Source: Patescibacteria group bacterium | GTDB lineage: Bacteria > Patescibacteriota > Patescibacteriia > GWA2-46-9 | Assembly (NCBI GenBank): GCA_041660005.1 | Contig: JBAZXG010000001.1 | Location: 158,565-222,564 of the forward strand | Direction: 5' to 3' | DNA: 64,000 nucleotides | Part shown: piece by piece, positions 1-64,000 of the stretch | Layout of the letters: each line of letters begins with the position of its first letter | How positions within the stretch are numbered: position 1 is the stretch's first letter | Notes under the pieces: generated by a model | The model's database searches: none | What the model saw: the letters and a program-made list of their open reading frames with translations, nothing else | Told to the model about the DNA's origin: nothing | Made by a program: the position numbers and the translations under genes

Positions 1-204
1 GACCTTGTTGGAACCTATGAAAGACCGGGGCTTCGCACGGCGAAGTACCTTGATACAGCAACCTATCAGATGCCGGAGCTTCGCATGGCGAAGCACATTA
101 ATTTAAATTACGACCCATTTGTCCTTCATAGCTTTCTTGTCGCCCAGCTTTAACGGTCGCGCAATGAGGGTCGCCCCCACTTGACTCCCTAACCGGTAGA
201 CGGA

Positions 205-232
205 AAAACGCCCCATGAGGGGCGTTTTCTTC
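205..232. terminator. Hairpin aaaacgcccc-atga-ggggcgtttt with flanking T/A runs (bidirectional terminator-like), just upstream of a TATAAT at 240-245
   Basis: Perfect 10-bp stem read directly; followed by ttttcttc; -10-like TATAAT 240-245 precedes the 253 CDS. Confidence 0.5.
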
Positions 233-252
233 AAATAAGGTATAATTATTTT

Positions 253-1482
253 ATGAAAAATCGCGAACAGTCATCGGCACATCCTGAAACGGAGCGTAGA
301 CTCCCTGTAACTCATATTTCTGAGTCCGACAAAGAATACCAATCAAATTTAGAGAAATTGCAGTCACAAGGCTCGCAAAGGTGGAAAGCATTCGGCGGTG
401 TGATACTTTTTGCAGTTGATATTCAAAGGGGGCTTATAAATACTTTAAGTACTCCCATAGAAGGAAAAACGGAGGAAGAAAAAAGAGATTTGAGTGAAAC
501 AAAAAAAGCGGAAGACCGTGTTGATGCCTTGTTACAAGGCGCGAAAGATACTCTTCTAAGGGTATGCAAGGACAAGAATCGGTTTGATGACTTTTTTGGT
601 TTTTTTCAAGAGATGGCAACTTCTCCAGAAATAGTTATGATGGCTGGTCTCAGTGAGCTAGATACTAAAGAAATACCTTATAGATTGGCGAACATATTTC
701 TTACAGTTGGATTTACAAACAATGTCTTTGAAGCAATGCTTAGAAAACACATTGAGCTATTCGAAGAAAAGGATAGAAACTTCAACGAAAGATTGCCAGA
801 AGTTCTAAGCGAGTTTAGGCAGGAAGTTTTAGCCGCTATCGAATCTGGATACCTACCTATTACTATAGAGGAGGTTGATAGAAGGTTGTCAGAGACCAAG
901 GGGGTGCTTGTCGATAAGCTGGAGACCCACTTAGGAGAAGCCAATGGGGACTATAACGCGAGCTATGGTGAATTTAGAATTGCATCAGATCTTGACGAGA
1001 AAGACGAAAAAGATGCCACGTTTCACGAGCTTGTTCATGCGACAATTTCTGGCCGAACAGTAATCTTACGACAACAAGAGGATGGTGATAAAGTTAAATA
1101 TCAACGTCTTGGACTCGTTTTTTACAATCGCACGAAAGATATACCGGAGAAATTGTTTCGGTGGCTTAATGAAGCAGTAACCGAATCAATTTCGATGCAT
1201 ATACAGGGCAAAACAGATGGGTCGTACGGACTAGAACGCAGTGTTTTGCAAGAACTTTATAGTTATGGTGTATCTCAGGAATTAGTGTATGAAGCTTATA
1301 GTGAAAACTATACAACCGACAACCCAACTGGTTCACGTGTGCCAGCTTGGAAGCGTTTTGCAGGAGCGATTAAAAAATTATATCCCCAAAAAGGCGTCAG
1401 AGCTCTTCAAGAAGCCGAGAGAAATATCAAGCAATATTACGACGAAGAACGAACGAGGTTAGCGAAGTTAACAGCGGAATAA
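253..1482 (+). CDS. Hypothetical 409-aa protein with HExxH (FHELVHAT) zincin-like motif and downstream NEAVTE; possible metallopeptidase-like (DUF4157-like?)
   Basis: Long ORF, AT-typical codon usage, HELVH motif; no other recognisable family. Confidence 0.55.
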   Translation: MKNREQSSAHPETERRLPVTHISESDKEYQSNLEKLQSQGSQRWKAFGGVILFAVDIQRGLINTLSTPIEGKTEEEKRDLSETKKAEDRVDALLQGAKDTLLRVCKDKNRFDDFFGFFQEMATSPEIVMMAGLSELDTKEIPYRLANIFLTVGFTNNVFEAMLRKHIELFEEKDRNFNERLPEVLSEFRQEVLAAIESGYLPITIEEVDRRLSETKGVLVDKLETHLGEANGDYNASYGEFRIASDLDEKDEKDATFHELVHATISGRTVILRQQEDGDKVKYQRLGLVFYNRTKDIPEKLFRWLNEAVTESISMHIQGKTDGSYGLERSVLQELYSYGVSQELVYEAYSENYTTDNPTGSRVPAWKRFAGAIKKLYPQKGVRALQEAERNIKQYYDEERTRLAKLTAE

Positions 1483-1519
1483 AACGCCTCTCTATTCTTA
1501 TTAAAACAACAAACAAAAA

Positions 1520-1556
1520 CACAGCGCGACCCTGTTGGTCGCGCTGTGTTCTGTTA
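1520..1556. terminator. Bidirectional intrinsic terminator between convergent genes
   Basis: cacagcgcgacc-ctgtt-ggtcgcgctgtg perfect 12-bp stem; T-run after it on + strand and A-run before it (U-run for minus transcript). Confidence 0.75.
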
Positions 1557-1603
1557 AGGTACGTACTTGTACAACGAGCAGATGAATAGATGCGTGCGGA
1601 GTT

Positions 1604-2290
1604 CTACCGTATGCGTACTTGAATTGCTTCCAAGAGATTGCGCACTTCATCCCAAAGTCCTTTTACCGCAACTTTTGCCCCCACGGTGATGTCAGCAAAA
1701 GATCCAGATGCCTGCTTGTCTTTGTTCTCATAGAAGCTCGTGCCGGCGTCAGTAGTCACGGTCACCTTTGTTGGAATGCCCAGGTGTTCCATGGCCACCG
1801 TAAGCGTATTGCCGCTTATTGCCGTAACCGTACCCCGTGCAATAGCCGGATGCGTGTTCGCGGGTAAGTCATAGACAACCTTTGCGGTAATGGTGCTTGC
1901 TGATTGTGCGCCCTTAACCCAAACATTGTCATTAACGGCAAGGTCGGCCAACACAATGACACTTCCGAATGCACGACGTAACTCGGCATTTGTCGTCAGA
2001 ACGGTCATTGTTTCTCCGTCTTTAGTTTTCATGGAGAAACCAGTGCTGCTTACTGCCGTAATCGTCCCAGTTACGACAGCCATGCGCTTCTGTTCTGACG
2101 GATTCTCGGTGTCACCGCGATCATGACTCCAGACCTTGGTGAAAAAACCAAGACCGACCCCTCTCTCCTCTCCTCTTATGTCCGAACTGGTGTTGCCGCG
2201 AAAATCGACGTTCGAGGCAAGCGTCACGCCTGGCGCGAGGACGGCAACCGACAAAACCAAACTTGTAACAATTCGATTAAACTTACTCAT
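1604..2290 (-). CDS. Secreted beta-rich protein with internal repeats (DUF5666-like?), signal peptide MSKFNRIVTSLVLSVAVLAPGVTLA
   Basis: N-terminal signal peptide; repeated TVTAIS/TITAKV-type segments; divergent from ECF sigma gene. Confidence 0.55.
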   Translation of the reverse strand: MSKFNRIVTSLVLSVAVLAPGVTLASNVDFRGNTSSDIRGEERGVGLGFFTKVWSHDRGDTENPSEQKRMAVVTGTITAVSSTGFSMKTKDGETMTVLTTNAELRRAFGSVIVLADLAVNDNVWVKGAQSASTITAKVVYDLPANTHPAIARGTVTAISGNTLTVAMEHLGIPTKVTVTTDAGTSFYENKDKQASGSFADITVGAKVAVKGLWDEVRNLLEAIQVRIR

Positions 2291-2481
2291 ACCGTTAATA
2301 ATTGATTAATGACTAAAATTGTCATACGTAATAGCAGACGGATGACTTAGTCTATTCTTTCGTGTTGTCTCATCCAACACCACTCATGAGGTTGAATACC
2401 AAACAAATGACGACTAGAATAACCCAGAAGAGCTTGTCTTATTGATCTACTACATACACCCCCTTCTCTTTTTGTAAGAAT

Positions 2482-3063
2482 ATGGAAGAAACCCCGTCTT
2501 ATACTTCGATGGCCAAAGATGACCACGAACGTGGAAAAGAAACTCTCGAACGTAGGTTTACCGATGCCTATGAGTTATACAATGACGCTATATTTCGTTT
2601 TTGTTACTTTCGAGTCTTCAACAGGGAACGTGCCAAAGAACTCACACAAGAGGCCTTCTTGAAAACCTGGCACTACCAAACCGAACAAGGTAAGACAATT
2701 GATAACTTGCGCGCTTTCCTCTACCGCACCGCCCGAAACCTAATCATCGATGATTCACGAAAACATACGACCGTGTCGCTCGACGAACTCAGAGAGCAGG
2801 GGTTTGATCCAACAGGAGACGGTGGAAATTCCATAGAACAAGGGGCAGAGATTAGTCTCATAGTTCAACACCTTGCTACTGTTCCAGAACCGTATCGCAT
2901 GGCTGTACACCTTCGCTACATTGACAGACTTAGCCCACAAGAAATTGCTGAAATAACAGACACACCAGTTAACACCGTATCGGTCCACATTCATAGAGGT
3001 ATTGAAAAACTGCGAACCGTTACTTCCGAAGAGCATTTGCCAAACGATAACAACCAACTATGA
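2482..3063 (+). CDS. ECF-type RNA polymerase sigma-70 family factor
   Basis: Region 2 (FLKTWHYQ..LRAFLYRTARNLIIDDSR) and region 4 HTH (LSPQEIAEITDTPVNTVSVHIHRGIEKLR) motifs. Confidence 0.85.
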   Translation: MEETPSYTSMAKDDHERGKETLERRFTDAYELYNDAIFRFCYFRVFNRERAKELTQEAFLKTWHYQTEQGKTIDNLRAFLYRTARNLIIDDSRKHTTVSLDELREQGFDPTGDGGNSIEQGAEISLIVQHLATVPEPYRMAVHLRYIDRLSPQEIAEITDTPVNTVSVHIHRGIEKLRTVTSEEHLPNDNNQL

Positions 3064-4397
3064 AAAACGAACCACAGCATGAAATACCGATTGAAGCCGC
3101 TCGCCTACACCAGGTGAGTACTGAGGTTCGTTTAACAACTGACGAGCGGGACACGATGCGCAAAAATATTCTTTCTTATATGAACCAGCATCCCGCGATT
3201 CCATCAACAACGGTTTTCACGCGATTCAAGGAACTACTCAATAGCTTACAGCCAAGAGTTATCCTACTGAGACCCGTGGGCGCAGTTTTCCTGATTTTGG
3301 TACTGATTAGTGCCAGCACAGCAACTGCTGCCGAACAATCCTTACCGGGCGACATACTCTACCCTGTAAAGATTAACGTAACCGAACCCGCACGAGGGCT
3401 GCTTGCTCTTTCAACGGAGGCGCAAGCTGAGTGGCAGTCTCTGCTACTTGAACGACGTATGAACGAAGCCACTGAACTGAGCGAACAAGGTCGGCTTGAT
3501 AAAAATAATTCTGTTATTGTTTCTCGTCAGATTACAGAGCAGGTGACAAAAACCGAAGATGCTTCAAAAAAACTTCAAAGAGAGGACCAGCAAACAACAG
3601 CAGTTACCATTCAATCTTCAGCAGCTGCGTCGCTGGCGGCTCAAGCACAAGTATTTGCTCGGATTAACAGCGACAATACTCCAGACGAAAACCAAGATGA
3701 CACCTCCAGGGACGCACTTATTTTAACCATGCGCAAACAAGCAGAACACGTAGCAGCGGCTGCAGCAAAGACGGCAGCAAAGATCGAAAAACGTACGGAC
3801 TCCGACGCACTCAAACGCACCGCGACCCGCCAACAAAAGTCGTCTGAAGACGCCATTGATGCTGCCAAATCTTTGTTAACAAAACGACAAGACGAGCTTG
3901 ATGCGCAAGCAGTACTTGACGCACAGACAACACTTGATGCCGCCATCAACGCGGGACTTGAAGGAAAGCAATTGTTCGCAACAAACGAGTACGGAAAAGC
4001 ATACGTTAAGTTTCAAATGGCTGAAAGTTTCTCAAAACAGGCATCTGTACTTATGCGCACGAGTAAACGTCTGCGTTCAAAACTAAAAAATACGGAAAAG
4101 CATCCCGATGTTACCAACAAAGAGATTCTTGAAAATGATAAGAATAACGACCCTACTTCAGAAAGCTCAAAGAACAAAACGGGAAGCGAGGGCGGATCAG
4201 TAGAACTACAAATTAGCACAGGGGCAAATGTTGTTTCTTTGCCAACAATAGAAAACAATTCTCGCGCAAACACAGAAAGCAAACCGTCTACAGATACTGA
4301 ATCGCAAGAACCAAGCAAACAAGATAACCAATCAGAAACAAATCTGTCCCCATCCTCCGATAACGGCGTGCTGCGCAGTATTTTTGACTTACGTTAA
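3060..4397 (+). CDS. Putative anti-sigma factor / single-pass membrane protein with low-complexity C-terminus
   Basis: ATGA start-stop overlap with sigma gene (translational coupling); one TM segment (VGAVFLILVLISASTATA); position typical of anti-sigma partner. Confidence 0.5.
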   Translation: MKNEPQHEIPIEAARLHQVSTEVRLTTDERDTMRKNILSYMNQHPAIPSTTVFTRFKELLNSLQPRVILLRPVGAVFLILVLISASTATAAEQSLPGDILYPVKINVTEPARGLLALSTEAQAEWQSLLLERRMNEATELSEQGRLDKNNSVIVSRQITEQVTKTEDASKKLQREDQQTTAVTIQSSAAASLAAQAQVFARINSDNTPDENQDDTSRDALILTMRKQAEHVAAAAAKTAAKIEKRTDSDALKRTATRQQKSSEDAIDAAKSLLTKRQDELDAQAVLDAQTTLDAAINAGLEGKQLFATNEYGKAYVKFQMAESFSKQASVLMRTSKRLRSKLKNTEKHPDVTNKEILENDKNNDPTSESSKNKTGSEGGSVELQISTGANVVSLPTIENNSRANTESKPSTDTESQEPSKQDNQSETNLSPSSDNGVLRSIFDLR

Positions 4398-4474
4398 CAT
4401 AGCGCAGAAGGAAATCACTCGCTCCCAAAAAATTCACGAAGCACGTTGTCGCTTGCTAAAACCGGTCTTCCCTA

Positions 4475-4783
4475 TCAACGTTCCTCCTGGTACCGGCGCT
4501 GAACAATGAGGCAAAGACTATGAAGCGAATAGAGATATCCTTTACGCTGTGATCTGGCTGAACCAACAACATGCCCGAGATGCGCGTTACATTTTTTACA
4601 AACGACCTCGTTGCTTGAATAATCTAAATTCATTCTTTTTACTTTTAAGTAAGGATGATTTATTCTGGCGAGAACACGGATGCTCGAACCGCGTAACGCA
4701 CCAATAATCGACCGCGAAGAGAATAACTCTGAACGACAGCTATGACAACGACAGACAAAATTTGTTTGTGTATTTTCTACCAT
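4475..4783 (-). CDS. MsrB/SelR-like (Mss4-like fold) zinc-binding protein; catalytic Cys position appears replaced (GYLYSLHSL vs RYCINSAAL)
   Basis: CRCHSC..LFSS and CKKCNAHLGHVV match MsrB CxxC..CxxC and HLGHVF motifs; short (102 aa) and divergent. Confidence 0.4.
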   Translation of the reverse strand: MVENTQTNFVCRCHSCRSELFSSRSIIGALRGSSIRVLARINHPYLKVKRMNLDYSSNEVVCKKCNAHLGHVVGSARSQRKGYLYSLHSLCLIVQRRYQEER

Positions 4784-4853
4784 GTAATTTTCTCAATAGA
4801 ATGATGGTCCGACGAGCACATTTATCAACCACGAGTAATAGAGAGTGCTGCGC

Positions 4854-5405
4854 TTACGGGTACACGTAAAGCTTGCCGGCTCCCTTGCCGTCACACGTAA
4901 CAAGGTAACCAACGGGTTTTTCTGCGGCAGGGGCCGTAACAACGACGAAACCAGCACCGGAAACTGTGTATGCGTGCGTGCCGATGGCCAACACATGGGG
5001 AACAGAATCATGATTTTCTAAAACAACACTAGCCCCTTGCTTTACATTAAGTGACCCATAACTGGGCAGACCAGTAATGGCACTACAACTGGTGATCTGA
5101 AAACGGTAATCATAGATTTGCTTTGCTTCGCCATAATCTAACTTTGCGCTCACAGCAAGATCATCTGTGCCATATGAAGCCACGCCCGCGCGAGCATTTT
5201 TTATTGCAGTCGGTTGTTGAAGGGCCGTAATTTGTTCACCGCCTAAAAACTCAGTGTCCTGTACTGTCGCGGTGTTTTCACCTGTTACCGCAATCGGTTT
5301 GCTCATCGTGCGCAACCAATAAACACCAGCGCCCAACATTACTGCAACTACTAAAACGACAAGTATGCGGAGATAAATCACTTTTTTCATAGAAATAGCA
5401 GTCAT
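4854..5405 (-). CDS. Hypothetical exported/membrane-anchored protein (N-terminal TM helix)
   Basis: ORF with N-terminal hydrophobic segment VIYLRILVVLVVAVMLGAGVYWL; no family recognised. Confidence 0.5.
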   Translation of the reverse strand: MTAISMKKVIYLRILVVLVVAVMLGAGVYWLRTMSKPIAVTGENTATVQDTEFLGGEQITALQQPTAIKNARAGVASYGTDDLAVSAKLDYGEAKQIYDYRFQITSCSAITGLPSYGSLNVKQGASVVLENHDSVPHVLAIGTHAYTVSGAGFVVVTAPAAEKPVGYLVTCDGKGAGKLYVYP

Positions 5406-5712
5406 TAAATTTGCTTATATTTAGTTGACGAAACACTTTTAAAAAAATTACACCGAGAGGCGCAGTATTCGATATATGTCAAAAACTTTGAAAACCCTGG
5501 CCACGTATGAATGTTCCGACTGTACTGCGGTCAATGAAAGGCCGAAGCTTCGTATGGAAAATGTCTATGACCACCAGTACTCCCTCCGAAACAGATTTAT
5601 CCACGATTACCATGCAGAGCAGCGGTTGCAATTTATAGTCAACTCTGTATAGTGTCAAAACTTATCGCCTTGCAAGTCAGAAACGCGAAACGCGAAAGTG
5701 GGAGAGGAAAAA

Positions 5713-6180
5713 ATGAGGAAGAGTGAAGCATCGAGAGGGTCTGTGGTGGTGGCTGTACTTGTGGTGGTTGCGGTAGCCGTTATCGCGGTTTTTTTCAGGC
5801 ATTGGACCGAGGTCATCATTCTAGAGCCGAGTCTTCTAGACGGAATGAGCTGTCAACGGGCAGTGGTGGCACTCGGCGACGACTTCGAGGACCGGCGGCC
5901 GGATTGTCCGGAGATGAGCGAACTCGATCGTTGGGCCGCTTTGGTCATAACGTGCCGAGCGAACGAAGCAAAAGCAACGCAACTACCGGACATCTGCCAA
6001 CGAAACCGCAACGGGCGCACTGAGTACGTCCGCCTCTACTACGGAGAGGCACTCAGTGGCGACTGGGACGACTGTAAACTCAGGCGAAACTGGCAATGTA
6101 GGGATCTCAGCAACAAGGAGTGCCTCAAGGCCGGTTTTGATGTCATGGAGGCACCACCAGAATGGTGCCCCACGCTCTAG
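5713..6180 (+). CDS. Hypothetical membrane-anchored Cys-rich protein in GC-rich islet
   Basis: GGAGAGGAAAAA-ATG SD; TM helix VVVAVLVVVAVAVIAVFF then 8 Cys; local GC clearly above backbone. Confidence 0.45.
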   Translation: MRKSEASRGSVVVAVLVVVAVAVIAVFFRHWTEVIILEPSLLDGMSCQRAVVALGDDFEDRRPDCPEMSELDRWAALVITCRANEAKATQLPDICQRNRNGRTEYVRLYYGEALSGDWDDCKLRRNWQCRDLSNKECLKAGFDVMEAPPEWCPTL

Positions 6181-6295
6181 GAGGGCAAGTACAACGAGGG
6201 CGGTCGCACTACCAACAGGTATGTGTGACCGCCCTCGCTTCGTTATTTACATAAACAATTTGAAACGACAGGCATGAATGGGCGTTTTTCTTTCG

Positions 6296-6574
6296 ATGGA
6301 CTATAATTTAAATATGCCCCATGACCTAGAAGTAGCTCCAGGAATTTACCAACACTACAAAGGTGACAAGTACCGGGTTCTTTTTGTCGCCACCAATGCA
6401 ACAAATGAACAAGAAAGAAATAAGGTCGTTGTTTATATTTCACTAAAAGACGGGTCGGTTTACTACCGCGACCTCGGTGAATTTACGGAAATTGTTGAGT
6501 GGCCCGACGGTGGGAGAAAATCTCGGTTCATAGGTGCCTACACTTCTTTTAAAAAACGAGTTCGGAAACAGTAA
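6296..6574 (+). CDS. DUF1653 family protein
   Basis: PGIYQHYKGDKYRVLFVA...VVVYISL...SRF matches DUF1653 GIYRHYKG..Y.V core; start ambiguous (6278/6296/6314). Confidence 0.6.
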   Translation: MDYNLNMPHDLEVAPGIYQHYKGDKYRVLFVATNATNEQERNKVVVYISLKDGSVYYRDLGEFTEIVEWPDGGRKSRFIGAYTSFKKRVRKQ

Positions 6575-6631
6575 TTTTTTTGTTTAAAACCTTTCGCGAA
6601 GGGTCTCTGCCCCTCTTTTAACTCCTCGAAC

Positions 6632-6660
6632 TGACACCCTCAGAGAGGGTGCTTTGTCTT
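6632..6660 (+). terminator. Hairpin caccctc-agag-agggtg followed by ctttgtctt
   Basis: 7-bp stem read in sequence, T-rich tail; downstream of DUF1653 gene. Confidence 0.4.
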
Positions 6661-6740
6661 GACTTGTTTTACGGTTTATGAAAATGTACACGCCGGACCT
6701 TCTACTCGCAGGGAGGTACTATTTTGCAAGGAGTGTACAC

Positions 6741-7196
6741 ATGACGACCACATCGAGTGCGCAGCAGGCTTCAGCACCACGAGCGAGACGGCGGTCACTG
6801 ACCGACCACGAAAAGGAGGTCCTTCTCCTGGTCTGCGAAGGACTCACCAACGCGAGAATCGCCTCCAATCTGGGGGTGGGGCGAGAGGCGGTCAGGTCCG
6901 CGCTCAAGCGGATCTTCCGCAAGCTCGGTGCCGGCAACAGGACGAGGGCGGCCGCGCTCTTCGCTCAGCAGGAAGGGGAGCAACGGGACCCTGAACGTCA
7001 GAAGCCGAGACTGACCGCGCGAGAGCTGCAGGTTCTTCGCCTCGTGCGCGACGGACGGACGAACAGCGAGATCGCGACCCTCCTCATGGTTTCCAAGGAA
7101 ACCGTGAAGTCCGAACTCAAGCGCATCTTCCGCAAGGTCGGCGGCAGTAACAGAACGCAGGTGGCGGTACTTCTCACCAGAAACGGCTGGATCTAG
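6741..7196 (+). CDS. Transcriptional regulator consisting of two tandem LuxR/GerE-type HTH domains (GC-rich islet)
   Basis: Two copies of L(T)xxExxVLxLVxxGxTNxxIAxxLxVSxxTVKSxLKRIFRKLG; AAGGAG SD before ATG 6741; ~63% GC. Confidence 0.6.
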   Translation: MTTTSSAQQASAPRARRRSLTDHEKEVLLLVCEGLTNARIASNLGVGREAVRSALKRIFRKLGAGNRTRAAALFAQQEGEQRDPERQKPRLTARELQVLRLVRDGRTNSEIATLLMVSKETVKSELKRIFRKVGGSNRTQVAVLLTRNGWI

Positions 7197-7244
7197 TCCA
7201 GCCCGCCTACGGACCCTAAAAGGGGTCCAACCGATGGCGAGAAC

Positions 7245-7290
7245 AGACGGCGACCGACCCAACCAGTCGGCCGCCGTTTCTCCTTTTTTT
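7245..7290 (+). terminator. Intrinsic terminator after LuxR-type gene
   Basis: gacggcgaccgac-ccaaccag-gtcggccgccgt stem followed by ttctccttttttt. Confidence 0.7.
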
Positions 7291-7362
7291 AAAAACCTCT
7301 GTAAAGGAGTTCAACTGTTTCTAATACTTCGCCGAAGTGGGCAGGTATGTCATAATTAAAAT

Positions 7363-7752
7363 ATGCCTGAACACAAAAACCCATCTGACCAAACGAAGAA
7401 GGATGCCCTTCAACGTTTTGTTGAAACACTGAAACCTCACCGTGATGTATACAATGCAATCGCCGGTATTAAGCTTGCTATACTCATGCTAGACGGAGTG
7501 GACCCGGTAGACGACGATAAACTACAACATGCACTTGACCCTGTTAAGACATGGCAAGAATATTTTGCGGCGCATGGACCAGCACAAGGCTTTGCTCTGG
7601 GAAACAGGGAAGACGACGACCCAACGATGGTTACTGCATTTAACGACTTAGTACATCAATTCAACGCCGAGCGCGAGAGGATAATTCAGGAAAGAGATTC
7701 TACATCCTTAATTGCGTACGACGAAAAGTTCCGCAAGATTATCTATGAATAG
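7363..7752 (+). CDS. Hypothetical protein (129 aa)
   Basis: ORF with backbone-like composition; no motif recognised. Confidence 0.4.
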   Translation: MPEHKNPSDQTKKDALQRFVETLKPHRDVYNAIAGIKLAILMLDGVDPVDDDKLQHALDPVKTWQEYFAAHGPAQGFALGNREDDDPTMVTAFNDLVHQFNAERERIIQERDSTSLIAYDEKFRKIIYE

Positions 7753-7834
7753 AATAAGTTATAGCTATAGTAATGGTCATGCTGTTTCATAAAGACTCTG
7801 CAAAAACTTTAATAGTAAAGACTTATTTATCACT

Positions 7835-8629
7835 ATGAAACTACAACCACTGAAAAAACTTATTAATCTTACAGGCAAGACCGCGATAGTTACTGGCGGC
7901 GCCATGGGAATTGGTCTCGGCATTGCACGACGTCTTGCTGAAGCGGGAGCGAATGTGGTCATTGCTGACTACAACGAAAAGGCCGGCAAAGCAAGCACCA
8001 AAGAGCTACAAACAAACGGATGGATTGCTGCTTTTATAAAAACCGACGTTAGTCACGAACGAGATGTTCAAGCGGCAGTTAACTTTACTGTTGCCACTTA
8101 TGGACATATCGACATCCTTGTGAACAATGCCGGCATCTACCCGACGATCCCTGTATTAGAAATGAAGCTCGATGATTTTAAGAAAGTAATCGAGGTAAAC
8201 TTGCAAAGCGTTTTTCTGTTCACTAAGGCCGCAGCAAAAATTATGATTAAACAAAGCAACGGTGGAAAAATCATTAATATTACTTCGGTCGACGCACTTC
8301 ACCCATCATCTGTCGGTCTCGCGACCTATGACGCATCAAAACATGGACTCTGGGGTTTTACTAAAAATTCCGCACTTGAGTTTGCGCCGTATAACATCCA
8401 GGTAAACGCTATTGCCCCAGGAGGCATCACCACACCAGGAACAGGAGCCGGCTTGCCGGTAAATCCCAGCATGACAGCGCTCCTTAAAAAATTTAAAGAA
8501 AAAATTCCCATGAAGCGCATGGGTGAACCCGATGATATTGGGAAAGTCGCCTTGTTTTTGGCTACTGATCTTTCGAGCTACATGACCGGGTCGCAGGTGG
8601 TGGTAGACGGCGGTGTTTTGCTCACGTGA
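7835..8629 (+). CDS. SDR family oxidoreductase (FabG-like 3-oxoacyl reductase family)
   Basis: TGGAMGIGLGIARRL Rossmann motif, NNAG, YDASKHGLWGFTK catalytic YxxxK. Confidence 0.85.
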   Translation: MKLQPLKKLINLTGKTAIVTGGAMGIGLGIARRLAEAGANVVIADYNEKAGKASTKELQTNGWIAAFIKTDVSHERDVQAAVNFTVATYGHIDILVNNAGIYPTIPVLEMKLDDFKKVIEVNLQSVFLFTKAAAKIMIKQSNGGKIINITSVDALHPSSVGLATYDASKHGLWGFTKNSALEFAPYNIQVNAIAPGGITTPGTGAGLPVNPSMTALLKKFKEKIPMKRMGEPDDIGKVALFLATDLSSYMTGSQVVVDGGVLLT

Positions 8630-8895
8630 ATTGAAATTGCTATCAACACGAAGTTTGTGTTACCATGAAATTTCTAGTTATCTCATACCCCTGTGGAAAG
8701 TAACAAAGTTACTATCGACGACCTTGCTGTAATGATCAATAAAGGTTTTGAAAAGGTTGAAAAGGACATCGACGAACTTAAAAAAGGACAGGATCGCATT
8801 GAGCTACGCCTTGATAATGTTGCTTATCGATAAAGTCGGGTACAACCTTACTGAAACTTATCAAAGACAGAGGTTTTGCAAAGTGAGGTAGGTTA

Positions 8896-10191
8896 TTAAT
8901 TTTTTTTCACCCGTTCGACCACCGCCACTTTCACTGTGCGCAAAGTAGTTTCTTTAACAATCAGTTGAATATCTTTATGTTCTACAACGTCCCCTATTTT
9001 AGGAAACCGACCAAGACGATCGAGAATAAATCCTGACACGGTTGTAAAGTCCTCATTTTCTGGCAGCTCAGACTGAAGATGCTTGTTAAAATCGATAATG
9101 GAAACGTCGCCAACGACAAGAAGTTTGTCCCCTTCCTGTTTAATCGCCCCACTTACTTCGTCAGTTTCGTCCGTAATGTCTCCAACAATCTCCTCTAAAA
9201 TGTCCTCTAATGTGACCAGCCCCTCGATTTCTCCATGCTCGTCGGCAACCAATGCCATGTGCGCTTTTTTTCTTTGAATTCTTTGCAGCACCTGACCAAT
9301 TTTCATCGTACCTGGAACAAAATAGGGCGGTAACAAAAACTCACGAAGCTGAAGTCCTTGCATCCCCTTTTCAAACTTTGGAAGCAAACGTTTCGTATAA
9401 AGAATACCAATGATGTTGTTCATGGTTCCCTCGTAGATTGGTACTCTTGAGTAACCCGACTCAATGGCTTTATGAACAACATCTCGCGCGGGCTCGTTAA
9501 TATCAAAAGCAACCATGTGCGTACGCGGTATCATAATTTGCCGTACGCTCAAGTCAGAAAAGTCAAAAACGTTTTCTATTATATTATGTTCATGCGATTC
9601 AATGGTACCGGCGCGACGGCTTTCTAAAAGAAGTGCTCTGATTTCCTCTTCTGAAAGTTTAGTCTCAGTGAAGGTTGTTGAGTCGTGAAATAATTTCAAA
9701 AGTAAATTGGAAGAGACGTTCAATGCTTTAATCGGCAACGCATTAATTTTTGATAACCACCAAACAGGATAAGCAGCGAGAAGCGCTAAAGTTTCCGCAT
9801 AACGTAACCCCAAAGACTTCGGCACCAACTCCCCAATGACGATGTTAACGTAGGCAACCACAACAACAACGGTTGTAAAACTAATGGCGTAAGCGTGTTC
9901 AGCAACAAAAGGAATATCGAACCTACTAAGGAAACTAGCCAACTCACGGGCGATACTCGAACCAGCAAAAGCCGAAGCGGCAATGGTAATAACAGAGATG
10001 CCTATTTGAATGGTGGCAAACATGCGCTCTGGTTTTTGATACAATTGTTGAATGATCTGCGCGCGTCGATTGCCTTTCTTAACCAAACCGGCTAGATGGG
10101 TTTTCCGTACGGCAATAAAGGCAATTTCACTCATGGAGAAAAAACCATTGAGCAAAGTCAACAAAAAAACGATAGCAATTTCTGAAATCAT
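8896..10191 (-). CDS. HlyC/CorC family transporter (DUF21/CNNM + CBS pair + CorC_HlyC C-terminal domain)
   Basis: N-terminus MISEIAIVFLLTLLNGFFSMSEIAF typical of DUF21; 431 aa architecture. Confidence 0.85.
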   Translation of the reverse strand: MISEIAIVFLLTLLNGFFSMSEIAFIAVRKTHLAGLVKKGNRRAQIIQQLYQKPERMFATIQIGISVITIAASAFAGSSIARELASFLSRFDIPFVAEHAYAISFTTVVVVVAYVNIVIGELVPKSLGLRYAETLALLAAYPVWWLSKINALPIKALNVSSNLLLKLFHDSTTFTETKLSEEEIRALLLESRRAGTIESHEHNIIENVFDFSDLSVRQIMIPRTHMVAFDINEPARDVVHKAIESGYSRVPIYEGTMNNIIGILYTKRLLPKFEKGMQGLQLREFLLPPYFVPGTMKIGQVLQRIQRKKAHMALVADEHGEIEGLVTLEDILEEIVGDITDETDEVSGAIKQEGDKLLVVGDVSIIDFNKHLQSELPENEDFTTVSGFILDRLGRFPKIGDVVEHKDIQLIVKETTLRTVKVAVVERVKKN

Positions 10192-10595
10192 TTTGGCTCT
10201 CTAGCGGATAAACAAAGAGATTATTAGTATAGCGGCTAAAGTTGCCAATTGGCAAAGACATAAAGAAACGCTCACTATTCTTTTACGCCTCCTTTAAACG
10301 CTCTTTTGCATCATTGCCGGCGGCGTAAAAGCACGATAAAGTACAAAAACTGGAAAAATCAATCGTAGAATAACCCTTGTAAAACTTGAATGAACATGCT
10401 ACATTGGGTCGTTATCTTAAAAAGATAACAAATAAGCTATAAAAGAAATGAAGAGCTGTTGGGATATTTCTTCTCTCGAAAGTAATCAGAGGAGAACGAT
10501 TTCCCAACCGCTTTTTGGGAGAGAAGCGGTAATGGAACGTTCATTTTAGGATTGTAGCCCCGGCTCCGAGGTAAATCGGGCAAAGGAGGAGAAGG

Positions 10596-11195
10596 GTGTT
10601 AGAAACAGTTTGGGCTTTTGTTCAGATCATTGGGATCGACGTGATCATGGCAGCCGACAATGCTGCGATAGTAGCAATGATCGCAATGACAGTGCCGCTA
10701 ACTGAGCAACGTCGTGTCCTTGTATTCGGCACAGGACTAGCGGTAGCTCTGCGAGTAGGGCTGGCCGTTTTCGCGTCGTTCTTGATGCAATATGTTGGGT
10801 TAACCTTAGCCGGTGGATTTATCCTCTTGTACTTCGCACACGGAATGTACAAAGAGATGTGCTGGCACGGTACTACCCACGGCGGTACGAAATATAGGTA
10901 CAAGTCATTTCGACACGCCGTGCTGCAAATAGGGATTGCGGACACAGTGATGAGCATCGACAACGTCCTCGCGGTCTCGGGAATAGCCAACGGTCACGTT
11001 CAAATGACCGCATTCGGGCTACTCCTATCCGTGGCTCTCATGGGAGCTGCCGCCGGGTTTCTCGCGCACACGATCCAGCGCTACCGGTGGATAGCGTGGG
11101 TCGGCCTTGCCATGGTCGGATGGGTTGCCCTTTCAATGATTTGGAAGGGTGGCATCGAAGTCGTCACAGCCGCTGCGGCAGCAACAATGCGCTAG
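10596..11195 (+). CDS. TerC family integral membrane protein (YjbE/YkoY-like)
   Basis: Duplicated DNA..V/ DNVLAV motifs (IMAADNAAIVAMIA; SIDNVLAVSGIA), multi-TM. Confidence 0.7.
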   Translation: MLETVWAFVQIIGIDVIMAADNAAIVAMIAMTVPLTEQRRVLVFGTGLAVALRVGLAVFASFLMQYVGLTLAGGFILLYFAHGMYKEMCWHGTTHGGTKYRYKSFRHAVLQIGIADTVMSIDNVLAVSGIANGHVQMTAFGLLLSVALMGAAAGFLAHTIQRYRWIAWVGLAMVGWVALSMIWKGGIEVVTAAAAATMR

Positions 11196-11621
11196 ACCTC
11201 GTAACCGAACTCGGAACGGTTAACTCTCCGAGCGCCAACTAGATAGGCGCAAGTATCTGGTAGGAGGACGCACTTGGAACGCGTCCCCTCTTCTGAATTC
11301 ACTATCACTCAATGATAGCGGAATCAGAAAAGGGCATTATGACAACTTGAGTAAAATATTTTTCAAAAAATTAAGCGGCTCTTTACCCTCGACAAAAACC
11401 CTAAAATACTGTAGGTTGCAATCGATCTGTTCGTTATAGACAGGGTCGAAATTCTTTGGCAGAGTAATTTGCCATGACTTTCGTCCCCGACTTTCTGAAT
11501 AGATCCCTGGGGCAATAGGGGCACCGCCAGGGCTCCCCGTCTGGTTTCTGCCAGACAAACTATTGCCCTTACAGGTTCAACGCGGGGAAGGAAAAGTGAC
11601 ACTCCTTCCCCCATTCAATTA

Positions 11622-11873
11622 TTGATTAACGTATTTAGTATGACTGAACGTGCCACAGAAATAGAAATAGTGGCTACAACAGTGACTGAGGTGATAGAAG
11701 CAGTTCTTTCCCGCATTCCGAACTATAAAATAGACCTAATTGACGAACCTATTGGAGAAGAAGCAACTTCACTAAACGATTTTTTAGAAAACAATAATGA
11801 CGGTAGTGAATGGACAGATCCAAAAGGTTTTAAAATAAACATTGCTGGTGGAGAATATAAAATTTCATTTTGA
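11622..11873 (+). CDS. Hypothetical small acidic protein (83 aa)
   Basis: ORF only; weak. Confidence 0.3.
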   Translation: MINVFSMTERATEIEIVATTVTEVIEAVLSRIPNYKIDLIDEPIGEEATSLNDFLENNNDGSEWTDPKGFKINIAGGEYKISF

Positions 11874-12115
11874 AAACGTTAACAAAAGACGACCCCCGTG
11901 TACAGCTGTAGTTACAACCATCCCGTGTGTTTCTCTTTGTGCGTAACGAAATGTTGTTTGAAATTGCATCATCTTCACCACTACAGCGACTGACCACCGA
12001 TCACTCGGTTACGCTCGACTTAAAAACTCCTCGCGACAACTGATCCCTTGCTTTGATTGAAAATGAAAACAATGTACATTACACTTCAATACATTGCATG
12101 ATTTTCAGCATAACT

Positions 12116-13339
12116 ATGTGGAATAACTTTTCAATATCGGCCTTTCTTGCTGGTAAATCTATTCTAAAGGGAAACCGAGCGGTTTTGATATTAACGCCTA
12201 TCGTTATTAGTTTTTCAATTGCGAACTTAGTTTTTTCTGCGTCACTTTTTACTGGAATGATTCGTTCTCTCGAAGCACAGCTCATTGATAATCTTTTTTC
12301 AAATATCCTCATTGAACCACAGGACGACCATCAGTACATAACAAGCGTCGATAGCATCGTGAACAACATAGCGAGCATTTCATCGGTTATCGCTGTCGCG
12401 CCTCACTATAAAACTGGTGCCCAATTCTCTTTTGACCCTGAAAAAGATAACCTCCATGTAACCAAGCGTGAATATCAAGTTGTTGGGGTTGATCCGCCGG
12501 TCGAAGAAAAGGTTACAAAGATAGCACAGTCGATGATCGCTGGCCGCTACTTGGAACCAAGTGACCGCGATGGTATTTTGATCGGCGCTGAAGTCGCAGG
12601 AGGTGGTTTAGGGTCTTTCGAAAAAATATCGCTCGGAGGCGTCACTGTTGGAAGCAAAATACGTGTAGCGTACGGCAATGAACGTGTGCGGGACTATAAA
12701 GTCATCGGCATTTTTAAAACGGGCATGGATGGCATTGATATTATGACATTTGTTACCCGCAAAGAGTTCGAAGCAGTGCATGGTATCACTGACAGTGCTC
12801 ACGAAATTATGGTGCGTTTACCAAAACTGGGTAACGAAGACAAAATAATCGACCAGATACGGACTCTGGGATATGCCAAGTTAAAAATTGGCCCATGGAG
12901 TTCTTTTTCCAACTTTACAGCAGGTATGTCTAATAGTTTTGAAATTCTCAACTTCATAACAGGGATCATAAGTCTCGTGGTGGCTTGCACGACGATATTC
13001 ATAGTTATTTTTATCCAGGTCGTGAATAAAAAACGCCAACTTGGCATACTGAAAGCCATCGGTGTCAGTGAAAGAATTATCATTCATTCATTCATTCTGC
13101 AAACTTTTTTTTACGGACTTGTCGGATCACTCTTGGCGGCGCTCATTATGTATGGAGTAGCACGTCCGTATTTTGATCACTATCCCCTAAATATGGGATT
13201 TGCCAAAGTTAAACTACTTATCGAACCGTTAGAAATGTTAAAAAGCGTAGCAATAATTGTTACCGCAAGTCTTATTGCTGGCTTTATTCCTGTTTGGTTT
13301 ACCATTCGTCAATCCATTATTAAAGCTATATGGGGATGA
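12116..13339 (+). CDS. ABC transporter permease, FtsX/MacB-LolE type
   Basis: N-terminal TM + large extracytoplasmic domain + C-terminal 3-TM FtsX-like region; start chosen at MWNN (ORF opens at 12053). Confidence 0.8.
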   Translation: MWNNFSISAFLAGKSILKGNRAVLILTPIVISFSIANLVFSASLFTGMIRSLEAQLIDNLFSNILIEPQDDHQYITSVDSIVNNIASISSVIAVAPHYKTGAQFSFDPEKDNLHVTKREYQVVGVDPPVEEKVTKIAQSMIAGRYLEPSDRDGILIGAEVAGGGLGSFEKISLGGVTVGSKIRVAYGNERVRDYKVIGIFKTGMDGIDIMTFVTRKEFEAVHGITDSAHEIMVRLPKLGNEDKIIDQIRTLGYAKLKIGPWSSFSNFTAGMSNSFEILNFITGIISLVVACTTIFIVIFIQVVNKKRQLGILKAIGVSERIIIHSFILQTFFYGLVGSLLAALIMYGVARPYFDHYPLNMGFAKVKLLIEPLEMLKSVAIIVTASLIAGFIPVWFTIRQSIIKAIWG

Positions 13340-14019
13340 TAGAGGTTAATAACTTAACGCGGACTTACCCAGGCAAAGTACCGACACTGGCGTTGCGAGG
13401 TGTTACGTTCACCATTAACGAAGGAGAATTTGTCGCTATCATGGGAAAAAGTGGTTCTGGAAAATCAACACTGCTGCATCAGCTCGCGCTTCTGGATATA
13501 CCCACAAGTGGATCGCTAACGATTGGCGGCAACGATGTCATGGCTTTAAGCGAACACCAAAAAACTCTTTTTCGACTCATGAACATTGGCTACGTTTTTC
13601 AAGAATATGCGATTTTGACCGAACTGACAACCCTCGAAAACGTTGCTTTGCCGCTGCGCGTTCGTGGAGGGCTGTCACGTAAAGATGCTCATAACGAGGC
13701 CTCGCAACTACTCGATCGTGTAGGACTTAGCAACCGTTTACATCATTACCCGGGCGAACTATCGGGCGGCGAACAGCAACGTGTGGCGATTGCACGGTCA
13801 CTCATTAACAAACCGCGCATACTACTAGCGGACGAACCATGTGCAAATCTCGATACCGCATCTAGCGAAACGGTTCTTCGCTTGTTGCGAGATCTCAATA
13901 AAAACCTTGGTCAGACTATTGTAATGATCAGCCACGAGCCTGAAGATCGCGAATGGGTTGATAGAATTTTATGGCTGAAAGACGGGCTTATTGATCATAT
14001 TGACAAAAAAGCATCGTAA
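13330..14019 (+). CDS. ABC transporter ATP-binding protein (MacB/LolD-like)
   Basis: Walker A GKSGSGKST, signature LSGGEQQRVAIARSL, Walker B ILLADEP; overlaps permease by 10 nt. Confidence 0.9.
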   Translation: MGMIEVNNLTRTYPGKVPTLALRGVTFTINEGEFVAIMGKSGSGKSTLLHQLALLDIPTSGSLTIGGNDVMALSEHQKTLFRLMNIGYVFQEYAILTELTTLENVALPLRVRGGLSRKDAHNEASQLLDRVGLSNRLHHYPGELSGGEQQRVAIARSLINKPRILLADEPCANLDTASSETVLRLLRDLNKNLGQTIVMISHEPEDREWVDRILWLKDGLIDHIDKKAS

Positions 14020-14098
14020 ATTGCTCCACGAAAAAGCATCTGCTTCTCTCAAAGCCACCCATTGCCAAGACCACAAAAATCACCTAGCATGTCGAGAC

Positions 14099-15562
14099 AT
14101 GGCAAACAACGTTATTCTTCGTTTCGACGAAGTTATTTTTAATTACGGCAAAACCAAGCCCATACTGGATGAGGCCAGTTTTTCCGTGCGCAATGGCGCT
14201 AAAGTTGCGCTCATGGGACAAAATGGTGCTGGCAAAACTTCTCTCTTCTCTTTGATTCTTGGAGAACAAAAACCCCAGTCGGGACGAATTTATTTAACGC
14301 CGCAAGACGCCACCGTTGGCATTGCAAAGCAAGTTGTCGCAGAGGAACAAAAAGATCTTACGGTGCGTGATTTTTTTGCTGCAACATTTACTGACGTCCC
14401 TTACAACTTAGACAAGCGCATTGCAGACGTTCTGGATGCTGTAAACTTAAAAACCGACCTCACAAAAAAAGTACGCGAGCATTCCGGCGGTGAGCAAGCA
14501 CGGCTATTGCTCGCCTACGCGCTCATTCAAGACCCCGATATTTTGCTGCTTGATGAACCAACCAATAATCTTGATCAAGACGGGATTGCTCATCTCACCA
14601 TATTTCTTGTCATGTACGAAAAAACAGTTATGGTAATTTCACACGATGCAGACTTCTTAAACGCCTTTACGGACGGTGTCATTTATCTTGACGTGCATAC
14701 ACATAAAACTGAGCAGTATGACGGCAACTACTCCAACGTTGTTGATGAGATAGCCCGCCGGATTGAACGTGAACTCATGCAAAATGCTCAAGCCGAGCAG
14801 CAGATTAAAAAGAAAATGGCGCAGGCAGAGGTGTTCGCACATAAAGGTGGTAAACTCCGTTCTGTTGCCAAGCGCATGCGCGAAAACGCCGAAGACGCCG
14901 CCGAAAACATGGTTGAGACACGCCGTGAAGACAAAACTATTCGTGACTTCACTATTCCGGTTCAAGAATTTCCATTTGATTTTAACGGAGCAATTCTTGA
15001 TATAAACAAGGTTAGCATTGTCAAAGAAGGTAAACTGGTGATGAAAGAAGTTGCCTTGACCCTGCGCCGTCGATCGCACCTTCTGCTTGCTGGCCCGAAC
15101 GGTATCGGCAAAACAACATTACTGAAACAAATCGCCGCTGGCGAAGCGAAGGGTACAAAAATTGGTATGGGTGTACGTGTTGGATACTACGCGCAAGATT
15201 TTTCTATGCTCGACTTCAGTCAAACAGGACTAGCATGTTTAACGAACGCCATGGAAAAACCAGACGAACATATTATTCGCTCCACCGCAGCAGGATTTTT
15301 ACTTGATGGCAAAGTTATTGGTAACGAAATTCGCTACATGTCTGAAGGACAAAAAGGGCTTCTAGCTCTGGCAAGACTCGTCCTGATGCGTCCAGGGCTC
15401 ATTATTTTAGACGAGCCGACAAACCATATAAATTTCCGCCATTTGCCGATTATTGCCAAAGCGCTTGATGGTTATGAAGGCGCCATGGTGCTTGTGAGCC
15501 ACATTCCTGACTTTGTCGCACAAATTCGCATTGATCACACGATTGATCTTGGTCGACTGTAA
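14099..15562 (+). CDS. ABC-F family ATPase (two ABC domains, no TM)
   Basis: GQNGAGKTS / HSGGEQARLLLAYAL / LLLDEPTNNLD and GPNGIGKTT / MSEGQKGLLALARLV / ILDEPTNHIN; start at MANNVILRFDEV. Confidence 0.85.
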   Translation: MANNVILRFDEVIFNYGKTKPILDEASFSVRNGAKVALMGQNGAGKTSLFSLILGEQKPQSGRIYLTPQDATVGIAKQVVAEEQKDLTVRDFFAATFTDVPYNLDKRIADVLDAVNLKTDLTKKVREHSGGEQARLLLAYALIQDPDILLLDEPTNNLDQDGIAHLTIFLVMYEKTVMVISHDADFLNAFTDGVIYLDVHTHKTEQYDGNYSNVVDEIARRIERELMQNAQAEQQIKKKMAQAEVFAHKGGKLRSVAKRMRENAEDAAENMVETRREDKTIRDFTIPVQEFPFDFNGAILDINKVSIVKEGKLVMKEVALTLRRRSHLLLAGPNGIGKTTLLKQIAAGEAKGTKIGMGVRVGYYAQDFSMLDFSQTGLACLTNAMEKPDEHIIRSTAAGFLLDGKVIGNEIRYMSEGQKGLLALARLVLMRPGLIILDEPTNHINFRHLPIIAKALDGYEGAMVLVSHIPDFVAQIRIDHTIDLGRL

Positions 15563-15953
15563 AAGGTATTGACCCCATAGAAAGCCCTAGACTCTTAAGT
15601 TCGCCCACGGGCGAGTTGAGAAAGACGGCTCGGCAGAGCTCCGCAAGCAGCAATTTACACCATTTTGTGCGTACGCACAAAATGGTGTAAAAATAATAAA
15701 ATACAAAATCACTAAAAGTAATCAGCGACCACGCCCCAAGGGGACGGGATGTGTAATGGTGATTCCACTTCGCCGAGTCAAACTCACCTCCTTCGCTTAA
15801 GCTTCGGACGGTCAAGGACCTCCTTCGCTCCCACTTCGTATCAAACTACGGCGGGACACAGCAATGCTACGGACGGTCAAGGACCTCCTTTGCTTAAGCT
15901 TCGGACGGTCAAGGAGCTACGCGGGATATTTTTGCTCACCCCCAACAATTGCA
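15563..15953. repeat. Composite repeat-rich intergenic region (palindrome + B-module + three copies of acggacggtcaagga(c/g)c units)
   Basis: Direct reading: ctcctt(c/t)gcttaagcttcggacggtcaagga twice, acggacggtcaagga three times; shares motifs with 20088-20193 and 60930-61013. Confidence 0.6.
15656..15689. repeat. 34-bp perfect palindrome TACACCATTTTGTGCGTACGCACAAAATGGTGTA (copy 1 of 3)
   Basis: Sequence equals its reverse complement; flanked by T-run and A-run. Confidence 0.85.
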
Positions 15954-17039
15954 CTAACGTTTTTTAAGCGTATCGCTTGATATCACGCGGTCGTAACGGC
16001 GACCGTTGAAAATTATTGTGGGAATTTTAATGGTACGAATTTGTTGCTCAACGACCGCACGGTGTTCTTTAATGATTTGAACCACTTTATCCGAATGTGC
16101 CATTTCAGTAACGCGCGCAATGGTCGCTTCATCATAGCCAAAAGTCGGCAACATTTCTTGCAGCTTATGTTCGGCTTCAGTTTCGCTGTAGAGCGTATTA
16201 AACTTTACCTGCATCTGAACTCCGTCACCGTCTGCACCCAGCAATATTGTCTCAAGTAGTTTCCAGTCTGCGGGCGTCGTCCCATCAAGCTTCGAGGGTG
16301 GAACGAGTTTTACTGCTTCGAGATATTGCGCAATGAGATATGAGTTGGCAAATTTGTAACCACTCTTTTGCTGCGGATCAGGAATAGGATAAGCAATATA
16401 GGTTAGGTTGTGCGTATGCTCAAAGTCAGCTGCTTTAATATTATTTAATAACGAAGCGCAATAATGGCATCCCGGATCGAGAATTTCTAGCGCCGTTATT
16501 TTTTGATTATCAAAAGGGGCATAGTACGTGCTCTCCGCCGTCGTGAAGTCAGCAGCATTCCAGCTCCGCAGCCGATTCGGCACAAGACTCGTAGTGTTCG
16601 CTACGTTCACAAACGGCCGAGCCGCCCACGATGCCAGTTGTCCTTGCTGAAACGATTCAAACAAATCAAGATTCTGTGAAGGAACGGCACAGGCTTCTCC
16701 TGCTAACGAGCAAGACTCTGCAGCCTGCGGATTGCAGGTATCATAAACAAAGAGGTTAAGCCCCGAAACCGCAACATATATAAGACTCCAAATGGATAAA
16801 CCAACAAAGACGAGGGCGAGCCAATTTGACCACCTTAAGAAAAAACGTGCGAGGAGTGGTGAACGTCGAACCAGTTTACCGGCAATGATACCTTTAATTT
16901 CTTCGTCAAAATGAATATCGCACGGCCGAAAAGTAAGGCGGCGGCCAACACAATACCAAGCTTTTTTAGCAAGCCCCCGATAATAGGCAGAGAATATACC
17001 CAAAATGAGAAAGACGATAAAAGCGGCGATGCAAAACAT
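15954..17039 (-). CDS. Membrane-anchored thiol:disulfide oxidoreductase, DsbA-like thioredoxin-fold domain (CHYC) fused to N-terminal 2-TM Cys-containing domain
   Basis: LDPGCHYCASLL CxxC motif in C-terminal half; two TM helices and paired Cys N-terminally. Confidence 0.6.
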   Translation of the reverse strand: MFCIAAFIVFLILGIFSAYYRGLAKKAWYCVGRRLTFRPCDIHFDEEIKGIIAGKLVRRSPLLARFFLRWSNWLALVFVGLSIWSLIYVAVSGLNLFVYDTCNPQAAESCSLAGEACAVPSQNLDLFESFQQGQLASWAARPFVNVANTTSLVPNRLRSWNAADFTTAESTYYAPFDNQKITALEILDPGCHYCASLLNNIKAADFEHTHNLTYIAYPIPDPQQKSGYKFANSYLIAQYLEAVKLVPPSKLDGTTPADWKLLETILLGADGDGVQMQVKFNTLYSETEAEHKLQEMLPTFGYDEATIARVTEMAHSDKVVQIIKEHRAVVEQQIRTIKIPTIIFNGRRYDRVISSDTLKKR

Positions 17040-17042
17040 ATT

Positions 17043-18254
17043 CTAAAATGCTTGAAGGGTTGATGAAATAATTTTTACAACACGAGAAACATCGGCATGA
17101 GTATTTTGAAGTCCAAGAGACAAACGTAGAAGTGGAGGCAATTTTAGTACTTTTTGCAAATAATAATGACAGCAGAAATATCCGCTCCGCGCCATAACCC
17201 CTTGTTCTGATAGCATGAGCGAGAGGCGATGCGCGTCAGCGTTTGGAAAAGAAAAAGCTACCACAGGACTCGCACTGCTATTCACAAGATTAATCGCCGG
17301 AATTGTTTTTAGCTCATCCAAAAAAGTTTGAGACAGCTCGCGCACATGCACATCAATTGCTTTATTACTCGGACGATATTTCGATAGCCACTCAAGAGCA
17401 GCAGAAAAACCAATGATGCCAGCCCAATTTTGCAGCCCCGGCTCAAGCCGAGTATGAAGTTCACCCTGTTCGTCAATGAGTGAATACGCAAGCTCGGAAA
17501 CGTCGCTCACCATCCCGCCGCCAATAAAACTGATATCGAGATTCTCGAGTAAACTTTTTTTGAAAACAATAAAGCCAAGACTCGGCCCGTACATTTTATG
17601 CGAAGAACCGAAGAGACAATCAAAATCAACGTTGGCAAGGAGTGATCGGTGATACACCATAGACTGCGCTGCGTCGAGGAAAAGAAGCCCACCCGCGGCG
17701 TGCGTATCGCGAGCAAGGTCCGCAACGTTCACACACTGTCGCCCATCAACGTTTGATGTCGTGCTAACAAGAACGACGCTCCGTTCAAGTTGATTTTTAT
17801 TGTATGAAAGTGCGCCATCAGCAGCTCTCTCAAGCACGAGCCGAGACAACCCATACTTTTTTGCCACCGTAATCGTCGGCAGAAAAACAGAGTTATGCTC
17901 AATTTGGGAAGTAACAATATTCTTGAACCGGTCAACCTTGAGCTGCTGCAATACCAGGTTGATACCGTACGTTGTATTTAAAGTAAAAGCGACAGCATAT
18001 TCATTCGCCGATTTTCCAAGAGCGTCCAATAACCGACGTCGGGCAATGCTAACCGCATCGTCAACCCGTCTCCCCCACTCATATTTTACGCGACCACCAC
18101 AGGCGTTGTAATTCTTGTAATAATCAATCTCGGCGTCAATAACTTCCTGCGGCCGCAGTGTTTGGCACGCCGAATCAAAATATAATTGTGTCTCGTCAAG
18201 ATATGCAAAACTCGATGTTTCTGTATGTTGTCGAGAACGAGTGCCGAAAAGCAT
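17043..18254 (-). CDS. Class V aminotransferase-fold PLP enzyme (cysteine desulfurase-like)
   Basis: YFDSACQT (cf. YLDSAATT) and SSHKMYGP PLP-lysine motif. Confidence 0.7.
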   Translation of the reverse strand: MLFGTRSRQHTETSSFAYLDETQLYFDSACQTLRPQEVIDAEIDYYKNYNACGGRVKYEWGRRVDDAVSIARRRLLDALGKSANEYAVAFTLNTTYGINLVLQQLKVDRFKNIVTSQIEHNSVFLPTITVAKKYGLSRLVLERAADGALSYNKNQLERSVVLVSTTSNVDGRQCVNVADLARDTHAAGGLLFLDAAQSMVYHRSLLANVDFDCLFGSSHKMYGPSLGFIVFKKSLLENLDISFIGGGMVSDVSELAYSLIDEQGELHTRLEPGLQNWAGIIGFSAALEWLSKYRPSNKAIDVHVRELSQTFLDELKTIPAINLVNSSASPVVAFSFPNADAHRLSLMLSEQGVMARSGYFCCHYYLQKVLKLPPLLRLSLGLQNTHADVSRVVKIISSTLQAF

Positions 18255-18471
18255 TTGCGAAAATCAATGATATCTTACATTGAGCATATCAAGAATTGAC
18301 CATTATTTCAAGCATATTTGATTACATAATACTGTAGTCTTTTGTTGTTTTTTGTTGTCGCAATAGTGTGCAATGTTTGCATAAATTTATACCTTTTAGA
18401 AAGACGACGTCCGGGCGGCTGCAGTATTGCAACCGTCCGGACGCATTTCGACTGTGGTGGGGTTTTCGGCC

Positions 18472-18720
18472 TCAACGGCAGGGATGGATACCGTGCTGCC
18501 GGAGCATTCTGCGCATCCACCCGATGGTGGATGGCTTCTGTTTTCGACGGGCAAGAGAATCTCGCCTACTTCCGCCCATCGTAGCGTTGATGTTGTGCTT
18601 CTGGCACTGCTCGACAAGCTTCTCGCGCGCCGTCGCAAGCTCGCGCTCTCTTTTCGTCGGGACGCCTACCCTCGGCTGGTAGAATACTCTTCCTCTTGAT
18701 CCAAAAATTGTCGAACTCAT
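18472..18720 (-). CDS. Hypothetical small basic protein in GC-rich islet
   Basis: AGGAGGA SD 7 nt before ATG; Arg/Lys-rich 82 aa; GC-rich; followed by inverted repeat 18406-18447. Confidence 0.3.
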   Translation of the reverse strand: MSSTIFGSRGRVFYQPRVGVPTKRERELATAREKLVEQCQKHNINATMGGSRRDSLARRKQKPSTIGWMRRMLRQHGIHPCR

Positions 18721-18882
18721 CTGGTCCTCCTGCGACCACAAACGTTACGTACCCCAAAATCGACGACGTGACTTTAACATAGACCCTTTCAACCTACAAC
18801 TTAAACTATGCTGGTTCTTATGGTACACTAATTAAATAGATACTTTGTTATAGTCTAGAGAATATTACCTTTTTATAAATTT

Positions 18883-19413
18883 ATGCCAAATCACCTTTCA
18901 TTATTACATTCCCTCTTTGGTGACACTGAAGAGCCAAAAAGAAGGAAGATACTACGCTCCATCAAAGCTAAAGCTGACTCCAAAAGAACAGTATCAGAAA
19001 AAACCGCCGATTGGATGACGGCTCATTTTGGGAGTATAACTTTTTTACTACTGAACTTTTTTTTGTTTATCGTTTGGTTAGTTATTAATTCTGAACGAAC
19101 AAAAGGACTTCCCAACTTTGACCCCTTCCCATTTAACCTACTAACAACAATCGTTTCACTAGAAGCAATTATTCTTGCTATTTTTGTTCTGATATCGCAA
19201 AACCGAAGTATGAAAGTGGACGACCTAAGAGAAGAGGTTCATTTACAGATAAATCTCATTGCTGAAAAAGAAGTAACAAAAGTAATGAAAATGATGGTTC
19301 TATTGTTAAAAAAACATGATATAGATGTATCGGAAGATCCTGAACTAAAAAAGCTTCTTAAGCCCATCAGTGAGGAAGAGATAGAGCGGATATTAGAAAA
19401 AGAAATTTTGTAA
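18883..19413 (+). CDS. DUF1003 family membrane protein
   Basis: DWMTAHFGSITFLLLNFFLFIVWLVINS...FDPFPFNLLTTIVSLEAIILAIFVLISQNR pattern. Confidence 0.55.
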   Translation: MPNHLSLLHSLFGDTEEPKRRKILRSIKAKADSKRTVSEKTADWMTAHFGSITFLLLNFFLFIVWLVINSERTKGLPNFDPFPFNLLTTIVSLEAIILAIFVLISQNRSMKVDDLREEVHLQINLIAEKEVTKVMKMMVLLLKKHDIDVSEDPELKKLLKPISEEEIERILEKEIL

Positions 19414-19517
19414 ACCATCTGTATTGCGTAAGGCGTACTGCGCAAGGATGATATTACACTTGCTATTTATCGCTATTTAGCATAGTATCAAGCAACTCAC
19501 CACTCATATAAAAATCT

Positions 19518-19931
19518 ATGAACTCACCATTTCAACGTAATACTCGAGGAAAACGCAGCGACGGGGACAGATTTAGTAGCGATAAGCCCTGGAAAAAGAG
19601 CTTTGGCGACCGCGACGGCGCACGTCCGGCACTACACCCTGCTGTCTGCAGTAAGTGCGGCCAAGACTGTGTTGTGCCTTTTAAACCAAACGGCAAAAAA
19701 CCAATTTTCTGCAGCAATTGTTTCAAAAAAGAAGAGGGCGCAGACGACAATCGATTTAGTCGACCGAGTACCGGGCGACCATATCGTGATGAAGATCGCG
19801 GCGGTAGAGAAGATTCTTTAGGGTGGCAACTGAAAACGATTAATAGCAAGCTCGACACTATTTTGAACCTGCTAGAATCTGACACCTACGAAGAACCTAA
19901 GCTTGATAAACCAAAATTCAGGAAACGTTAA
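19518..19931 (+). CDS. Hypothetical zinc-ribbon protein (CxxC-x17-CxxC) with Arg/Gly-rich flanks
   Basis: CSKCGQDC...CSNCFKKEEG; basic RGG-like low complexity. Confidence 0.5.
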   Translation: MNSPFQRNTRGKRSDGDRFSSDKPWKKSFGDRDGARPALHPAVCSKCGQDCVVPFKPNGKKPIFCSNCFKKEEGADDNRFSRPSTGRPYRDEDRGGREDSLGWQLKTINSKLDTILNLLESDTYEEPKLDKPKFRKR

Positions 19932-20015
19932 AGCGACTGAAGACTCCTGAAACGACCCCCGAGTTTTCGGTTTGTCGGCGTTTCTGAAAATTGCTTAACT
20001 TTCGCGTTACCGTTT

Positions 20016-20049
20016 TACACCATTTTGTGCGTGCGCACAAAATGGTGTA
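20016..20049. repeat. 34-bp palindrome copy 2 (centre gtgcgc variant)
   Basis: tacaccattttgtgcgtgcgcacaaaatggtgta. Confidence 0.85.
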
Positions 20050-20087
20050 AAAGTTAAAAGTCAATATAATCACGACAAGCTGACGGA

Positions 20088-20193
20088 GTGTAATGGTAAT
20101 CCCACTTCGCCGAGTCAAACTCGGCTACGAGGGATATTTTTGTCTTCTATATTGTAACCTCGCGGCAAGCCGACGAGGTATTGGGGACAAAAA
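20088..20193. repeat. Mosaic repeat: B-module (gtgtaatggtaatcccacttcgccgagtcaaactc) + C-module double hairpin (tttttgtc..cctcg-cggcaagccga-cgagg..gacaaaaa)
   Basis: B-module also at 15751-15785; C-module near-identical at 33521-33577. Confidence 0.75.
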
Positions 20194-20290
20194 TAAAAAA
20201 CTCGCGGAGCACCGCGAGAGTTAGCTGGCTGTCGAACGTACTGGATATACAGTCCAGAGTTCGACAGCCCGCCGCTGCGAAGGAAGCTTC

Positions 20291-20593
20291 CTACCCTGCC
20301 AGGAGTCCCTCCTTGAATTCCTCGAACGGGATAGCTTCCCCTTCGGGTTCTGCGTAATCGGGGTCAACGTTGTGCCGAGCACGGAAGACCGCAGTTGCAC
20401 CCGGAACCCATCCGGCTCGCTCTTCGACGGCGGTTTTCAGGGCCGCCCGAGAATGCACGTAGCATTCCCAAAGAGCAGCCTGTTTCAGAAACCGTCGACC
20501 ACCCATCCTGGGGTTGTCCCTGCTCAGGGCAACAACCCCGTCTCCAGTGACCGGTCCGGAGGTCACTATGTATCCTCGGCCGCTTTCATCCAC
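20291..20593 (-). CDS. Hypothetical protein in GC-rich islet (100 aa)
   Basis: Natural-looking translation on minus strand; downstream 10-bp stem with 22-nt loop (20228-20268) then tight terminator 20200-20218 + U-run. Confidence 0.35.
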   Translation of the reverse strand: MDESGRGYIVTSGPVTGDGVVALSRDNPRMGGRRFLKQAALWECYVHSRAALKTAVEERAGWVPGATAVFRARHNVDPDYAEPEGEAIPFEEFKEGLLAG

Positions 20594-21004
20594 TCCACTT
20601 ACCTCGCTTGGTTATTCTGTCCTGCTGGTCAAACCAGACGCGAACAGTGGGCACAATGGTATCCTTATAAAAGGAAATAATCAAGGAACTCCTTTTGATT
20701 TATTATTACTTTGGAAATAACACATTTGAACCTTGCCCAGTCAGACTGGGCGGAGGTTGTCTATTATATTTTTCTTCACAAACTGTTAGTACCATAGCCT
20801 AGACTATGGTACTAGATGAAAAATGGGACTTCTAGGTAAAAAATATAATATACTATTCGATATTCCAACATTCTTGAGAATGTGAGAATGACAGAAATAA
20901 GTCACTCCACAGATTTCGCTTGCAGTACCAACCCCTACAAAATCAGCAAGTCTTAGTGACTTTTATACAAAAAGTATTATACTAGCATTAAGTTACTATA
21001 GTTT

Positions 21005-21397
21005 ATGCACGACCAATATACCCCTGACGACCCTAAGGTTACAAAAAGCAGTAAGGAAGTGCGACCGCCAGCAAGTATGGATGAGGGTCAGGAAATAGGC
21101 AAAAGTGAAGTGCCAACGAAAGTTCTTAACATGGCGGAAATAATGCTAGGTAAGTTGGGTGGGCAGACTGACGGTCGTAATGTTACTATTACTCGCTGCA
21201 AAGTTAGCATTGATCAAACAAACAACAGTTGTTTTTATTCGATCAGGGGAGCAATTCACACCGAACAATTAAATACACGAACTGACAGTTCCGAACCTCA
21301 GTTTGATCGACCAACCGAAGCTGAAGTCATGATTACAACATATCCTCATGAAGTTATTGAGACGAAAGTTGTCAGTACGAAGATAGTGCACCAATAA
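21005..21397 (+). CDS. Hypothetical protein (130 aa)
   Basis: ORF ending right before strong terminator. Confidence 0.45.
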   Translation: MHDQYTPDDPKVTKSSKEVRPPASMDEGQEIGKSEVPTKVLNMAEIMLGKLGGQTDGRNVTITRCKVSIDQTNNSCFYSIRGAIHTEQLNTRTDSSEPQFDRPTEAEVMITTYPHEVIETKVVSTKIVHQ

Positions 21398-21430
21398 AAA
21401 ATACCTCGGCTCGCGCCGAGGTATTTTTCA
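21396..21430. terminator. Bidirectional intrinsic terminator shared by convergent genes
   Basis: aaaatacctcggc-tcgc-gccgaggtatttt perfect 13-bp stem with A-run and T-run. Confidence 0.8.
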
Positions 21431-21438
21431 AGAATTTA

Positions 21439-22062
21439 CTAATCTACCCGTTTGACTTTTTGCGCCGCATCAAAAACTAAATTCGCCGTTTTCCAATTGA
21501 GGTTCTTAATATAATCATCAATATAGGTCTTTCGATCTGATCCGTAATCAATAAAGTAAGCATGCTCATAGACGTCTAACGTCAGCACAGGAATAGCACC
21601 CCAAACGCCACCCTGATTGTGCGCGTCGCCAGTGTAGACTTTGAGCTCGGCTTCATGCGTGTCCCAGGCAAGAACTGCCCAACCGCGTGCTGCCATACCG
21701 CAGGCTTTAAAGTAGCTAAGAAAATTTTCAAGTGAACCAAACTTTTCTTCAAGTGCAGTAATGAGCGAACCGTCAGGAACACCATCACCACCGAGCACAT
21801 TGAAGTAATACTCATGAAGGTACACGCCATTTGTGGCGAACGTCTCGCCGTCTTTCAAGGCGCGCAGTTCAGAAAATGTCTGGTTGGCACCGGTTAAATC
21901 TTTTTTACCCTGCTCAAACGCTTCTAGACTTTCGGCGATCTCGTTCTTCTTCTTAACGTAACCCATGTAGAGCACATCATGGTGCATCGCCATGGTCTTG
22001 TCCGAAATACCTTTCAGTGTCGCTTTAAAAGGAAGCGGCTTACCTGTATATTGTTTTGCCAT
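21439..22062 (-). CDS. sodA: Fe/Mn superoxide dismutase
   Basis: DVYEHAYFIDYGSDRKTYIDDY and WDTHEAEL motifs; 207 aa. Confidence 0.9.
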   Translation of the reverse strand: MAKQYTGKPLPFKATLKGISDKTMAMHHDVLYMGYVKKKNEIAESLEAFEQGKKDLTGANQTFSELRALKDGETFATNGVYLHEYYFNVLGGDGVPDGSLITALEEKFGSLENFLSYFKACGMAARGWAVLAWDTHEAELKVYTGDAHNQGGVWGAIPVLTLDVYEHAYFIDYGSDRKTYIDDYIKNLNWKTANLVFDAAQKVKRVD

Positions 22063-22163
22063 AAAATATAAATAATTTAATAACTTCTATTGAACATCCA
22101 GTATACGCCCGCTTAAAAAAGTAGGCAAAACTACCCACGGCTCTTTTGCCGACAAAACAATTT

Positions 22164-23363
22164 CTAAATTCGGACAAATTTAATTATCTCGGGTAATGCT
22201 TTGAGTACAAGGTCAATATCTTCTTTGGTAGTACTCTCGCCAAACGTAAAACGAACACTGCCGGCAATAGACGCTTTGTCGAGTCCTATGGCTTCAAGTA
22301 CGTGCGACGGCTCCCCTTTTGCACCAGCGCACGCTGCTCCTGTGCCAGCGTAAATTCCCTGCTCGCTCAAATACACAATGAGTCCTTCAGCGTCAACTCC
22401 GGGAAGACACACGTTGACGTTGTTCGGCAAACGCAGTGTTGCATGACCGTTTACCGTACTGCCAGGAATGACAGCAAGAATACCATTAGTAAAGTAATCA
22501 CGAAGAGACGTAAGACAAAGAATCTTTGCCTCGTGGTCTCTGCGCGCCAGCGTTAACGCCGCGGCTAACCCCACAATTGCAGGAACATTTTCAGTGCCAG
22601 CCACGAGACCGTGCTGTTGCCCGCCGCCATAAATAAGCGGCGCAAGTGTAATGCCACGTCGCACGTAAAGTGCCCCAACCCCCTTAGGGCCATAAAGCTT
22701 AGCGGCGTTCAAAGTCAATAAATCAACCCCTAGCTTTTCAACTGCCAGTGGTAAAAACGCGGCGGCCTGACAGGCATCGGTATGAAAATAAACAGGATGG
22801 AGACCTTGAGTAGTACGTTCTCGATTTACACGTTTCATCAATTTTCCGATTTCAACAATTGGCTCAATAACGCCAATTTCATTGTTGGCGTACATGACAG
22901 AGACAAGAACTGTTTCTGGAACAATCGCGGCAACAATAGCAGCAGGATCAATCCGGCCTTCACGGTCAACAGGTACGCTCGTAACACGCGCATCTTTGTC
23001 TTGAACAAGCGCACGCAACGGTTCTCTCACTGCATCGTGCTCAATAGTCGAAGTAACAACGTGGGGCACTGGCTGATGACTTGCGCGAACAGTGCCAAGA
23101 ACGGCCAGGTTGTCACTCGCTGTCCCGCTAGGAGTAAAGATGATTTCGTCTGAATGCGCGCCAAGTATTTCGGCAACAGCGCGCGCTGCTGCATCAATAA
23201 CTACACGACTCTGCTTTCCTAAACGGTGAAGGCTCGATGGGTTGCCATAATACTCGTCGTAATAAGGTGCCATGACCATGGCCACCTCAGGAGCGACCGG
23301 GGTCGCTGCCGCGTAATCAAGATAGATATTCGGCTCTTTCGCCTTTTTCTTAAAAAATTGCAT
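22164..23363 (-). CDS. Cysteine desulfurase, NifS/IscS type (class V aminotransferase)
   Basis: YLDYAAATPV, LNAAKLYGPKGVGALYVRRG PLP-Lys region, C-terminal active-site Cys loop GTGAACAG. Confidence 0.85.
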   Translation of the reverse strand: MQFFKKKAKEPNIYLDYAAATPVAPEVAMVMAPYYDEYYGNPSSLHRLGKQSRVVIDAAARAVAEILGAHSDEIIFTPSGTASDNLAVLGTVRASHQPVPHVVTSTIEHDAVREPLRALVQDKDARVTSVPVDREGRIDPAAIVAAIVPETVLVSVMYANNEIGVIEPIVEIGKLMKRVNRERTTQGLHPVYFHTDACQAAAFLPLAVEKLGVDLLTLNAAKLYGPKGVGALYVRRGITLAPLIYGGGQQHGLVAGTENVPAIVGLAAALTLARRDHEAKILCLTSLRDYFTNGILAVIPGSTVNGHATLRLPNNVNVCLPGVDAEGLIVYLSEQGIYAGTGAACAGAKGEPSHVLEAIGLDKASIAGSVRFTFGESTTKEDIDLVLKALPEIIKFVRI

Positions 23364-23503
23364 ATACGTTAATTGTACCCATGAACTATAAAGTAAGCTA
23401 TGGATTGTTTTACGTCAAAGACATTACATAAAAATCGGATTGACTTTTCATAATGTCTGAGATATTCTATCCAGTCCTAACCAAGGACAGGAGGAATCGA
23501 CCA

Positions 23504-23719
23504 ATGGCCGACGAAAACGCCCTTCTTTTCGCAGAGGAAGGGAGAAAGAGGATCCAACGCGCCATCACAGCACAAGCGGGTCGCGAGACTCACCTCGCCT
23601 GTGAGCGAGGTTTCGTCGATACTGAGACAGGTATCGGCGTAAGCGATACTGACATTCTCGAGGTACTCGAACGCGAGTGGCTTGATCTCCAGGTGATCCT
23701 GTCCACTCCTGCCGAGTAG
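23504..23719 (+). CDS. Hypothetical small protein (71 aa) in GC-rich cassette, C-terminus ..STPAE
   Basis: AGGACAGGAGGA SD 7 nt upstream of ATG; GC ~55%. Confidence 0.4.
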   Translation: MADENALLFAEEGRKRIQRAITAQAGRETHLACERGFVDTETGIGVSDTDILEVLEREWLDLQVILSTPAE

Positions 23720-23732
23720 CCGGAGAACCTCC

Positions 23733-23808
23733 GAACGCGCGCGACGAGAAGGGCGGGAAGATTGGCAACGAGCTGATCGACCCGCCCTCGTCTTTTCTAG
23801 CCACTTTT
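23733..23808 (+). repeat. 3' cassette module copy 1: ccgaacgcgcgcgacgagaagggcggg-[23-nt loop]-cccgccctcgtcttttctagc (terminator-like inverted repeat)
   Basis: ~70 nt identical to 24367-24445. Confidence 0.75.
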
Positions 23809-23938
23809 TAATCTTTTATTACTTTTTGAAGCCAAAAAATCTTCTCTAAAAAACCTTCATTTTGAGTACATCACTTAGAATTGACGTTTAAATGCTAAAG
23901 GACTAAGGTACTTCGGCACTACTTCATAGTGGAGTGTG

Positions 23939-24358
23939 ATGAGACAAAGCCGAAACTTTCGGCCAGCACCGGAGGAAACAGTGAAGAAACTCATACGCGA
24001 GATCACGTTCTCGACGAGAGGGGTGAGCGTTTCTCTCGCCAACGGAGGAGTGTTCGGCATTAACTGCCAAACACTCGACATGACGGTCGATGAGGGCGAG
24101 GGCGGTCTAAATAGCGCCGCACTGCCCCACGACAGCGTCATGCGGTTCGAGGTCAGAGATGAGGAGGAGTGCCACTGCGCCGCAGTCGAGGGTCCGACTT
24201 TGGGAGCCCACCTGTACGTGGTGTACAGGGACACGACAGGTGGTGAGCAGGGAATGGACATGGGCCTTTTCCCTTTCCGTGATACGCTTCTGCTCCTCTG
24301 TGAAGTGTTCAACAAGCTCAAGCCCGTCACGACTGTCCCCTCCACTCCGGCCGAGTAA
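23939..24358 (+). CDS. Hypothetical protein (140 aa) in GC-rich cassette, C-terminus ..STPAE
   Basis: TTGACG -35-like at 23881, GGAG before ATG; GC ~63%. Confidence 0.4.
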   Translation: MRQSRNFRPAPEETVKKLIREITFSTRGVSVSLANGGVFGINCQTLDMTVDEGEGGLNSAALPHDSVMRFEVRDEEECHCAAVEGPTLGAHLYVVYRDTTGGEQGMDMGLFPFRDTLLLLCEVFNKLKPVTTVPSTPAE

Positions 24359-24366
24359 CCTGAGGC

Positions 24367-24445
24367 CCGAACGCGCGCGACGAGAAGGGCGGGAAGATTG
24401 GCAACGAGCTGATCGACCCGCCCTCGTCTTTTCTAGCTACTTTTT
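24367..24445 (+). repeat. 3' cassette module copy 2 (identical to 23733-23808)
   Basis: Direct comparison of both copies. Confidence 0.75.
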
Positions 24446-24469
24446 AGTGCTTTCGTATTTTAGAATTTT

Positions 24470-24503
24470 TACACAATTTTGTGCGTACGCACAAAATTGT
24501 GTA
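24470..24503. repeat. 34-bp palindrome copy 3 (tacacaattttgtgcgtacgcacaaaattgtgta)
   Basis: Perfect palindrome; 2 substitutions vs copy 1, compensated symmetrically. Confidence 0.85.
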
Positions 24504-24512
24504 ATTTGATAC

Positions 24513-24549
24513 TTGCGTCACTCGGAAATGCAAATTATGATTTGCATTT
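24513..24549 (+). promoter_or_regulatory. Candidate suf operon promoter (-35 TTGCGT, 17 nt, -10 TATGAT) overlapped by operator-like inverted repeat aaatgcaaat-tatg-atttgcattt
   Basis: Motifs read directly ~95 nt upstream of sufB start. Confidence 0.45.
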
Positions 24550-24640
24550 CACTCGAATATTTGGCAATAACAATTTAATACTAACAACCGCAAAACACTT
24601 TGCCGGACAGGGCGTATATTGCTACACTTGGACACTGCCT

Positions 24641-26089
24641 ATGCCGCAAAATGAACAAGAAATTATCGCAAAAACAACGAGCAAATCCTACCCATTCGGC
24701 TTTCGCTCAGTGATTGCAACCGAACAGGCAGAACGAGGTTTGAACGAAGCAGTTATTCGGTTTATTGCGCAAAAAAGAGATGAACCGGTATGGCTCCTCG
24801 ACTGGCGACTCGCTGCCTACCGCCATTGGCTCACCATGAACGAACCAACCTGGGCAAACGTTGCCTATCCGCAAATCGATTATCAAGCAATGCACTACTA
24901 CGCGGCACCAAAACAGCGACAGGCACTTAATAGCTTGTCCGAAGTTGATCCTGCAATTCGCGAAACCTTTGAAAAACTTGGTATACCGGTTTTTGAACAG
25001 GAACGCTTAGCTGGTATAGCAATTGATGCAGTGATTGACAGCGTTTCCGTAGCGACGAGCGTTCACGAAACACTGCAAAATCTCGGCATTGTTTTTTGTT
25101 CTCTCGGTGAAGCCGTACAAAAATACCCCGACCTCGTGCGTCAGTATCTCGGCAGCGTAGTACCTGCGAATGATAACTTTTTTGCAGCGCTCAATGCCGC
25201 TGTTATGAGCGACGGCACTTTTGTTTACATTCCCACTGGCGTACACTGCCCTATCGAACTCTCTACTTACTTTCGCATGAATGCCGCCAACACCGGCCAA
25301 TTTGAACGAACGCTTATCATTGCCGAAGCCGATAGCTACGTCAGTTACCTTGAGGGATGCACCGCCCCGCGCCGAGAAGAAAACCAATTGCACGCTGCAG
25401 TTGTGGAAATTGTTGCTCTAGAAAACGCCGAGGTGCGCTACGCCACGGTACAAAACTGGTACCCGGGGGACGAACAGGGCAAAGGTGGCGTCTATAATTT
25501 TGTGACAAAACGCGGGCACTGCTTAGGGAAACGATCAAAAATTTCTTGGACACAAGTAGAGACGGGTGCCGCCATCACTTGGAAATACCCCAGCGTTATT
25601 CTGGAAGGAGACGAATCAGAGGGGGCTTTCTATTCTGTTGCGGTCACTACTGCCCGACAGCAAGCAGACACCGGCACCAAAATGATTCATCTTGGAAAAA
25701 ATACCCGCAGTACTGTCATTGCCAAAAGTATTGCCGCAGGAGAAAGTCGAAACACCTACCGCGGCCTCGTTAAGGTCGGATCAAAAGGCGAAGGCGCTAA
25801 GAACTACTCGCAATGTGATTCATTACTCATTGGCGGAAAATCATCTGCGCACACCTTTCCAACTTTGGAAAGCCGGCAGACAAAAGCGAACGTGCAGCAC
25901 GAAGCCACCACTTCAAAAATTAGCGATGAGCAGCTCTTCTACCTTAATCAGCGCGGTATTCGCACTGAAGATGCTGTTGGTTTAATTGTCAACGGATACT
26001 GCAGAGAAGTGATGAGCCGACTGCCAATGGAATTTGCCGTTGAAGCAAAAAAACTGCTCTCATTAACGCTTGTGGGTGCTGTCGGTTAA
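24641..26089 (+). CDS. sufB: Fe-S cluster assembly protein SufB
   Basis: N-terminus aligns with SufB ([28 protein letters not shown]); length ~482 aa; followed by sufC. Confidence 0.9.
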
Positions 26090-26095
26090 AACCTT

Positions 26096-26854
26096 ATGTC
26101 TGCTCCCCTACTCAGCATCAATAACCTAACGGTCGTTAAGGACGAAGTACCTATCCTTAGCGGGTGTAGTCTTACTGTTCCAAAAGGTGAAGTACACGTC
26201 ATTGTGGGACAAAACGGCTCTGGAAAAAGTACACTCGCGGCAACGCTTGCTGGAAAACCCGGATACCAAATCACACAAGGCAGCATTAACTATCTAGGGA
26301 AAGACCTCCTAACCATGACTCCCGAGGTTCGCGCCGGCGAAGGTATCTTTTTAGCGTTTCAGTATCCGGTCGAAATACCGGGACTCAGCATGATTGAATT
26401 TTTGCGTGCGTCTACGAACGCCGTACGCGGCTACCGCGGCGAAGCATCACTGGAACCCTTGCCCTTTCTTGATTACGTACGATCTAAACTCAAGGTGCTG
26501 AAACTCGGTGAACAGTTTTTAGAGCGTTCAGTTAATGACGGTTTTTCTGGTGGTGAAAAAAAACGCAACGAAATTCTACAACTACTTTTGCTTGAACCGC
26601 GACTCGCTATTCTTGACGAAACAGATTCTGGACTAGACGCCGACGCCCTCAGAACTGTTGCTCAAGTCATTCAAGAACTACGCTCGCCGGAGGAATCATT
26701 TCTCATTATCACGCATTACGCTAAACTCCTTTCTTGTCTCACGGTAAACCGTGTACACGTGATGCATCAAGGGAAAATTGCTTGTTCGGGTGGTACAGAA
26801 ATTATTACCGATATTGAACGTCACGGCTACGCCGGTCTTTTTGCTTCGCTATGA
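26096..26854 (+). CDS. sufC: Fe-S cluster assembly ATPase SufC
   Basis: GQNGSGKSTLAATLAG Walker A, FSGGEKKRNEILQLLLLEP signature. Confidence 0.9.
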   Translation: MSAPLLSINNLTVVKDEVPILSGCSLTVPKGEVHVIVGQNGSGKSTLAATLAGKPGYQITQGSINYLGKDLLTMTPEVRAGEGIFLAFQYPVEIPGLSMIEFLRASTNAVRGYRGEASLEPLPFLDYVRSKLKVLKLGEQFLERSVNDGFSGGEKKRNEILQLLLLEPRLAILDETDSGLDADALRTVAQVIQELRSPEESFLIITHYAKLLSCLTVNRVHVMHQGKIACSGGTEIITDIERHGYAGLFASL

Positions 26855-27636
26855 GCACCCGACAACTTAAAACGCAACAAAAAATTGCACAGCCAACTAT
26901 TAAAAAAGGTGTACTCGTCGTGCCCAAAAACAGCCGTATGGAACTAACCGAAGGCGCAGAGAGACCAAACCAAGATCAAGAGTATGAAGACATTGTTATC
27001 GAAACAGGTGGACGGCTACTGCATACGGTTTATAAAACACCGTACAAAAGCCGCAGTGTAGCAATTGCTGCTAATGCTTCCTACGAACTGCGCTGTCTCA
27101 CCGTCGGAGAACAGCAAATAGTAAACAACTTAACCGTTGAATTAAAAGGTGAGAGAGCTGAAGCTCACATTTTTATCCTGACGGCTACGTCAGGCACAAG
27201 CAAGCTACAAGAACGCATTCATATCATCCATAGAGCGCCCAACTGCACCTCGACCGTGCTGCATCGGGCGTTCGCTTCTCACGAAAGCACTGTTGACTTC
27301 ACAGGAACAATCTCCATAGCGCCCCAAGCAAAGAAATCTAACGCAAAACTTACGAGTAACGGACTACTACTCTCGCCGCACGCGCTCATACGCACGAGAC
27401 CAGAGTTTGAAATTTTGACGTCGGATGTCGGCTGTAGGCACGGAGCAACTATCGGTGAGCTTGATGAAGCAGCTCTTTTTTACATGACATCTCGAGGCAT
27501 TGATTTAATGCAAGCGAAAAGACTTCTCACTGTGGCTTTTGCTAAAGAAATCCTCACGGGAATGCCTGAAGGACCTGCAAAAAACGAATCAACTGCTGCT
27601 CTCGACTATTTTCTTGATCACGCCTATGCCGTTTGA
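26851..27636 (+). CDS. sufD: Fe-S cluster assembly protein SufD (short form)
   Basis: C-terminal SufD region LTSDVGCRHGATIGELDEAALFYMTSRGI; 4-nt overlap with sufC. Confidence 0.7.
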   Translation: MSTRQLKTQQKIAQPTIKKGVLVVPKNSRMELTEGAERPNQDQEYEDIVIETGGRLLHTVYKTPYKSRSVAIAANASYELRCLTVGEQQIVNNLTVELKGERAEAHIFILTATSGTSKLQERIHIIHRAPNCTSTVLHRAFASHESTVDFTGTISIAPQAKKSNAKLTSNGLLLSPHALIRTRPEFEILTSDVGCRHGATIGELDEAALFYMTSRGIDLMQAKRLLTVAFAKEILTGMPEGPAKNESTAALDYFLDHAYAV

Positions 27637-28840
27637 CGCCGACACCATACGCAAGGATTTTCCGGCATTCAAAACGGACAATAAACAGCTTTGCTACCTT
27701 GATAGTGCGGCGACCACTTTAAAACCCGCAGCGGTCATTGCGGCACTTCAGGAGCACTACGCACATGGACTTAGCACTGCACATGAGGCACTCTACACGC
27801 TTGGTCAAAAAAGTACGCAACAATACGAAGCGGCGCGCAGCACCATACAGCAGGCTATCAATGCCGCGCACTCGGACGAAATTATTTTTACTTCCGGTAC
27901 AACGGCAGGATTAAACCTCATCGCAGAAACCTACGGGCGAAAACATCTCGTGCCGGGTGACAATGTGGTGATTTCCATAATGGAGCACCATGCCAATCTG
28001 GTACCGTGGCAGAGAATATGCAAAGAACGAGGGGCTGAACTAAGAGCCATAACCCTCACGCCACAAGGTGAACTAGACCTCGCAAATGCACAAAAACTCA
28101 TTGATAAAAAAACAAAAGTTGTAGCTATAACGCACGCCTCTAACGTACTCGGCACCGTGAACCCAATTTCCGAACTTGCCAAAGTAGCGCATTCCGTCGG
28201 TGCAATACTCATTGCCGATGGGGCACAAGCGCTCGCGCATATACCGATTGACGTTCAAGAGCTTGATGTCGACTTCTATGCCGCGTCCGGACATAAATGC
28301 TACGGACCCGGCGGTATTGGATTTCTCTACGGTCGACATGAACTTCTCAATGATCTCGCCCCTTACCAAGTCGGCGGTCGCATGGTTGAACAAGTAACAC
28401 TAGAAAAAACAACATTCGCACCGCCGCCCTACCGATTCGAGGCCGGAACACCAAATGTAGGCGGTGCTATTGGGTTTGCCGCCGCACTCACCTACCTTGC
28501 TAAGTTACCTATTAAAGAACGCCTAGCGCATGAGGCAACGTTAACGAAACGAGCGCTCGACGCACTCAACAATACTGAAGGCGTGACTATCGTCGGTGCA
28601 CCCAAAAAACGTATCGGCGTTATTTCATTTACGGTTGCCGGCGTTCACCCCCACGATGTTGTAGCCGTTGCCGACGAAGAAAGTGTGGCACTACGCGCCG
28701 GCGACCATTGTGCACAACCGCTTATGCAATTTCTTGGCCTCTCTGGAACCGTGCGCCTTTCGTTCGGAGTCTACAGTACATTGACTGATATCGATGCCCT
28801 TGTGCGTGCACTGCATCGCGCTCAAAAACTCTTTGCTTAA
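27626..28840 (+). CDS. sufS: Cysteine desulfurase SufS (group II)
   Basis: FDADTIRKDFPAF..CYLDSAATTLKP, SGHKCYGPGGIGFLYG, RAGDHCAQPL; start overlaps sufD end by 11 nt. Confidence 0.85.
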   Translation: MPFDADTIRKDFPAFKTDNKQLCYLDSAATTLKPAAVIAALQEHYAHGLSTAHEALYTLGQKSTQQYEAARSTIQQAINAAHSDEIIFTSGTTAGLNLIAETYGRKHLVPGDNVVISIMEHHANLVPWQRICKERGAELRAITLTPQGELDLANAQKLIDKKTKVVAITHASNVLGTVNPISELAKVAHSVGAILIADGAQALAHIPIDVQELDVDFYAASGHKCYGPGGIGFLYGRHELLNDLAPYQVGGRMVEQVTLEKTTFAPPPYRFEAGTPNVGGAIGFAAALTYLAKLPIKERLAHEATLTKRALDALNNTEGVTIVGAPKKRIGVISFTVAGVHPHDVVAVADEESVALRAGDHCAQPLMQFLGLSGTVRLSFGVYSTLTDIDALVRALHRAQKLFA

Positions 28841-28841
28841 T

Positions 28842-29579
28842 ATGTCGATGCTTGAGAATCTCTATCAAGACATCATTCTTGAACACAGCAAACACCCAAA
28901 ACACTTTGGACTGCCGCAAAATGTTTCGCGACAAAAACAACTTACAAACCGTACTTGCGGAGATCGCTTCACGCTCGCATTATTCATAACTAACGAAACG
29001 ATTACCGACATTGGCTTTATCGGCTCCGGGTGCGCCATCGCTACTGCCTCAGCTTCGCTCATGACCGACATCATAAAGGAATCTTCGACAAAAAAGGCCA
29101 CTGACCTGGCTCGTGCCATGCATCGCTTCATTGTCCAAGACGGAGATTTGCCGCACATACGTCTCGCACCCTTTGCTGGCGTTATTCATTACCCTAGTCG
29201 CCACGACTGCGCGCTGCTCGTTTGGAGCGGACTTACGGCATTACTCGAAAATCCGCCAGAAGCAACTGCAAACAGAAATGAACAGCTGAGAGAAAATATT
29301 ATTACTACGCTCAGAACCATCTACGATCCAGAAGTACCTATAAACATCTATGACTTGGGTTTTATTTATAAAATAGAAGTCGAGCAAAACGGAAGTGTCG
29401 CGATTATCATGACGCTCACAACACCGCAATGCCCGGTAGCAGAGACTCTACCGCGCGAAGTGCAGAGACGAGTTGCAACAGTCCAGGGTGTCAAAGACGT
29501 CCACGTAACTCTTACCTTCGATCCGCCCTGGAGTAAACAAAAAATGTCGCCGGACGCACGTCTAGCGCTCGGTATGTAA
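28842..29579 (+). CDS. Fusion of SufU/IscU-like NifU-type scaffold domain with DUF59 (SufT/MIP18) domain
   Basis: N-half LENLYQDIILEHSKHPKHFG..TCGDRFTL..GSGCAIATASASLM; C-half IYDPEVPINIYDLGFIY..TPQCPVAE; ATG 1 nt after sufS stop. Confidence 0.75.
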   Translation: MSMLENLYQDIILEHSKHPKHFGLPQNVSRQKQLTNRTCGDRFTLALFITNETITDIGFIGSGCAIATASASLMTDIIKESSTKKATDLARAMHRFIVQDGDLPHIRLAPFAGVIHYPSRHDCALLVWSGLTALLENPPEATANRNEQLRENIITTLRTIYDPEVPINIYDLGFIYKIEVEQNGSVAIIMTLTTPQCPVAETLPREVQRRVATVQGVKDVHVTLTFDPPWSKQKMSPDARLALGM

Positions 29580-31026
29580 GCCAAATAAAAAACACACCGT
29601 ACCACATTAAAACTACCCCGAGAGGTACGGTGAGAGTAAAAGAACTCCAGCTAAACGACCCCCCAAGCTGAATGGTGCCAAGCACAAAACGCGCCCCAAG
29701 CTCTGCTGGTAACCCAACCCATGACCCCAGAGGAGAAAACAATAGCGAAGTCACGAGTCCAAAAAAACCAAAAAGCATGATAAACGGTATGAATGGTACA
29801 ACAATCATGTTAATAAGCGGCGAGATGAGTGAAAACGTACCAAATTGATAAAGGAGAACTGGAAAAACGCTTAGCTCTGCAGCTATACTCATGAGCAGTG
29901 CTTCTTTAAACTTGAAAAACTCTGGAAGAGTGCGCGTTAAGCGTTCAAGTACTGGGTAGAGATAAATAATGCCAACGGTGGCGAGAAAAGAAAGCTGAAA
30001 GCCAACGTCGAAAAAGAGTATGCGCGGCTCCACGGCAACCATAAGTGCGGCTGAAAACACGAGCGCATTACCAACCGATGCGCGTCGACCGAGAGAACGC
30101 GCCAGCACCACCAACATCCCCATAATGGCTGCACGTACAACTGAAGCCCCAGCACCAACCATTAACACAAAGAGGGCGAGCATTGCCCCGATAACAGCTA
30201 TATGCCAACGGCGTGGGACAGATAATGTTTGCAAAAACAGTGTTAAAAATCCGGCAATGATACTAATATTAAAACCAGAAAGCGCAACCAGGTGAACCGT
30301 ACCGGTTGCAATGAGGACATCTCTCCACTCTGCAGAAAGTGCGCTCGAGCCGCCGATTAATAGCCCACTAATGAGGCCACCGGCATCCGTCGAAAAAGAA
30401 GCGGCAACCCCCGCGACGAGCCGAAGACGAAGACGCAGCAACAAGGCTCTTAGTGAAGTCCCAGTTGCTTCAGAGAGCACTTTCACCCTAGGAAAGGCGC
30501 ACTCAGGATCTCCACTGCTAACACCAAAAGTACTCGCTGAAAGCTGACAGTTAAGTTGTAACCTATCACCAAGATGAACTTGGATACTGGGGTCGGTAAC
30601 GACGTTTACTTCTTCTGAAACCGGCAAATCCGCACCATCAACCTGATCAACTCGAACCGTAAAACTCTCTGCATTACGTAACGCTTTAGGAGGAGAAACG
30701 GCTGCACCTTCCAGAATGTGCCGTTCATGAAGCGCCGGCAAAAGCGTATTTTGTGCTCTTAATAACTCACCTGCGCGTGCACGAAAACCGCCAAGCGTAA
30801 AGGCAAGAACAATAGCTATGATTGCTGCGGGCAGAGGAAAACGATATAAGGTCAAAACAAAAATGATGAATAGCACCCAGGACAAACTAAAGGAAACAAG
30901 GAGTGGAATCGGGACCAAGAGACCAAGCCCGACTCCTGCTAAAAACGAAAGGCAGACAAAAAAGAATGTCCAAGAAGGGCTCACTTTTTGCTGTATCAAT
31001 GACAGAACATCCCTCCTAATGTCCAC
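29512..31026 (-). CDS. ComEC/Rec2-like competence channel protein (DUF4131 + Competence domain, no metallo-beta-lactamase domain)
   Basis: LLIGGSSALSAEWRDVLIATGTVHLVALSGFNISIIAG matches ComEC competence motif; multi-TM. Confidence 0.7.
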   Translation of the reverse strand: MDIRRDVLSLIQQKVSPSWTFFFVCLSFLAGVGLGLLVPIPLLVSFSLSWVLFIIFVLTLYRFPLPAAIIAIVLAFTLGGFRARAGELLRAQNTLLPALHERHILEGAAVSPPKALRNAESFTVRVDQVDGADLPVSEEVNVVTDPSIQVHLGDRLQLNCQLSASTFGVSSGDPECAFPRVKVLSEATGTSLRALLLRLRLRLVAGVAASFSTDAGGLISGLLIGGSSALSAEWRDVLIATGTVHLVALSGFNISIIAGFLTLFLQTLSVPRRWHIAVIGAMLALFVLMVGAGASVVRAAIMGMLVVLARSLGRRASVGNALVFSAALMVAVEPRILFFDVGFQLSFLATVGIIYLYPVLERLTRTLPEFFKFKEALLMSIAAELSVFPVLLYQFGTFSLISPLINMIVVPFIPFIMLFGFFGLVTSLLFSPLGSWVGLPAELGARFVLGTIQLGGSFSWSSFTLTVPLGVVLMWYGVFFIWLTYRALDVRPATFFVYSRADRR

Positions 31027-31038
31027 AACCCTGAATTA

Positions 31039-32152
31039 TTATTTCTTAGCCAGCCGCTGGCGTTTCTCAACTTCCCATTTAAGGTACGCCTCAACAAATG
31101 ATTCAAACTTACCATCCAACACCGCATCAGTATCACTCGTTTCAAAACCCGTACGGTGATCTTTCACTAGGCGGTAGGGCTGCAAAACATAGGAACGCGC
31201 CTGACTCCCCCACTCTGCAGACTGGAATTCACCGCGCAACTCTTGGCGCTCTTCCGCTTGCTCAGCAACAGCTACCCGATGTAACTTAGCTTGTAAAATT
31301 TTCAATGCTGTTTCACGGTTCTGTTGCTGAGACCGCTCATTTTGACAGCTCACCGTAATGCCCGTTGGAATATGCACAATGCGCACCGCAGAATACGTGG
31401 TATTCACTGACTGACCGCCATGACCCGAGGAAAGAAATGTATCAACGCGCAAATCTTTAGGATCAATCACCTGCTCTTCGATCTCCTCAAGCTCAGGAAG
31501 GACCTCCACAAGTGCAAACGATGTATGGCGCATTTTTTCAGCATCGAAAGGCGAAATACGTACCAGTCGATGAACGCCGTGCTCCCCCTTAAGGTAGCCA
31601 TAGGCGTAACGCCCGTGGAAATGAACGGTCACGGTTTTTATGCCGGCCTCCTGACCCCGATGTTCGTCAATAATACGCGCGGTTAAGGCATGCCGCTCGG
31701 CAAAACGAAGATACATGCGTAAAAGCATTTCTGCCCAATCTTGTGCTTCGGTCCCTCCGCTGCCGGCATGAATCGCCACAATAGCATTGCGCTCATCATA
31801 GCGCCCTTGAAAGAGCGTCGAAAACTCTAAGGCCTGAAATTGCACTAGTAGCTTTTTGTACTCGCCTTCAACCTCAGCTGCCATAGCGTCATCATCGCTC
31901 GTACTTGCTGCTAACGTTGCAAGATCATCAATCGCCTGAAGTAACGTATTCCAAATATTCAGCTCTTCGCGCAATCCACCCGCCCGCTCTGCTTGCTTGG
32001 CGGCGTTCGCCCGGTTGTCCCAGAAACCAGGGCGGCTCATGGCCGCTTCGATGGTTGTCAATTCTGCGTTGCGTCCAGGAAGGTCAAAGCAACCCCCGCG
32101 TCTCGACCACACGGTCGCGAAGGGCGCGGAGGTTGTCCGTTAATTCTCGCAT
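31039..32152 (-). CDS. prfB: Peptide chain release factor 2 with programmed +1 ribosomal frameshift
   Basis: ORF1 MRELTDNLRALRDRVVETRGLL ends at CTT TGA C; +1 frame continues DLPGRNAEL..; SPF and GGQ motifs downstream. Confidence 0.9.
32083..32098 (-). other. RF2 autoregulatory frameshift site: SD-like CGGGGG, then TTG CTT TGA C
   Basis: Reverse-complement reading of 32083-32098. Confidence 0.85.
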
Positions 32153-32153
32153 A

Positions 32154-33482
32154 TTACTTCCGCTCAACTAAAGTGACGGTAACCATCCGCTCTTTTCCTG
32201 CGGTCATCACTTTGAGTGGAACTTGTTCATCAACAGTATGCTGGGCGATGAGCGTAGAGAGTGTGTGGTCAGTATCAATCCTCGTACTGCCAATCTCCAA
32301 AATAATGTCGTTCTCCTTAAGGCCGGCTTTGTCTGCCGGACTACCGGGTGTTACGGCAAAATCAGTGCTCGTCTCTCCGCGCACGATGAGTGCACCATAG
32401 CTAACGGGTAGCTGGTTCTTTTTTGCCAGCGCATCATCAATGATGACATAGCGAACACCCAAGAATGGTCGAATGATACGTCCATTTTTTTTCACACTGT
32501 CTACCACCTGTTTCACCTCATTGGCTGGAATAGCAAACCCAATATTCTGCCCATTACTAGCCATAGCCGTATTAATACCAACCACTTCACCATTTAAATT
32601 AGCAAGTGGTCCGCCCGAATTTCCTGCATTAATGGCAGCGTCTGTTTGCACAACGCCGGAGAGCTGCTCTGTACCAAATGCTGAACCAGAAGCAGTAATA
32701 GACCGAGCCAGCCCAGAAATAACGCCGACCGAGACAGTATTGCGAAATTCTCCGAGCGCATTACCAATGGCAATGGCTGTTTGTCCCAATTCGAGTTTGT
32801 CAGAGTCACCAAAGGTAACCGTGGGGAAATTACTGCCCTCTACTTTAACAACAGCGAGGTCATTAGCCGGATCGCGAGCCAGGACTTTGGCGGATAACTT
32901 CCGTCCGTCATTCAGTAAAACGGTATACTCAGCACTCTCGTCTGCAACAACATGTTTATTGGTCACGATGAGACCATCGCTCGTTACAAAGAACCCCGTA
33001 CCACCGCCAACTTCCTGCTTCTGGGTACCACCACTAGAATCTGAAGAAGGTGGTTGAGAAGGTGTTGGCACCTGACCGAAAAAATTACCAAAAAACGGAC
33101 CATTAAAAAATCCGAACGGCGCTGCATTCGACGGAACCTGCGGCACATCCTTCATAATAACAATACTGACGACAGCCGGCTTCAGTTTACGCACAGCTTC
33201 AACAACACCACCTTGTCTGTTCTCTGCACTGTCCGCTACGGTACCCGTATCTTTATTCTTGCTAACTAGCTGACCAGGGTGCGTTAACTGCGCCAAGGTC
33301 GTACCAAAAGTGTCATTCAGCACGGTAGCGCCAACAACACCAAAGAGCGCCCCACTCGCAGCACCCACAAGAAAACTAACCAAAAAAACGGCAATGAAGA
33401 GTGACTTTGACTCTTCGTAAAGTTGGTTTAATGATTTCATATAGTTACTTTCTACTGTACGAAAAAGTTGGCATGGGGTCAA
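32154..33482 (-). CDS. htrA: HtrA/DegP-family trypsin-like serine protease with C-terminal PDZ domain, N-terminal TM anchor
   Basis: GNSGGPLANLNGEVVGINTA catalytic Ser motif, His/Asp regions, PDZ; true start possibly MKSLNQ at 33440. Confidence 0.85.
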   Translation of the reverse strand: MTPCQLFRTVESNYMKSLNQLYEESKSLFIAVFLVSFLVGAASGALFGVVGATVLNDTFGTTLAQLTHPGQLVSKNKDTGTVADSAENRQGGVVEAVRKLKPAVVSIVIMKDVPQVPSNAAPFGFFNGPFFGNFFGQVPTPSQPPSSDSSGGTQKQEVGGGTGFFVTSDGLIVTNKHVVADESAEYTVLLNDGRKLSAKVLARDPANDLAVVKVEGSNFPTVTFGDSDKLELGQTAIAIGNALGEFRNTVSVGVISGLARSITASGSAFGTEQLSGVVQTDAAINAGNSGGPLANLNGEVVGINTAMASNGQNIGFAIPANEVKQVVDSVKKNGRIIRPFLGVRYVIIDDALAKKNQLPVSYGALIVRGETSTDFAVTPGSPADKAGLKENDIILEIGSTRIDTDHTLSTLIAQHTVDEQVPLKVMTAGKERMVTVTLVERK

Positions 33483-33893
33483 TTACCCCGCCCCAGAGGG
33501 GACGGGGTATATAATGGTATTTTTGTCTTCTGTGTTGTAACCTCGCGGCAAGCCGACGAGGTATTGGGGACAAAAAATAATGCAAGCTGCGTCCACCTTA
33601 TCCTCTACAAAGTGCACACCCTCATGTTCTAAGAGTTGACGTTTTCTTCTGGCGCCTCCGCTGTAGCCGCCCAGTTCTCCATTAGCACGCACTACCCGAT
33701 GACAAGGTATGGTGGTTTTTGCCTGCGAACCTCCTAAAAAAGCCGGGTACGGGTTTTTAGAAAGCGCACTACCGACCGCTCGAGCAGCATTCGGAGAGCC
33801 AACAGCTCGGGCGATCCGTTCATAAGTAGTTACCCGACCACGCGGCACACCAACGACGGCTTGCCATACCCGCTCAGAAAACGAACGTTCCAT
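33483..33893 (-). CDS. ogt: Methylated-DNA-protein-cysteine methyltransferase (MGMT/Ogt DNA-binding domain) with C-terminal extension read through a dispersed repeat
   Basis: TYERIARAVGSPNAARAVGSALSKNP...IPCHRVV active-site motif; last ~33 codons are the C-module repeat. Confidence 0.8.
   Translation of the reverse strand: MERSFSERVWQAVVGVPRGRVTTYERIARAVGSPNAARAVGSALSKNPYPAFLGGSQAKTTIPCHRVVRANGELGGYSGGARRKRQLLEHEGVHFVEDKVDAACIIFCPQYLVGLPRGYNTEDKNTIIYPVPSGAG
33488..33577. repeat. Repeat copy: ccccgcccc-agag-gggacgggg hairpin + C-module double hairpin
   Basis: Near-identical to 20136-20193; related hairpin at 15733-15748. Confidence 0.75.
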
Positions 33894-33896
33894 GTG

Positions 33897-34235
33897 CTAA
33901 CGTGTTTTGTCGGGCACGCTAACACCAATACTCTTAGCGTAATTAACGATTTCTTGCCACGATGGAGTTGAAGAAGTACCCGCCGCACCAGAGGAAGCAC
34001 CACGCTGTATATCGCTCATGGGACCGAGCAACTCCTGATACTGTTGCAAATACGGTTTAATAAGCGGCGGTAAGTAAAAAAAAGCAATAATAAGCGGAGC
34101 AACAATGAGTATAAGATAAATAACACTCACGACGGTACGCATGGCCATCGAACGGCGTACCTTCTTCATCATGGTGTGCATTTCGCGGGAAAGTTGCAAA
34201 TTTTCCTCAAGCATTTTCCGTATATCTTCTTCCAT
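33897..34235 (-). CDS. Hypothetical small membrane protein (112 aa)
   Basis: One TM helix TVVSVIYLILIVAPLIIAFFYL. Confidence 0.45.
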   Translation of the reverse strand: MEEDIRKMLEENLQLSREMHTMMKKVRRSMAMRTVVSVIYLILIVAPLIIAFFYLPPLIKPYLQQYQELLGPMSDIQRGASSGAAGTSSTPSWQEIVNYAKSIGVSVPDKTR

Positions 34236-34252
34236 AAATTTTATCTCTTTAA

Positions 34253-34756
34253 TTATGCTTTCTTATGCGCATGCTTTTTGCGCTTTGGCAATAATCTACG
34301 CATACGGCTTGGTGTGAGGCGAAGAATCGCTCGGTGAAAAGCAGCTGCATCGCTGAATGCCTGGTAGACTGAAGCGAAACGAATAAACGCAACCTCATCA
34401 ACGCGTTTTAGCCGCCGCATGACAATTTCGCCGATCTCCTGCGAGGTCACCTCTGGTTTACGCAATATCTGAATGTCCTGTTCAATGATTTGAACCAATC
34501 GATCGAGATCATCTTTGGTAAGTGGACGTTTTTCAAATGCTTTCTTAATGCCCGCAAGCACTTTTTCGCGTGCGTACGGTTCACGTCCGCCGGTACGCTT
34601 CACAACGGTAAGGTCTAAAATTTGTACTTCTTCCACAGTCGAGAACCGAAATTCGCACGCGCCGCAATCGCGTCGACGACGTATAGCGATGCCGCTACCC
34701 GTTAAGCGCGAATCAATGACCTTAGTGTCCGGCTCTCCACACGCTGGGCAGCGCAT
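34253..34756 (-). CDS. nrdR: Transcriptional repressor NrdR (zinc ribbon + ATP-cone)
   Basis: MRCPACGEPDTKVIDSR...CGACEFRFSTVE. Confidence 0.9.
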   Translation of the reverse strand: MRCPACGEPDTKVIDSRLTGSGIAIRRRRDCGACEFRFSTVEEVQILDLTVVKRTGGREPYAREKVLAGIKKAFEKRPLTKDDLDRLVQIIEQDIQILRKPEVTSQEIGEIVMRRLKRVDEVAFIRFASVYQAFSDAAAFHRAILRLTPSRMRRLLPKRKKHAHKKA

Positions 34757-34760
34757 GCAG

Positions 34761-35966
34761 CTAATTCATCTTACGCCGAATGAAGGCGGGAATGTCTAAA
34801 TCTTCCTCGTCGTCTTTCCTTTTCGGTTCAGGCGTCGCTTCAAAATTGCTGGTAGATCGAGCAGCGCGCGTGCGGAAAATGGCTTTGGTGTCCGGGGTTT
34901 CTTCTGGTTCATCTATCTCATCGTCATCTTCTATCTCGTCTTTTTTCTCAAGGTAGCGATTTGCAGTGTAGGTTGGCGTAGCATCGGGTGCTTTGCTATG
35001 CGCCGGACGCGGGGTTCCGCTAAAACCGGAAGCAATAACCGTAACGCGAACTTCTCCCTTCATGCTTTCGTCAATCACCGTACCGAAAATAACCCGAGCA
35101 TTTTCGTCTGCTGAATTGGTAATAATTTTTGCCGCGTCGTTCACCTCGTGCATACCGAGATCGATGCCGCTCGTAATAACGAAGAGAATACCACGCGCAC
35201 CTTCAATGGAGGATTCGAGCAAGGGACTGGTGATCGCAGCTTTTGCTGCAGTCACCGCGCGGTTCTCGCCAGTACCTTTACCAATACCCATCAGCGCAGA
35301 GCCAGCGTTATGCATAATAGATTTAACGTCAGCGAAGTCGACATTCACAAGACCGGGCATGGTAATCAAATCAGAGATACCTTCAACGCCTTGGCGCAGT
35401 ACCTCGTCAACGGTTCTGAACGATTCCAGAAGCGTCGTTTTTTTATCGACAATTTGTAAAATGCGGTCATTCGGAATGACAATAATGGCGTCAACTTTTT
35501 CAGCGAGGTCATCATAGGCTTGTTCGGCAATAGTCCGTCGTTGAACACCCTCAAATGAAAATGGCTTCGTGACTACCGCAATAGTGAGTGCACCGAGATC
35601 ACGCGCGATTTCAGCAACTATCGGTGAAGCACCGCTGCCAGTACCACCGCCAAGACCACACGTAATGAACACCATATCAGCACCCTTCAGAAGATCGCGT
35701 ATTTCATTTTGCGCCTCTTCGGCGGCTTTGCGTCCGAGATCGGGGTTCATGCCGGCACCAAGACCGCGCGTGACTGTTTTACCAATATGGAGCTTTGTAG
35801 GTGCCTTGGTGTAATGCAGTGCTTGGACATCGGTGTTCATGACAATGAATTCGACGCCTTTAATCTTGGCTTCAACCATGCGGTTTACTGCCGAAGACCC
35901 GCCGCCGCCAATACCAACAACTTTAATCTTAGCGATTGTTTCAATGTCTGGTTTCACTTCGGCCAT
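34761..35966 (-). CDS. ftsZ: Cell division GTPase FtsZ
   Basis: GGGTGSGASPIVAEIAR tubulin signature. Confidence 0.95.
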   Translation of the reverse strand: MAEVKPDIETIAKIKVVGIGGGGSSAVNRMVEAKIKGVEFIVMNTDVQALHYTKAPTKLHIGKTVTRGLGAGMNPDLGRKAAEEAQNEIRDLLKGADMVFITCGLGGGTGSGASPIVAEIARDLGALTIAVVTKPFSFEGVQRRTIAEQAYDDLAEKVDAIIVIPNDRILQIVDKKTTLLESFRTVDEVLRQGVEGISDLITMPGLVNVDFADVKSIMHNAGSALMGIGKGTGENRAVTAAKAAITSPLLESSIEGARGILFVITSGIDLGMHEVNDAAKIITNSADENARVIFGTVIDESMKGEVRVTVIASGFSGTPRPAHSKAPDATPTYTANRYLEKKDEIEDDDEIDEPEETPDTKAIFRTRAARSTSNFEATPEPKRKDDEEDLDIPAFIRRKMN

Positions 35967-35989
35967 AAAACGTAATGAGTATCAAAAAA

Positions 35990-37237
35990 TTATGGAAGGA
36001 GGGACGAAAACCACGATCGCACATCTTTGACAAACTTGCCGGCGTCCACATGGGATAGCATACCCCCTAATCGTCCGCCTTGCTCGCGCGTTGCTGCTTC
36101 ACCCCAGAGCACTAAACCGAGAGCCGTGGCAAACGAGACGTCATTCACTGAATCAACAGCACTCATAAAACTGGCGCGGGGTTCGCCCAAGGTTACCGGC
36201 AAACGCAATCTGCGCTTGGCGAGGTCAATAAGGTTAGGAATCTTCGCGCCGCCACCTACGAATACAACACCTGCGGGTAGCATACCCGAGCGGTCTACTT
36301 TCTTCAAGATTCCATCTACTTTGTCCAGAATTTCCTCAAGTCGTGCCTCAATGATTTCTGCCACATAGCGGCGCGAAACGACTTCTCCTTCTTCGCCTCC
36401 AAATTCAGCTAAGTCAATTTCCTCTCGCTTGTTCACATTCTTAGCGTCAGCCGTGCCGTAGTTAAGCTTAATCTGGTCAGCAATATCAAGCGAAGTTCTG
36501 AGACCAATCGCAATATCAGCAGTCACATGCTCGGAACCGAGTGGTAGCACTTCTGCGGCCAGGAGATCCCCCTCTTCAAATACGGCCACACTCGTGGTCG
36601 CCCCTCCCAAATTTACAACAGCAACGCCGAGTTCACGCTGCCGTTCGGTCACGTGGCTTTCTCCTGCGGCCAGCACTGAAAGAATCACTCCTGAAACTCG
36701 AAACCCCGCACGGTACACACAGCGCATGACGTTTTTCAACTGTGCGGAAAGTCCTTGAATAATTGTTGTCTCTACCTCAAGACGAACACCGCTCATACCG
36801 ATAGGGTCCTTAATGCCTGGCTGACTATCAATCGTAAACGTTTTTGGTATGGCGTGCAAAATTTCATAATTCGGCGGCGTCGCCACCGCTCGGGCTGCTT
36901 CAAGAGCTCGATCAATGTCTGATTCTTCAATTTCACCATTGGCCTTACCGACCGCCACCACACCGCGGCTCGGACTCGTAATCACGTGCGGTCCTGAAAT
37001 GCCTACCCAGGCAGACTCAAGCGGTACACCCGTAATACGCTCGGCTTTTTCTTTAGCAGCGCTCAGCGCCGAGGTGGCGTCGTCAAGGCTCGTGATCACC
37101 CCGCGATTAACCCCCTCAGCTGGTACTGAAACGGCGGCAATAACTTGTAACTGCCCCTCTTTCGTGCGTTGTCCGACAATGATCCGAATAGCGGTTGAGC
37201 CAATATCGAGACCAGTAATGATTTCTTGTTGAGCCAT
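35990..37237 (-). CDS. ftsA: Cell division protein FtsA
   Basis: ITGLDIGSTAIRIIVGQ actin-fold N-terminus; adjacent to ftsZ. Confidence 0.9.
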   Translation of the reverse strand: MAQQEIITGLDIGSTAIRIIVGQRTKEGQLQVIAAVSVPAEGVNRGVITSLDDATSALSAAKEKAERITGVPLESAWVGISGPHVITSPSRGVVAVGKANGEIEESDIDRALEAARAVATPPNYEILHAIPKTFTIDSQPGIKDPIGMSGVRLEVETTIIQGLSAQLKNVMRCVYRAGFRVSGVILSVLAAGESHVTERQRELGVAVVNLGGATTSVAVFEEGDLLAAEVLPLGSEHVTADIAIGLRTSLDIADQIKLNYGTADAKNVNKREEIDLAEFGGEEGEVVSRRYVAEIIEARLEEILDKVDGILKKVDRSGMLPAGVVFVGGGAKIPNLIDLAKRRLRLPVTLGEPRASFMSAVDSVNDVSFATALGLVLWGEAATREQGGRLGGMLSHVDAGKFVKDVRSWFSSLLP

Positions 37238-37309
37238 AATGCAATGCTGGGATTATACAATGAAATGTCGCTAAACGCCAAGCGACGTTGCAAGCTTTGA
37301 AAGCTACCT

Positions 37310-37663
37310 TTAGAGATAGGGTAAAAAAATCAAAACTCCGGCAACAGCGGCACCTAGGGAAGCCACTAAAACTGCGGCAGCCAGGAGATCTTTCAACATC
37401 GCTGCGTAATCATGGACCCGCGGTGAGAGTAAATCGACTAATCGTTCAAAAAAAGTGTTAAGAAGCTCAAGCACGAGTACCAGAGTAACCAAAAGAACTA
37501 CCACAATAACGCGGAGCGACGAAAGCCGAACGTACCAAGCTGCTAGAAATACGACACATCCGATAAATGTTTGCACGCGAAAATTCTGCTCGCTTTTCCA
37601 TGCTTGTCGCAGCCCTAAAAAAGCATAACGAACGCTGCGCATAAATTGTTTTACCTCTTTCAT
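37310..37663 (-). CDS. dgkA: Diacylglycerol/undecaprenol kinase DgkA family
   Basis: RYAFLGLRQAWKSEQNFRVQ motif, 3 TM helices, 117 aa. Confidence 0.75.
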   Translation of the reverse strand: MKEVKQFMRSVRYAFLGLRQAWKSEQNFRVQTFIGCVVFLAAWYVRLSSLRVIVVVLLVTLVLVLELLNTFFERLVDLLSPRVHDYAAMLKDLLAAAVLVASLGAAVAGVLIFLPYL

Positions 37664-37666
37664 ATA

Positions 37667-38107
37667 CTACAATTCGTACCCTTGCAACGCAATAAGTCCT
37701 TTGTTGCCAAGCATGATGCTCTCCATACGCTGCATTGACCGTCGGTCCTTATCAATTTTGTGATCATAACCAAACACATGCAAGAGTGCGTGCAAGAAAA
37801 GCGCTTTAACTTCGCTCTCCACAGAAATGCCATGGCGACGGGCCTGACAAACGGCGCGCGGATGACAAATAATAATTTCACCATAATCAAAGCTCAAAAC
37901 ATCAGTAACGCTGGACTCGTTCCGGTACGTTTTGTTTAAACGTCGCATGCTCGTTTCTCCAACAAAAGCCAGTGAAAGTTCGTCAGGCATTGAACGCCGT
38001 CCCCGCATAGGTATTTTTTTCTTGGCTCGCTGTAAAACGAGAGACAATTGTTTTGTAGATACTGTTTGACGTATCGTTTTTGTAACGACCAAGGTCATGC
38101 CAATCAA
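37667..38107 (-). CDS. ybeY: rRNA maturation endoribonuclease YbeY
   Basis: HALLHVFGYDH metal-binding motif. Confidence 0.9.
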   Translation of the reverse strand: MIGMTLVVTKTIRQTVSTKQLSLVLQRAKKKIPMRGRRSMPDELSLAFVGETSMRRLNKTYRNESSVTDVLSFDYGEIIICHPRAVCQARRHGISVESEVKALFLHALLHVFGYDHKIDKDRRSMQRMESIMLGNKGLIALQGYEL

Positions 38108-39126
38108 GAAGAAAGGTGTAGGAACTGAATAAACAATTCATAGGTGGCTCGAAAATCAAGCGTCGTCTTTGCGCCAGAAGTTAAACTCACCACGTAAACA
38201 TCCTTGGACGCACCAGGAGAAGTGAAATAGAATGTTTGCCGATCGGGAGAAAAAATACCCGTATGCTCGCCAACAGTTTCAAGCACGGGCAATGTTGCCA
38301 CAGCACCAGCGATGCTCGCGCGATACCATTCGCCAATGGCAAGCTTACTAGGATTATTCTGCACGAGAACTGCAATGGACTCGTCAGCAGCGGACACGAA
38401 CTGTATCCCGTCGCGACCAATTGGTCGAGTCGTCCAACGCACTGGGTAACGAACACTATAGCGACCGTTTGGATCACTATAGGCAGTGAATAAACTACCA
38501 CCCTGCAACTTACCCGTTCCTATCGGATTATAGCCGTTTTTGAGTTCGTCTAAATCACTATAACCATCGGCATCACTATCGGGCTTAGCAGGATTTGTAC
38601 CAAACAATGTTTCCTCACTATTGGTTAGTCCATCAGTATCAGTATCAGCACTGTTAGGAAGAAGTGCGGTAACAGGCGGTGGTGTTACTGGGGTCGGAGG
38701 TTCGTTTGTTTGTGTTTCTGACCCTGGCGCCGGAGCTGTATCGGGCGAGGGCGTTGTCGGCAATGTTCCTGACGCCATATTCCCGCCCGTGGTGTTCGTC
38801 GCCGCGGCCGGGGAAGTTGCTGTTTGCTCAGACGCAGCTTGGGGGGCTGAGGCCGGCGCCTGAACACTCGTAACGAGCCAGTACGTGGTAGCAACAAGAC
38901 TGCCGATAACAATAATAGCAACGCTCCATAGTTTTAGCGGTGTCCAAAAACGATGATGTTCTTCAACTACCAAAAACTTATCCGGCATGGTTCGTATGAC
39001 CGTACCGACTATTAAGCGAGGTGCAGTATCTACGACTGCAACCGTTTCTTTTTGCTTTTGTTTAAACAAGGACAGCATACAATGAATTACTTGACCGCCT
39101 GGCAAGCGATACCTCCGGAACAGCAA
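38104..39126 (-). CDS. Membrane-anchored protein with Pro/Thr-rich linker and bacterial TSP3-type Ca-binding repeats (DTDTDGLTNSEE..DSDADGYSDLDE)
   Basis: TM LWSVAIIVIGSLVATTYWLV; DxDxDG repeats; C-terminal NGYNPIGTGKL shared with neighbour; start uncertain (39126/39078/38988). Confidence 0.6.
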   Translation of the reverse strand: MLFRRYRLPGGQVIHCMLSLFKQKQKETVAVVDTAPRLIVGTVIRTMPDKFLVVEEHHRFWTPLKLWSVAIIVIGSLVATTYWLVTSVQAPASAPQAASEQTATSPAAATNTTGGNMASGTLPTTPSPDTAPAPGSETQTNEPPTPVTPPPVTALLPNSADTDTDGLTNSEETLFGTNPAKPDSDADGYSDLDELKNGYNPIGTGKLQGGSLFTAYSDPNGRYSVRYPVRWTTRPIGRDGIQFVSAADESIAVLVQNNPSKLAIGEWYRASIAGAVATLPVLETVGEHTGIFSPDRQTFYFTSPGASKDVYVVSLTSGAKTTLDFRATYELFIQFLHLSS

Positions 39127-39813
39127 CTACTTCGGTACATTGAATAGTTTGCCAAGACCTTTAGGGTTGTAGCCATTGCGAACTTCTGCACCGTCTGAAA
39201 AACCATCGCCGTCAGTGTCAGGTTTCAACGGGTCAGTACCAAATGAACGAACTTCTTCGCCGTCAAAAAGCCCGTCGCCATCGGTGTCAGGATTCTGCGG
39301 GTCAGTACCAGCCGTAATTTCTTGCGCATTCGAAAGACCATCCTGATCACTATCGTCTTCTGGTGAAGCTGGCCCTTGACCTTGCAACTGCAAATCTGGT
39401 CGCGGTGTTACTTCGGTCGTTGGCGCGGCGTTAGTGTCTATTGGCGTAGTGGCTACCGGCTGTTTGTTGCCTGCGCTTCCTTTAAAGTACCACCAAGCAC
39501 CACCAGCACCAGCAATAACAATGAGGGCAACGAATGCTGCGGCAATAATTTTTGTAACCGTACGAGAACCGTCGTCAAGATACTCTTCAGGAATACCGCC
39601 AGAAGTATTCGGTGTTTGCGAGAGCGCCGGACGTGACGGTTGACCAGAAGGTTCTGACAACGGTACCGATTTCTTGGGAACGAAAGGCGAAGACGGAGCG
39701 CTGTCAACTGAAGCAAGCATATCTTCAGGTGCCTTCATAGGTAACGAAGGACTAGATGATTTTGCCACTGAACCAGGGTCTTTCTGCTCTCCTTTTTCTT
39801 GTTCTTCAAACAT
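39127..39813 (-). CDS. Membrane-anchored TSP3-repeat protein, paralog of 38104-39126
   Basis: DDSDQDGLSN..DTDGDGLFDGEE..DTDGDGFSDGAE repeats, TM AAFVALIVIAGAGGAWWYF, C-terminal NGYNPKGLGKL. Confidence 0.6.
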   Translation of the reverse strand: MFEEQEKGEQKDPGSVAKSSSPSLPMKAPEDMLASVDSAPSSPFVPKKSVPLSEPSGQPSRPALSQTPNTSGGIPEEYLDDGSRTVTKIIAAAFVALIVIAGAGGAWWYFKGSAGNKQPVATTPIDTNAAPTTEVTPRPDLQLQGQGPASPEDDSDQDGLSNAQEITAGTDPQNPDTDGDGLFDGEEVRSFGTDPLKPDTDGDGFSDGAEVRNGYNPKGLGKLFNVPK

Positions 39814-39855
39814 AGTATGGATAGTATAGCATGCACCGCATCCTCAACCAAACGG

Positions 39856-42800
39856 CTAAGGTGATGACGGTGGCGTTAAAATATTAACAATGGCACCACG
39901 TAACCTATTTGTTGACGCATCAACCGCAGAGGCATAGATAATATCTCTTGAGAGATAATTAAGCGTCAAACCATGGTAGTCACCCTGGACGGTAATCACT
40001 GGTATGGGTGCTGTCCAACCTGCACTTACCCAAGTCGGATCGTTTGTGCTTAACACCGATCTACGATACTTAATCGTTGTCGTTGATTGAGTAGTAGTAC
40101 GCTCTGCATAAGCAATGTAAAGATAGCCGCTTCGAGAATCTAATGCTAGCGCTACACCTTGGAAACCCCCTCCTGCAACACCAGTAATGTTGGACCCAAC
40201 CACCGTTCCGAATGTACTACTTTTTGTCCGACGCTTAAGTGCGATAAAGTCATCGTTGCTAACTACCCCCTGATCTTGTCGATAGGCAACGATACTTTCT
40301 CCTGTTGTTGGATTTGTTACGGCACTGAACCCGTCACCCGCATAGCCGGTCATAATAACGTTTTCTGCCGCAGTCAAAACCGGCTGTTCTGACCCCCAAG
40401 AGGAGGTTGCGTTCGGACCAACCCACACGCGCGCATTTAATGTTTTCGTAATGGAATTGTAATGATACAAAAGCATTTTCCCCGTGGCATCATCGGACGC
40501 AAGCGGTACCAACTGCGGTGCTTCGTTGTCGGTTTCTGGATAAGGATTATTCGTAATCCGCGAGCATGCATTTGAACTCAAAGGACACTGGTCACTGAAG
40601 CTGCTGGCGCTCGTCGAAACTTGACTACTCAGCGTGAAGTAATTCTTTCCGTCAACCGCTTTTGTCGCTGAAATCAACTGCGGCGCATCAACTATCCCCA
40701 CTGCGACACCGGTCGGTCCAAGAGTAGTTAAAGTATTGCCGACAGTATTGAGGGTCGAATACTGAATAGTGTTTGCATTATTGCCACCAGCTTGCGCACG
40801 ACTCGCCCCCAGGTGAATGAGGGAACCGGTATTAAACGGTGCAGGTGTCCACTGGTCATACCATGACACAATATGGCGACAGTTAGCCGCAATATCAACT
40901 GATGCTGCCCAAGTAAATCCAGTTCCACCACGAGTTCCCCGCACGTACTGACAGGTATTGTTTTTTCCGGTATAGAAAAGATACCCATTGGTTGCCGAGG
41001 AGAAGACGGCGCGCGGACTGGTGCCGTCATTGTAAGTAGCGGTCACATTCGTAGCGGCTATGTCCTCATTGGGCCACCCAGCAATCCAAATATCAACCGA
41101 ATTACTGACCGTTTGCCCAACACCGTTTACTGCGGTCACGGTATAAGCACCGCTACCGGGTATCTGCTTTGTTCCAGATGCGGGCCAGCGCGTACCAGTT
41201 ATTCCAGAAATAGAGCCAGGATTTATTTCGTACGAACTCGCACCAGTTCCACCGCCCCAGGTAAATGCTAATAAAGAATTGGGGGCACAAGGAGCAGAAA
41301 CATCTAAACAAGCAGCATTATATTGACTTACAGTACAAGAATAAGTTGTACCATTGATAACGGTACTTCCACCACGGTTACTCACGTTACAGTTTCCTCC
41401 TTGAGGACCAATGACAAACAATGTGACAGGCTGCGGTTTTGTGACAAATTTTGCGGTCACCGTTTGTTCACCCGTCATAGAAATAGTACAGGTAGGACTT
41501 GCGCCAGCACTCGTACATGCACCACCCCACCCCTGGAAAGTACCGCTATTCACTACAGAAGTAGCGCGAAGCGTAATGGAAGAATTTTTCAAATAATTTT
41601 CCGTAAAACCGTTTGAAACGCCATCATTTGCCGTCGGTGTTGGCCAACCCGCCGGCGCACTCTCAACAACGACATTACCATTTACAACAGGAGGATTGGG
41701 AAATGTATTATCTATCTTCTGCAATGTCAGTTGCTGCACCGCTTCAAACGTTGCCGTGACAGATAGAGAACCACCGGCAGCCGATGCTGAGAAATTACAC
41801 CGATTTCCTGTTGCCGAAGGACAATTCGTCCAGCCGGTAAATTGCGCACTGCCGTTCGGCGTAGCAAGAAGCACCACTGCATCCCCTGGATTAGGGTTGA
41901 AAGAACAGGGAGTCATGGGATCGGACGAGCTCGGGTCATTCGTACAATTGCCGGTTCCTCGCGCTGTTGCATAACCGAGGCGACCCAAACCTGATCCGCT
42001 CACAATCAAATTCACGGTTGGTCGTTTCGAAACCGTTACGCTATCGGTAGCAGTCAGTGAACCATAGCCCTGAACCGTAATGGTATAGGTTTGACTTGTA
42101 TCAGCACCCAAACTCACGACTACCGATCCTTGCGCGGATGACACATTGTAACTCGCAGGCGGAACATTGGTGAAACTACTGATGCGCACAAAGTCGGCGA
42201 CAGGTGTTACGTTCCAATTCAGCGTCTCACTGCCAGCTGGATCAATAAATACACTACTGGCTGACGGATCTGAAGCTGGCGTGAGGGTTACGCTCGGGGC
42301 TTGATGTACGGTCACCGTTACGCTCTTTTGATCAGGTGCTCCAACGCGACCCGTTGCCGTAATCTTGTAGGTCTGGCTAGTACTCGCCGTTGCCTGCTTC
42401 GTACCACTCGCTTCTGGAGTTACAACACCAACCCCCTGGTCAATCGCTACCCCGCCAGAAGTTGCGTCCGTAGTCTCCCACCGAAAAGTTATGTTGTCTC
42501 CGGCAACAACATCTGCTGAGGCGCCGAACTGATTGTTTGGCCCAGCCACTTCAAACTTTGTCACCTTCGCTGGTTTTACAATCGCTAACGTGGTTGTCGC
42601 TGAAGCAGATTCTCCTGGACCGCTGATGTTCAAGGTATAGGTAATATTTGTCGGTGCGTTATTCGACGGACAGTCATGTACGGGGGCGGCTGCGGCATTT
42701 CCAGAAATTGTACGATCAAGGGAACCGTCGTCAGCATGCACAGTAATAGTACGTGTCGTTGGAGCTGCTCCGGTTTCTGTCCATGTTAAGTCACTGCAAT

Positions 42801-45800
42801 CACGATTTTGAATGAGACTCGGTGTTGCGATAAAATTATTTATGCCGCTCGGAACATTCACGGTAAACGACACACTCTTTGTTGTTGTTCCACCAGGGCC
42901 AGTCGCGGTAAGCGTTAATGTTGTCATCCCCATCTTGGCAACAACAGTACTGCTGCCGTTTGGTGGAAGTTCTGTCATATTTACACGATCTGCAACGTTA
43001 CCGTCTGAAGTCAATAAAATATCAGTCGCATTGGTGGTGGTCCAGGAAACTGTTATTAGTGCTCCGTCGATGTAACTTGTGCCATTGAGTAAGCTCAGTT
43101 CTGCCGTTGGTTGTGCGGCAGTCAAATTAACTTGCAAAGTAACCGTTCTCGTCACTGTCACACCTTCACAACGAGTACCATTTTCGACACCAGTACAACT
43201 ATTCACCCAACCCCCAAACGTGCTGCCGACTTTCGGAAAAATCTCCACATCAACACTTGTATTTGCATCAAAAGCAAGTGAACAGGTGTCGTTAATTGAC
43301 GCACACGTTTGACGACCACTACTGGCTGTCACCACAACAGTCGCGTCCCCTGCTTCGCTACTGTTCAGCACTTGCAAGGTTGATACGTTTCGGAAACTTT
43401 GGGTGACAATCTTCGGTGTGCTCATAACCACCGAGCAGGCGCTCTGCCCGCTACAGGCGCCGCCCCAACCACCCAATGAGAAATCAGCGTTATCTAATAC
43501 TGCTTCAAGTAAAACATTTGTGTCGACGTCATAAGCAAACTCACAGGTCGCTGATACACTAGCAGGCTTCACGCAAGTATCAACGACCGATCCGCCGGAC
43601 ACAAACCGAACCTTCACCCGCCCCCCACCTGAACCTGTCAGCGTCAACTGAAGGGGCTTCAACTGAGGGTTTGGAGGAATAATGGTTCCGCCACCATCCA
43701 TAATGGGACCGGGTGGAGGAGCGGGCAAACGATCACGCACCGCAGTATCCGTCACCAGACAAAGGCGATCGCCACCAGTGACTTGGTTGAGTAGAGCCGG
43801 AAATGGAGTAAACACACTTTCCACAAAAGAGCAGAGAGCATAATCCTGACCCTGCCCTTGGCACTTCTCACCGGTCGGACACTGGCTGTCAACAATGCAT
43901 GCCTGCGCAGTTGTCGTCGAACAACGGCCATAAGCGCTGTACGTGTAGACGTGTGTTTCCGTAAGTTGAGCAGGATCAAACGACCACGGTACATCAGGTG
44001 GCGGTTCTACTTTTGTTATTTTTTCTTTAGCTGCATCCAGCGTCGCAAAGTGAGAGGCATATGTTTTAGAAACCTCATCCCAACATGTATTCGAATCATG
44101 TTTCAGCATAGCTGTTCCTAATGTGCTTTCAGTTCCACCGGCTTCACATGCAGCAAAAACACCAATAGGATCCTGCGGCAGTTGTCGACCAAGTTCGTTA
44201 CCTAATGTTGCCACCCATGACGGCCAACGGCTCGTACTGGTGCCAGTTACATAGGTACCCGCGGCTAATAATGGATAATTTGTTGTTCGATCTGCTGGCC
44301 GCTGACACGAGGACGTTACGGTCTTTGTCACGTTGCTGACATCCGTCGCGTCAACATCACCATCAGTATCGGTATCTGCACCGCGGCAGTAAGAAGGAAT
44401 ACTGCCGGGGTTTGCCCGATACCACTCTGTGAGAGAAATATCATAGCCATTAATAACACCATTACAGTTTGCGTCCCCCGGTGCACCAGGAGTAACCGCG
44501 GGACAGGAGGACCCATACTGATAGGCGCTCAAAGTCGTTGACATGTTGACGACGTCGCTCAACCGTTTCACGTCTCGAGTAACCTTGGACTTTGTGTTTG
44601 CGCAAACATATCCACTACCACAGTCGCTGTTAAAAATGCACTGCTTAACGACACCGCAGGTATTGCCACTACCGCAATCACTGTCTTGAGTACAGGCCTT
44701 GCTATTATTGTTAGAACAAAAACGAGTAACCTCTGCGCGACCAGTAGCCTGTTCCCTGCAGTTACCCACGGTCAAGTCATCAATGTTAAAGATGAGATTT
44801 TGTACCAGCTGGTTATAGACATTCTGTGTCGTGGCCTGCGCTCCCTGGTTGTAGGAGAAAATGTAAACGTTTGTGAAGAACACAGGATCGCTCACACCAT
44901 CTCCATTAACGTCAACACCAGAAGTGTTCGCTGCACCAATATAAATGGTGCGACCATCCCGAATAGCTGGGTACCCATCGATTACTAAAGATTCTGGCGC
45001 ACCTTTACTAAACGGCTGCTCAGCGTACCACTGGCTCGGCGTTAAATGCCGGTCATTTCTTACCACTCGAACACCAATAGCATCCGGATCAGGGTGCGTC
45101 GGATCAATAGTCGGGGCCTTCAAAATCCACTCCGCCAAAATGCCGAGCTGATTTGCACCGGCCGGTGCATCAATTTTTGTATTCGAGAAGTTAGGTAGTA
45201 GCTCCGGAACACATGAATTACCAGCGCCGCACTGTTTATCGTTAGCACATGATTTATTCTTATCGTTCGAGCAAACACTTCGGGAGGTGTCCTGACAGTA
45301 AGTCGTATAGAAATTCGTCGGGCTGTCCCCCGCCGGAGGCGGACCATCTTGCAACGGACCATTGTCCCACGGTTGGCGACACAGCATGAAAGTAACCGGC
45401 ACTCTGTTACTGCCCATGGTGTCACTATCGCTCCCTAGACTCGCCGATACATTGACGAGCGCAAAACGCGTACGATTGTCTGATGGTTTATTGGCAAATG
45501 TTGTTTCAAGTTCAGGAGTGGTTGTGTTGGCTAAGGAGAGTAATGGCAACGGATCTTCCTTTGACCAAACATAGTTTGCGCTCAATGCCTGGCCAATAGC
45601 ATCCACTGCTGTTGCCTGATAAACGTGTTGGTTACCGGTTCCTGGTGCAGAGTTCTGGTCTTCAGGCACTTCCCCCGTTGTTGTCTGCCGACAGCCGAGC
45701 TTGACGCCACCAGTGTCAGAACTGCAATTACAATGGTCGCCGTAGCAGGCGAACAGATCGTACGGCTGGATAAGCGTTCGCGGTTGGCTTATCGACATTT

Positions 45801-48800
45801 CCGTAGAAAGTACTGGTGCAATGTTGACCTGAATATTATCAACCTTGCAAATGTGATTGCCAACACCGGGCGGTGTAGACGCTGACGGGTCTGGGAACTC
45901 CTGATTCTTGTCACCGTCAAGCGCAATTCCTGCGGTACTTCTGGCTCCCCCTGTTGGATCTGTGGCGTTTTCGCCGTGCACAACCACACGATACTTAAGC
46001 TTTTTATCGAGTAAGGAGGATACGCTAATAATTGCTTTCGTTACCGGCGAAGACCCGTCTGGGAATACCGTACTCGCCAAAACTTTTGTTCCCAAAACCT
46101 TGCACCAACCACTGCCTGCGGCTGCTCCAGCCTCGTTCAAGAACAATCGACGCACAAACCCGAAGAACTGACTCATGGGTGTCGCTTCAGCAACTTTAAG
46201 ACTTTCTTCCAAGTTGCAGTCTGGCAAGCCATCTGCGTTAAGTTCTCCGACATTATCTAACCATTCGAGACTGGTGTTTTGCTCAACACTGGTCCGATCC
46301 ATCGGTTGACTAAACATAACCGTAAAGGCAGCGTTCCGACAAATGGTTCCGTCAGCTGGAGACTCGGCACCTGTAATTGAAGTGACCCACGGTCGTATGC
46401 CACAGCATCCTCCCTTATTCACCGCAAAACTGCAGAAGAGATCATTGCCTGTACCGTCACCATTGTCACAGGAAACGTGAGAGTCGTTGCTGCATTTCAA
46501 CTGCGCGTTACAAGTGCCAACCGGGTTACCACTACCACAAACATTTAAACTGAGACCAGACGCATCAACATTGCATTGGCTGCTTGTTGAACAGGCGCGC
46601 TTCAACTGTTTTGCGCAGACGTGAGGAATAAGGGAAACACTGTCTACTTCAACACCAGTTGGAAGTTCGAGCACCAAAAAGAATTTATTACCAGTAACCG
46701 CTGACCCGAACGTAACCGTTCCGCTATGCGCTGACCACTTGTTCGTCGTTGTAACAACTCGAGGGTCATCGCCAATAAAATCCACAAACGCTAATTTATC
46801 CAAAATGTTATCTGACTTTGCTAAATAAACGCGTACTCTCTCAGCGCTACCCGGTCGGCGTACCGCAAAGGAAAAATCATATGCCTGGTTCGCAACCGCA
46901 TAGGGCATATCAATGAACGTTACGAGTCCCTCATCGAATGGACACGTCGTCGTATGACAGTCAGGCTGGCGATAATACTGACGGCCATCAGCGGCGTTGC
47001 CGGTTGTCAAAACGGTGCTGGCATACATCTTGGTGCTGTCCGTATCATCTCCCCAACCAGTCAACGGATCAGTACTACCAGCTTTAGTAATTTCAAAACT
47101 ACTATTACCAATAACGTTCTGTGTTGCACTAATACAAGCTTGCGGCGCGATAAATCCGCACTGCAGGGTCAGCGTACTCTTGCCAATAACCGCACAATCA
47201 CTGGTTGTTGTACATTTTTTGGGCTGATTATCACAGGTATCTGCTGCCCCATTACCATCGCTGTCAATCGTGCAGAGGCCAACACTCGCGGTAACGTCTG
47301 TGGCACATTGATAGGTGGGTGCTACAGAACAACTTGGTGCCTTGCCAACGGCTGTTGCAACCTGCCTGGGATCAACATAGCTTCCCACTACCACATGGCC
47401 GGAACTATCAATCTGCTTCAACACGTTATTGTTGGTTATGGTAGCAACATCCGCGTCAGTACTGTTCCACCCATAATCATAGCTAATGGCGGCCAAGCGC
47501 TCACCCGTTGCATTGCAAGAATCTGGCGCTCCAAAGGGCTGCGCTACGATATCTTCAGTAGCACCGATGGTGCGCAAGGTCGCTTTATCAGGAATGTTGA
47601 TGACGCGATCAACCGCACAAATGGTTGATTTCGTTTTAAATACCCACGAATAAGCATCAATAGTATTTCCGTCAACGTCTTTCTCTTTATAATTAGTTTC
47701 GAGCGATTTGCCTTCTTCACTTCTGATATCTTTCGTTAAAATAACACGATAGTACGTTTCTTTTTGAAGGTATCCGTTTGCTGCGGTAAAGCTAACTTGA
47801 TACCGTTTTGGTGTCTCTTCCTTTGCTGGAATAACAATATAGATTGGCTCCGTAATACCAATTCTTTCTGTGGTCGTTTTGTCACTGATTATGCAATCCG
47901 CATTTGCACATTTGTAAAGCTGTACACTGTCAGTCCATACAGGAGCTGCTGTATAGGTAAACGTGCTCGCAGTTAACGGACGAGAAAATACTGCCCCGAT
48001 TGCGGCATTGAGACAAGCGGCATCGCACGACGGGAAAGGTTCAATTACTTTGGGTGCTTCAAAAATAACGTTCACCCGACACTCGCCCACCCGCGCCGCA
48101 GGATCCGCGGGCGAGGCTGCTTTAACTTTCGTCGTACCCTCGCTAACGGCAGTTGCCGTGTTATGGCAACCGGTGAGCCCTGGATCAACTGATGCCACCA
48201 AAGCGCTCGACGACGACCAGGCAACGCTGCCAGACGGGCAAGACAAAATGTTACAATTGGCCGCCTGCAGACCAGCGGACAAACTCTCTTGTTCATCTTT
48301 TGCGGTCAGCTTGTGAGAAGACGGCTGACAAGAAAGCGAAGCAACGGCACAAGTGTCAGACTTTGCTTGAAAACGCCAGATGTAGTCTTTGTCCGGAGAA
48401 ACTCCCTTGTCGCTCTTTACCGCTTTCGTCACTCGCGCCTCATACCAATGATTCAACGTAAAACCACCAACATCAGCAGTAAACCCACCATTTTCGATAT
48501 TCAAATTGTCCGTATAGGTAAAGAACTGTAACGCGGCTGGAGAAACACCGGGTTTCGGCTGCTTACAATCTGGGTCACTATCACAATCAGCCACAACAAG
48601 AGCCGTTTTTGGTGTTGCCACGGTATCAATTGGGGTTGTAAAGCGAACAGAAACTTGTGCGTTGGTGCAGGCATCGACTGAACCCTTCCACGGGCTCGGA
48701 CTCTGTGTTGAACTGCTGGTCCAAGACAAATTAACCGCGTCAACATCAAAACCAGCTTTGGGTAACTCAATAACTACATAGAACTCTTTTGCAGTATAGG

Positions 48801-51800
48801 CTTGGGGAATCGTTACCGCGCCGACAAACTGCTGCCAACTTTGACTAAGATTTATATTCTGACCCGTAGCAAAAGTAAAGAAGGCGAGTTTGTTCGAGAT
48901 ATCATTAGCATCAGCGACATAGACACGCACAGGAGCAATACCGGCGGCAGCAGTCTTCTTGCTGAAAAGCGATACAGTAAAAGATTGACCCGACGCAGAC
49001 TGCGGGAAACTCACTAGCTGAACTAACCCACTCGCAAAAGAGCAAGCGACGCTGCTACAATCCGGCTGTTCGTAAAAATGAGGACCCTCAGCAGCAGATC
49101 CAGTTTTCAGAAAATCTTGAGCAGCATAAGTAATACCAGCAGACGTTCCTCCCCATCCTGATATCTTGCCATCAGCAGTAACAGCATTTTCAAAACTTCC
49201 GTTTATAATGGCTTCGTTATTACATTGCTGCTCCTCAACGACGCGCGGCACGGGGTTACCGGTACTAAACTGCCAACGGTAGGACGCCAATATTAATGGC
49301 AACGGCACAGTGCACGGCTTACTAACCGTCGAACAGCTGCCATCACCGCAACATTGGAAACCGGCAGCGCAAATATTCGGCGCCTGCTGGCAGGCAGTTA
49401 CAGGGTCAGAGGTAAGATAAAATCCGTCATTCCCTTTATCTACATTCATGGAAAAATTGGCCCTATTTTTCGTGATATCAATTTCAACAGAATCCGGTGC
49501 TTCGATAGCAGCAGCGGGATCACTCCTGAATGATTTTACCTTCATCGTCTCAAACTCAACCCTACCAACTACTTTCTCCACATCGGTAACGAGCGGATGG
49601 CCCCCGTACAGCACAACACGAACCTCGCCGTTGATACGTTGAACCGCAAGCCCGGGAACATTTCGGTACGCGGCAATGTCGGGATCGTTTATCGGTACGC
49701 CGTTCTGATACACGGGGAACCACTCACCATCAGCAACAATATTCGTGCCTGACCCAAGGTACACCTTTTTTTGCAAATCTCCAGCGCCAGCGTTTTGAAT
49801 AGAGGTAAAGACAACACGCGCACGAGTCGTATCGGTGCATGCTGCACCTGCGGGAACTAAGCAGGAACCAACGGTAAATTGGAGTGGGTTACTGACCGTA
49901 CCACCATCTCTCACCACACGAACGGGTCCTGAAATTGCAGCACCTGGGACAACTGCTTTAATGGTCTGATTTGCCCAATTTTTTATCTCGGCTGCAATAC
50001 CGGCAAGCGTTAAATTGGTCTGTGCTGAGTTGCCATCATAATATCGAACCGAGCCAGATTGTTGTGTCGCACCAAAGCTGTCTCCAAAATGCTGCACCAA
50101 CAGCGATGGAGGTCCATTGTCTGGTGCCAGACAGTAGAGACCGGGCGTTGGCGTATTAGTATTTACGGTAAAGACCGTATCGCGGTTACTTTCCTTGTCG
50201 TCACGACGCACCACATACACATACTGATCAGCAACAGTAACGCCCGCCGGAACTTTCAACACAATCTGTTTATTCTTCCAGTAAGAACTTGGTCCGCACT
50301 CTGCTGGAAAATCTGCCCATGATACCTCAACCGCAGTACCACCTGCTTTTGGTATAAAATACGCCTGACCGACATCCGTACCAAAGTTAGAACCAGTAAT
50401 CGTAACAACTTGCCCAACTGGTCCGGAGGACGGAGTGACAGAATCAATGACCGGACCTGGCTGGCATGATTTTACCGTAAAGTTATATGGGTTTGACTGA
50501 ACATCTGCTGCGGTTTTAATCGTAGCCCCAACAACGCCCGTATGAACGTTGGCAACCGACGAAACTACTTCGGTCGGTGTCCACACATCAACGACGCCGG
50601 GCAGTGAACCAAAAATCGCACTCCCTTTGGCGGAGCCAAAATTTTTGCCAAGGAACGAAACATTGGGAATGGCGGGATCGTTCACGCAGGCGGCAGACGG
50701 CGTTATGGCGCAAAGTCCTGGTCGAATAGTGGCATTGACATCAAAGTCTGGTAACACGGGTCCGGGTGCTTCATTTGTGCGATCGATGAGGTTAAGCGCC
50801 GTACTCACTTCAACTGATCCATCAACTGCGGCAGCGGGAACTTCCACAATGATTTGATTATCTTGCCAAGTTGCTGCCGTGGAACATACCGACGGCAGCG
50901 CAGCTACGGTATCGTCACTGTTCGCCGGGTCGTCTTTGGCATTACCATCGCCGTCTTTGTCCGTACCAAGGAAAGTGACAACGCCGGGTGTTGTTCCAAA
51001 ACCACTGCCAACAATGGCCACGTAGTTACCTGGCGCGCCGTCGTTGGGTAGTACGGCGGTGATAACAGGTGACTCTGCACAGATACAGGAATCAGGATCA
51101 CAGGCGCTCATCACCGCGCATCCAAACGGATCCGGCTGGCAGGACGGCGCAGTGGTGTCACTATCGCATGATGAACCAGGACAGGCACCGCAAGAACCAC
51201 CACAATCTAAGCCCGTTTCGTCGCCGCTCACTTTGCCATCAAAACAAAAGCCAGGACGAATCTTTACGGTTTTTTCAACCAACGGCGGTTCGTTCTCGTG
51301 GCTTGCAAAGTCAAAGGCCTTTACCTGAAGCGTTCGTGTAGATCCAACCGTAAAACCATTCGTACTCCAAGCAACACCTCCAGTAAATGGAGTATACGGC
51401 GCCGCAGTGGGAGCGGCGTCTCCTATATATGGGGTGGCGGCTTCTTTATCATAAAATTCTAAACGGGAAATGCCGTAGTCGTCCCGACCAACTGCACTCA
51501 CGTTCACACTCGAGTCAACGGGCACTTGACTGCCAACTGGCGCTTTAAAAGCAACCGTTGGCGACTTCGTGTCAACATAGTCCCCTGTCTCAAAGGTTGC
51601 CTTACATGGGTTACTCGGATAGGTACAGTTGAGCGCTCGACCACTAACGCTGCGAATGACTCCGGAAGTCAACTCAACAGTGTAGTTCGTGTTTGATGCT
51701 AAGCAAGACAAAGACTCATTAGGGACGTCACACTTTGCAAGCGGCGTGAAACTGATGCGACGATTACCGGATGCTGCTTGGCTGGTGTCTAATGTCCCGG

Positions 51801-52509
51801 CAATAATTGCTGAAGAATCTGCTGTTGGGTAGATGCGTACTGAATCGCTCGTGGTGCCGTAGGTGAGTGTTGCAACGTCTACCCCTTCATTAAATTGTAC
51901 CTGCACGACACTATTTCGCGGTGCGTTCGTCGTGCTATTCGGCGGCGAGTAACGGCTAACGACAAAAGCATCTGGTGGTTGTGGTCTACAGCCAGGGAAT
52001 AATGTACAACCACCATAATTATAAATACCGTCTCCGTTGGTATCGCTACACGTTCGCTCACCCGCACATGTACCAATAGAACAAGAAATGGGCGGATCCC
52101 CAGCACTACACGCTTGCCCAGGAGGAGGATTAATAAGGGTTCGCAATAGATAAGAAGCAATTGCAAAAGCAGAGAGAATGATAACGAGCCCAATACCTGC
52201 ATTAATGAGAACGCTGCGTGCTTGACGAATCCGCTCTTCGTTTCCTGCCGCAGTCATCCAAAGATACCCACCATACATAATGAGCCCGACGGCGATGAGG
52301 CCGAGGAACCCAAGGAAGAAACGAATGATACGAGCGATCAAAATTTTTAAGTCTCCCCCACCTCCACCGAGACCGATATTGTTACCAATAGTGTTAATGC
52401 CGGTATCCAAATTCTGCGCAAACACCGGCAGTGCAGCGAGCACAACAAAAGCAACAACCGCCAAGGCCAGCCAGCCAGCGTGTACTTTCCTTTGTCGTAC
52501 TTTCAACAT
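39856..52509 (-). CDS. Giant 4217-aa multidomain cell-surface protein with N-terminal pilin-like 2-helix anchor
   Basis: 12,654-nt ORF without stop; signal peptide ..PVFAQ; IPT/TIG-like, Big/SbsA-Ig-like, CBM4_9-like (NGSFENAV..GW), InlB B-repeat-like, DxDxDG, BNR-like (STNDPTW) segments. Confidence 0.85.
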   Translation of the reverse strand: MLKVRQRKVHAGWLALAVVAFVVLAALPVFAQNLDTGINTIGNNIGLGGGGGDLKILIARIIRFFLGFLGLIAVGLIMYGGYLWMTAAGNEERIRQARSVLINAGIGLVIILSAFAIASYLLRTLINPPPGQACSAGDPPISCSIGTCAGERTCSDTNGDGIYNYGGCTLFPGCRPQPPDAFVVSRYSPPNSTTNAPRNSVVQVQFNEGVDVATLTYGTTSDSVRIYPTADSSAIIAGTLDTSQAASGNRRISFTPLAKCDVPNESLSCLASNTNYTVELTSGVIRSVSGRALNCTYPSNPCKATFETGDYVDTKSPTVAFKAPVGSQVPVDSSVNVSAVGRDDYGISRLEFYDKEAATPYIGDAAPTAAPYTPFTGGVAWSTNGFTVGSTRTLQVKAFDFASHENEPPLVEKTVKIRPGFCFDGKVSGDETGLDCGGSCGACPGSSCDSDTTAPSCQPDPFGCAVMSACDPDSCICAESPVITAVLPNDGAPGNYVAIVGSGFGTTPGVVTFLGTDKDGDGNAKDDPANSDDTVAALPSVCSTAATWQDNQIIVEVPAAAVDGSVEVSTALNLIDRTNEAPGPVLPDFDVNATIRPGLCAITPSAACVNDPAIPNVSFLGKNFGSAKGSAIFGSLPGVVDVWTPTEVVSSVANVHTGVVGATIKTAADVQSNPYNFTVKSCQPGPVIDSVTPSSGPVGQVVTITGSNFGTDVGQAYFIPKAGGTAVEVSWADFPAECGPSSYWKNKQIVLKVPAGVTVADQYVYVVRRDDKESNRDTVFTVNTNTPTPGLYCLAPDNGPPSLLVQHFGDSFGATQQSGSVRYYDGNSAQTNLTLAGIAAEIKNWANQTIKAVVPGAAISGPVRVVRDGGTVSNPLQFTVGSCLVPAGAACTDTTRARVVFTSIQNAGAGDLQKKVYLGSGTNIVADGEWFPVYQNGVPINDPDIAAYRNVPGLAVQRINGEVRVVLYGGHPLVTDVEKVVGRVEFETMKVKSFRSDPAAAIEAPDSVEIDITKNRANFSMNVDKGNDGFYLTSDPVTACQQAPNICAAGFQCCGDGSCSTVSKPCTVPLPLILASYRWQFSTGNPVPRVVEEQQCNNEAIINGSFENAVTADGKISGWGGTSAGITYAAQDFLKTGSAAEGPHFYEQPDCSSVACSFASGLVQLVSFPQSASGQSFTVSLFSKKTAAAGIAPVRVYVADANDISNKLAFFTFATGQNINLSQSWQQFVGAVTIPQAYTAKEFYVVIELPKAGFDVDAVNLSWTSSSTQSPSPWKGSVDACTNAQVSVRFTTPIDTVATPKTALVVADCDSDPDCKQPKPGVSPAALQFFTYTDNLNIENGGFTADVGGFTLNHWYEARVTKAVKSDKGVSPDKDYIWRFQAKSDTCAVASLSCQPSSHKLTAKDEQESLSAGLQAANCNILSCPSGSVAWSSSSALVASVDPGLTGCHNTATAVSEGTTKVKAASPADPAARVGECRVNVIFEAPKVIEPFPSCDAACLNAAIGAVFSRPLTASTFTYTAAPVWTDSVQLYKCANADCIISDKTTTERIGITEPIYIVIPAKEETPKRYQVSFTAANGYLQKETYYRVILTKDIRSEEGKSLETNYKEKDVDGNTIDAYSWVFKTKSTICAVDRVINIPDKATLRTIGATEDIVAQPFGAPDSCNATGERLAAISYDYGWNSTDADVATITNNNVLKQIDSSGHVVVGSYVDPRQVATAVGKAPSCSVAPTYQCATDVTASVGLCTIDSDGNGAADTCDNQPKKCTTTSDCAVIGKSTLTLQCGFIAPQACISATQNVIGNSSFEITKAGSTDPLTGWGDDTDSTKMYASTVLTTGNAADGRQYYRQPDCHTTTCPFDEGLVTFIDMPYAVANQAYDFSFAVRRPGSAERVRVYLAKSDNILDKLAFVDFIGDDPRVVTTTNKWSAHSGTVTFGSAVTGNKFFLVLELPTGVEVDSVSLIPHVCAKQLKRACSTSSQCNVDASGLSLNVCGSGNPVGTCNAQLKCSNDSHVSCDNGDGTGNDLFCSFAVNKGGCCGIRPWVTSITGAESPADGTICRNAAFTVMFSQPMDRTSVEQNTSLEWLDNVGELNADGLPDCNLEESLKVAEATPMSQFFGFVRRLFLNEAGAAAGSGWCKVLGTKVLASTVFPDGSSPVTKAIISVSSLLDKKLKYRVVVHGENATDPTGGARSTAGIALDGDKNQEFPDPSASTPPGVGNHICKVDNIQVNIAPVLSTEMSISQPRTLIQPYDLFACYGDHCNCSSDTGGVKLGCRQTTTGEVPEDQNSAPGTGNQHVYQATAVDAIGQALSANYVWSKEDPLPLLSLANTTTPELETTFANKPSDNRTRFALVNVSASLGSDSDTMGSNRVPVTFMLCRQPWDNGPLQDGPPPAGDSPTNFYTTYCQDTSRSVCSNDKNKSCANDKQCGAGNSCVPELLPNFSNTKIDAPAGANQLGILAEWILKAPTIDPTHPDPDAIGVRVVRNDRHLTPSQWYAEQPFSKGAPESLVIDGYPAIRDGRTIYIGAANTSGVDVNGDGVSDPVFFTNVYIFSYNQGAQATTQNVYNQLVQNLIFNIDDLTVGNCREQATGRAEVTRFCSNNNSKACTQDSDCGSGNTCGVVKQCIFNSDCGSGYVCANTKSKVTRDVKRLSDVVNMSTTLSAYQYGSSCPAVTPGAPGDANCNGVINGYDISLTEWYRANPGSIPSYCRGADTDTDGDVDATDVSNVTKTVTSSCQRPADRTTNYPLLAAGTYVTGTSTSRWPSWVATLGNELGRQLPQDPIGVFAACEAGGTESTLGTAMLKHDSNTCWDEVSKTYASHFATLDAAKEKITKVEPPPDVPWSFDPAQLTETHVYTYSAYGRCSTTTAQACIVDSQCPTGEKCQGQGQDYALCSFVESVFTPFPALLNQVTGGDRLCLVTDTAVRDRLPAPPPGPIMDGGGTIIPPNPQLKPLQLTLTGSGGGRVKVRFVSGGSVVDTCVKPASVSATCEFAYDVDTNVLLEAVLDNADFSLGGWGGACSGQSACSVVMSTPKIVTQSFRNVSTLQVLNSSEAGDATVVVTASSGRQTCASINDTCSLAFDANTSVDVEIFPKVGSTFGGWVNSCTGVENGTRCEGVTVTRTVTLQVNLTAAQPTAELSLLNGTSYIDGALITVSWTTTNATDILLTSDGNVADRVNMTELPPNGSSTVVAKMGMTTLTLTATGPGGTTTKSVSFTVNVPSGINNFIATPSLIQNRDCSDLTWTETGAAPTTRTITVHADDGSLDRTISGNAAAAPVHDCPSNNAPTNITYTLNISGPGESASATTTLAIVKPAKVTKFEVAGPNNQFGASADVVAGDNITFRWETTDATSGGVAIDQGVGVVTPEASGTKQATASTSQTYKITATGRVGAPDQKSVTVTVHQAPSVTLTPASDPSASSVFIDPAGSETLNWNVTPVADFVRISSFTNVPPASYNVSSAQGSVVVSLGADTSQTYTITVQGYGSLTATDSVTVSKRPTVNLIVSGSGLGRLGYATARGTGNCTNDPSSSDPMTPCSFNPNPGDAVVLLATPNGSAQFTGWTNCPSATGNRCNFSASAAGGSLSVTATFEAVQQLTLQKIDNTFPNPPVVNGNVVVESAPAGWPTPTANDGVSNGFTENYLKNSSITLRATSVVNSGTFQGWGGACTSAGASPTCTISMTGEQTVTAKFVTKPQPVTLFVIGPQGGNCNVSNRGGSTVINGTTYSCTVSQYNAACLDVSAPCAPNSLLAFTWGGGTGASSYEINPGSISGITGTRWPASGTKQIPGSGAYTVTAVNGVGQTVSNSVDIWIAGWPNEDIAATNVTATYNDGTSPRAVFSSATNGYLFYTGKNNTCQYVRGTRGGTGFTWAASVDIAANCRHIVSWYDQWTPAPFNTGSLIHLGASRAQAGGNNANTIQYSTLNTVGNTLTTLGPTGVAVGIVDAPQLISATKAVDGKNYFTLSSQVSTSASSFSDQCPLSSNACSRITNNPYPETDNEAPQLVPLASDDATGKMLLYHYNSITKTLNARVWVGPNATSSWGSEQPVLTAAENVIMTGYAGDGFSAVTNPTTGESIVAYRQDQGVVSNDDFIALKRRTKSSTFGTVVGSNITGVAGGGFQGVALALDSRSGYLYIAYAERTTTQSTTTIKYRRSVLSTNDPTWVSAGWTAPIPVITVQGDYHGLTLNYLSRDIIYASAVDASTNRLRGAIVNILTPPSSP

Positions 52510-52514
52510 AAGTA

Positions 52515-54704
52515 TTACGGCGCGTTAGCTGTTACGTCACCCGGCACATTGCTCTGCCCATTGACCGGACCATTACTGGGGTAGAAACAATTTTGGTAGG
52601 AATCATGAATCACTGAACCGTAACGCGGCTCATACTTTTTATGCGACTGCGACCCAGATAGGCTCGGGTCTTCAAGCCCACTGTGATTTAACGAAGCGTC
52701 TTCTCTGCCGCAAAAGTCGAGTGTACCACCGTTACAATCTTTATTCAGATTGCAAGCCATTAAACCTCCTACTTCGGCACTGTGGGTGAGACTGCATACC
52801 TGCTCGCATTTATTCGCAGGGTCGTTATTCAATGCCAAACACTCTGCTGTTGAAGTACAAGGAACAACTTTAGTCGGATCACTCAGACTCGGTAGGGTGC
52901 AAATATGCACGGGCTGTTGGTTTGTCGTAAATGCGTAAGGGTAGGGCACGTATGGATCACCAACTTTGTCCTCTTGATAAAACGCAATTGGTGCGTGTGG
53001 TTCGGGTCGAGCAGGATTCGTTTTGTCGAGATAGGTACGAATGATACTGAGCCGTCTGTTAAAGCGAGCAACAATCGGCGTCTTGGGATTAACCCCTTCC
53101 TTGTTAACTTCCGGAGTCACGTTAATAATTTCTGGGCCACTCGAGACAATGGTGTCTGTTGTTTTGAACGACCAGGAAAAACTGTCTTTCGGCGGACCGT
53201 CCGCAGTGCCGTCACCACTTGGCATACGTAATTGCTGATGACCTTCACTATCGAGCACGGGATTACCGTTACTATCCTTTTCAATGTTCTTGCTGCCATC
53301 GAGTGAGTTACTTGCCATATCCACCACACCGTCAAATATTCCATTGCCCGGCGACGGAGTACAGGCGCGCGACGGGTTGTTCGACGGTTCCGGTCCGAGA
53401 TTACATCCAGGGTCACTCCAAAGCATGGCTGCTTTCACATCCGCACTCACCGTCACACTTGCTGGCAGGCAATAAATCGTCTGGTTGCAGGAATTGGTGC
53501 CACAGGGATCAGACGAAACAAATTCCACCGTACGATACCCATTACCAATGCTGAATGTTCCGTTGACCGGCGTATTACCATTGTCGGCGTTCGCTACAAT
53601 TAAATTATTGAACCCATCGGCAGTACTACCGCTCGCGCTAATCGGGTTGACCGCTTCATTAAAGGTAACCTGTACAACGGTATTACGTGCCAGTTCGTCA
53701 TACTCCCAAGGAAGTACGTCAATGATTTTTGGCGGGGTCGTGTCGATGATGGTGGAAACTTCGAAGGACCATGCGTACTTACTATCCTGTACGAGGAAAC
53801 CAGAATCTCCGTTTTTCTTTGTAAGCGTAGTATGCACCGTCGCTCGATGCTTAGTATTGACATCAGGCAGCCCAAGAAGCGCTGCGCCGTGCAAAATAAA
53901 GACAAATACCTTCTCGTCGTTGGTGTAAACGTCAAAGCTTGAAAACTGCTTATACCCCGTTCCGTCACCTGGATCCCACGCTAGATCAAAAACATTTTCA
54001 TTCATGGTGCCACACCACAAAACGGAACAAGTCACCGTGCCAAAGTCTTCACCTTTACTCACCGCATTACTGAGAAACGACTTCGGGAGACTAGCAATAT
54101 CCGCCGCGGTCTTCGGGTCTTTATGAATAACCAATATGGGCTCCCTGAAAGTGATTGCCATACTGGTATTTCTCGGAACATTTTTTTGATCACGCCCGGG
54201 GTAGTGATCTTCAATGATACCGTTCCCTAGTGCAAAACAGTTACTGCAGGGTGGCGGTGAACCCGACCCATTATTGGTGTTGCCGCCCGTACCAACCAAC
54301 CAATTGAGCAAAAACGAAACAATGCTAAAGGAAATTAAAATGATAACGAGACCAATAGCTCCATTACGGAGCACTTTCTGGGCAAGTTCAATGCGTTCAC
54401 TGTTGCCGGCAGATGTCATCCAGAGGTAACCGCCGTAGAGGACGACACCGATAGCAAGGAGACCAAGGAAACCAAGCAGCGCGCGAATAATGCGCGCTAT
54501 TAAAATTTTTAAATCCCCCGAACCGGCACTGAGGCCGGAATTGTTTGAAAAATTAGTAAGGCCGGTATCAAGCCCTTGCGCCAAGGCAACGACCGGAAGA
54601 AAAGCAAAAATGACGGCAACCCCGAGAGCGAGTGAATGGCGCAGCGTCAACCAGGGCAGAATAGTTTTGTTCCGTCGTAGAAAAAAGGCCTCGGATATTG
54701 CCAT
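52515..54704 (-). CDS. 726-aa surface protein (start chosen at MAISEAFF; the ORF opens at 54779 as 754 aa) sharing the pilin-like N-terminal module of the giant protein
   Basis: GDLKILIARIIRALLGFLGLLAIGVVLYGGYLWMTSAGNSERI..IGLVIILISFSIVSFLL nearly identical to giant protein residues 50-122; Ig-like FNEAV segments; stop 5 nt before giant gene ATG. Confidence 0.7.
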   Translation of the reverse strand: MAISEAFFLRRNKTILPWLTLRHSLALGVAVIFAFLPVVALAQGLDTGLTNFSNNSGLSAGSGDLKILIARIIRALLGFLGLLAIGVVLYGGYLWMTSAGNSERIELAQKVLRNGAIGLVIILISFSIVSFLLNWLVGTGGNTNNGSGSPPPCSNCFALGNGIIEDHYPGRDQKNVPRNTSMAITFREPILVIHKDPKTAADIASLPKSFLSNAVSKGEDFGTVTCSVLWCGTMNENVFDLAWDPGDGTGYKQFSSFDVYTNDEKVFVFILHGAALLGLPDVNTKHRATVHTTLTKKNGDSGFLVQDSKYAWSFEVSTIIDTTPPKIIDVLPWEYDELARNTVVQVTFNEAVNPISASGSTADGFNNLIVANADNGNTPVNGTFSIGNGYRTVEFVSSDPCGTNSCNQTIYCLPASVTVSADVKAAMLWSDPGCNLGPEPSNNPSRACTPSPGNGIFDGVVDMASNSLDGSKNIEKDSNGNPVLDSEGHQQLRMPSGDGTADGPPKDSFSWSFKTTDTIVSSGPEIINVTPEVNKEGVNPKTPIVARFNRRLSIIRTYLDKTNPARPEPHAPIAFYQEDKVGDPYVPYPYAFTTNQQPVHICTLPSLSDPTKVVPCTSTAECLALNNDPANKCEQVCSLTHSAEVGGLMACNLNKDCNGGTLDFCGREDASLNHSGLEDPSLSGSQSHKKYEPRYGSVIHDSYQNCFYPSNGPVNGQSNVPGDVTANAP

Positions 54705-54714
54705 GCGTTTTTGT

Positions 54715-55188
54715 TTACTTTGAGGAATCTTTTTGTTTCGCCAGCACTTCACGAACAACCGCCGCAACTTCACTGCCATCTATCGCTCCTTTCAGATCTC
54801 GCATCACCGCTTTCATAGCTTGACCAAAATCTGTGATCCCTTCCTTATGTAACGTTTCAACGACGAGCGCAACACGACGTTTCGTTTCTTCTGGATCAAG
54901 TGCTTGCGGTAAATATGCAGAGAGCACAGCGATTTCTTTTTTCGCTGCATCAATTAAATCTTGTCGTGCAGCTTTGATAAAGTCTTCCAGCGCATCTTTC
55001 TGGCGTTTCACTTCTTGACGAATGACCGTTGCAACAGCCGCGTCATCTAATTCTTTGACCGCACTGGTGCGCGCCGCGATCACAGCATTCTGCAAGGCCG
55101 CACGAAGCGTGCGTAAAATTGATACGCGTTCCGCCTCATGCGCCTTCATTGCTGCTATAAAGTCCTTCTCAATGCGTTCAAGTAACAT
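54715..55188 (-). CDS. yqeY: GatB/YqeY domain protein
   Basis: MLLERIEKDFIAAMKAHEAERVSILRTLRAAL typical YqeY N-terminus; follows rpsU. Confidence 0.85.
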   Translation of the reverse strand: MLLERIEKDFIAAMKAHEAERVSILRTLRAALQNAVIAARTSAVKELDDAAVATVIRQEVKRQKDALEDFIKAARQDLIDAAKKEIAVLSAYLPQALDPEETKRRVALVVETLHKEGITDFGQAMKAVMRDLKGAIDGSEVAAVVREVLAKQKDSSK

Positions 55189-55221
55189 ACGGCTCAGTTA
55201 ACGAAGATGTTAACAATTACA

Positions 55222-55482
55222 TTAACGAGAACGACCGCCGCCTTTGGCTGACCGCTTCTCGTCTTCTTCAGTAAGACGACCAACTTTTCGTAAGTATTCC
55301 ATCTGCTCCCGCTTACCGGCACGAACCAATGCATTCTTGCGTGCTTCGGTACGGCTTTTTTCACGCGTCAAAAAACGAACCTTCCGAGCCTGTCGCATAC
55401 GGCCGCTCCGTTGTAGCTGCCGAACGAACCGACGAAAGAAGGCTTCAAAACTTTCACCCTTTTTCCTCTTTATTTCGACCAC
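55222..55482 (-). CDS. rpsU: 30S ribosomal protein S21
   Basis: MVEIKRKKGESFEAFFRRFVRQLQRSGRMRQARKVRF matches S21 consensus. Confidence 0.85.
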   Translation of the reverse strand: MVEIKRKKGESFEAFFRRFVRQLQRSGRMRQARKVRFLTREKSRTEARKNALVRAGKREQMEYLRKVGRLTEEDEKRSAKGGGRSR

Positions 55483-55733
55483 GTACTCACCTCACTTTCT
55501 TATTGCAGCCGCTCAAGCGGTCGTGCATAAATAATGGTCGATCGTTTTTTCTTCGCTCACTTGAAAAATGCCGACTACTCTACATCTGAACATTTTTCGA
55601 AACTCAAGTAAATTGCGAAGACAAAAAACGATTCGTACGTTTTATTCTAACACATAGAGAGGCGCTAAGTCAAAAGTATAATAACCTTAGGATTCTTGAA
55701 TGAGACGCTCGGCTACGGTCCCCTTGCATGACG

Positions 55734-55770
55734 AAAAACCACCCAGTGTACCTGAGCGGTTTTTTGTAAT
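55734..55770 (-). terminator. Intrinsic terminator after hisS (minus strand, G-U-containing stem)
   Basis: Minus transcript AAAACCGCUCAGG-UACA-CUGGGUGGUUUUUC. Confidence 0.5.
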
Positions 55771-55790
55771 TTCTCGAATGGCAGAATTAA

Positions 55791-57224
55791 CTACGTACTC
55801 GTTGCGTCATGAAGTATAGGTGCCTCGGTATGTACAACGGGTATTTCCTCTTCCAGCTTATGCTTCACAATGCCAATAATTTTTTTGAAGTCAAAAGTTT
55901 CCTGCATGCCGGCTTCCATATCACGAATGATAACCGTGTGATCAACAATTTCTTTTTGCCCGATGATGATGGTGTAGCGCACACCCAAACGAGCCGCCAT
56001 TTCCATTTGCGGTTTTAGGCCGTCCTTAGAAAAATTTGCTGCAACGCGTACATCGCTCTTACGCAACTCTTCAAAAAGTTGCATCGCCTTTTTGCGAGCC
56101 GGTTGCGAAAGTTGTGCAATGAACACTTCTGGTCGCGGCGTCGGCGGCAATGGTACTTCACGCTCTTTCATTTTGAGAATTGTTGTCTCCATACCAAGAC
56201 CTAAACCAACGGCAGGAGTCGGTCGTCCGCCAAGTTCGGTAATAAGGTCGTCATAACGTCCACCGCCGGCGAGTGCTGTCTTCCCTTCTTCGTCATCAGC
56301 CGCCCACACTTCAAACACGGTGCGCGTATAATAGTCTAGACCGCGCACGAGATGCGGATTCAATACATAGGGCACATCAAGATCGTCGAGATATTCGAGC
56401 ATCTCCATAAAGTGCTCACGACAGGGGGTGCAGAGGTGATCAACAAATTGCGGTGCGTTGGCACGCAGCGCTCGGCACCCTTCTTCTTTGCAATCGAGGA
56501 CGCGTAACGGATTTTTAGCGAGCCGCCGTTCACAATCTTCACACAGTTCTTTGCGATGGTTGCGATAATACTCAAGAAGGACGCGACGATATGCCGGACG
56601 GCATTCTTTGTCGCCGATGGTATTCACTTGCAAGGCAACGGGTAGACCTAACGTCTGAAACAAATTCATCAGCATGAGCATCAGTGTCGCATCCATGGTC
56701 GGATGCCCCTCACCTATGATCTCGCATCCCCACTGATGGAACTGCCGTTGACGACCGTACTGCGGTCGCTGGTAGCGAAACATAGGTCCAATGAGATACC
56801 ACTTAACGGGTTGCGGCTGGTTCACCAGTCCATGCTGCAAGTAGGCACGAGCCATGCCGGCGGTCGGCTCCGGTCGTAGCGTCAGTGACTCGCCACCCTG
56901 GTCAGCAAAGCTGAACATTTCTTTTTCGACAATGTCGGTAACCTTGCCGACCGCTCGTTCAAAAAGCGATGTCGCTTCAACCATGGGCAAAGTGATTGGC
57001 TGAAAGCCATAGGTTTCGGCAATCTGTTCACAGGCGGCGGTGAGATAGCGCCAATAGGGTTGCTCTTCAGGCAAAATATCTCGGAATCCGCGTACTGTTT
57101 GCGGCAAACGCTTGTTGCGTACTGGCGCGGTAACGTCAGTAATATCTGCCGGATGCGTCAGTGCCGGAGCGACGTGCTTAACCTTTTTGGGTTTCATCTT
57201 GTCTTGTTTTTCCTTTTTTTCCAT
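55791..57224 (-). CDS. hisS: Histidine-tRNA ligase
   Basis: RGFRDILPEEQPYWRYL motif 1 region, GGGRYDDL motif; start MEKKEK with AAAGG SD; Lys-rich N-terminal extension. Confidence 0.9.
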   Translation of the reverse strand: MEKKEKQDKMKPKKVKHVAPALTHPADITDVTAPVRNKRLPQTVRGFRDILPEEQPYWRYLTAACEQIAETYGFQPITLPMVEATSLFERAVGKVTDIVEKEMFSFADQGGESLTLRPEPTAGMARAYLQHGLVNQPQPVKWYLIGPMFRYQRPQYGRQRQFHQWGCEIIGEGHPTMDATLMLMLMNLFQTLGLPVALQVNTIGDKECRPAYRRVLLEYYRNHRKELCEDCERRLAKNPLRVLDCKEEGCRALRANAPQFVDHLCTPCREHFMEMLEYLDDLDVPYVLNPHLVRGLDYYTRTVFEVWAADDEEGKTALAGGGRYDDLITELGGRPTPAVGLGLGMETTILKMKEREVPLPPTPRPEVFIAQLSQPARKKAMQLFEELRKSDVRVAANFSKDGLKPQMEMAARLGVRYTIIIGQKEIVDHTVIIRDMEAGMQETFDFKKIIGIVKHKLEEEIPVVHTEAPILHDATST

Positions 57225-57228
57225 ACCT

Positions 57229-57831
57229 TTAACTACCTGCGGCAGGCAATAAGTTATAGCTAAAAACATGCAAACGATTGAACGGCCAGGCGCGTACCCA
57301 GACTCTTCCTATGATATAGCGGTCAGCCACCGGTCCAAAAACGCGAGAGTCAAGACTGGCGCCACGGTTGTCGCCCATGACGAAGTAGTGACCCTTTGGC
57401 ACGTCAACAGTAAATTCACCGGTCGTTTCAAGTCCAACCGGCAAAAACGGTTCAGCTAAAGCCACGGGCGAACCATTATTCGGTGGCGTTATGCTGAGGT
57501 GACCGCGAGAAATAGTAACCGTCTCCCCTGGTAGACCAATGATACGTTTAATAAAAAACTGACTTGGGTCGCGCGGATAACGAAAGACAACGATATCGCC
57601 GCGCGCTGGCTCTGAAAAACGGTACGAAAGCTCATCAATGAGCAAATACTCATTGTCATCAAAAGTCGGCTCCATGGACGCCCCCTTTACGTAAAAGGGC
57701 TGGACGATGTAGTAGCGAACCGGAAGAATAATAGCAAGGGATATCAAAACAACCTTCAGGAGCTCTACAATGAACTCGCCGAGTTCCCCGAATACTCTTA
57801 TTGTTGGCCGCTCATCTTTCAAAACAGGCAT
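57229..57831 (-). CDS. lepB: Signal peptidase I
   Basis: GASMEPTF (catalytic Ser), GDNRGASLDSR box. Confidence 0.9.
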   Translation of the reverse strand: MPVLKDERPTIRVFGELGEFIVELLKVVLISLAIILPVRYYIVQPFYVKGASMEPTFDDNEYLLIDELSYRFSEPARGDIVVFRYPRDPSQFFIKRIIGLPGETVTISRGHLSITPPNNGSPVALAEPFLPVGLETTGEFTVDVPKGHYFVMGDNRGASLDSRVFGPVADRYIIGRVWVRAWPFNRLHVFSYNLLPAAGS

Positions 57832-57903
57832 AGTAATCGCTTATGATACACTAAAATAAGCGTTTTGACAAGCCTGCGAGCGACAAATGGTTCTTTCGAA
57901 TAA

Positions 57904-58848
57904 TCAAGAACCTTGTAGTGCAGCCGCTCCAAAAATAAACATGGCTGCCACTAAAATAACTGTAAGAAACGCCATAACAACAGAACCAACCACGAGGTAC
58001 TTTCGTAACTGCACATTTGATTCCGGCGCTACAGCAACCGGCAATGTCTTAAGACGCAGGTAAAGTACATAAAAATAACCGAGGAGGAGTGGTGTCAGCA
58101 ATAACTCAAGCGCGAAGTTAATGGCTTGAGCAATTCCGGGCTGATTAAAAACTCCGGTTAAAATTGCTCCGGGAATGGAGATAACAAAACTCAATAGAGC
58201 TAAAACAACGATGCGCCCGGCAACCGCCCACCAACGTCCCCGCACGTACTCACGGCTTGCTAAAAGTGCGGTAAAGCCATGCCGGTCTTCGCTGACCACA
58301 ACGTAAAGAGCCAATATAAACCAGACGGAAAGAATAATGCCTGGTACAACCAAAAGCAATACTCCCCCGAGCATAAGTAGCCCTGACAATATGGACACCC
58401 AGAGATATGGAAGGACAAACCGTCGAGACTCTCGATAAGCGTCGATGATACCACCACCGGTTGTACTGTCTGCCCCTTTCGCGAGCGTTACAACAACAGT
58501 GAGCGACGCCCAAAGCTGGGTAATACCAAGCGCAATAAAGGCAGCGACTTCAATAAGAATACTCAGGGCTAAACCAATGTAGTGCACTGTTGGCGTAGAA
58601 CTCACGGAAAGCCAAGAAGTGAACGACAACATACCAAGGAGCACAAAAATGCCAACAATGACGGCAAAAATTGCGGCCAATAACAGTGCTATAAGCCGTC
58701 CGAACTGCTTGCGATACAACGCTGCTGCTTCACGCAAAAGCTGCATGGATCCGGGAATAGATGCGTTCTCTTTTAAACCAAGCATGAAAATTAAAATAAA
58801 AGGTGAATACCGATACCCTATTCTAGCATAAATGAGGTAAGGAATCAC
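57904..58848 (-). CDS. Hypothetical polytopic membrane protein
   Basis: Multiple TM helices; start uncertain (MQLLRE at 58746 plausible). Confidence 0.5.
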   Translation of the reverse strand: MIPYLIYARIGYRYSPFILIFMLGLKENASIPGSMQLLREAAALYRKQFGRLIALLLAAIFAVIVGIFVLLGMLSFTSWLSVSSTPTVHYIGLALSILIEVAAFIALGITQLWASLTVVVTLAKGADSTTGGGIIDAYRESRRFVLPYLWVSILSGLLMLGGVLLLVVPGIILSVWFILALYVVVSEDRHGFTALLASREYVRGRWWAVAGRIVVLALLSFVISIPGAILTGVFNQPGIAQAINFALELLLTPLLLGYFYVLYLRLKTLPVAVAPESNVQLRKYLVVGSVVMAFLTVILVAAMFIFGAAALQGS

Positions 58849-58898
58849 CTTGCCTGTAATTTCGTACGACTAAGCGTAACTAAAAAAGTAAACTGATT

Positions 58899-59501
58899 TC
58901 ATACAATCTGCGCTAAGTAGTAGTTGACATCTTTTTCTGGCGTTACCAGATAGGATACTCCCCCTAAATTCTCAAATAAAGCACACGCCTCCGGAGAGTT
59001 GTCGACGAGTAAACAATCTTTCAGCGATACTTCAAGCTTACGAGCGTATTCAACAAATAGTCCTCCTTCGTTGTCGGTTTTATGTTTCCTTTCACTGTGT
59101 GAGTTACTAATGAGATCAAAGTATTTTTCAAGTTGCAATGCTGGCACTGTAAAACGTGAAAAACTATCCATGTTTCCGGTCAGTAGCACAACCGTAAAAC
59201 GATCGCGCAAGGTATGTAACTTTTTGAGTGCCTGCTCTGAAACCTTCATCGTGCGGCAATCTTCAACAAACACGTTCCACAATTTTTCAAAAGGCACACC
59301 AATTTGACCAGCAACAAATTTGTTTACTTCTTCCGCTGTGTACTCCCCCTTCATCCAACCGTCGACCATGGTTCTGTCTTCCCCAAAAAGCAGCTTCTGT
59401 ATTTTTTCATTGTCTTCTGGTGGCAGGCTCCGCCAGTACCTGTCAAAGCAGAGCGTGCCGTCGAAATCACAAAATAAAATCGGTTTGGAAAATGGGGCCA
59501 T
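58899..59501 (-). CDS. HAD superfamily hydrolase
   Basis: ILFCDFDGTL motif I (DxDGT). Confidence 0.7.
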   Translation of the reverse strand: MAPFSKPILFCDFDGTLCFDRYWRSLPPEDNEKIQKLLFGEDRTMVDGWMKGEYTAEEVNKFVAGQIGVPFEKLWNVFVEDCRTMKVSEQALKKLHTLRDRFTVVLLTGNMDSFSRFTVPALQLEKYFDLISNSHSERKHKTDNEGGLFVEYARKLEVSLKDCLLVDNSPEACALFENLGGVSYLVTPEKDVNYYLAQIV

Positions 59502-59515
59502 GTCGATTTAATCTA

Positions 59516-60061
59516 TTAGCTTATTGAAGGGCTTTTTCTATCAAGACGGTACATTCCAATCAGAATACCGAGTATACCTACTATCTGACTGAGAAGACCA
59601 GAATATGAATGCACAAAAAGTGTGTAGGGAATCCAAATGATACAGGTAATCAACATGTAAAAACGAATGTCAGCCGGACGGTTTTGTGACATTGCGCTCG
59701 TCCCTACGACAACACCAACGACCGGCAAAATAGTTATCCATCCTTGCCAAAAAATGAACAAGACAAAAACTGAAACAAAGACGACAAGATAAAACCATAT
59801 CCTATGGTCTGCCCATTTCTTTTTGGTCTTATTTACAAAAATGAGATTACGCCCAAGCGTTACCACACACATCACTGCACCTGCATACGCAGCAAGTAGC
59901 AAGTAATGGATCGTAAAAAACAGTAAACCTACAGATTGTAAAAGAAAGATATTGTTTCTGGTCTTTGCGTTCCATGTCAGTATGCCAAAAAGGAGTGCTA
60001 CGAGGCCAATGCTCTGAATAAACCAAAAGTCATGGAGTAGGTTCATGGGAAAAATATGCAA
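59516..60061 (-). CDS. Small polytopic membrane protein (YgjV-like?)
   Basis: 5-6 TM helices, 181 aa. Confidence 0.4.
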   Translation of the reverse strand: MHIFPMNLLHDFWFIQSIGLVALLFGILTWNAKTRNNIFLLQSVGLLFFTIHYLLLAAYAGAVMCVVTLGRNLIFVNKTKKKWADHRIWFYLVVFVSVFVLFIFWQGWITILPVVGVVVGTSAMSQNRPADIRFYMLITCIIWIPYTLFVHSYSGLLSQIVGILGILIGMYRLDRKSPSIS

Positions 60062-60068
60062 GGATAAT

Positions 60069-60887
60069 TTATAGACCGAAAAGAAGTTTTATACCCAGCA
60101 CCGTTCCTATGCTGGCAAACATAATTTTAATAAATGTATTGCCTTTATACCTGCCGTATCGAGATCCCACATAACCACCAATAAGCGATCCAACCACAGT
60201 AGGAATCATAACTGGCAAACTAAAATACCCTTTTGAGACGAACACAGCCACCGCAAAAACTTCCCATAAAAACGCGACTGCATAGTAATAACCGAGAGCG
60301 TCAATAAAATCAAATCCTCTGGTTTTAAAGGTTACGATCGAAAACAGTATTCCATTACCAGAACCAAAAAATCCTTCGTAAAAACCTAAGACCGGGGCAA
60401 ATATATAAGCGATCGATTGTCTCAACCTTGAGTGAACCTTTGTTTCAGCAAGGCCAACGTTTTTATTAAGTAAGACGTAAGCAACTAAACTCAAAATCAA
60501 TATACCAATAATAACTCCGGCAATTCTTTGGTTAATAGCTACAACGACCAGCGTGCCGACATAAACTCCAACCAAGCCGATAATTGAGAACCAAATGAGA
60601 AACTGCCAATCAACATTTCTACCTTTGAAATAGTTGTACGACGCGGGCAAAACCCAAAACATTGAACTAACTTTTTGCGCCGCCGTAGCCAGAGGAAACG
60701 AAATGCCTAAAAAAAGCATCACCGGAATATATAAAACTGAAGCCCCACCACCTGACATGGAACTCAAAGCAGTGGCAACAAAAGACGTAAAGAGAATTAT
60801 GAAAAAGGTCATTATAATGATAGCGTTTTGATTCCTTGGGGCACTTCGATAAGTTATGGCACACTGTATGACTAATGGCTGTGCCAT
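60069..60887 (-). CDS. TauE/SafE (DUF81) family anion exporter
   Basis: LSSMSGGGASVLYIPVMLFLG motif repeated; likely start MTFFIIL at 60809. Confidence 0.75.
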   Translation of the reverse strand: MAQPLVIQCAITYRSAPRNQNAIIIMTFFIILFTSFVATALSSMSGGGASVLYIPVMLFLGISFPLATAAQKVSSMFWVLPASYNYFKGRNVDWQFLIWFSIIGLVGVYVGTLVVVAINQRIAGVIIGILILSLVAYVLLNKNVGLAETKVHSRLRQSIAYIFAPVLGFYEGFFGSGNGILFSIVTFKTRGFDFIDALGYYYAVAFLWEVFAVAVFVSKGYFSLPVMIPTVVGSLIGGYVGSRYGRYKGNTFIKIMFASIGTVLGIKLLFGL

Positions 60888-60929
60888 TCATAGCGCCAGC
60901 CCAAATTAACGGCACAAACTTGGATATTT

Positions 60930-61013
60930 TACAGCCATTCTTCGCTACCTCCTTCGCTGAAGCTACGGAAGGTCAAGAAAGCTACGAAGGGCATTCTTCG
61001 CTGGCGCGAAGAA
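60930..61013. repeat. Repeat-family fragment abutting tRNA 3' end (cctccttcgctgaagctacggaaggtcaagaaagctacgaaggg + hairpin cattcttcgc-tgg-gcgaagaatg)
   Basis: Matches units of 15788-15925 region. Confidence 0.6.
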
Positions 61014-61090
61014 TGGTGGGCGCGGGAGGATTCGAACCTCCGACCTTTCGAATGTGAATCGAACGCTCTAACCAACTGAGCTACGCGCCC
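61014..61090 (-). tRNA. tRNA-Val (anticodon CAC) with encoded CCA
   Basis: Cloverleaf read manually: GGGCGCG acceptor, GCTC/GAGC D-stem, TTCGA/TCGAA anticodon stem, loop TTCACAT, GGAGG-TTCGAAT-CCTCC T-arm, discriminator A, CCA. Confidence 0.85.
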
Positions 61091-61164
61091 CAATACTAAA
61101 CTCCAACAGCTTGCTCCTATGCTCACGGCATTATATACTAGACCAACGAATTTGCAATTGATCA

Positions 61165-62655
61165 ATGGATAAACCCACTATTAATCTTCTCGACGCATCC
61201 AAGCGACCCGAAACGAAGCCTATCCCAGTACCGTTCATTCCCGCTCCTCGGAAACGACACAGGAGACGCGGTATGATTATTGCCGGCATCGTGCTCGTTG
61301 GCGCTGTTTTTTTATTAGCGAACGTCATTATTCCAGGTGCGCGTCTCAGTAAAACATTTGGTTCATCCGGACTCCTGCAGCAACTTACCCATCTGACATT
61401 CAGCGGTAGCCGCTCACTCGTTGGCGAACAAGATAACCGTATCAACATTCTACTCCTCGGAGTTGGCGGTGCTGGACATGACGGTGCCTACCTCACCGAC
61501 ACAACCATACTCGCCAGCATTGAACCGAGCACGTCACGTGTATCCCTCATCTCCCTTCCACGAGATCTTGTCATTCCCTACTCAGATGGTAGCTGGCGTA
61601 AGCTCAATGAAATTTACGTGACGGGTCAAAACACAAACTCGCACGACCCCGGCACGACAGCAGCAAACACGGTTGGTGCGTTTTTAAACATCGATATCCC
61701 CTACTATGTGCTCGTCGACTTCAACGGCTTCGAAAAAATGATTGACGCCGTTGGCGGTGTTAACGTATCGATTGACCGCACGTTTACCGACCCGAGTTTC
61801 CCGACACCAGGCGGTGAAGATGCCCCAAACTACAAAGATCGTGAAATGTCCGTCACCTTCACGGCTGGCTGGCAGCACCTCAATGGACAACGCGCACTCA
61901 TGTTTGCCCGTTCTCGTCATGGAAACAACGGAGAGGGCTCTGACTTTGCCCGTGCGCGGCGCCAACAAAAAATTCTCCTCGCTCTCAAAGACCGTGTCTT
62001 CAACTTCGGCGTCTTGTTGAATCCAATCACCATCAATCAACTAGCAAACGAACTCTCTGTTCACCTCAAAACAAACCTTGAACCCTGGCAAGCACTGCAT
62101 CTCTATGAACTAGCCAAAGACGTCAATACAGAGCAGGTCATTCGTGCGACAGTCGACGATAGCCCTAACAGTTTACTCGTCGGAGAAATTAATACGGACG
62201 GCGCTTATGTGCTGCGCCCCAAAGGCGGCAACTTTAATCGCATCCAAGAACTAGCACGAGACATCTTTCATAACGGTGAGCTCATCCAAGAACCGACGCG
62301 TGTCGAAATTTTGAACGGAACAAAAGTTAGTGGGCTCGCAACTGAAACAGCAAACCTCCTGGTGGCGCGCGGTTACAATGTGGTGCACACTGGCAATGCT
62401 GATGATCAAACGGTTCTAAAAACAACTATCTACGACTACACGAGTGGCGCTCGCCCAACGTCGCTCGCTGCGTTACGCGTACTCTTAAACGCAGAAGTTG
62501 CCGCAACTGTCCCCGATTGGCTCATTCCAACCGTCAGTACGGTTGACCCGAACGCTACATCTTTCACAGCGCCACCTTTGTCCTCTAAGGCAGATTTTGT
62601 CATCATTATAGGGAAAGACCGATCAGGATCCAGTCAAACGGTAACAACCCCTTAA
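61165..62655 (+). CDS. LytR-CpsA-Psr (LCP) family cell-wall polymer transferase with C-terminal LytR_C domain
   Basis: LLLGVGGAGHDGAYLTDTTILASIEPSTSRVSLISLPRDL LCP core motif; N-terminal TM. Confidence 0.85.
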   Translation: MDKPTINLLDASKRPETKPIPVPFIPAPRKRHRRRGMIIAGIVLVGAVFLLANVIIPGARLSKTFGSSGLLQQLTHLTFSGSRSLVGEQDNRINILLLGVGGAGHDGAYLTDTTILASIEPSTSRVSLISLPRDLVIPYSDGSWRKLNEIYVTGQNTNSHDPGTTAANTVGAFLNIDIPYYVLVDFNGFEKMIDAVGGVNVSIDRTFTDPSFPTPGGEDAPNYKDREMSVTFTAGWQHLNGQRALMFARSRHGNNGEGSDFARARRQQKILLALKDRVFNFGVLLNPITINQLANELSVHLKTNLEPWQALHLYELAKDVNTEQVIRATVDDSPNSLLVGEINTDGAYVLRPKGGNFNRIQELARDIFHNGELIQEPTRVEILNGTKVSGLATETANLLVARGYNVVHTGNADDQTVLKTTIYDYTSGARPTSLAALRVLLNAEVAATVPDWLIPTVSTVDPNATSFTAPPLSSKADFVIIIGKDRSGSSQTVTTP

Positions 62656-62657
62656 AC

Positions 62658-64000
62658 ATGGCACATTCCACCCTAAAACCAGTACGTGTAGCACTTGTTG
62701 GGAGGGTGAACGTAGGAAAATCAACACTCTTTAACCGCCTCGTTGGTGATCGACTGGCGCTTACCTCCCCTATTCCGGGAACCACCAGAGACCGCCGTGA
62801 GGGCGACGTCACCTGGCGAGGAGAGACGTTTACGCTTATTGATACGGGCGGCGTTGAAGTACCGGGGCAAACAACGGCAGCTACACGCGACGACCTTACC
62901 GCCCGCATCACCGAACAAACTGAAGCGGCGCTTGTCGGTGCACAAATCGCTATTCTCGTAACGAGCGCTACCGATGGCGTGTTGCCGCAGGACAAAAGTT
63001 GGGCGCGAGCATTAGCTGGGCGACTACCAACATTACTCGTTGTCAACAAAGCAGACAGCAACATTCGAGCTGAACGAGCTGCAGAATTTTTTTCTCTTGG
63101 ACTCGGCGAACCGCATGCCGTGTCCGCAGTATCGGGAAGAAGCACGGGCGATATGCTCGACGCACTCTTGACGGTCATGGCAACCTTACCGCGCGAACGC
63201 CAAAGCACCGCCACCGTCAAAGCGGTGCCCGGCATCAAGCTTGCCATTATTGGCCAGCCCAATAGCGGCAAGTCTTCCCTCCTTAATGCTATTGTCGGAG
63301 AAGAGCGTTTCATTACGAGCCCCAAAGCCCACACCACGCGTGAACCGCAAGATTTTCCCTTCACTTATTTTGGACAACGCCTCATACTCATTGACACTGC
63401 TGGCATCCGCCGACAGTACCAACAAACCCGCGGCATTGAACGCTTAGGGGTTACGGCTTCTCTCAAAACCGTTAACCGTGCTGATGTGGTACTCCTTATT
63501 ATTGACGCCACAAAAGAACCGAGCTTCCAAGACCAACGACTGGCGAGTATGGTTGCCGAAGAAGGTCGCGGGCTCATTATTGTCATCAACAAGTGGGACC
63601 TCGTTACTCCTAAAACTGCTGCCACACCTGCGGAAATTACGCGCCTATTCCGCAATCGTTTGCCGGGTCTAGACTGGGCGCCGCTCGCTTTTGTTTCAGC
63701 AAAAACAAAACAGCGCGTGCGTAACCTTCTCGACATGGCAATTACGATCGCTGCAGAAAGACGAAAAAAAATAGACGACGTAACGATGCGAGATTTTGCC
63801 GCAAACGCAGTTCGCCAGCATCGACCAGCGCGCGGCGGCGGGGTCAAGCATCCGCAGCTCATCGACTTTGTGCAAACCGGCAGCCAACCTCCAACGTTTA
63901 AGTTAACGATAGCCGGAGAACTGCACCCTTCCTACCTGCGCTTTTTAGAAAATCGTCTACGTGAGGCCTACGGCTTTGTCGGCACACCCATTAAACTCCA
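62658..64000 (+). CDS. der: Ribosome-biogenesis GTPase Der/EngA (two tandem G domains), 3' end beyond window
   Basis: GRVNVGKSTLFN and GQPNSGKSSLLN P-loops, DTGG/DTAG, NKAD/NKWD motifs. Confidence 0.9.
   Translation, partial: MAHSTLKPVRVALVGRVNVGKSTLFNRLVGDRLALTSPIPGTTRDRREGDVTWRGETFTLIDTGGVEVPGQTTAATRDDLTARITEQTEAALVGAQIAILVTSATDGVLPQDKSWARALAGRLPTLLVVNKADSNIRAERAAEFFSLGLGEPHAVSAVSGRSTGDMLDALLTVMATLPRERQSTATVKAVPGIKLAIIGQPNSGKSSLLNAIVGEERFITSPKAHTTREPQDFPFTYFGQRLILIDTAGIRRQYQQTRGIERLGVTASLKTVNRADVVLLIIDATKEPSFQDQRLASMVAEEGRGLIIVINKWDLVTPKTAATPAEITRLFRNRLPGLDWAPLAFVSAKTKQRVRNLLDMAITIAAERRKKIDDVTMRDFAANAVRQHRPARGGGVKHPQLIDFVQTGSQPPTFKLTIAGELHPSYLRFLENRLREAYGFVGTPIKL

Follow-up and report, generated by a model that had tools for sequence, protein, structure and literature searches.

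The window analysed here, i.e., the whole 64-kb stretch of DNA, belongs to the genome of a groundwater Patescibacteria (CPR) MAG (locus tags WC817_) and carries a set of short GC-rich islets that probably represent individually acquired, lineage-specific accessory genes, lodged in variable intergenic slots of this Uhrbacteria-like genome and imported together with the hairpins that follow them. The original prediction had described six GC-rich single-gene islets in an AT-richer backbone, and the computed composition confirmed this picture and made it sharper. The mean GC content of the window is 47.6%, and composition is far from uniform, since 200-nt windows reached GC values of 0.58–0.66 at all six places against the mean of 0.476. 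The islet genes showed a GC content of 54–63% and a GC3 of 0.58–0.76, while the GC3 of the backbone genes ranged from 0.23 to 0.52 over the whole 64 kb, so that the two groups did not overlap. A GC3 of at least 0.56 was found only in the six listed islet genes and in one additional gene at 10596–11195, which encodes a TerC/YjbE-family membrane protein and had not been listed. GC3 in the window is bimodal and by itself separates the flexible genes perfectly from the backbone, giving the islets the distinct composition that characterizes horizontally acquired segments. All seven outliers lie within 19 kb of the window. No tRNA was found in the islets (the only tRNA of the window is located at 61 kb), and the Rfam scan of the islets, empty at gathering thresholds, remained so at E ≤ 1; tRNA and ncRNA genes were thus rejected as the source of the GC spikes.

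As proposed, each islet contains one small gene with its own Shine–Dalgarno (SD) site, an AGGAGG-, GGAGG-, or AAGGAG-like motif being read upstream of each. The gene of islet 1 (5713–6180, plus strand; WC817_00955, MFA5954090.1; GC 56.5%, GC3 0.63) encodes an acidic protein of 155 aa with an N-terminal transmembrane helix and an 8-Cys domain, which agrees with the Cys-rich membrane protein expected at this place. Islet 2 (6659–7196, plus strand; GC 62.7%, GC3 0.76) comprises a leader and the gene of a 151-aa regulator (CDS 6741–7196; MFA5954092.1). Its identification as a double-LuxR regulator held, as Pfam GerE matched it in two stretches (1.2e-28) corresponding to two tandem GerE/LuxR HTH domains, and its PF00196 score (99 bits; cut-off 23.5) places it in the GerE family. 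The two HTH domains derive from an internal duplication; positions 6891–6952 and 7104–7165 share 77% nucleotide identity. The seventh islet (10596–11195, plus strand; MFA5954097.1; GC 54%, GC3 0.60) encodes a protein of 199 aa that matched TerC at 3.6e-38.

The remaining islets bear a minus-strand ORF of 82 aa in islet 3 (18472–18720; GC3 0.66), with AGGAGG located 6 nt upstream of the ATG; a minus-strand gene of 100 aa in islet 4 (20291–20593; GC 60%; called by NCBI as 91 aa, MFA5954107.1); a plus-strand gene of 71 aa in islet 5 (23504–23719, or 88 aa from the ATG at 23453; MFA5954111.1), whose product ends in STPAE; and a plus-strand gene of 140 aa in islet 6 (23936–24358; called by JGI as 125 aa from the GTG at 23981), whose product ends in PSTPAE. 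All four proteins had been described as basic, which is true of the 82-aa protein (pI 11.8), while pI values of 4.5–5.4 make the 100-, 71-, and 140-aa proteins acidic; the LuxR protein of islet 2 is also basic (pI 11.6). The proteins of islets 1, 3, 4, 5, and 6 belonged to no Pfam, PHROGs, NCBIfam, or PADLOC family (none above threshold in the case of islet 1). The islet 6 protein matched only itself in a word-indexed search of 5.8 billion protein clusters, and IMG/VR protein scans with islets 1, 3, 4, and 5 returned no relatives. The blastn searches of the islets gave no match to phages and a single match to plasmids, 65 nt long, in the HTH-coding region. Single-sequence AF2 models were weak (pLDDT 35 for islet 6 and 56 for islet 4), and the islet 4 model found no match at E < 1 in the PDB with Foldseek.

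Some of the islets, islet 3 above all, might be non-coding and represent structured RNAs or GC-rich relics, a reading that we consider very unlikely. For the islet 3 ORF, neither of the two starts tried (82 and 89 aa) gave an entry in the protein collection, and the evidence that it is coding consists of the SD site and GC3; several overlapping ORFs occur at the same place, and the low-confidence models of islets 4 and 6 point in the same direction. Nevertheless, the SD sites are strong and correctly spaced, GC3 exceeds GC2 in all islet genes, the Rfam scan was empty even at its permissive threshold, and the LuxR and TerC genes are clearly coding.

When compared to other genomes, the window had its nearest relatives in Ca. 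Uhrbacteria CG10_..._48_11 (66% identity over a 399-aa marker) and in a second MAG (58%), both Uhrbacteria-like. A contig search with the 399-aa cysteine desulfurase returned relatives at up to 53% identity, of which only one locus (L003) was partially syntenic. The region from 34235 to 13991 is collinear with positions 1–15560 of a locus of the first relative (L084), and the flanking proteins are 54–86% identical. In the three slots occupied by islet 3, islet 4, and islets 5 and 6, the first relative has non-homologous small ORFs or nothing, and across the two relatives (58–66% marker identity) the gaps of islets 3–6 differ completely in content between collinear flanks, a pattern that recalls the concept of chromosomal hotspots of horizontal gene transfer. 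Islets 3–6 are absent from the syntenic slots of these two genomes, but at 58–66% identity the relatives are so distant that they offer no true empty site, and gain cannot be distinguished here from loss or rapid turnover. A tblastn search of the islet proteins against 1.45 Mb of fetched loci yielded no match except for the LuxR protein.

This protein has single-GerE-domain homologues at 60–70% identity. In contigs of 65–67% GC (L093, L096, and L097), the homologous gene matches the local composition and is followed by a GC hairpin of 14–24 bp without a U tail, which resembles the islet hairpins in style. In genomes of 42–50% GC, namely the first relative (L089) and another genome (L094), the homologue instead forms an islet of 57–59% GC at unrelated loci. 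Several low-GC genomes thus contain, as a compositional islet, a member of a family of small GerE-type regulators, and the case also suggests that imported genes bring donor-style terminator hairpins along. A donor-like homologue with matching composition (70% identical, in the 65–67% GC contigs) was found for the LuxR islet only. Together with the bimodal composition and the slot differences of islets 3–6, these homologues support the repeated acquisition of foreign minigenes that had been postulated for this region.

The same homologues bear on a rather unlikely alternative, according to which the islets are native and vertically inherited, their high GC content is kept by selection on mRNA structure, amino acids, or codon preference, and their absence in relatives reflects loss or rearrangement. 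Three different low-GC genomes have a GC-rich GerE homologue, which could indicate a constraint intrinsic to the gene; in addition, the distance to the relatives leaves room for turnover of the slot contents, and insertion scars were not found. On the other hand, GC3 depends little on the protein sequence and lies 0.15–0.35 above that of every backbone gene in the islets, high GC content extends to the non-coding 3′ hairpins, and each genome has its GerE homologue at an unrelated locus. Moreover, backbone genes for which strong expression is expected, such as those of Sod, SufB, and FtsZ, show no GC3 bias.

Regarding the 3′ ends, inverted repeats with unusually large loops had been reported downstream of five of the six islet genes. 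The repeats exist and account for six of the eight most stable 56-nt hairpins in the window, but the supposed loops of 21–23 nt are self-complementary, so that the islet hairpins have long two-tier stems with apical loops of 4–7 nt. They lie 14–28 nt downstream of the stop codon, which is the position expected for a terminator, and their stability is far above that of shuffled controls. The hairpin of islet 1 (6195–6237, plus strand) is the most stable in the 56-nt scan and consists of a near-perfect 19-bp two-tier stem with a 4-nt loop (−37.5 kcal/mol, z = −7.7), located 14 nt past the stop and followed by a weak T tract. Islet 2 ends in a conventional intrinsic terminator, as stated originally, its 3′ region (7211–7290, plus strand; −40.3 kcal/mol, z = −5.0) being composed of a small hairpin (7211–7228), a GC hairpin (7239–7282), and a T7 run. 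The two-tier hairpin of islet 3 (18408–18443, minus strand; −30.4 kcal/mol) lies 28 nt past the stop and has a 4-nt apical loop. The 3′ end of islet 4 (20201–20273, minus strand) combines a two-tier hairpin (20223–20273) with a subsequent canonical intrinsic terminator (20201–20218), CTCGCGG-tgct-CCGCGAG plus a T-run. A T/U tract is clear after islets 2, 4, 5, and 6 and weak after islets 1 and 3. The hairpins end in GACGAG.../...CTCGTC, CGAGGGCGG.../...CCGCCCTCG, and similar pairs, and apart from those of islets 5 and 6 they are mutually unrelated in sequence. The GGGCGG/CCGCCC motifs attributed to them are present in the stems of islets 1, 3, and 5/6, although with 37 copies window-wide they constitute a weak signal.

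Judging from these sequence features, the hairpins most likely behave as transcription terminators and most likely give these short mRNAs 3′-end protection, and they are most likely not recombination sites. They share with intrinsic terminators the GC-rich stem shortly after the stop codon and, at islets 2, 4, 5, and 6, the U-rich tract; they differ in their unusually long stems (14–19 bp in two tiers) and in the lack of a clear U tract at islets 1 and 3. Long tail-less terminator hairpins are known from high-GC bacteria. As palindromic elements downstream of genes, they also resemble REP/BIME or MITE-like repeats, but a conserved palindromic unit dispersed in many copies was not found, the islet hairpins being single-copy (the 5/6 pair aside) and of unrelated sequence. 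A separate AT-rich palindrome of 38 nt, present in three copies outside the islets, fits the REP/MITE class better.

The islets had also been likened to integron attC cassettes with a common 3′ site, and this part of the original prediction was not supported. Some likeness exists: the islets are small genes, often without a family, followed by an imperfect inverted repeat, and islets 5 and 6 are adjacent, on the same strand, and share a near-identical 3′ module of about 115 bp. An attC site is defined by an imperfect hairpin of 57–141 nt that is bounded by paired R″ (RYYYAAC) and R′ (GTTRRRY) cores. A regex search of both strands detected no such core pair between 5 and 25 kb; over the 64 kb, each strand gave three matches attributed to chance. 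Of the 30 window ORFs scanned against Pfam, none matched a family of integrases, recombinases, or transposases, the remaining large ORFs were homologous to housekeeping genes annotated in relatives, and no IntI gene with adjacent attI and Pc promoter was found within the window. Rather than forming a tandem co-oriented array, the islets lie singly among housekeeping genes on both strands, and sigma-70-like promoter sites precede at least islets 5 (flagged by a scan) and 6 (read by eye). Around each islet, target-site duplications or flanking repeats did not exceed shuffled controls, except for the shared module around islet 6, and the insertion signatures sought in the window (tRNA target, flanking direct repeats, and mobility genes) were not seen.

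It is accordingly extremely unlikely that the islets belong to an integron-like or novel cassette system, with the 3′ hairpins as single-strand recombination sites for a recombinase encoded elsewhere. Such a system would suit small genes mostly devoid of detectable homologues, each followed by an imperfect hairpin; the modules of islets 5 and 6 loosely resemble the homogeneous attC sites of chromosomal integrons, and the contig to which the window belongs is at least 245 kb long. It is opposed by the missing R″/R′ cores, by hairpins that, in contrast to attC, are nearly perfect, have no obvious extrahelical bases, and are unrelated to each other, by the dispersal of the genes on both strands among core genes, by the presence of promoter-like sites, by the lack of a recombinase in the window, and by the occurrence of the module in only two copies in the searched collections. 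Since the islets are not integron-like cassettes, gene-by-gene acquisition, which we favour, amounts to an ordinary though clear case of horizontal transfer.

The common 3′ module that had been announced is shared by islets 5 and 6 only, the hairpins of the other islets being unrelated to it. The first copy of this module, designated M (23702–23816, plus strand), contains the last six codons and the stop, a two-tier hairpin (about 23746–23794), and a T-rich tail; the second copy (24341–24453, plus strand) is a direct repeat of the first. The copies share 95–116 nt at 91–93% identity with an identical core of 70 nt. Module M is a putative local 116-bp duplication or gene conversion between neighbours, by which the last six codons and the terminator were copied. 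A pattern scan of the JGI metagenomes, which covered the rest of this genome only via the fragmented assembly of that sample, recovered only a 2.2-kb contig of the same strain, and the IMG/VR scan recovered none; no further copy was found. Assembly chimerism at this locus was rejected, as the junctions of islets 5 and 6 were reproduced in two independent assemblies (Logan SRR18595301 and JGI 3300014208). Very speculatively, module M may form the junction of a cassette-exchange site that works independently of integrons, small genes being swapped upstream of the suf operon by recombination at the module, with the other GGGCGG-stem hairpins as diverged versions and a recombinase located outside the window.

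The clustering of all seven outliers is also consistent with an unlikely scenario in which one or a few larger mobile elements (a prophage, an integrative element, or a plasmid) entered the region between 5.7 and 24.5 kb and were later broken up by rearrangement and deletion, leaving the islets as eroded remnants. This region holds a 3.95-kb block that is absent from the relative, as well as the three 38-nt palindromic repeats, and the LuxR-type regulator of islet 2 matches PHROG regulator families. In contrast, conserved housekeeping genes with the composition of the backbone lie between the islets, in the order seen in the relative; the islets have no phage, plasmid, or IMG/VR matches (the 65-nt HTH match aside), and genes for structural proteins, replication, or a recombinase were not found.

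Under the preferred reading of individually acquired genes, each islet would constitute a self-contained expression unit, in which an AT-rich promoter region and an SD site precede a small ORF and a GC-rich terminator hairpin follows it. Gene and hairpin may have been imported jointly from genomes of higher GC content (about 60–67%), which would explain why the islets stand out as spikes of 55–63% GC in a 47.6% GC chromosome. As the likely route, we infer that foreign DNA was taken up and then integrated by recombination, either homologous or homology-facilitated illegitimate, within the conserved genes on either side; ComEC is encoded in the genome, and an element-encoded recombinase was not seen in the window.

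For Patescibacteria, genomic islands in the hundreds as well as genes transferred one at a time have been reported, with most of the exchange taking place among Patescibacteria (PMC12455944). The islets described here resemble those reported in that work (PMC12455944) in their atypical composition, in their location between core genes of kept order, in the replacement of the slot contents by unrelated genes in relatives, and in a content of mostly family-less proteins plus a transcription regulator without mobility genes; they differ in that the units consist of one gene each (0.3–0.6 kb) and are smaller than the islands commonly described. They would thus exemplify how streamlined CPR/Patescibacteria genomes gain or replace single accessory genes without visible mobile-element machinery. 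Piecemeal horizontal transfer in Patescibacteria is already documented (PMC12455944), and the current understanding is unchanged by this case. Similar GC-rich small-ORF islets, seen at other Patescibacteria loci (L054 and L089), also speak for individual acquisition.

The window belongs to an NCBI MAG (locus tags WC817_; parent contig of 245 kb) and has a mean GC content of 47.6%, but its composition was not uniform. Sliding-window GC peaks were found at all six places where GC-rich islets had been claimed, reaching 0.58 at 5.7-6.25 kb, 0.66 at 6.6-7.3 kb, and 0.59-0.61 at 18.4-18.75, 20.1-20.65, 23.45-23.8, and 23.9-24.45 kb. Per-gene scoring gave 54-63% GC and a GC3 of 0.58-0.76 for the islet genes, compared to a GC3 of 0.31-0.52 for backbone genes. 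When all likely genes in the 64 kb were scored, those with a GC3 of at least 0.56 were the six islets and a TerC/YjbE gene (10596-11195), all confined to 5.7-24.5 kb, while every other likely gene had a GC3 of 0.524 or lower. The TerC/YjbE gene, which makes up a seventh GC-rich islet, encodes a membrane protein and is accompanied by a long, structured-looking leader (~10440-10595), in which no riboswitch reached Rfam thresholds, and a downstream hairpin (11281-11336). The Logan SRR18595301 and JGI 3300014208 assemblies of the same strain were 99.95-100% identical to the window over islets 5 and 6 with flanking sequence; as these assemblies are independent, assembly chimerism was ruled out. According to RNA-gene scans, the islets are not tRNA or known RNA genes either. 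The observation behind the original prediction was largely right.

Each islet carries one small gene, and an AGGAGG-like Shine-Dalgarno motif with normal spacing was read before all six, in agreement with the earlier claim. Islet 1 (5713-6180, +) encodes a 155-aa protein with one transmembrane helix and eight cysteines, while islet 2 (6741-7196, +) encodes a 151-aa protein with two tandem GerE/LuxR HTH domains (Pfam 1.2e-28), the product of an internal duplication. The remaining proteins comprise 82 aa in islet 3 (18472-18720, -; very basic), 100 aa in islet 4 (20291-20593, -), 71 aa in islet 5 (23504-23719, +), and 125-140 aa in islet 6 (23936-24358, +). All four had been described as basic, which holds for islet 3; islets 4, 5, and 6 encode acidic proteins, and the only other basic islet product is the LuxR protein. 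Apart from the latter, no islet matched a family in Pfam, PHROGs, NCBIfam, or PADLOC. For the islet 6 protein, a word-indexed search of 5.8 billion protein clusters returned only itself; neither of the two starts tried for the islet 3 ORF led to an entry in the protein collection, and single-sequence structure prediction yielded no usable model for the proteins of islets 4 and 6.

The 3' inverted repeats had been credited with unusually large loops. Their arms are real, but RNA folding indicated that the 21-23-nt "loops" pair internally, giving long two-tier hairpins with apical loops of 4-7 nt, energies of -28 to -38 kcal/mol, and z-scores of -2.3 to -7.7 relative to shuffles. These structures begin 14-28 nt past the stop codon, and when 56-nt hairpins across the window are ranked by stability, they take six of the top eight places. 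A T-rich tract follows the hairpin in islets 2, 5, and 6, T tracts are weak in islets 1 and 3, and in islet 4 a further terminator of textbook form lies a short way downstream. Backbone genes also bear hairpin terminators (e.g., 1505-1560 and 21385-21440), which are AT-richer with clear T runs. Most likely, judging from sequence and folding, the islet hairpins act in transcription termination and in stabilizing short mRNAs.

A 3' site common to all islets did not emerge, as the hairpins outside the islet 5/6 pair share no sequence except a GGGCGG-type run; this run is indeed part of the islet 1, 3, and 5/6 stems, but the window contains 37 copies of the hexamer. The identical module proposed for the last two islets was borne out as a 116-bp stretch with 91% identity and a perfectly identical 70-nt core (23702-23816 and 24341-24453), which begins 18 nt ahead of the stop codon, spans the hairpin, and extends into the T-rich tail. 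Because of this starting point, both proteins end in STPAE; outside this shared C-terminal end they have no similarity. In the JGI metagenomes, a stem-anchored pattern of the module matched only the same-strain contig, and IMG/VR gave no match. The module appears to be a 3' end copied locally, by duplication or gene conversion, rather than a dispersed site, with a small residual chance that it marks something more organized.

The resemblance to integron cassettes was not supported by the sequence. No RYYYAAC...GTTRRRY pairs of the attC core type were present in 5-25 kb, and instead of an array the islets are lone genes, found on either strand with housekeeping genes between them. No recombinase or transposase family was matched by any of the 30 window ORFs scanned against Pfam, and the other large ORFs are homologous to genes that carry annotations in relatives, such as suf, comEC, RF, HtrA, and ABC. 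Flanking direct repeats did not exceed shuffled expectation, except for the module around islet 6.

GTDB species representatives included distant relatives only, the best being a Ca. Uhrbacteria at 53%. A large protein database yielded two closer ones: the 399-aa cysteine desulfurase was 66% identical in Ca. Uhrbacteria CG10_big_fil_rev_8_21_14_0_10_48_11 (48.5% GC) and 58% identical in a second Patescibacteria MAG (48% GC). Both loci are collinear with the window from 34.2 to 14.0 kb (HtrA, RF, ComEC, suf operon, desulfurase, Sod, zinc-finger protein, ABC-F), with 54-86% protein identity and DNA similarity ending at gene ends. Between the desulfurase gene and sufB, where the window has islets 5 and 6, the first relative has an unrelated 158-aa ORF of ordinary GC and the second a 134-aa ORF in the opposite orientation. 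Between Sod and the zinc-finger gene, a 130-aa ORF and islet 4 correspond in the first relative to unrelated ORFs of 91, 56, and 87 aa, two of them at ~55% GC. Between the zinc-finger gene and ABC-F, 3.95 kb including islet 3 corresponds to 289 bp in the first relative. No islet protein had a match in these collinear loci, which places the islets in variable slots of a conserved backbone; the slots of islets 3-6 do differ, but since the relatives are distant, the comparison is evidence of turnover, not of a clean empty site. The block from ABC-F to the zinc-finger gene (15563-19517) also encodes 361-aa and 403-aa proteins and a 176-aa DUF1003-like protein, and its mostly backbone-like GC points to a rearrangement or older insertion. 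In the second relative (L086 13111-21209/L087 9450-17452), synteny stops past Sod and EamA; a type I restriction-modification system takes its place, together with a UvrD helicase and a large serine recombinase, likely a mobile defence island.

An exhaustive HMMER search of 1.8 billion representatives found no full-length homologue of the LuxR protein at 50% identity or above, but did find small single-GerE proteins 57-70% identical to either domain. In three contigs of 65-67% GC (L093, L096, L097), these genes match their surroundings in composition (63-65% GC, GC3 0.81-0.84) and are followed by long GC hairpins lacking a U tail, of the style seen in the islets. Where the genome has 42-50% GC (L094 and the first relative, L089), they are again islets (57-59% GC), at loci unrelated to that of the window. 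At 60-70% amino-acid identity, synonymous sites of long-resident genes would be expected at host composition, so the pattern is consistent with recurrent import out of a high-GC gene pool. The Uhrbacteria-labelled loci fetched ranged from 49 to 62% GC, and GC-rich single-ORF islets also occur in other Patescibacteria loci. In L054 (48% GC), a 65-68% GC islet directly after tRNA-Thr (5443-6193) encodes a secreted-looking 181-aa product; in the GerE locus of L089, 6170-12905 holds several more hypothetical genes at 57-64% GC and a bAvd-family gene, and looks like another flexible region. The high-GC contigs L093 and L098 share 82% identity over the mraZ-PBP cluster but differ upstream of mraZ, where only one has DUF1003 and a small GerE gene, so the GerE gene is variably placed in high-GC genomes too. 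The best-scoring double-GerE relatives (P0132-P0145) are giant proteins of 2,800-7,700 aa with an odd poly-HTH architecture of up to 16 GerE-like stretches each.

As read from their sequence, the islets are self-contained units (Shine-Dalgarno site, ORF, and terminator hairpin) of foreign composition in variable slots. Together with LuxR homologues at home in 65-67% GC contigs, this gives reasonable support to the proposed acquisition of foreign minigenes. DNA could be taken up via ComEC (encoded at 29512-31026), after which recombination anchored in the conserved flanking genes would swap slot contents, leaving no repeats and requiring no element-encoded recombinase. A published survey of Patescibacteria reported genomic islands and genes transferred individually, in the hundreds, with exchange mostly within the phylum and transcription regulators among them (PMC12455944); the islets would be a fresh case of this known kind of event.

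Other repeats were observed in the window. A perfect 38-nt AT-rich palindrome, TTTACACCATTTTGTGCGTACGCACAAAATGGTGTAAA, has three copies where chance predicts 0, each within a variable intergenic slot: after ABC-F (15654-15692), after the zinc-finger gene (20013-20051), and directly upstream of sufB beside islet 6 (24468-24504), with a degenerate copy at 16392-16424. Among the fetched loci, it was found only in the same-strain contig; a REP/MITE-like repeat, a bidirectional terminator, and an operator are all conceivable identities. The mechanical sufB ORF (24479-26089; 536 aa) has a TTG start inside this palindrome; given a 481-aa SufB in the relative, the true start is probably ~55 codons downstream, at MPQNEQEII. 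Past two of the palindromes lies a 35-nt repeat, GTGTAATGGTGATTCCACTTCGCCGAGTCAAACTC (regions 15751-15918 and 20088-20140), whose first copy is followed by three imperfect 32-36-nt repeats (ACCTCCTTCGCTTAAGCTTCGGACGGTCAAGG); both regions end in ...CTACGNGGGATATTTTTG and may represent a small repeated non-coding element. Finally, a giant 4217-aa ORF (39856-52509, -) between genes for a TSP3-repeat protein and a Big_5-domain protein forms with them what looks like a cell-surface gene cluster.

Follow-up and report, generated by a model that had tools for sequence, protein, structure and literature searches.

A repeated palindrome in a Patescibacteria genome as a putative operator of a truncated PaaX-like regulator

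Three copies of a long palindrome lie between genes in a Patescibacteria (CPR) MAG. We searched the window, the whole 64,000-nt stretch analysed here, with the 34-mer core of the element and recovered copies 1, 2 and 3 with 0, 1 and 2 mismatches respectively, spaced 4360 and 4454 bp apart (Table 1). None appeared in 100 dinucleotide-preserving shuffles used as the control, and the copies in the window are beyond chance expectation. The window and a 6 kb extension (~70 kb) hold three copies, all inside 9 kb; at least one more from the same genome lies on another contig (L045), and contig L016 possibly carries one too.

Table 1. Palindrome copies and neighbouring features, in window coordinates
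Feature	Position	Strand	Description
Palindrome copy 1	15654..15691; core 15656-15689	.	Perfect 38-bp dyad with T/A extension (TTTACACC...GGTGTAAA)
Palindrome copy 2	20013..20052; core 20016-20049	.	40-bp dyad, 19-bp arms
Palindrome copy 3	24469..24504; core 24470-24503	.	ACACA/TGTGT variant, perfect 36-bp dyad
Oriented flanking module, ~76 nt, common to copies 1 and 3	15642..15717	+	CGCAAG-N3-CAA, palindrome, A-rich tail AAAATAATAAAATACAAAATCACTAAAAG
Flanking module around copy 3, inverted	24442..24517	-	15642..15717 is 88% complementary to 24442-24517 (alignment)
Hairpin-2 module, downstream of copy 3	24505..24585	+	GGAAATGCAAAT-tatg-ATTTGCATTTC plus GGCAATAA (alignment, fold)
Module D11 (GTGTAATGGTGATTCCACTTCGCCGAGTCAAACTC)	15751..15785	+	62 nt right of copy 1
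Module D11, second copy	20088..20122	+	39 nt right of copy 2; then hairpin and GGGATATTTTTG
D1 terminator module (GACGAG..GGGCGGG...CCCGCCCTCGTC then TTTTCT)	24367..24461	+	Repeat search; adjoins copy 3
Likely sufB core promoter (TTGCCG-N17-TACACT) and start codon 24641	24600..24643	+	Motif comparison with L037

The element is almost entirely symmetric. An earlier note on this DNA described a perfect 34-bp palindrome occurring three times; its positions and the threefold repeat stand, but copy 2 is imperfect, its centre reading GCGTGCGC instead of GCGTACGC (TG for TA, an A>G change and the sole asymmetric position). Copy 3 carries two substitutions, C>A and G>T, and that note was right to call them symmetric. 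Adjoining T and A runs lengthen the dyad to 38 bp in copy 1, 40 bp in copy 2 and 36 bp in copy 3. The stem is AT-rich apart from a central GTGCG. Seven copies, drawn from two or more species, share 32 invariant columns out of 42; both variable stem positions are altered jointly on the two arms, one-sided stem changes number zero, and the loop is self-complementary in six copies. The proposed selection for symmetry has just two compensated pairs behind it among the seven copies, and templated correction inside the palindrome is another possible source of such pairs.

All copies examined, in the window and on a related contig (L027), are extragenic. Copy 1 lies 93 nt past the stop of an ABC-F gene and 264 nt past that of the convergent ORF 15954-17039, and copy 2 lies 84 nt past a zinc-finger gene and 241 nt past the convergent ORF 20291-20593; promoter annotation is absent near both. 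Copy 3, 111 nt past ORF 23936-24358, has the D1 terminator module on one side and the sufB promoter on the other. The sufB ATG follows it after 137 nt, so all three copies are intergenic but this one belongs to a 5' region as much as to a 3' region. The SufB of the window is MFA5954113.1 (P0001, 482 aa, 100% identical). The motif TATTGCTACACT is kept in an Uhrbacteria relative (L037), there 8-12 nt before the ATG, and this conservation places copy 3 ~150 bp upstream of the expected sufB transcription start.

Short repeated modules surround the palindromes. D1 has a second copy at 23731-23825, and the supposed GC-rich islet at 24367-24445 is one of these two terminator repeats, making the adjacency of palindromes to such islets incidental. 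The sole tRNA of the window (61014-61090) is near no copy, so the association with composition islets and tRNAs proposed earlier finds no support. Hairpin-2, a perfect 11-bp stem, is homologous to L045 53-125, the sequence that follows a fourth palindrome copy upstream of a subtilase gene.

The palindrome forms a very stable hairpin that is not an intrinsic terminator. Copy 1 folds as RNA into a 17-bp stem with a GUAC loop (-24.8 kcal/mol, z -7.2), and the copies fold on either strand into a 16-18 bp stem and tetraloop (-21 to -26 kcal/mol, z ~ -7), with the A>G change of copy 2 falling in the 4-nt loop of the folded strand. We rejected an intrinsic (rho-independent) terminator because the element runs T-tract, stem, A-tract and the U-tract is missing, a polarity the reverse of the window's real bidirectional terminators (A-tract, GC stem, T-tract; 205-228 and 21397-21428). 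The earlier observation that neither strand carries a U-run is correct, A-rich or mixed sequence following the hairpin both ways, and the dismissal of a simple terminator holds; a terminator scan of the window did not call the palindrome. Like bidirectional intrinsic terminators it places a stable hairpin between convergent genes and reads alike on both strands, but it differs from them in its 5' T-tract and 3' A-tract, its AT-rich stem and a sequence that is identical across loci and species.

The same palindrome flanks a PaaX-like gene on the sister CPR contig L027. There the 34-38 bp palindrome occurs three times within 1 kb (8304-8337, 9091-9124 and 9314-9347), on both sides of a gene for a 218-aa PaaX-like protein (8424-9080, minus strand); L027 9088-9125 and 9311-9348 are 100% identical to window copy 3 over 38 bp. 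One L027 copy ends 10 nt before the ATG of this gene. The sequence there, TTGTGC-N17-TAAAAT with the ATG 6 nt further on and the -10-like TAAAAT at the palindrome edge, looks like a leaderless promoter lying within the palindrome site. Contig L045 shares its sequencing run with contigs that match the window at 100% identity. Its first letters fall within the palindrome (TGTGCGTACGCACAAAATGGTGTAAAAA), and a subtilase ATG follows 235 nt downstream. This fourth copy corresponds in relative position to L027 8304-8337, with surrounding flanks that are unalignable. The gene order epimerase, GtrA, subtilase, PaaX-like can be read from L027 and L045. The palindrome is absent from the syntenic locus of the nearest Uhrbacteria relative, L037, whose intergenic regions are much shorter than those of the window. 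Genes shared with L037, among them the zinc-finger gene, SOD and NifS, keep the same order and orientation, insertions aside.

The PaaX-like protein has one close homologue, which comes from the window's own MAG. The L027 protein (P0121) matches Pfam PaaX_M (5.6e-17) and combines winged-helix and Cas2-like domains. Among 5.8 billion proteins its only close homologue is P0122, at 75% identity; the rest reach at most 39%, and no homologue above 39% was found in any other organism. P0122 is MFA5954732.1 (PF20803, precomputed) and belongs to the same accession series as the window SufB, which places the two in one MAG submission. The P0122 gene lies on another contig of this MAG, and its number is three away from that of the epimerase P0144 (MFA5954729.1), consistent with the gene order above and with a place beside the subtilase gene. 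The AlphaFold model of P0122 (pLDDT 74.8) has E. coli PaaX as its top Foldseek match (PDB 8a39, E 2.5e-5, 202 columns), followed by the PaaX-like 3l09, Rv0674, Cas2 proteins and winged-helix proteins. The protein lacks the C-terminal effector domain of PaaX (PaaX_M alone matched) and is therefore not a canonical PaaX. It carries a hydrophobic N-terminal helix, and its Cas2-like domain retains the invariant FDIP aspartate.

Other PaaX_M genes are also accompanied by palindromes. Two more distant genes of this kind have palindromes of their own, 38-44 bp long. In L047 palindromes lie on both sides of the gene: one of 38 bp stops 9 nt short of the ATG, and 37 nt past the stop codon there is a related one of 44 bp. 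The PaaX_M gene of L046 has a 40-bp palindrome 70 nt upstream, and that of L041 a 64-bp imperfect palindrome ending 9 nt before the ATG. Palindromes of this size in ~112 kb of control DNA were three canonical terminators only. If the operator assignment below is right, it suggests a rule by which each truncated PaaX-like protein of CPR bacteria has a lineage-specific ~40-bp palindrome abutting its start codon, and such a rule could serve operator prediction across many uncultured genomes.

We favour the palindrome as the putative operator of MFA5954732.1, a lineage-specific truncated PaaX-family regulator, and rate the chances of this assignment as about even. The earlier note named as its first candidate a binding site for a dimeric protein, and the PaaX-like protein of the same MAG now offers a candidate partner. 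E. coli PaaX binds TGATTC(N27)GAATCA, a 39-bp span, and represses itself at Px (PMC9493321). Six of the seven palindrome copies contain TTTACA-N26-TGTAAA, a 38-bp span (in window copy 3 one side reads TGTAAT), and the variable stem positions lie only just inside these hexamers. The palindrome thus shares with the PaaX box of Escherichia coli and Pseudomonas a pair of inverted hexamers about three helical turns apart spanning 38-39 bp; the candidate protein shares the winged-helix plus Cas2-like fold of PaaX (Foldseek 8a39; PF20803), and the L027 site, like the PaaX box, overlaps the regulator's own promoter, a putative one in L027. The two systems differ in half-site sequence, in the 26-bp "spacer", here itself a perfect and invariant palindrome, and in the candidate's 218-aa length, hydrophobic N-terminal helix and lack of the phenylacetyl-CoA-sensing C-terminal domain. 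The paa genes are absent here, and palindromes lie on both sides of the regulator gene and also in 3' regions.

Under such an assignment, a dimer would put one winged helix on each outer half-site, TTTACA and TGTAAA, which we take as the probable contacts by analogy with PaaX; with 26 bp between them, the half-site centres would be separated by about three helical turns, as in E. coli. The inner 22 bp are invariant, with A/T tracts ~10 bp apart, and may contribute shape or further contacts. Where it precedes the regulator's gene, the site would overlap a near-leaderless promoter, and the regulator would consequently repress itself. The three window copies would be additional sites of the same PaaX-like protein, one of them preceding the sufBCDSU promoter by ~150 bp. 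In the convergent 3' regions, protein on the other two sites could serve as a roadblock or an insulator, or might control unannotated short transcripts. What we observed is the sequence with its conservation, its company with the gene, and the fold and geometry; binding, repression and the targets of the three window copies are inferred from there.

Several features fit an operator poorly. A perfect palindrome of 34-40 bp is more symmetric and internally conserved than a half-site-spacer-half-site arrangement needs, and paired-arm changes fit hairpin pairing or templated correction better than half-sites that drift independently. In the window, two copies have convergent genes around them and no annotated promoter, the third stands ~150 bp upstream of the conserved sufB promoter, and no theme is common to the flanking genes of the window (Fe-S assembly) and L027 (subtilase, glycosylation). 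The missing effector domain and the N-terminal helix also count against a PaaX-type regulator, and the two genomes that hold both protein and palindrome are relatives, so their co-occurrence amounts to one evolutionary observation. We consider it rather unlikely that the element is instead a REP-like repeat, possibly REPtron-like, whose hairpin is recognised by the winged-helix/Cas2-like protein that spreads or maintains extragenic copies, the window copies being dispersed offspring in a BIME-like mosaic of short modules. RAYT genes are flanked by REPs in REPtrons, much as palindromes lie on both sides of the gene in L027 and L047. Like the REP/BIME elements of gamma-proteobacteria, the palindrome is extragenic, 30-40 bp long, often between convergent genes (two window copies), mixed with other short motifs, and present as two copies with a single protein gene between. 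Compensated stem changes with a single asymmetric change in the loop, the mosaic or recombined neighbours (D1, D11, D4, hairpin-2 and the inverted 76-nt flanks), absence from the more compact L037, assemblies L008 and L045 that both begin within the element, and the retained FDIP aspartate point the same way. The REP-like element proposed earlier fits the extragenic position, but GTAG is absent from either palindrome end, and the three copies in ~70 kb, all within 9 kb, are few and clustered where REPs are densely dispersed in tens to hundreds of copies per genome. The flanked gene encodes a PaaX-like protein, not a Y1 (HUH) transposase, and a scan of ORFs from the window and L027 gave no Y1_Tnp match. 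Over its whole length the protein folds like the repressor PaaX, and we know of no case in which Cas2-like or PaaX_M domains mobilise DNA. The position beside the regulator gene is conserved between species and not variable, and neither a target-site duplication nor an empty site was seen at the copies. A broader version, in which CPR winged-helix/Cas2-like (PaaX_M) proteins and their private ~40-bp palindromes form self-contained REPtron-like units (palindrome, gene, palindrome), strikes us as distinctly doubtful. If true, extruded hairpins would be the substrate of the Cas2-like domain, which would thereby seed additional copies elsewhere in the genome, a new palindrome-propagating or domesticated mobile system built on the Cas2 fold and not on an HUH transposase.

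Two further readings take the element as a recombination site or as an RNA structure. A site-specific recombinase site bounding two ~4.4 kb segments is highly improbable. Its 34-bp length, read directly from the sequence, would suit the 13-8-13 layout of loxP/FRT (or 16-2-16, as in hix-type invertase sites), the three copies are spaced at 4360 and 4454 bp, the flanks of copy 3 are inverted relative to copy 1, and copy 2 differs in its central dinucleotide. Neither the window nor L027, however, encodes a recombinase, integrase or transposase. Gene order and orientation match L037 save insertions, and the synteny of the zinc-finger gene, SOD and NifS means that the inter-copy segments are not clean insertions; the recombination or integration landmark suggested earlier is unsupported. 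A MITE was likewise rejected, the element being one continuous palindrome with no internal segment and with flanks that lack a duplicated target. An RNA-level UTR hairpin, stabilising 3' ends or offering RNase III a place to process the transcripts on either side, seems improbable to a marked degree. Being palindromic it would work on both strands, its stem and tetraloop are very stable on either, its stem changes are compensated and the lone unpaired change falls in the loop. It is also the first strong hairpin past the ABC-F and zinc-finger genes, whose stop-to-palindrome stretches fold no better than shuffles. The missing U-tract and a polarity the reverse of the terminators at 205-228 and 21397-21428 argue against it, and structure alone cannot account for near-identical sequence across sites and species with unalignable flanks or for the self-complementary loop in six of seven copies. 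The L027 and L047 palindromes, moreover, end 9-10 nt before a start codon, the position of a promoter and not of a 3' end.

Patescibacteria/CPR bacteria cannot grow alone and encode few regulators, and to our knowledge almost nothing is known of their transcriptional control. If the operator assignment is right, MFA5954732.1 and the 38-bp palindrome would form a testable protein-site pair, and their sites would give a first regulon sketch that takes in the suf operon for Fe-S assembly as well as a surface cluster of subtilase and glycosylation genes. A practical point concerns the contigs that begin inside the element: short-read assemblies are broken by such palindromes.

We class the palindrome as a transcription-factor operator and leave a modest chance for a more unusual identity. 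Its assignment to a truncated PaaX-like regulator has, in our view, about an even chance; it draws on a sequence shared between species, on where the site lies at the regulator gene, and on co-occurrence, fold and geometry. A site for a dimeric DNA-binding protein was among the candidates of the earlier note and is the reading we favour, with the PaaX-like protein MFA5954732.1 as putative partner. Such a pair would be a testable regulator and site in a poorly understood, uncultured lineage, and might yield a rule by which further operators of the family could be predicted.

A mismatch-tolerant search of the window returned all three copies of the 34-mer described before, with zero, one and two mismatches in order, and 100 dinucleotide-preserving shuffles gave no match. 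Copy 2 is not perfect as claimed, because a central A>G change (GCGTGCGC) makes its centre asymmetric; in the RNA fold this substitution lies within the hairpin loop. The two symmetric substitutions reported for copy 3 are indeed a mirror-image pair, C>A and G>T. Extension of the dyad into flanking T and A runs to about 38–40 bp holds for copies 1 and 2 (38 and 40 bp) but not for copy 3 (36 bp). Across seven aligned copies, 32 of 42 columns are invariant. Of the 18 stem pairs, 14 are constant; two carry changes in both partners, and one-sided changes do not occur. Variable stem positions lie just inside the outer hexamers TTTACA/TGTAAA and nowhere else. Both strands fold into a 16–18 bp stem with a GUAC/GUGC tetraloop (−21 to −26 kcal/mol, z about −7), and the only other perfect hairpins in the 64-kb window with stems of at least 9 bp are ordinary terminators and two small modules. 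T/A tracts recur within the palindrome at intervals of about 10 bp, as read from the sequence.

Coordinates of the palindromes, repeated modules and associated genes
Feature	Sequence	Position	Strand	Surroundings or detail
Palindrome copy 1	window	15656-15689		ABC-F gene (13991-15562), convergent with 15954-18254
Membrane thiol-oxidoreductase-like ORF and class-V aminotransferase	window	15954-18254	minus	
Palindrome copy 2	window	20016-20049		zinc-finger gene (19518-19931) and convergent ORF (20291-20593)
Palindrome copy 3	window	24470-24503		ORF 23936-24358 and D1 terminator module on one side; sufB ATG (24641) 137 nt downstream
Palindrome copies	L027	8304-8337, 9091-9124, 9314-9347		flank the 218-aa gene
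218-aa PaaX-like gene	L027	8424-9080	minus	second copy ends 10 nt before ATG
38-bp and 44-bp palindromes	L047			38-bp one ends 9 nt before PaaX_M gene ATG; related 44-bp one 37 nt after stop
40-bp palindrome	L046			70 nt upstream of PaaX_M gene
64-bp imperfect palindrome	L041			ends 9 nt before PaaX_M gene ATG; plus a perfect 24-mer
10-bp arms, 16-bp spacer	L043			near PaaX_M gene
D1 (95 nt)	window	23731-23825, 24367-24461		follow ORFs 23453-23719 and 23936-24358
D4 (59 nt)	window	20135-20193, 33518-33576		second copy inside 3' end of MGMT-like ORF (33483-33893)
~32-nt tandem units	window	15786-15918, 60947-60982		right of copy 1; immediately downstream of tRNA-Val (61014-61090, minus)
Bidirectional terminators (examples)	window	205-228, 21397-21428		second lies between convergent genes
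42-bp perfect palindrome	L001	2112-2155		72-nt gap between Rrf2-family regulator gene and NifS/NifU pair
AT-rich core copies	L031	2141-2160, 2193-2212		52 bp apart
AT-rich core copy	L032	5496-5515		

A sister CPR contig (L027) ties the palindrome to the gene of a PaaX-like protein. Upstream of its 218-aa gene stands TTGTGC-N17-TAAAAT, then 6 nt, then the ATG, which resembles a leaderless promoter lying within the palindrome site and would suit autorepression by a protein binding there. The gene product matches Pfam PaaX_M, which is the central, Cas2-like domain of PaaX. A search of 5.8 billion proteins gave it a single close homologue, P0122 (MFA5954732.1), at 75% identity, with all others at or below 39%. 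By their accessions, P0122 and the window's SufB (MFA5954113.1) come from one MAG submission; that SufB is 100% identical to a protein (P0001) on a 244,965 bp contig of a Patescibacteria MAG. The epimerase of L027 has its best match (66% identity) in P0144 (MFA5954729.1), on the same 103,214-bp contig as P0122 and three accession numbers from it, a spacing consistent with the gene order of L027: epimerase, GtrA, subtilase, PaaX-like. Contig L045 stems from a sequencing run that also yielded contigs identical to the window. It carries the subtilase, GtrA and epimerase genes and starts within the palindrome (TGTGCGTACGCACAAAATGGTGTAAAAA), 235 nt before the subtilase ATG. A fourth copy therefore lies upstream of the subtilase gene in the window's own genome. 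Its relative position is that of the first L027 copy, which lies between the PaaX-like and subtilase genes, and the intergenic sequence around the two is unalignable between the species.

The protein has the layout and predicted fold of a PaaX relative. An alignment of 22 family members shows, after a variable N-terminal part that includes a hydrophobic helix, a winged-helix segment and a Cas2-like domain with an invariant WD..W..IFDIP ... Q.S ... P. The best match of the AlphaFold model (pLDDT 74.8) is E. coli PaaX (PDB 8a39, E 2.5e-5 over 202 columns), followed by PaaX-like 3l09, Rv0674, Cas2 proteins and winged-helix proteins. PaaX is a repressor that binds TGATTC(N27)GAATCA and represses its own promoter (reviewed in PMC9493321). 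TTTACA-N26-TGTAAA spans 38 bp against the unusual 39 bp of the PaaX site, but its 'spacer' is fully palindromic and invariant. The element would work most like a PaaX box, yet it departs from a canonical PaaX system, as paa genes are missing and the PaaX-like protein lacks the effector domain.

Long palindromes of their own also accompany PaaX_M genes on four other CPR contigs (L041, L043, L046 and L047). Control DNA amounting to about 112 kb, drawn from L037, L039, L040 and the window with the element left out, held three palindromes of comparable size, all three canonical terminators.

One scan each with the 22-bp core ATTTTGTGCG-NN-CGCACAAAAT returned 7 loci from public genomes and 25 from metagenomes, most with palindromic extensions of unrelated arms in unrelated contexts. 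The full window-type sequence is present at five loci. Two of them, L015 and L018, are the window itself; L016 has one more copy, which closely follows a terminator and precedes a membrane-protein gene by 122 nt; L027 is a 37%-GC contig with three copies within 1 kb; and L029 is 99.96% identical to part of L027. We rejected a core conserved across phyla, since outside these five loci the outer arms show no relation and the settings vary, from a true terminator (L026) to a site within a gene (L033) and paired operator-like sites (L031). By our own estimate, the other core loci are best explained as draws from a large background of hairpins and operators. In the related high-GC contigs L031 and L032 an AT-rich core, TTTTGTGCG-NN-CGCACAAAA, is kept while the centre varies, a pattern resembling an operator for an unrelated regulator. 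The palindrome of L001, from a MAG labelled Gammaproteobacteria, shares the 22-bp core with different arms, which may reflect chance or a separate kind of intercistronic hairpin. L008 and L045, independent short-read contigs of run SRR18595301, both start at position 1 inside the palindrome, which thus interrupts assemblies; several further metagenome contigs stop no more than about 100 nt from theirs.

The placement of the window copies does not sit easily with an operator. Copies 1 and 2 occupy convergent 3' regions, and copy 3 lies far upstream of the sufB promoter, all awkward for classical repression. The true sufB promoter probably lies some 100 nt downstream of copy 3, because TATTGCTACACT, 8–12 nt before the sufB ATG (12 nt in the window, 24600-24643; L037 9962-10003), is kept in the closest relative, a genome of Candidatus Uhrbacteria whose SufB is 79% identical; this conservation also points to a near-leaderless sufB mRNA that lacks a Shine-Dalgarno sequence. 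As operators, the copies could serve as roadblocks or as distal or looping sites. They may govern unannotated short transcripts: copies 1 and 2 have on their right a -10-like hexamer, the D11 module and a hairpin plus U-run, and the folding z-scores of these candidate small RNA genes are weak. They may also be non-functional extra sites.

Compensated substitutions and perfect symmetry leave some room for readings built on a hairpin. A REP-like or REPtron-like element is nonetheless unlikely, as the palindrome lacks GTAG and no RAYT was seen among the scanned ORFs of the window and L027, and a function as an RNA hairpin is less probable still. The element lacks the defining features of both intrinsic terminators and MITEs. 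True bidirectional terminators in the window run A-tract, GC-rich stem, T-tract; the palindrome has the opposite polarity, carries no U-tract and was absent from the matches of a terminator scan of the window, so the earlier view that it is no simple terminator holds and an intrinsic terminator is ruled out. A recombinase site is highly improbable, because no recombinase is encoded nearby and the shared gene order is unchanged, which also tells against the recombination or integration landmark proposed before. The syntenic Uhrbacteria locus (L037: ABC-F, zinc-finger gene, SOD, NifS-like, small gene, sufBCDSU) contains no palindrome even allowing three mismatches; it has canonical terminators at 3' ends and much shorter intergenic regions than the window.

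Several other identities were rejected. Nearby sufB, three cysteine desulfurases and SOD, together with the Rrf2–palindrome–NifS arrangement of L001, prompted the idea of an Fe-S or oxidative-stress regulator site (IscR/Rrf2, SufR, PerR); there is no Rrf2 homologue in the window, the sites are not at promoters of Fe-S or SOD genes, the palindrome is absent from L037, and the L027 context has no Fe-S genes. A DNA-uptake-type signal fails because the lone half-site is not enriched (10 found, 8.9 expected). For a TIGR-Tas array or target we examined the neighbouring tandem units and a 361-aa ORF, which carries a CHYC motif, resembles membrane thiol-oxidoreductases and has no Nop/Tas similarity. 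Although the window encodes NrdR (34253-34756), the spacing is wrong for an NrdR box and there is no nrd context. A parS or origin cluster was set aside for the lack of dnaA and parAB genes and of a GC-skew switch at 15–25 kb, and a phage origin because viral contigs yielded no match to the palindrome or the PaaX-like family. Rfam gave no family match, only sub-threshold chance hits.

Intergenic DNA in the window is a mosaic of repeated modules: D1, D4, D11, the ~32-nt tandem units and hairpin-2. About 76 nt of flank is common to copies 1 and 3 in inverted orientation. D1 (copies 93% identical) contains a long GC-rich terminator hairpin and seems to start within coding 3' ends, because the two unrelated small ORFs before it both end ...STPAE*. 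D4 (copies 97% identical) has a T-tract, stem, A-tract design, and the MGMT-like ORF holding its second copy is 24 aa longer than the 112-aa L037 orthologue. The tandem units (ACCTCCTTCGCTTAAGCTTCGGACGGTCAAGG), related to the 3' part of D11, enlarge the region right of copy 1. That copy marks the left edge of about 3.9 kb of DNA that the window has in excess of L037 between the ABC-F and zinc-finger genes (window 15563-19517, L037 5288-5576), encoding a VKOR/DsbA-like membrane protein, a second class-V aminotransferase and a DUF1003 gene.

Farther off, a gene at 6678-7196 near an ECF sigma factor gene (2482-3063) encodes a 172-aa protein with two tandem GerE/LuxR-type HTH domains and contains an internal DNA repeat (6891-6952 and 7104-7165, 77% identical). 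A giant 4217-aa ORF (39856-52509, minus strand), with TSP3-repeat and Ig-like/T4SS-pilin-like proteins beside it (38104-39813, 52515-54779), probably forms a surface or adhesion cluster.

Follow-up and report, generated by a model that had tools for sequence, protein, structure and literature searches.

How do two neighbouring genes that have nothing else in common come to share the end of their reading frames, together with the hairpin that follows it? The question is raised by a locus in a 64,000-nucleotide stretch of DNA (hereafter, the window) which, according to NCBI, comes from a metagenome-assembled genome (MAG) of a 'Patescibacteria group bacterium'. A preliminary description, made from the letters of the sequence, had seen here two adjacent GC-rich cassettes ending in one 3′ module, and had taken this as a sign of recombination at the site, through either cassette shuffling or duplication of an insertion target.

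Results

Two adjacent genes end in the same module

Self-BLAST of the window aligned positions 23702-23816 with 24341-24453 as a direct repeat (116 nt aligned, 91.4% identity, one 3-nt indel, E 3.8e-38), and a repeat finder paired 23731-23825 with 24367-24461 (95 nt, 93% identity). The two copies lie in the same orientation, 636 nt apart. Both contain a core of 71 nt with zero mismatches (23731-23801 and 24367-24437, + strand), which grows to 80 nt if one mismatch is allowed. The 50-nt hairpin pattern within this core occurs exactly twice in the window and in none of 100 shuffles; the repeat is real and beyond chance. The two identical stretches of about 70 nt that had been described are thus confirmed, with the first coordinate moved by 2 nt.

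As delimited by repeat search and alignment, module copy 1 (23702-23825, + strand) and module copy 2 (24341-24461, + strand) each consist of the last five codons of a gene, its stop codon, the 3′ untranslated region, a hairpin and a T-rich tail. The repeat opens with 18 nt that form the final five codons and the stop codon of both + strand open reading frames (ORFs), with codons TCC ACT CC(T/G) GCC GAG TA(G/A), so that both proteins end with STPAE; the two differences within this shared coding tail (CCT/CCG and TAG/TAA) are both silent. Both the ORF list and self-BLAST bear out the earlier statement that the similarity reaches through the stop into the last five codons. Its upstream limit is sharp (23702/24341), and alignment of the DNA upstream of the module detected no significant similarity between the copies.

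Differences between the copies are distributed unevenly. All 12 substitutions and the indel fall outside the central 71 nt of the module: the left edge has 5 substitutions and the 3-nt indel in 29 nt, and 7 of the 24 positions of the right edge are substituted. The edges are thus 17-29% diverged, versus 0% in the core. Random placement of 12 differences over 124 columns would leave a difference-free stretch of at least 71 nt with p ~2e-4. This non-uniform spread suggests either that the core is younger than the edges, as expected of a gene-conversion tract, or that it is more constrained.

The arrangement recurs in independent assemblies

An assembly artefact, in which sequences were wrongly joined or a repeat consensus was entered twice, could be suspected in a metagenome-assembled genome whose repeat exceeds common k-mer sizes. 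However, the arrangement recurs in the NCBI MAG, in JGI contig Ga0172379_10104396, which holds both copies and differs from the window by 1 SNP in 2185 nt, and in ENA contig k141_677445 (k=141), which leads from nifS across ORF1 and module copy 1 and on into ORF2. Furthermore, a Logan unitig (SRR18595301) ends at 23760, after exactly 30 nt (k-1) of the core, as happens when a de Bruijn graph merges two left contexts at a true repeat. The whole module (~120 nt) also fits inside a typical read. An artefact is very unlikely, and we give it next to no weight. De Bruijn bubble-popping could, in principle, remove a rare SNP between the copies.

The two genes are unrelated orphans

ORF1 (23504-23719, + strand; WC817_01060 in NCBI, a hypothetical protein of the Patescibacteria MAG) encodes 71 amino acids and ends with STPAE and a TAG stop codon. 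It is preceded by a GGAGGA Shine-Dalgarno sequence (23490-23495, 8 nt upstream) and by a promoter-like site (23440-23468, + strand; TTGACT, 17 nt, TATTCT), the latter a pure sequence match from a consensus scan. ORF2 (23981-24358, + strand) encodes 125 amino acids from a GTG, which is its most likely start, and ends with STPAE and TAA; a GGAGGA sequence lies at 23971-23976. Its longest form, of 139 amino acids, would begin at the ATG at 23939, and the gene is called in the JGI assembly as P0001. The promoter-like site of ORF2 (23881-23909, + strand; TTGACG, 17 nt, TAAGGT) is weak; it was found by eye, the consensus scan having missed it with a -10 hexamer that matches at 3 of 6 positions.

As had been described, the pair is GC-rich (57-58% GC, versus 47.6% for the window). 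GC contents at the three codon positions are 0.68/0.42/0.60 in ORF1 and 0.61/0.42-0.44/0.69-0.72 in ORF2, so both ORFs have the GC periodicity typical of genuine coding DNA, in which the second position is low. The lone SNP between the two sampled populations, C>T at 24226, is synonymous in ORF2. GC at the third codon position (GC3) is 0.60-0.69 in the two ORFs, as compared with 0.44 in the long genes of the window, and high GC3 in combination with coding periodicity makes both genes look foreign or young. Four other small genes of the window are also of 56-61% GC (5698-6180, 6678-7196, 18472-18720 and 20291-20593), and each of them carries its own, different GC-rich terminator hairpin.

Neither ORF has a match in Pfam, PHROG or PADLOC, and a word-indexed search of 5.8e9 protein clusters returned only the self matches of each. 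A full HMMER pass over 1.84e9 representatives found no homologue of ORF2, and searches of phage and plasmid DNA gave no match to either ORF region. Nor are the two proteins related to each other: BLASTP gives no alignment between them and, when the tails are removed, the Smith-Waterman score is reached by 262 of 500 shuffles. Single-sequence AlphaFold2 models show two helices for ORF1 (pLDDT 70) and, at low confidence, a mostly beta structure for ORF2 (pLDDT 37), weak evidence that may point to different folds. The earlier view that the proteins are otherwise unrelated, and that simple gene duplication does not account for the pair, therefore stands: the full-length homology that would contradict it was looked for and is absent, at the level of protein and of upstream DNA alike. 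Unrelated ORFs with a sharp upstream limit of similarity argue that the event was confined to the 3′ end and did not involve a whole gene.

The module has the anatomy of an intrinsic terminator

In RNA of the + strand, the hairpin (23743-23792 in copy 1; 24379-24428 in copy 2) folds with -30.7 kcal/mol. The complementary (-) strand folds with only -26.1 kcal/mol because two G-U pairs turn into C-A mismatches there. Stem and TTTTCT are as the preliminary description gave them. The proposed 23-nt loop, however, did not survive folding, which pairs it as a 7-bp helix (GAUUGGC/GCUGAUC, with two G-U pairs) and leaves an apical loop of 5 nt; the hairpin as a whole has about 19 pairs and two internal loops. 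It starts 23 nt past the stop codon in copy 1 and 20 nt past it in copy 2. Directly 3′ of the stem follows UUUUCU (23793-23798 and 24429-24434), and then more T-rich sequence.

Two hallmarks of an intrinsic terminator are thus present: a stable GC-rich stem-loop, as judged by folding, and a U-tract right after the stem, although a weak one with only 4 consecutive U. A sense-oriented Rho-independent terminator has this anatomy, which suggests that the module ends transcription. A simple terminator scan, which allows only loops of 3-8 nt, skipped the site. The fold z-score of the 131-nt region is only -2.4, no Rfam family was detected on the module at either the gathering threshold or a permissive one (E<=1), and comparison of the module with the terminators behind the window's other GC-rich genes gave no significant similarity. 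The unpaired positions of the core that are also identical (12 nt preceding the stem, plus the internal loops) exceed what a terminator needs, and another sequence-specific role is therefore possible.

The duplication is local, with no sign of a cassette system

If the module belonged to a dispersed family, as the proposed cassette shuffling implies, further copies should exist. None was found elsewhere in the window (blastn-short, and nhmmer with --max) or in 596 Gb of GTDB representative genomes searched with a stem pattern with a free loop; two GTDB matches to this pattern proved to be generic actinobacterial terminator hairpins. A looser pattern, with a free stem bulge, retrieved only this same locus from JGI metagenome contigs, and the loop sequence is absent from viral contigs. 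Copy number is counted here over the 64-kb window and these collections rather than over the rest of the MAG, and the JGI assembly of the organism is fragmented.

The locus also lacks the marks of an integron. The attC cores GTTRRRY and RYYYAAC are absent from both strands of 23690-23840 and 24330-24475 (regular-expression search), and neither intI nor attI was found near the array, 46 ORFs of the window having been scanned; in the closest sampled relative, annotation of the syntenic region likewise lists no recombinase. Cassettes of integrons are mostly promoterless and expressed from Pc, whereas each ORF here has a promoter-like site and a GGAGG Shine-Dalgarno. Our literature search on integrons or attC in Patescibacteria found nothing relevant. 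Nor are there marks of a MITE or REP element: the module occurs twice in 64 kb rather than in many dispersed copies, it has no terminal inverted repeats (its two ends show no complementarity), and there is no convincing target-site duplication. Among 46 window ORFs scanned with Pfam, a set without some small ORFs and an ORF of 4217 amino acids, we found no integrase or tyrosine recombinase, no transposase and no reverse transcriptase.

Two more specific candidates were rejected. Template and variable repeats of a diversity-generating retroelement do not fit, since only 15 nt of the repeat are coding, the differences (T/G, G/A, G/T, A/G, T/C and an indel) are not adenine-specific and no reverse transcriptase is present among the scanned ORFs. 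The copies are not attL and attR of an integrative element, since the insert of ~0.5 kb holds only ORF2 and the flanks of the core are partly similar on both sides.

Within what was searched, the two-copy duplication is strictly local and is not a genome-wide cassette system. With two copies at one locus, and with no attC cores, inverted repeats or recombinase in the ORFs scanned, cassette shuffling is unsupported. Of the claim that recombination took place at this site, what remains is an event confined to the 3′ end; a reusable insertion site or a shuffling system has no support. Duplication of an insertion target is still a viable origin of the two copies.

A palindrome borders the second copy

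Alignment reveals an ~80-nt palindrome element at the right edge of module copy 2 (24438-24517), which contains a perfect palindrome at 24467-24504 and matches the reverse complement of 15642-15720 at 87.5% identity. The element is present in three copies in the window. The left A/T-rich flank of this palindrome element doubles, from 24438 on, as the tail of module copy 2. Where the tails of the two modules differ, copy 2 mostly agrees with the other copy of the palindrome element, and the tail of copy 1 resembles a decayed and shortened form of the element that breaks off close to where the palindrome starts (both judged by eye). This pattern suggests that the duplicated segment was cut out of a context in which gene end, terminator and palindrome element followed one another, and one breakpoint of the duplication would then coincide with the border of a perfect palindrome. 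Sequences of this kind readily stall replication and induce template switching. We infer that breakpoint and palindrome-induced template switching may be linked.

The genes occupy a variable slot upstream of the suf operon

The slot that contains ORF1 and ORF2 is bordered on the left by a conserved gene for a nifS-like class V aminotransferase (cysteine desulfurase; 22164-23363, - strand), which has 66% tblastx identity to the syntenic gene of the Ca. Uhrbacteria relative (8142-9341 of locus L009; Pfam Aminotran_5 there). The conserved right border is sufB (24641-26089, + strand), the first gene of sufBCDS-nifU; its product is 100% identical to an NCBI/JGI SufB entry and 79% identical to that of Ca. 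Uhrbacteria, and the next matches are at about 68%. This genome and that of its closest sampled relative, Ca. Uhrbacteria CG10 (GCA_002793855.1), share the gene order ABC-F, zinc-finger protein, Fe-SOD, nifS-like gene, sufB-C-D-S, nifU, comEC, prfB, htrA, nrdR, ftsZ, ftsA. ComEC, encoded in the window, is consistent with DNA uptake.

Against this conserved background, three gaps differ wholly in content from the relative (15566-19460, 19932-21436 and 23370-24614 of the window). The nifS-sufB gap of the relative holds a single, unrelated ORF of 169 amino acids, and neither module nor palindrome is present there; blastn-short and nhmmer --max detected no copy of the module in the relative. ORF1 and ORF2 are lineage-specific occupants of a slot that differs between the two genomes. 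Perfect palindromes of 38 nt are present in all three of the large slots that are lineage-specific in the comparison with the relative. Exact-protein look-ups for a variant locus with one gene only returned solely contigs of the same arrangement. Directly downstream of the slot come the conserved sufB promoter and the essential suf operon, and both ORFs point into sufBCDS-nifU; efficient termination behind each of them would therefore be beneficial.

Discussion

We favour, with a probability of about 0.6, the explanation that a gene end of ~120 nt with its terminator was copied locally as a second gene entered the slot. In this scenario, a second gene carrying its own promoter would have entered the slot between nifS and sufB, and about 120 nt of the 3′ end of the resident gene would have been duplicated in the same event or soon after it, through a long target duplication, a template switch or the picking up of a 3′ end from the neighbour. 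The frame of the incoming gene would then read on into the copied five codons and the shared stop. Recency, gene conversion between the copies, or selection may have kept the core identical, and each copy would end its own transcript and shield sufBCDS-nifU from read-through. Here, the order of events, the gene conversion and the termination activity are what we infer. Either gene could be the newcomer, as neither absence variants nor closer relatives were found. A flanking duplication of 120 nt far exceeds ordinary target-site duplications, which counts against this explanation.

The core might instead be a functional RNA or protein-binding element, such as a 3′-UTR-derived small RNA or a regulatory or stability element, held identical by purifying selection and with termination as part of its role. 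Identity at all 71 core positions, the unpaired ones included, next to diverged flanks is what such an element would produce, as are the strand-specific fold with its G-U pairs and the silence of both differences in the coding tail. Yet Rfam is empty even at the permissive threshold, the fold z-score is modest, and the module has no homologue elsewhere, hence neither covariation nor conservation beyond one genome; a recent gene-conversion tract accounts for the same pattern more simply. We regard this explanation as unlikely. Less likely again is a mobile element of MITE, REP or RPE type that carries a terminator and landed independently at two gene ends, giving each five codons and a stop. 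Palindromic elements do insert in frame or at gene ends, examples being Rickettsia RPEs, Neisseria Correia elements and REP/BIME, and other short intergenic repeat families are present in this genome. However, a mobile family is hard to reconcile with two adjacent copies, none beyond the locus in GTDB representatives, JGI metagenomes and viral contigs, no terminal inverted repeats or convincing target duplication, and no transposase among the window ORFs scanned; moreover, the tail of copy 2 belongs to another repeat, the palindrome element.

Tandem small orphans that each end with the same ~120-nt imperfect palindrome recall VCR/attC arrays, and the 636-nt unit between the direct repeats could excise as a circle, so one might see in the module an attC- or att-like site, in ORF1 and ORF2 its cassettes, and assume a recombinase encoded elsewhere. 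We consider this highly doubtful: neither attC core is present on either strand, the scanned ORFs of the window include no tyrosine recombinase, either 'cassette' comes with a promoter-like site and a Shine-Dalgarno of its own, and no collection searched yielded a third copy. Degraded similarity, moreover, persists on both sides of the core instead of stopping at a crossover point. A more speculative variant, reached by analogy, is a long shot: in an undescribed route of the candidate phyla radiation (CPR), small promoter-bearing orphans would be inserted at terminator hairpins between core genes, the module being duplicated on entry by an enzyme encoded elsewhere and the palindromes being marks of the process. 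It would resemble the duplication of the repeat in CRISPR adaptation, or attC-based cassette capture. A tandem duplication of the whole gene, with bodies that diverged and a 3′ end that was preserved, would account for adjacent units in the same orientation, both with a TTGAC-type -35 element. This origin is largely refuted by the lack of any protein or DNA similarity upstream of 23702/24341, by the lengths of the products (71 versus 125-139 amino acids) and by their predicted secondary-structure class, which differs at low confidence. The flanks of the core, furthermore, are only ~20-29% diverged, and gene bodies of the same age would have stayed recognizable.

Local copying would make this locus an example of how a new gene in a reduced CPR genome can gain its 3′ end, that is, a stop codon, C-terminal residues and a terminator, by copying that of its neighbour. 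The gaps between nifS and sufB, between the zinc-finger and SOD genes, and between the ABC-F and zinc-finger genes vary relative to the relative's genome, and here they are filled with small GC-rich orphans. Through homologous recombination between the identical 71-nt direct repeats, ORF2 would also be easily lost or amplified. As an event, this would be of a known kind, a local segmental duplication that gives two genes a shared terminator and gene end, and it calls for no new cassette system.

Several known systems invite comparison. The chromosomal integron of Vibrio cholerae carries attC sites of ~120 nt, the VCRs. Integron cassettes share with the present locus the tandem array of small orphans in one orientation, each with a ~120-nt module of dyad symmetry behind it that resembles the others. 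In contrast to them, our locus has no R′/R″ cores and no integrase among the ORFs scanned, and consists of two units with their own promoter-like sites and ribosome-binding sites; unlike in attC, the hairpin spans only 50 of the ~120 nt, and the module has no other copies in the collections searched. Integration of prophages and islands duplicates the 3′ ends of genes, as with tRNA 3′ ends and with phage 21 and e14 in icd. There, too, a direct repeat of a gene's 3′ end flanks the insert, the upstream gene stays intact and the coding differences are silent. The insert here, however, is only ~0.5 kb and without an integrase, and the downstream copy is read in frame rather than being a dead remnant. 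The REP/BIME, ERIC, Correia and Rickettsia RPE families comprise tens to hundreds of dispersed copies; like the module, they are short structured repeats at gene ends that can provide a terminator and a few codons, whereas here two copies are adjacent and the element has no defined ends. In ordinary intrinsic terminators, finally, a GC-rich hairpin and then a U-run come after the stop codon and ahead of the next promoter, in the sense orientation, and all of this is also seen here, although the hairpin is unusually long, the U-tract (UUUUCU) is short, and it is from this anatomy that termination would be predicted. What sets the module apart from them is that its 71-nt core is carried in identical form by two unrelated neighbours, and that the shared sequence extends into what they encode.

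A palindrome shared by the three variable slots

We found a perfect palindrome of 38 nt, TTTTACAC(C/A)ATTTTGTGCGT(A/G)CGCACAAAAT(G/T)GTGTAAAA (variable positions in brackets), in three copies within 9 kb of the window, at 15654-15691 (copy 1), 20013-20052 (copy 2) and 24467-24504 (copy 3). Each of the three slots, the gaps between conserved genes that differ in content from the closest sampled relative, Ca. Uhrbacteria CG10, contains one copy, and the palindrome was not found in the syntenic 21 kb of this relative. Copies 1 and 3 (inverted) have ~80 nt in common, including an A/T-rich linker that adjoins a GC hairpin. The palindrome may serve as an operator or a recombination hotspot, or it may be a repeat element.

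Copies 1 and 2 are also followed, 60-95 nt downstream, by a common 34-nt motif, GTGTAATGGTRATYCCACTTCGCCGAGTCAAACTC (15752-15785 and 20091-20122). Behind copy 1, CGGACGGTCAAGGACCTCCTT is repeated three times (15786-15915); this repeat contains CCTCCTT, which resembles the anti-Shine-Dalgarno sequence at the 3′ end of 16S rRNA. This region has a strong predicted fold (z -4.4).

Gene content of the slots and GC-rich small genes

Compared with the relative, two genes are inserted at 15954-18254 (-). One encodes a 361-aa protein without a Pfam match, and the other a class V aminotransferase (cysteine desulfurase-like), the third such paralogue besides the nifS-like gene and sufS. The nifS-sufB slot of the relative (PFET01000005.1) holds an unrelated 169-aa ORF (9416-9925 of its syntenic DNA, L009), which is not GC-rich and has no Pfam match among precomputed annotations.

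The window has more small genes of 56-61% GC, in a surrounding genome of 47.6% GC, each with its own predicted GC-rich hairpin terminator. The gene at 6678-7196 encodes a tandem LuxR/GerE HTH protein, and those at 5698-6180, 18472-18720 (-) and 20291-20593 (-) have no family match. This pattern suggests that small genes were acquired repeatedly from higher-GC sources.

Other structured elements and a giant ORF

Two intergenic copies of a 63-nt element, 95% identical (20135-20196 and 33518-33580), show very strong predicted folding (z -5.3 and -3.8, respectively), in which UUUUUGUCUUC/GGGGACAAAAA forms the outer stem and CCUCG/CGAGG the inner one. The element, which has no match in Rfam and was not found in viral contigs, is possibly a small RNA, or else a miniature repeat element. 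At 21353-21438, Rfam gives a sub-threshold match to the Brucella sRNA BSnc120 (31 bits, where the gathering score is 114), most likely a chance match; it overlies a predicted 32-nt palindromic terminator, probably bidirectional, between the convergent 21005-21397 and SOD genes.

Further along the window, a single ORF of 4217 aa occupies 39856-52509 (-); after it come proteins that carry bacterial TSP3 repeats, as well as a T4SS-pilin/Big_5 protein. Loci for giant surface proteins are typical of CPR bacteria, and this is probably one of them.

Follow-up and report, generated by a model that had tools for sequence, protein, structure and literature searches.

Insertion of a 95-nt two-hairpin block near the 3' end of ogt in a Patescibacteria genome: a shifted frame, a new stop codon and a remnant of the former C-terminus

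The ogt-htrA locus

In the 64-kb stretch of patescibacterial DNA analysed here (hereafter, the window), an ogt gene is followed on the same strand by htrA. We studied the border between the two genes, mainly by comparison with L056, the closest relative found in an FtsZ-anchored scan of the GTDB species representatives, which is a MAG of Candidatus Uhrbacteria bacterium CG10_big_fil_rev_8_21_14_0_10_48_11. The following features were assigned.

33483..33893, minus strand: present ogt (MGMT-family) ORF of 136 aa, with the stop codon TAA at 33483-33485 (ORF list, Pfam, TIGR00589, PCHRV motif)
33576..33893, minus strand: native part of ogt, aa 1-106, to ..KVDAACII (protein alignments, DNA alignment with L056)
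33484..33578, minus strand: inserted 95-nt block, encoding F107-G136 plus two bases of the stop codon (absent in L056; excision)
33483..33485, minus strand: new stop codon TAA at the junction, ..GGGG TA/A TT GAC, the slash marking the edge of the block (sequence, junction alignment)
33445..33483, minus strand: remnant of the native ogt 3' end, I DPMPTFSYSRK and stop (alignment with L056, orthologue ends, excision)
32154..33440, minus strand: htrA, a trypsin-like protease with PDZ (Pfam Trypsin_2 and PDZ; N-terminus conserved with L056)
33454..33482, minus strand: promoter-like TTGACC-17-TACAGT upstream of htrA, within the native ogt 3' end (consensus scan)

Residues 5-93 of the Ogt protein match the MGMT domain (Pfam DNA_binding_1, PF01035; E 1.5e-32). 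The protein also matches TIGR00589 (NCBIfam, ogt; E 8e-27) and solved MGMT structures, and it has a single domain. The active-site motif PCHRV lies at P63-V67, and P63-C64-H65-R66 are invariant in the alignment of homologues. The DNA_binding_1 domain together with the active-site cysteine of PCHRV places the protein in the MGMT/Ogt family. Judged from the sequence, the domain and the active site are untouched by the insertion.

The C-terminal end of the 136-aa protein is ..AACIIFCPQYLVGLPRGYNTEDKNTIIYPVPSGAG. The initial annotation had placed the end of the domain at ..EGVHF and had given the tail 30-35 codons; both values need correction, as the homology with Ogt orthologues extends to I106, and the non-homologous tail comprises the 30 residues F107-G136. 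These residues, FCPQYLVGLPRGYNTEDKNTIIYPVPSGAG, include the peptides GYNTEDK and NTIIYPVPSGAG. Single-domain relatives of Ogt are 90-110 aa long and end a few residues past a conserved hydrophobic-F motif that aligns with ..AACIIF. Among 266 homologues in a collection of 5.8 billion proteins, query coverage was 79% at best, and none has the tail. In the AF2 model, the block-mean pLDDT was at least 84 up to residue 100, except for 55 in the loop insert at residues 51-60; it was 73 for residues 101-110 and below 50 for residues 113-136. The element-derived tail is thus predicted to be disordered.

The 3' sequence of ogt is 100% identical in two further assemblies, L001 (JGI) and L002 (ENA), making three assemblies in all. 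Because the identity holds across these assemblies, an assembly artefact is unlikely.

The stop codon of ogt had been described as abutting htrA. That is true of a mechanical ORF started at TTG; by homology (MKSLNQLYEESKSLF in the window versus MKTLSQLYEESKSLF in L056), the true start of htrA is the ATG at 33440..33438. A 42-nt spacer thus follows the ogt stop codon; it is the remnant of the old ogt end. The promoter-like motif in this remnant has a counterpart at the homologous position in L056 (TTGACC-17-TAAAGT) and, by its match to the consensus, may be the htrA promoter. If so, the block now lies directly upstream of the -35 element, and promoter constraint may account for the good preservation of the remnant.

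The empty site and the native end of ogt

L056 shares with the window the gene order ftsZ-nrdR-hyp112-ogt-htrA-prfB, and the encoded proteins are 83% (FtsZ), 89% (NrdR), and 75% (HtrA) identical. Its Ogt has 112 aa, and the stop codon lies 13 nt ahead of the htrA ATG. In the pairwise DNA alignment, the 95-nt block lies between ATT and ATT GAC in the window and is absent from L056. The two ends of the gene read as follows.

L056: TCT ATT ATT GAC CTC AAT GCT TCT TCT GCG TAA
Window: TGC ATT (95 nt) ATT GAC CCC ATG CCA ACT TTT TCG TAC AGT AGA AAG TAA

From this alignment, the sequence past the block is the native ogt 3' end. As 95 = 3 × 31 + 2, this end is now read out of frame, and the ORF closes at a TAA made of the last TA of the block and the A of the native ATT. 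The initial annotation suggested that an insertion might have removed the native stop codon and created a chimera. The chimera is borne out by the empty site in L056, by 15 orthologues, and by excision in silico, whereas the native stop codon was kept, out of frame, at 33445-33447.

Since ATT is repeated at both edges, equivalent registers of the block run down to 33481-33575. When the 95 nt were excised in silico, each of the four equivalent registers gave an ORF of 117 aa ending in ..KVDAACIIDPMPTFSYSRK and a stop codon, and the junction of the reconstructed empty site reads ..TGCATTATTGACCCC... The reconstructed tail aligns with the C-termini ..IIDLNASSA of L056, ..IIDV of L085, and ..PLDRFLYKEK of L088, each followed by the stop codon; the restored PMPTFSYSRK and the orthologue's PLDRFLYKEK agree at P, F, Y, and K. 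The IID motif, unbroken in L056 and L085, is interrupted by the block in the window.

In 15 of 84 Patescibacteria loci (L056 and 14 others), ogt adjoins a homologue of hyp112. By homology, these 15 syntenic Ogt proteins have 98-126 aa (one mechanical ORF extended upstream), and all end 7-16 residues past a (K/R)V motif; the element tail is found in none of them. No module of the block is present in 80 FtsZ-anchored loci, L056 included, and matches to the whole block are confined to contigs of the same population (L001, L002, and L008). The comparison with Ogt orthologues and with relatives without the repeat, proposed in the initial annotation, thus located the native C-terminus. Because the 15 syntenic orthologues do not have the tail, the insertion took place in the lineage of the window, rather than a deletion in that of L056.

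The opposite order of events, namely an ancestral block and an older long Ogt tail, with a precise deletion in L056, is hardly credible. PATEs, which are transposase-free derivatives of IS200/IS605-type transposons in Haloquadratum walsbyi, and IS605-type elements can excise precisely or be removed by repeat-mediated deletion (PMC3119063), and a loss by way of the 3-nt ATT repeat is conceivable. However, all 15 syntenic orthologues, including distant ones, are without the block and end like L056. In addition, the remnant still encodes an orthologue-like C-terminus that ends at the same alignment position, which is expected only if that frame was functional in the ancestor. The empty site itself rests on one close relative, L056; an empty-site allele of the same species was not found among the 266 homologues.

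In a more distant, AT-rich relative (L052-L055), hyp lies directly next to htrA, and ogt is missing. This suggested joint acquisition of ogt and the repeat as a mobile cassette, an idea that we rejected as the hyp-ogt synteny is kept in L056 and 14 other loci. As the arrangement is conserved in other Patescibacteria, the AT-rich relative has lost ogt. The best protein match, P0002 (53% identical), was not accepted as an orthologue; it stands in an unrelated context with ccm genes, Ku, and ThiC.

The loss in L052-L055 shows that ogt is dispensable in the clade, and the insertion could have inactivated the gene, either through an unstable chimera or through mRNA cleavage and ribosome stalling at the structured 3' end, so that ogt would be a young pseudogene. 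Stable hairpins do lie within the last 95 nt of the ORF, and a similar possibility has been raised for EnhC of Coxiella (PMC5896051). Nevertheless, neither the MGMT domain nor the PCHRV site is damaged, every family-invariant residue is retained, the gene shows no other disruption, and three samples carry an identical allele. The C-terminal tails of MGMT proteins, such as that of human AGT, are variable and dispensable, which also argues against inactivation. We therefore consider a pseudogene improbable. The tail would be translated and Ogt activity retained; as orthologues differ in the length and sequence of their C-termini, we regard the new tail as most likely a disordered by-product that is tolerated, and not as an adaptation.

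Hairpins of the block and their relatives

A covariance model, CM R1, was built from four bulged hairpins. The structured elements of the block and their relatives in the window are as follows.

33518..33576, plus strand: C module, an 8-bp A/T-rich outer stem (33520-33527 with 33569-33576) around the core hairpin (57/59 identity, fold)
33541..33564, plus strand: core bulged hairpin CCTCG-CGG-CAAG-CCG-A-CGAGG with TAT tail (CM R1 40.3 bits; 21-mer matches)
33486..33510, plus strand: second hairpin CCCCG-CCC-CAGAG-GGG-A-CGGGG with TAT tail (CM R1 37.3 bits; 11-bp stem)
20135..20193, plus strand: second copy of the C module, intergenic, after a hairpin and U-run (identity, fold)
21399..21426, no strand assigned: weaker, fully palindromic family hairpin (ATACCTCGGCTCGCGCCGAGGTAT) between convergent ORFs (CM R1 E 0.028 and 0.13 on the two strands, regex scan)
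15727..15754, plus strand: weaker family hairpin, a cousin of hairpin 2, followed by the same TAATGGT linker (CM R1 E 0.05, mosaic alignment)

On the plus strand, the block consists of TA, hairpin 2 with TAT, the linker ATAATGG, the C module, and AT. The C module reads TATTTTTGTC.., the core hairpin with TAT, and ..GACAAAAA. Without its tail, hairpin 2 (CCCCGCCCCAGAGGGGACGGGG, 33486-33507) lies 2 nt from one edge of the insertion, and the core hairpin (33541-33561) lies 14-17 nt from the other. Both have the same orientation and the same architecture, that is, a 5-bp stem, a 3-bp stem, a 4-5-nt loop, a bulged purine, and a TAT tail. As both score with a single covariance model, they belong to one family, of which CM R1 detects five hairpins in the window.

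The ogt ORF indeed runs through a C-module repeat and a GC hairpin, as initially described: 33518-33576 is identical to 20135-20193 at 57 of 59 positions, and the fold was confirmed. The C module has two copies and the hairpins form one family, whereas the GC hairpin CCCCGCCCC/GGGACGGGG is unique in the window at up to 3 mismatches. A 40-mer of the C module occurs exactly twice in the window (0 expected from shuffles), the full 59-nt module has only these two copies there, and no second copy of the complete 95-nt unit turned up in any of the material searched.

In the sense of ogt, the RNA of the block folds into a nested hairpin and an 11-bp GC hairpin (-40 kcal/mol, z = -4.8; none of 200 shuffles was as stable). 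Two very stable hairpins at a gene end, a block without a stop triplet in any ogt-sense frame from 33600 to 33485, and a stop codon directly after the last hairpin could suggest that the repeat evolved on the spot to serve ogt at once as coding extension, stop codon, and transcription terminator, as the initial annotation had offered as one option. The evidence leaves this option a very remote one. L056 has no such sequence, and its 13-nt spacer between ogt and htrA is enough. The native end and its stop codon are still recognisable downstream, and the model predicts a disordered tail. A scan of both strands revealed no terminator-like site at 33484-33578; UAAUUGACC comes after the 11-bp hairpin in the ogt sense, and no T-run stands behind either hairpin. 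An intrinsic or bidirectional terminator at the block was thus rejected. Openness in all frames is found in 1.9% of the 95-nt windows in this stretch, and the other, intergenic copy of the C module has a TAG stop in one frame, so that the three open frames were not taken as a sign of coding adaptation of the element. Nor can the hairpins act as 3' stabilisers while ribosomes translate through them. Ahead of the copy at 20135-20193, the hairpin with its U-run looks, from fold and sequence, like an intrinsic terminator of a minus-strand transcript.

A known RNA family was not recognised. At the gathering score, Rfam gave only one tRNA in the window; nothing meaningful appeared on the region at E up to 10, nor on five hairpin-bearing loci at E up to 1. 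An integron attC-like site was also rejected, as by eye the flanks do not fit GTTRRRY/RYYYAAC core sites.

Two mosaic intergenic regions, at 15.7 kb and 20 kb, show the module order of the block (a hairpin of the hairpin 2 type, the TAATGGT linker, and the C module), interrupted by an extra module. The sequence GTCAAT borders two of the three mosaics, at 33478 and 20066. Accordingly, another such mosaic region might have donated the block by recombination or gene conversion, possibly in two steps, as in the BIME-like shuffling of modules; the shared module order with differing internal modules, the common GTCAAT border, and the lack of a second copy of the 95-nt unit would fit. Against this stand the clean junctions, with only 3 nt shared, and the presence of the same hairpin in transposon ends and in multi-copy ORF-less elements elsewhere. 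We consider a recombinational origin unlikely, while giving it an appreciable chance.

CM R1 was also run over the fetched loci and gave 53 matches, of which 30 are distinct. In the alignment of the 30 members, 99.6% of the cells are paired, and five of the eight pairs show compensatory changes. None of 500 shuffles reached the observed value and slid controls were far lower; the alignment was fitted to the model, and these figures are therefore biased toward the structure.

The exact 21-nt core is present in 45 JGI metagenome contigs, in two settings. In the first, ORF-less elements of about 100 nt carry it close to one end and a similar hairpin close to the opposite end; these elements are multi-copy with variable flanks, and contigs often break there. 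In the second, a single core lies inside an outer stem whose sequence differs between organisms (seven stems were seen), which is the arrangement in the window.

In L050 and L036, a gene for a 336-aa TnpB is followed, after about 90 nt, by the identical 21-mer; in L050, this TnpB matches Cas12f1-like_TNB (E 6.7e-14) and OrfB_IS605 (E 2.7e-6). The L050 TnpB gene is preceded by an identically shaped hairpin, ATACCCCACGTGCTTGCACTGGGG. By its sequence features, the layout is that of a TnpB-only IS200/IS605-type transposon. This is the only link to a transposon that we found, and it is on a contig of another organism. By tblastn, the L050 TnpB had no match in the window or in the FtsZ-anchored loci. 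No transposase was found among ten large ORFs next to hairpins, and PF01797, the Y1 family of the RAYT type, was absent from the 25 families listed out of 120 that were matched by 145 ORFs in the neighbourhood of hairpins. Exact searches found no match for the 40-mer of the C module in the GTDB species representatives, and none for the 21-mer in viral contigs; a literature search with the sequence string also gave no match.

A second example of an element at a gene end is an ORF similar to CDP-alcohol phosphatidyltransferase in L024. Its last residues, ..MKLLAASRRGIF, come from an element, and the ORF reaches the end of the contig. In L012, a sister copy of L024, this frame meets a stop codon 3 nt further on.

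The bulged hairpin CCTCG-CGG-CAAG-CCG-A-CGAGG(+TAT) and its covarying relatives may form an undescribed, widespread family derived from IS200/IS605, consisting of solo hairpins that resemble TnpB/omega-RNA ends and of two-hairpin PATEs, in Patescibacteria and co-occurring groundwater and sediment bacteria. Such elements would nest in host palindromes, insert at gene ends or a few nucleotides away from them, and repeatedly rewrite C-termini. We offer this as a tentative proposal and consider it less likely than not.

Origin of the block and comparison with known elements

PATEs lack terminal inverted repeats; similar palindromes lie close to each of their ends, and their insertion leaves the target unduplicated (PMC3119063). 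Four of the six PATE features examined are present in the block. At 95 nt, it is too short for a transposase. Its ends, ATTTTTTGTCC.. and ..GGGGCGGGGTA, are not inverted repeats of each other, and the 8-bp inverted repeat TTTTTGTC/GACAAAAA is confined to the internal C module. Similar palindromes, scoring 37.3 and 40.3 bits, lie near both termini in the same orientation, and they are related to those of an IS605-type TnpB element, that of L050 from another organism. In the case of target-site duplication, ATT stands at both edges, but the target itself is ATT ATT and the empty site is a single one, so that this 3-nt repeat is neither a clean signature of 'no duplication' nor a clear duplication. 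As for copy number, the 95-nt unit has one copy and the 59-nt module two, while two-hairpin relatives of about 100 nt are multi-copy in other organisms.

The block thus resembles PATEs in its shortness, the lack of terminal inverted repeats, the two palindromes in the same orientation, the match to TnpB (IS1341-type), and the heterogeneous flanks. It differs in its host, which is a bacterium of the Patescibacteria and not a haloarchaeon, and in that the cognate transposon was seen only in a contig of another organism. There is also a 3-nt ATT at the junction, in contrast to the lack of duplication in PATEs, and the full unit is single-copy in the available data. Finally, the core hairpin is nested in an outer stem that varies between organisms.

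REP/BIME elements reportedly occur with RAYT (TnpA_REP) transposases in Proteobacteria. The hairpins studied here are like them in being imperfect, bulged palindromes of 20-35 nt that are flanked by a short conserved oligonucleotide (here ATA/TAT), in the mosaics of intergenic modules, and in the evolutionary link to IS200/IS605 Y1 transposases. In contrast, REPs are extragenic and have hundreds of copies, whereas the 64-kb window has five hairpins of the family, flanked by a conserved oligonucleotide other than GTAG. Rickettsia palindromic elements are said to lie inside protein-coding genes and to be translated, which is a likeness to the present case. By description, they are 100-150 bp long and in frame, with the downstream protein preserved, whereas here the 11 downstream codons were lost.

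In Coxiella burnetii, the 33 C-terminal residues of EnhC are encoded by QMITE2, which also has an 8-bp overlap with ogt (PMC5896051). In both cases, a small structured repeat gives the last 30 or so residues and the stop codon lies at or just past the element; the authors of that study raised the same question about the effect of a stable stem on the mRNA (PMC5896051). However, QMITE2 is a MITE with terminal inverted repeats and is in frame in enhC, whereas the present block has no such repeats, shifted the frame, and left a remnant. A Tc1/IS630-type MITE with terminal inverted repeats and a TA duplication was rejected for our block, which has no such repeats at its ends and an incompatible junction register; the TA duplication is excluded because only the ATT register restores the sequence of the relative. 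Small structured repeats that supply gene 3' ends are already known in other bacteria, and the present case adds one. The hairpin family is somewhat less ordinary, with a 21-nt core that is identical across many organisms, in diverse host stems, and at gene ends.

Because the same 21-nt core forms the end hairpin of a TnpB-only element and of its ORF-less derivatives, we regard the block as PATE/REP-like. Very probably, a non-coding, two-hairpin palindromic element of this kind inserted into ogt and gave rise to the frameshifted chimeric tail, the junction stop codon, and the remnant, the tail being a tolerated by-product. In the proposed mechanism, an element with hairpins matching the end hairpins of IS200/IS605-type (TnpB-only) transposons would have entered after codon 106, ahead of the 11 final native codons. 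The ribosome would then read 30 element codons, since 95 is not a multiple of three, and would halt at the TAA formed at the distal junction, leaving the former C-terminus DPMPTFSYSRK and its stop codon untranslated in a remnant that also bears the promoter-like motif for htrA. The element may have been mobilised in trans by a Y1 (TnpA/RAYT-type) transposase or copied by recombination between mosaic repeats. As the 95-nt unit is single-copy and just the 59-nt module is repeated, in two copies, mobility of the whole block is at most putative; two successive insertions or recombination are equally possible.

This locus is a clean, datable case in which a tiny, putatively mobile palindromic element has remodelled a gene end in an ultra-small CPR genome, with the empty site, the frame shift, the junction stop codon, and the remnant of the old C-terminus all visible at one place. 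Being chimeric, the 136-aa product annotated as 'MGMT family protein' is unfit to define the C-terminus of the family, and the 3' end of ogt holds a conserved promoter-like motif for htrA. The finding points to IS200/IS605-type hairpin elements actively shaping the intergenic regions of Patescibacteria, and the 21-nt marker and the covariance model are now available to survey such elements.

The ogt locus and its neighbours

An AT-rich relative (contigs L052-L055; JGI 3300013138 and others), whose FtsZ is 69% identical, has the gene order ftsA-ftsZ-nrdR-hyp-htrA-prfB, which is that of the window except for ogt. In these contigs ogt is wholly absent, and a 98-nt spacer stands where it would be. 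The gene was lost in this lineage from the position between hyp and htrA.

Where ogt is retained, two further features were observed in the window and in the closest relative, a Candidatus Uhrbacteria MAG (L056). A promoter-like sequence, TTGACC-N17-TA(C/A)AGT (window 33454-33482; L056 7375-7403), sits within the native coding sequence at the 3' end of ogt. As this motif is kept in both species inside the end of ogt, its sequence suggests that htrA is served by an internal promoter embedded in ogt. In the Ogt protein, a 9-residue insertion, AFLGGSQAK (aa 51-59; window 33717-33743), immediately precedes the PCHRV active site and is otherwise found only in L056; this region was modeled with low confidence (block-mean pLDDT 55).

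The prfB gene (31039-32151) has a short upstream frame (MRELTDNLRALRDRVVETRGLL*), which begins at the ATG at 32151, and the following site:

32083-32089, minus strand: canonical RF2 +1 frameshift site, CTT TGA C

Other repeats in the window

Three further repeats were found in the window.

15654-15692, 20013-20051, and 24468-24504: perfect palindrome TTTACACCATTTTGTGCGTACGCACAAAATGGTGTAAA, about 39 nt, intergenic, three copies
15786-15918 and 60947-60982: repeat ACCTCCTTCGCTTAAGCTTCGGACGGTCAAGGACCT, 3-4 copies
23731-23825 and 24367-24461: direct repeat of 95 nt, 93% identical, with a GC-rich hairpin and a T-run inside

All three copies of the palindrome in the window border mosaics, that is, intergenic clusters of other repeat modules, and the palindrome could act as an operator or as a bidirectional terminator, or it could be a further mobile module. 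The window's single tRNA gene (61017-61090) has one copy of ACCTCCTTCGCTTAAGCTTCGGACGGTCAAGGACCT about 35 nt away. The two copies of the direct repeat bracket an ORF of 140 aa (23936-24358), for which no Pfam match was obtained; the arrangement looks like either a gene end that was duplicated or the insertion of a small gene that carries its own terminator.

Hairpin elements in other genomes

A CDP-alcohol phosphatidyltransferase-like ORF from another organism (L024, 1-717, minus strand; also L012) ends with ..KKMKLLAASRRGIF. Its last 12 codons come from a hairpin element, in the opposite orientation, and it is a second case, beside ogt, in which such an element has rewritten the end of a gene.

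A TnpB-only element of the IS200/IS605 type was also observed (L050, 1-1602; L036). Its tnpB is flanked on both sides by bulged hairpins of the same shape, and the one 3' of tnpB, which is identical to the core hairpin of the window, may mark the end of the omega-RNA of the element.

The 21-nt core hairpin is also present in the VAPE01 contigs (L029, 550-3420; L011, L013, L016, L021, L041, and L043), where the identical sequence stands at the head of an element that is about 170 nt or longer and is present in multiple copies. The genome of these contigs encodes large TPR-PAS histidine kinases, which are not typical CPR genes; therefore, the hairpin family probably reaches beyond Patescibacteria.
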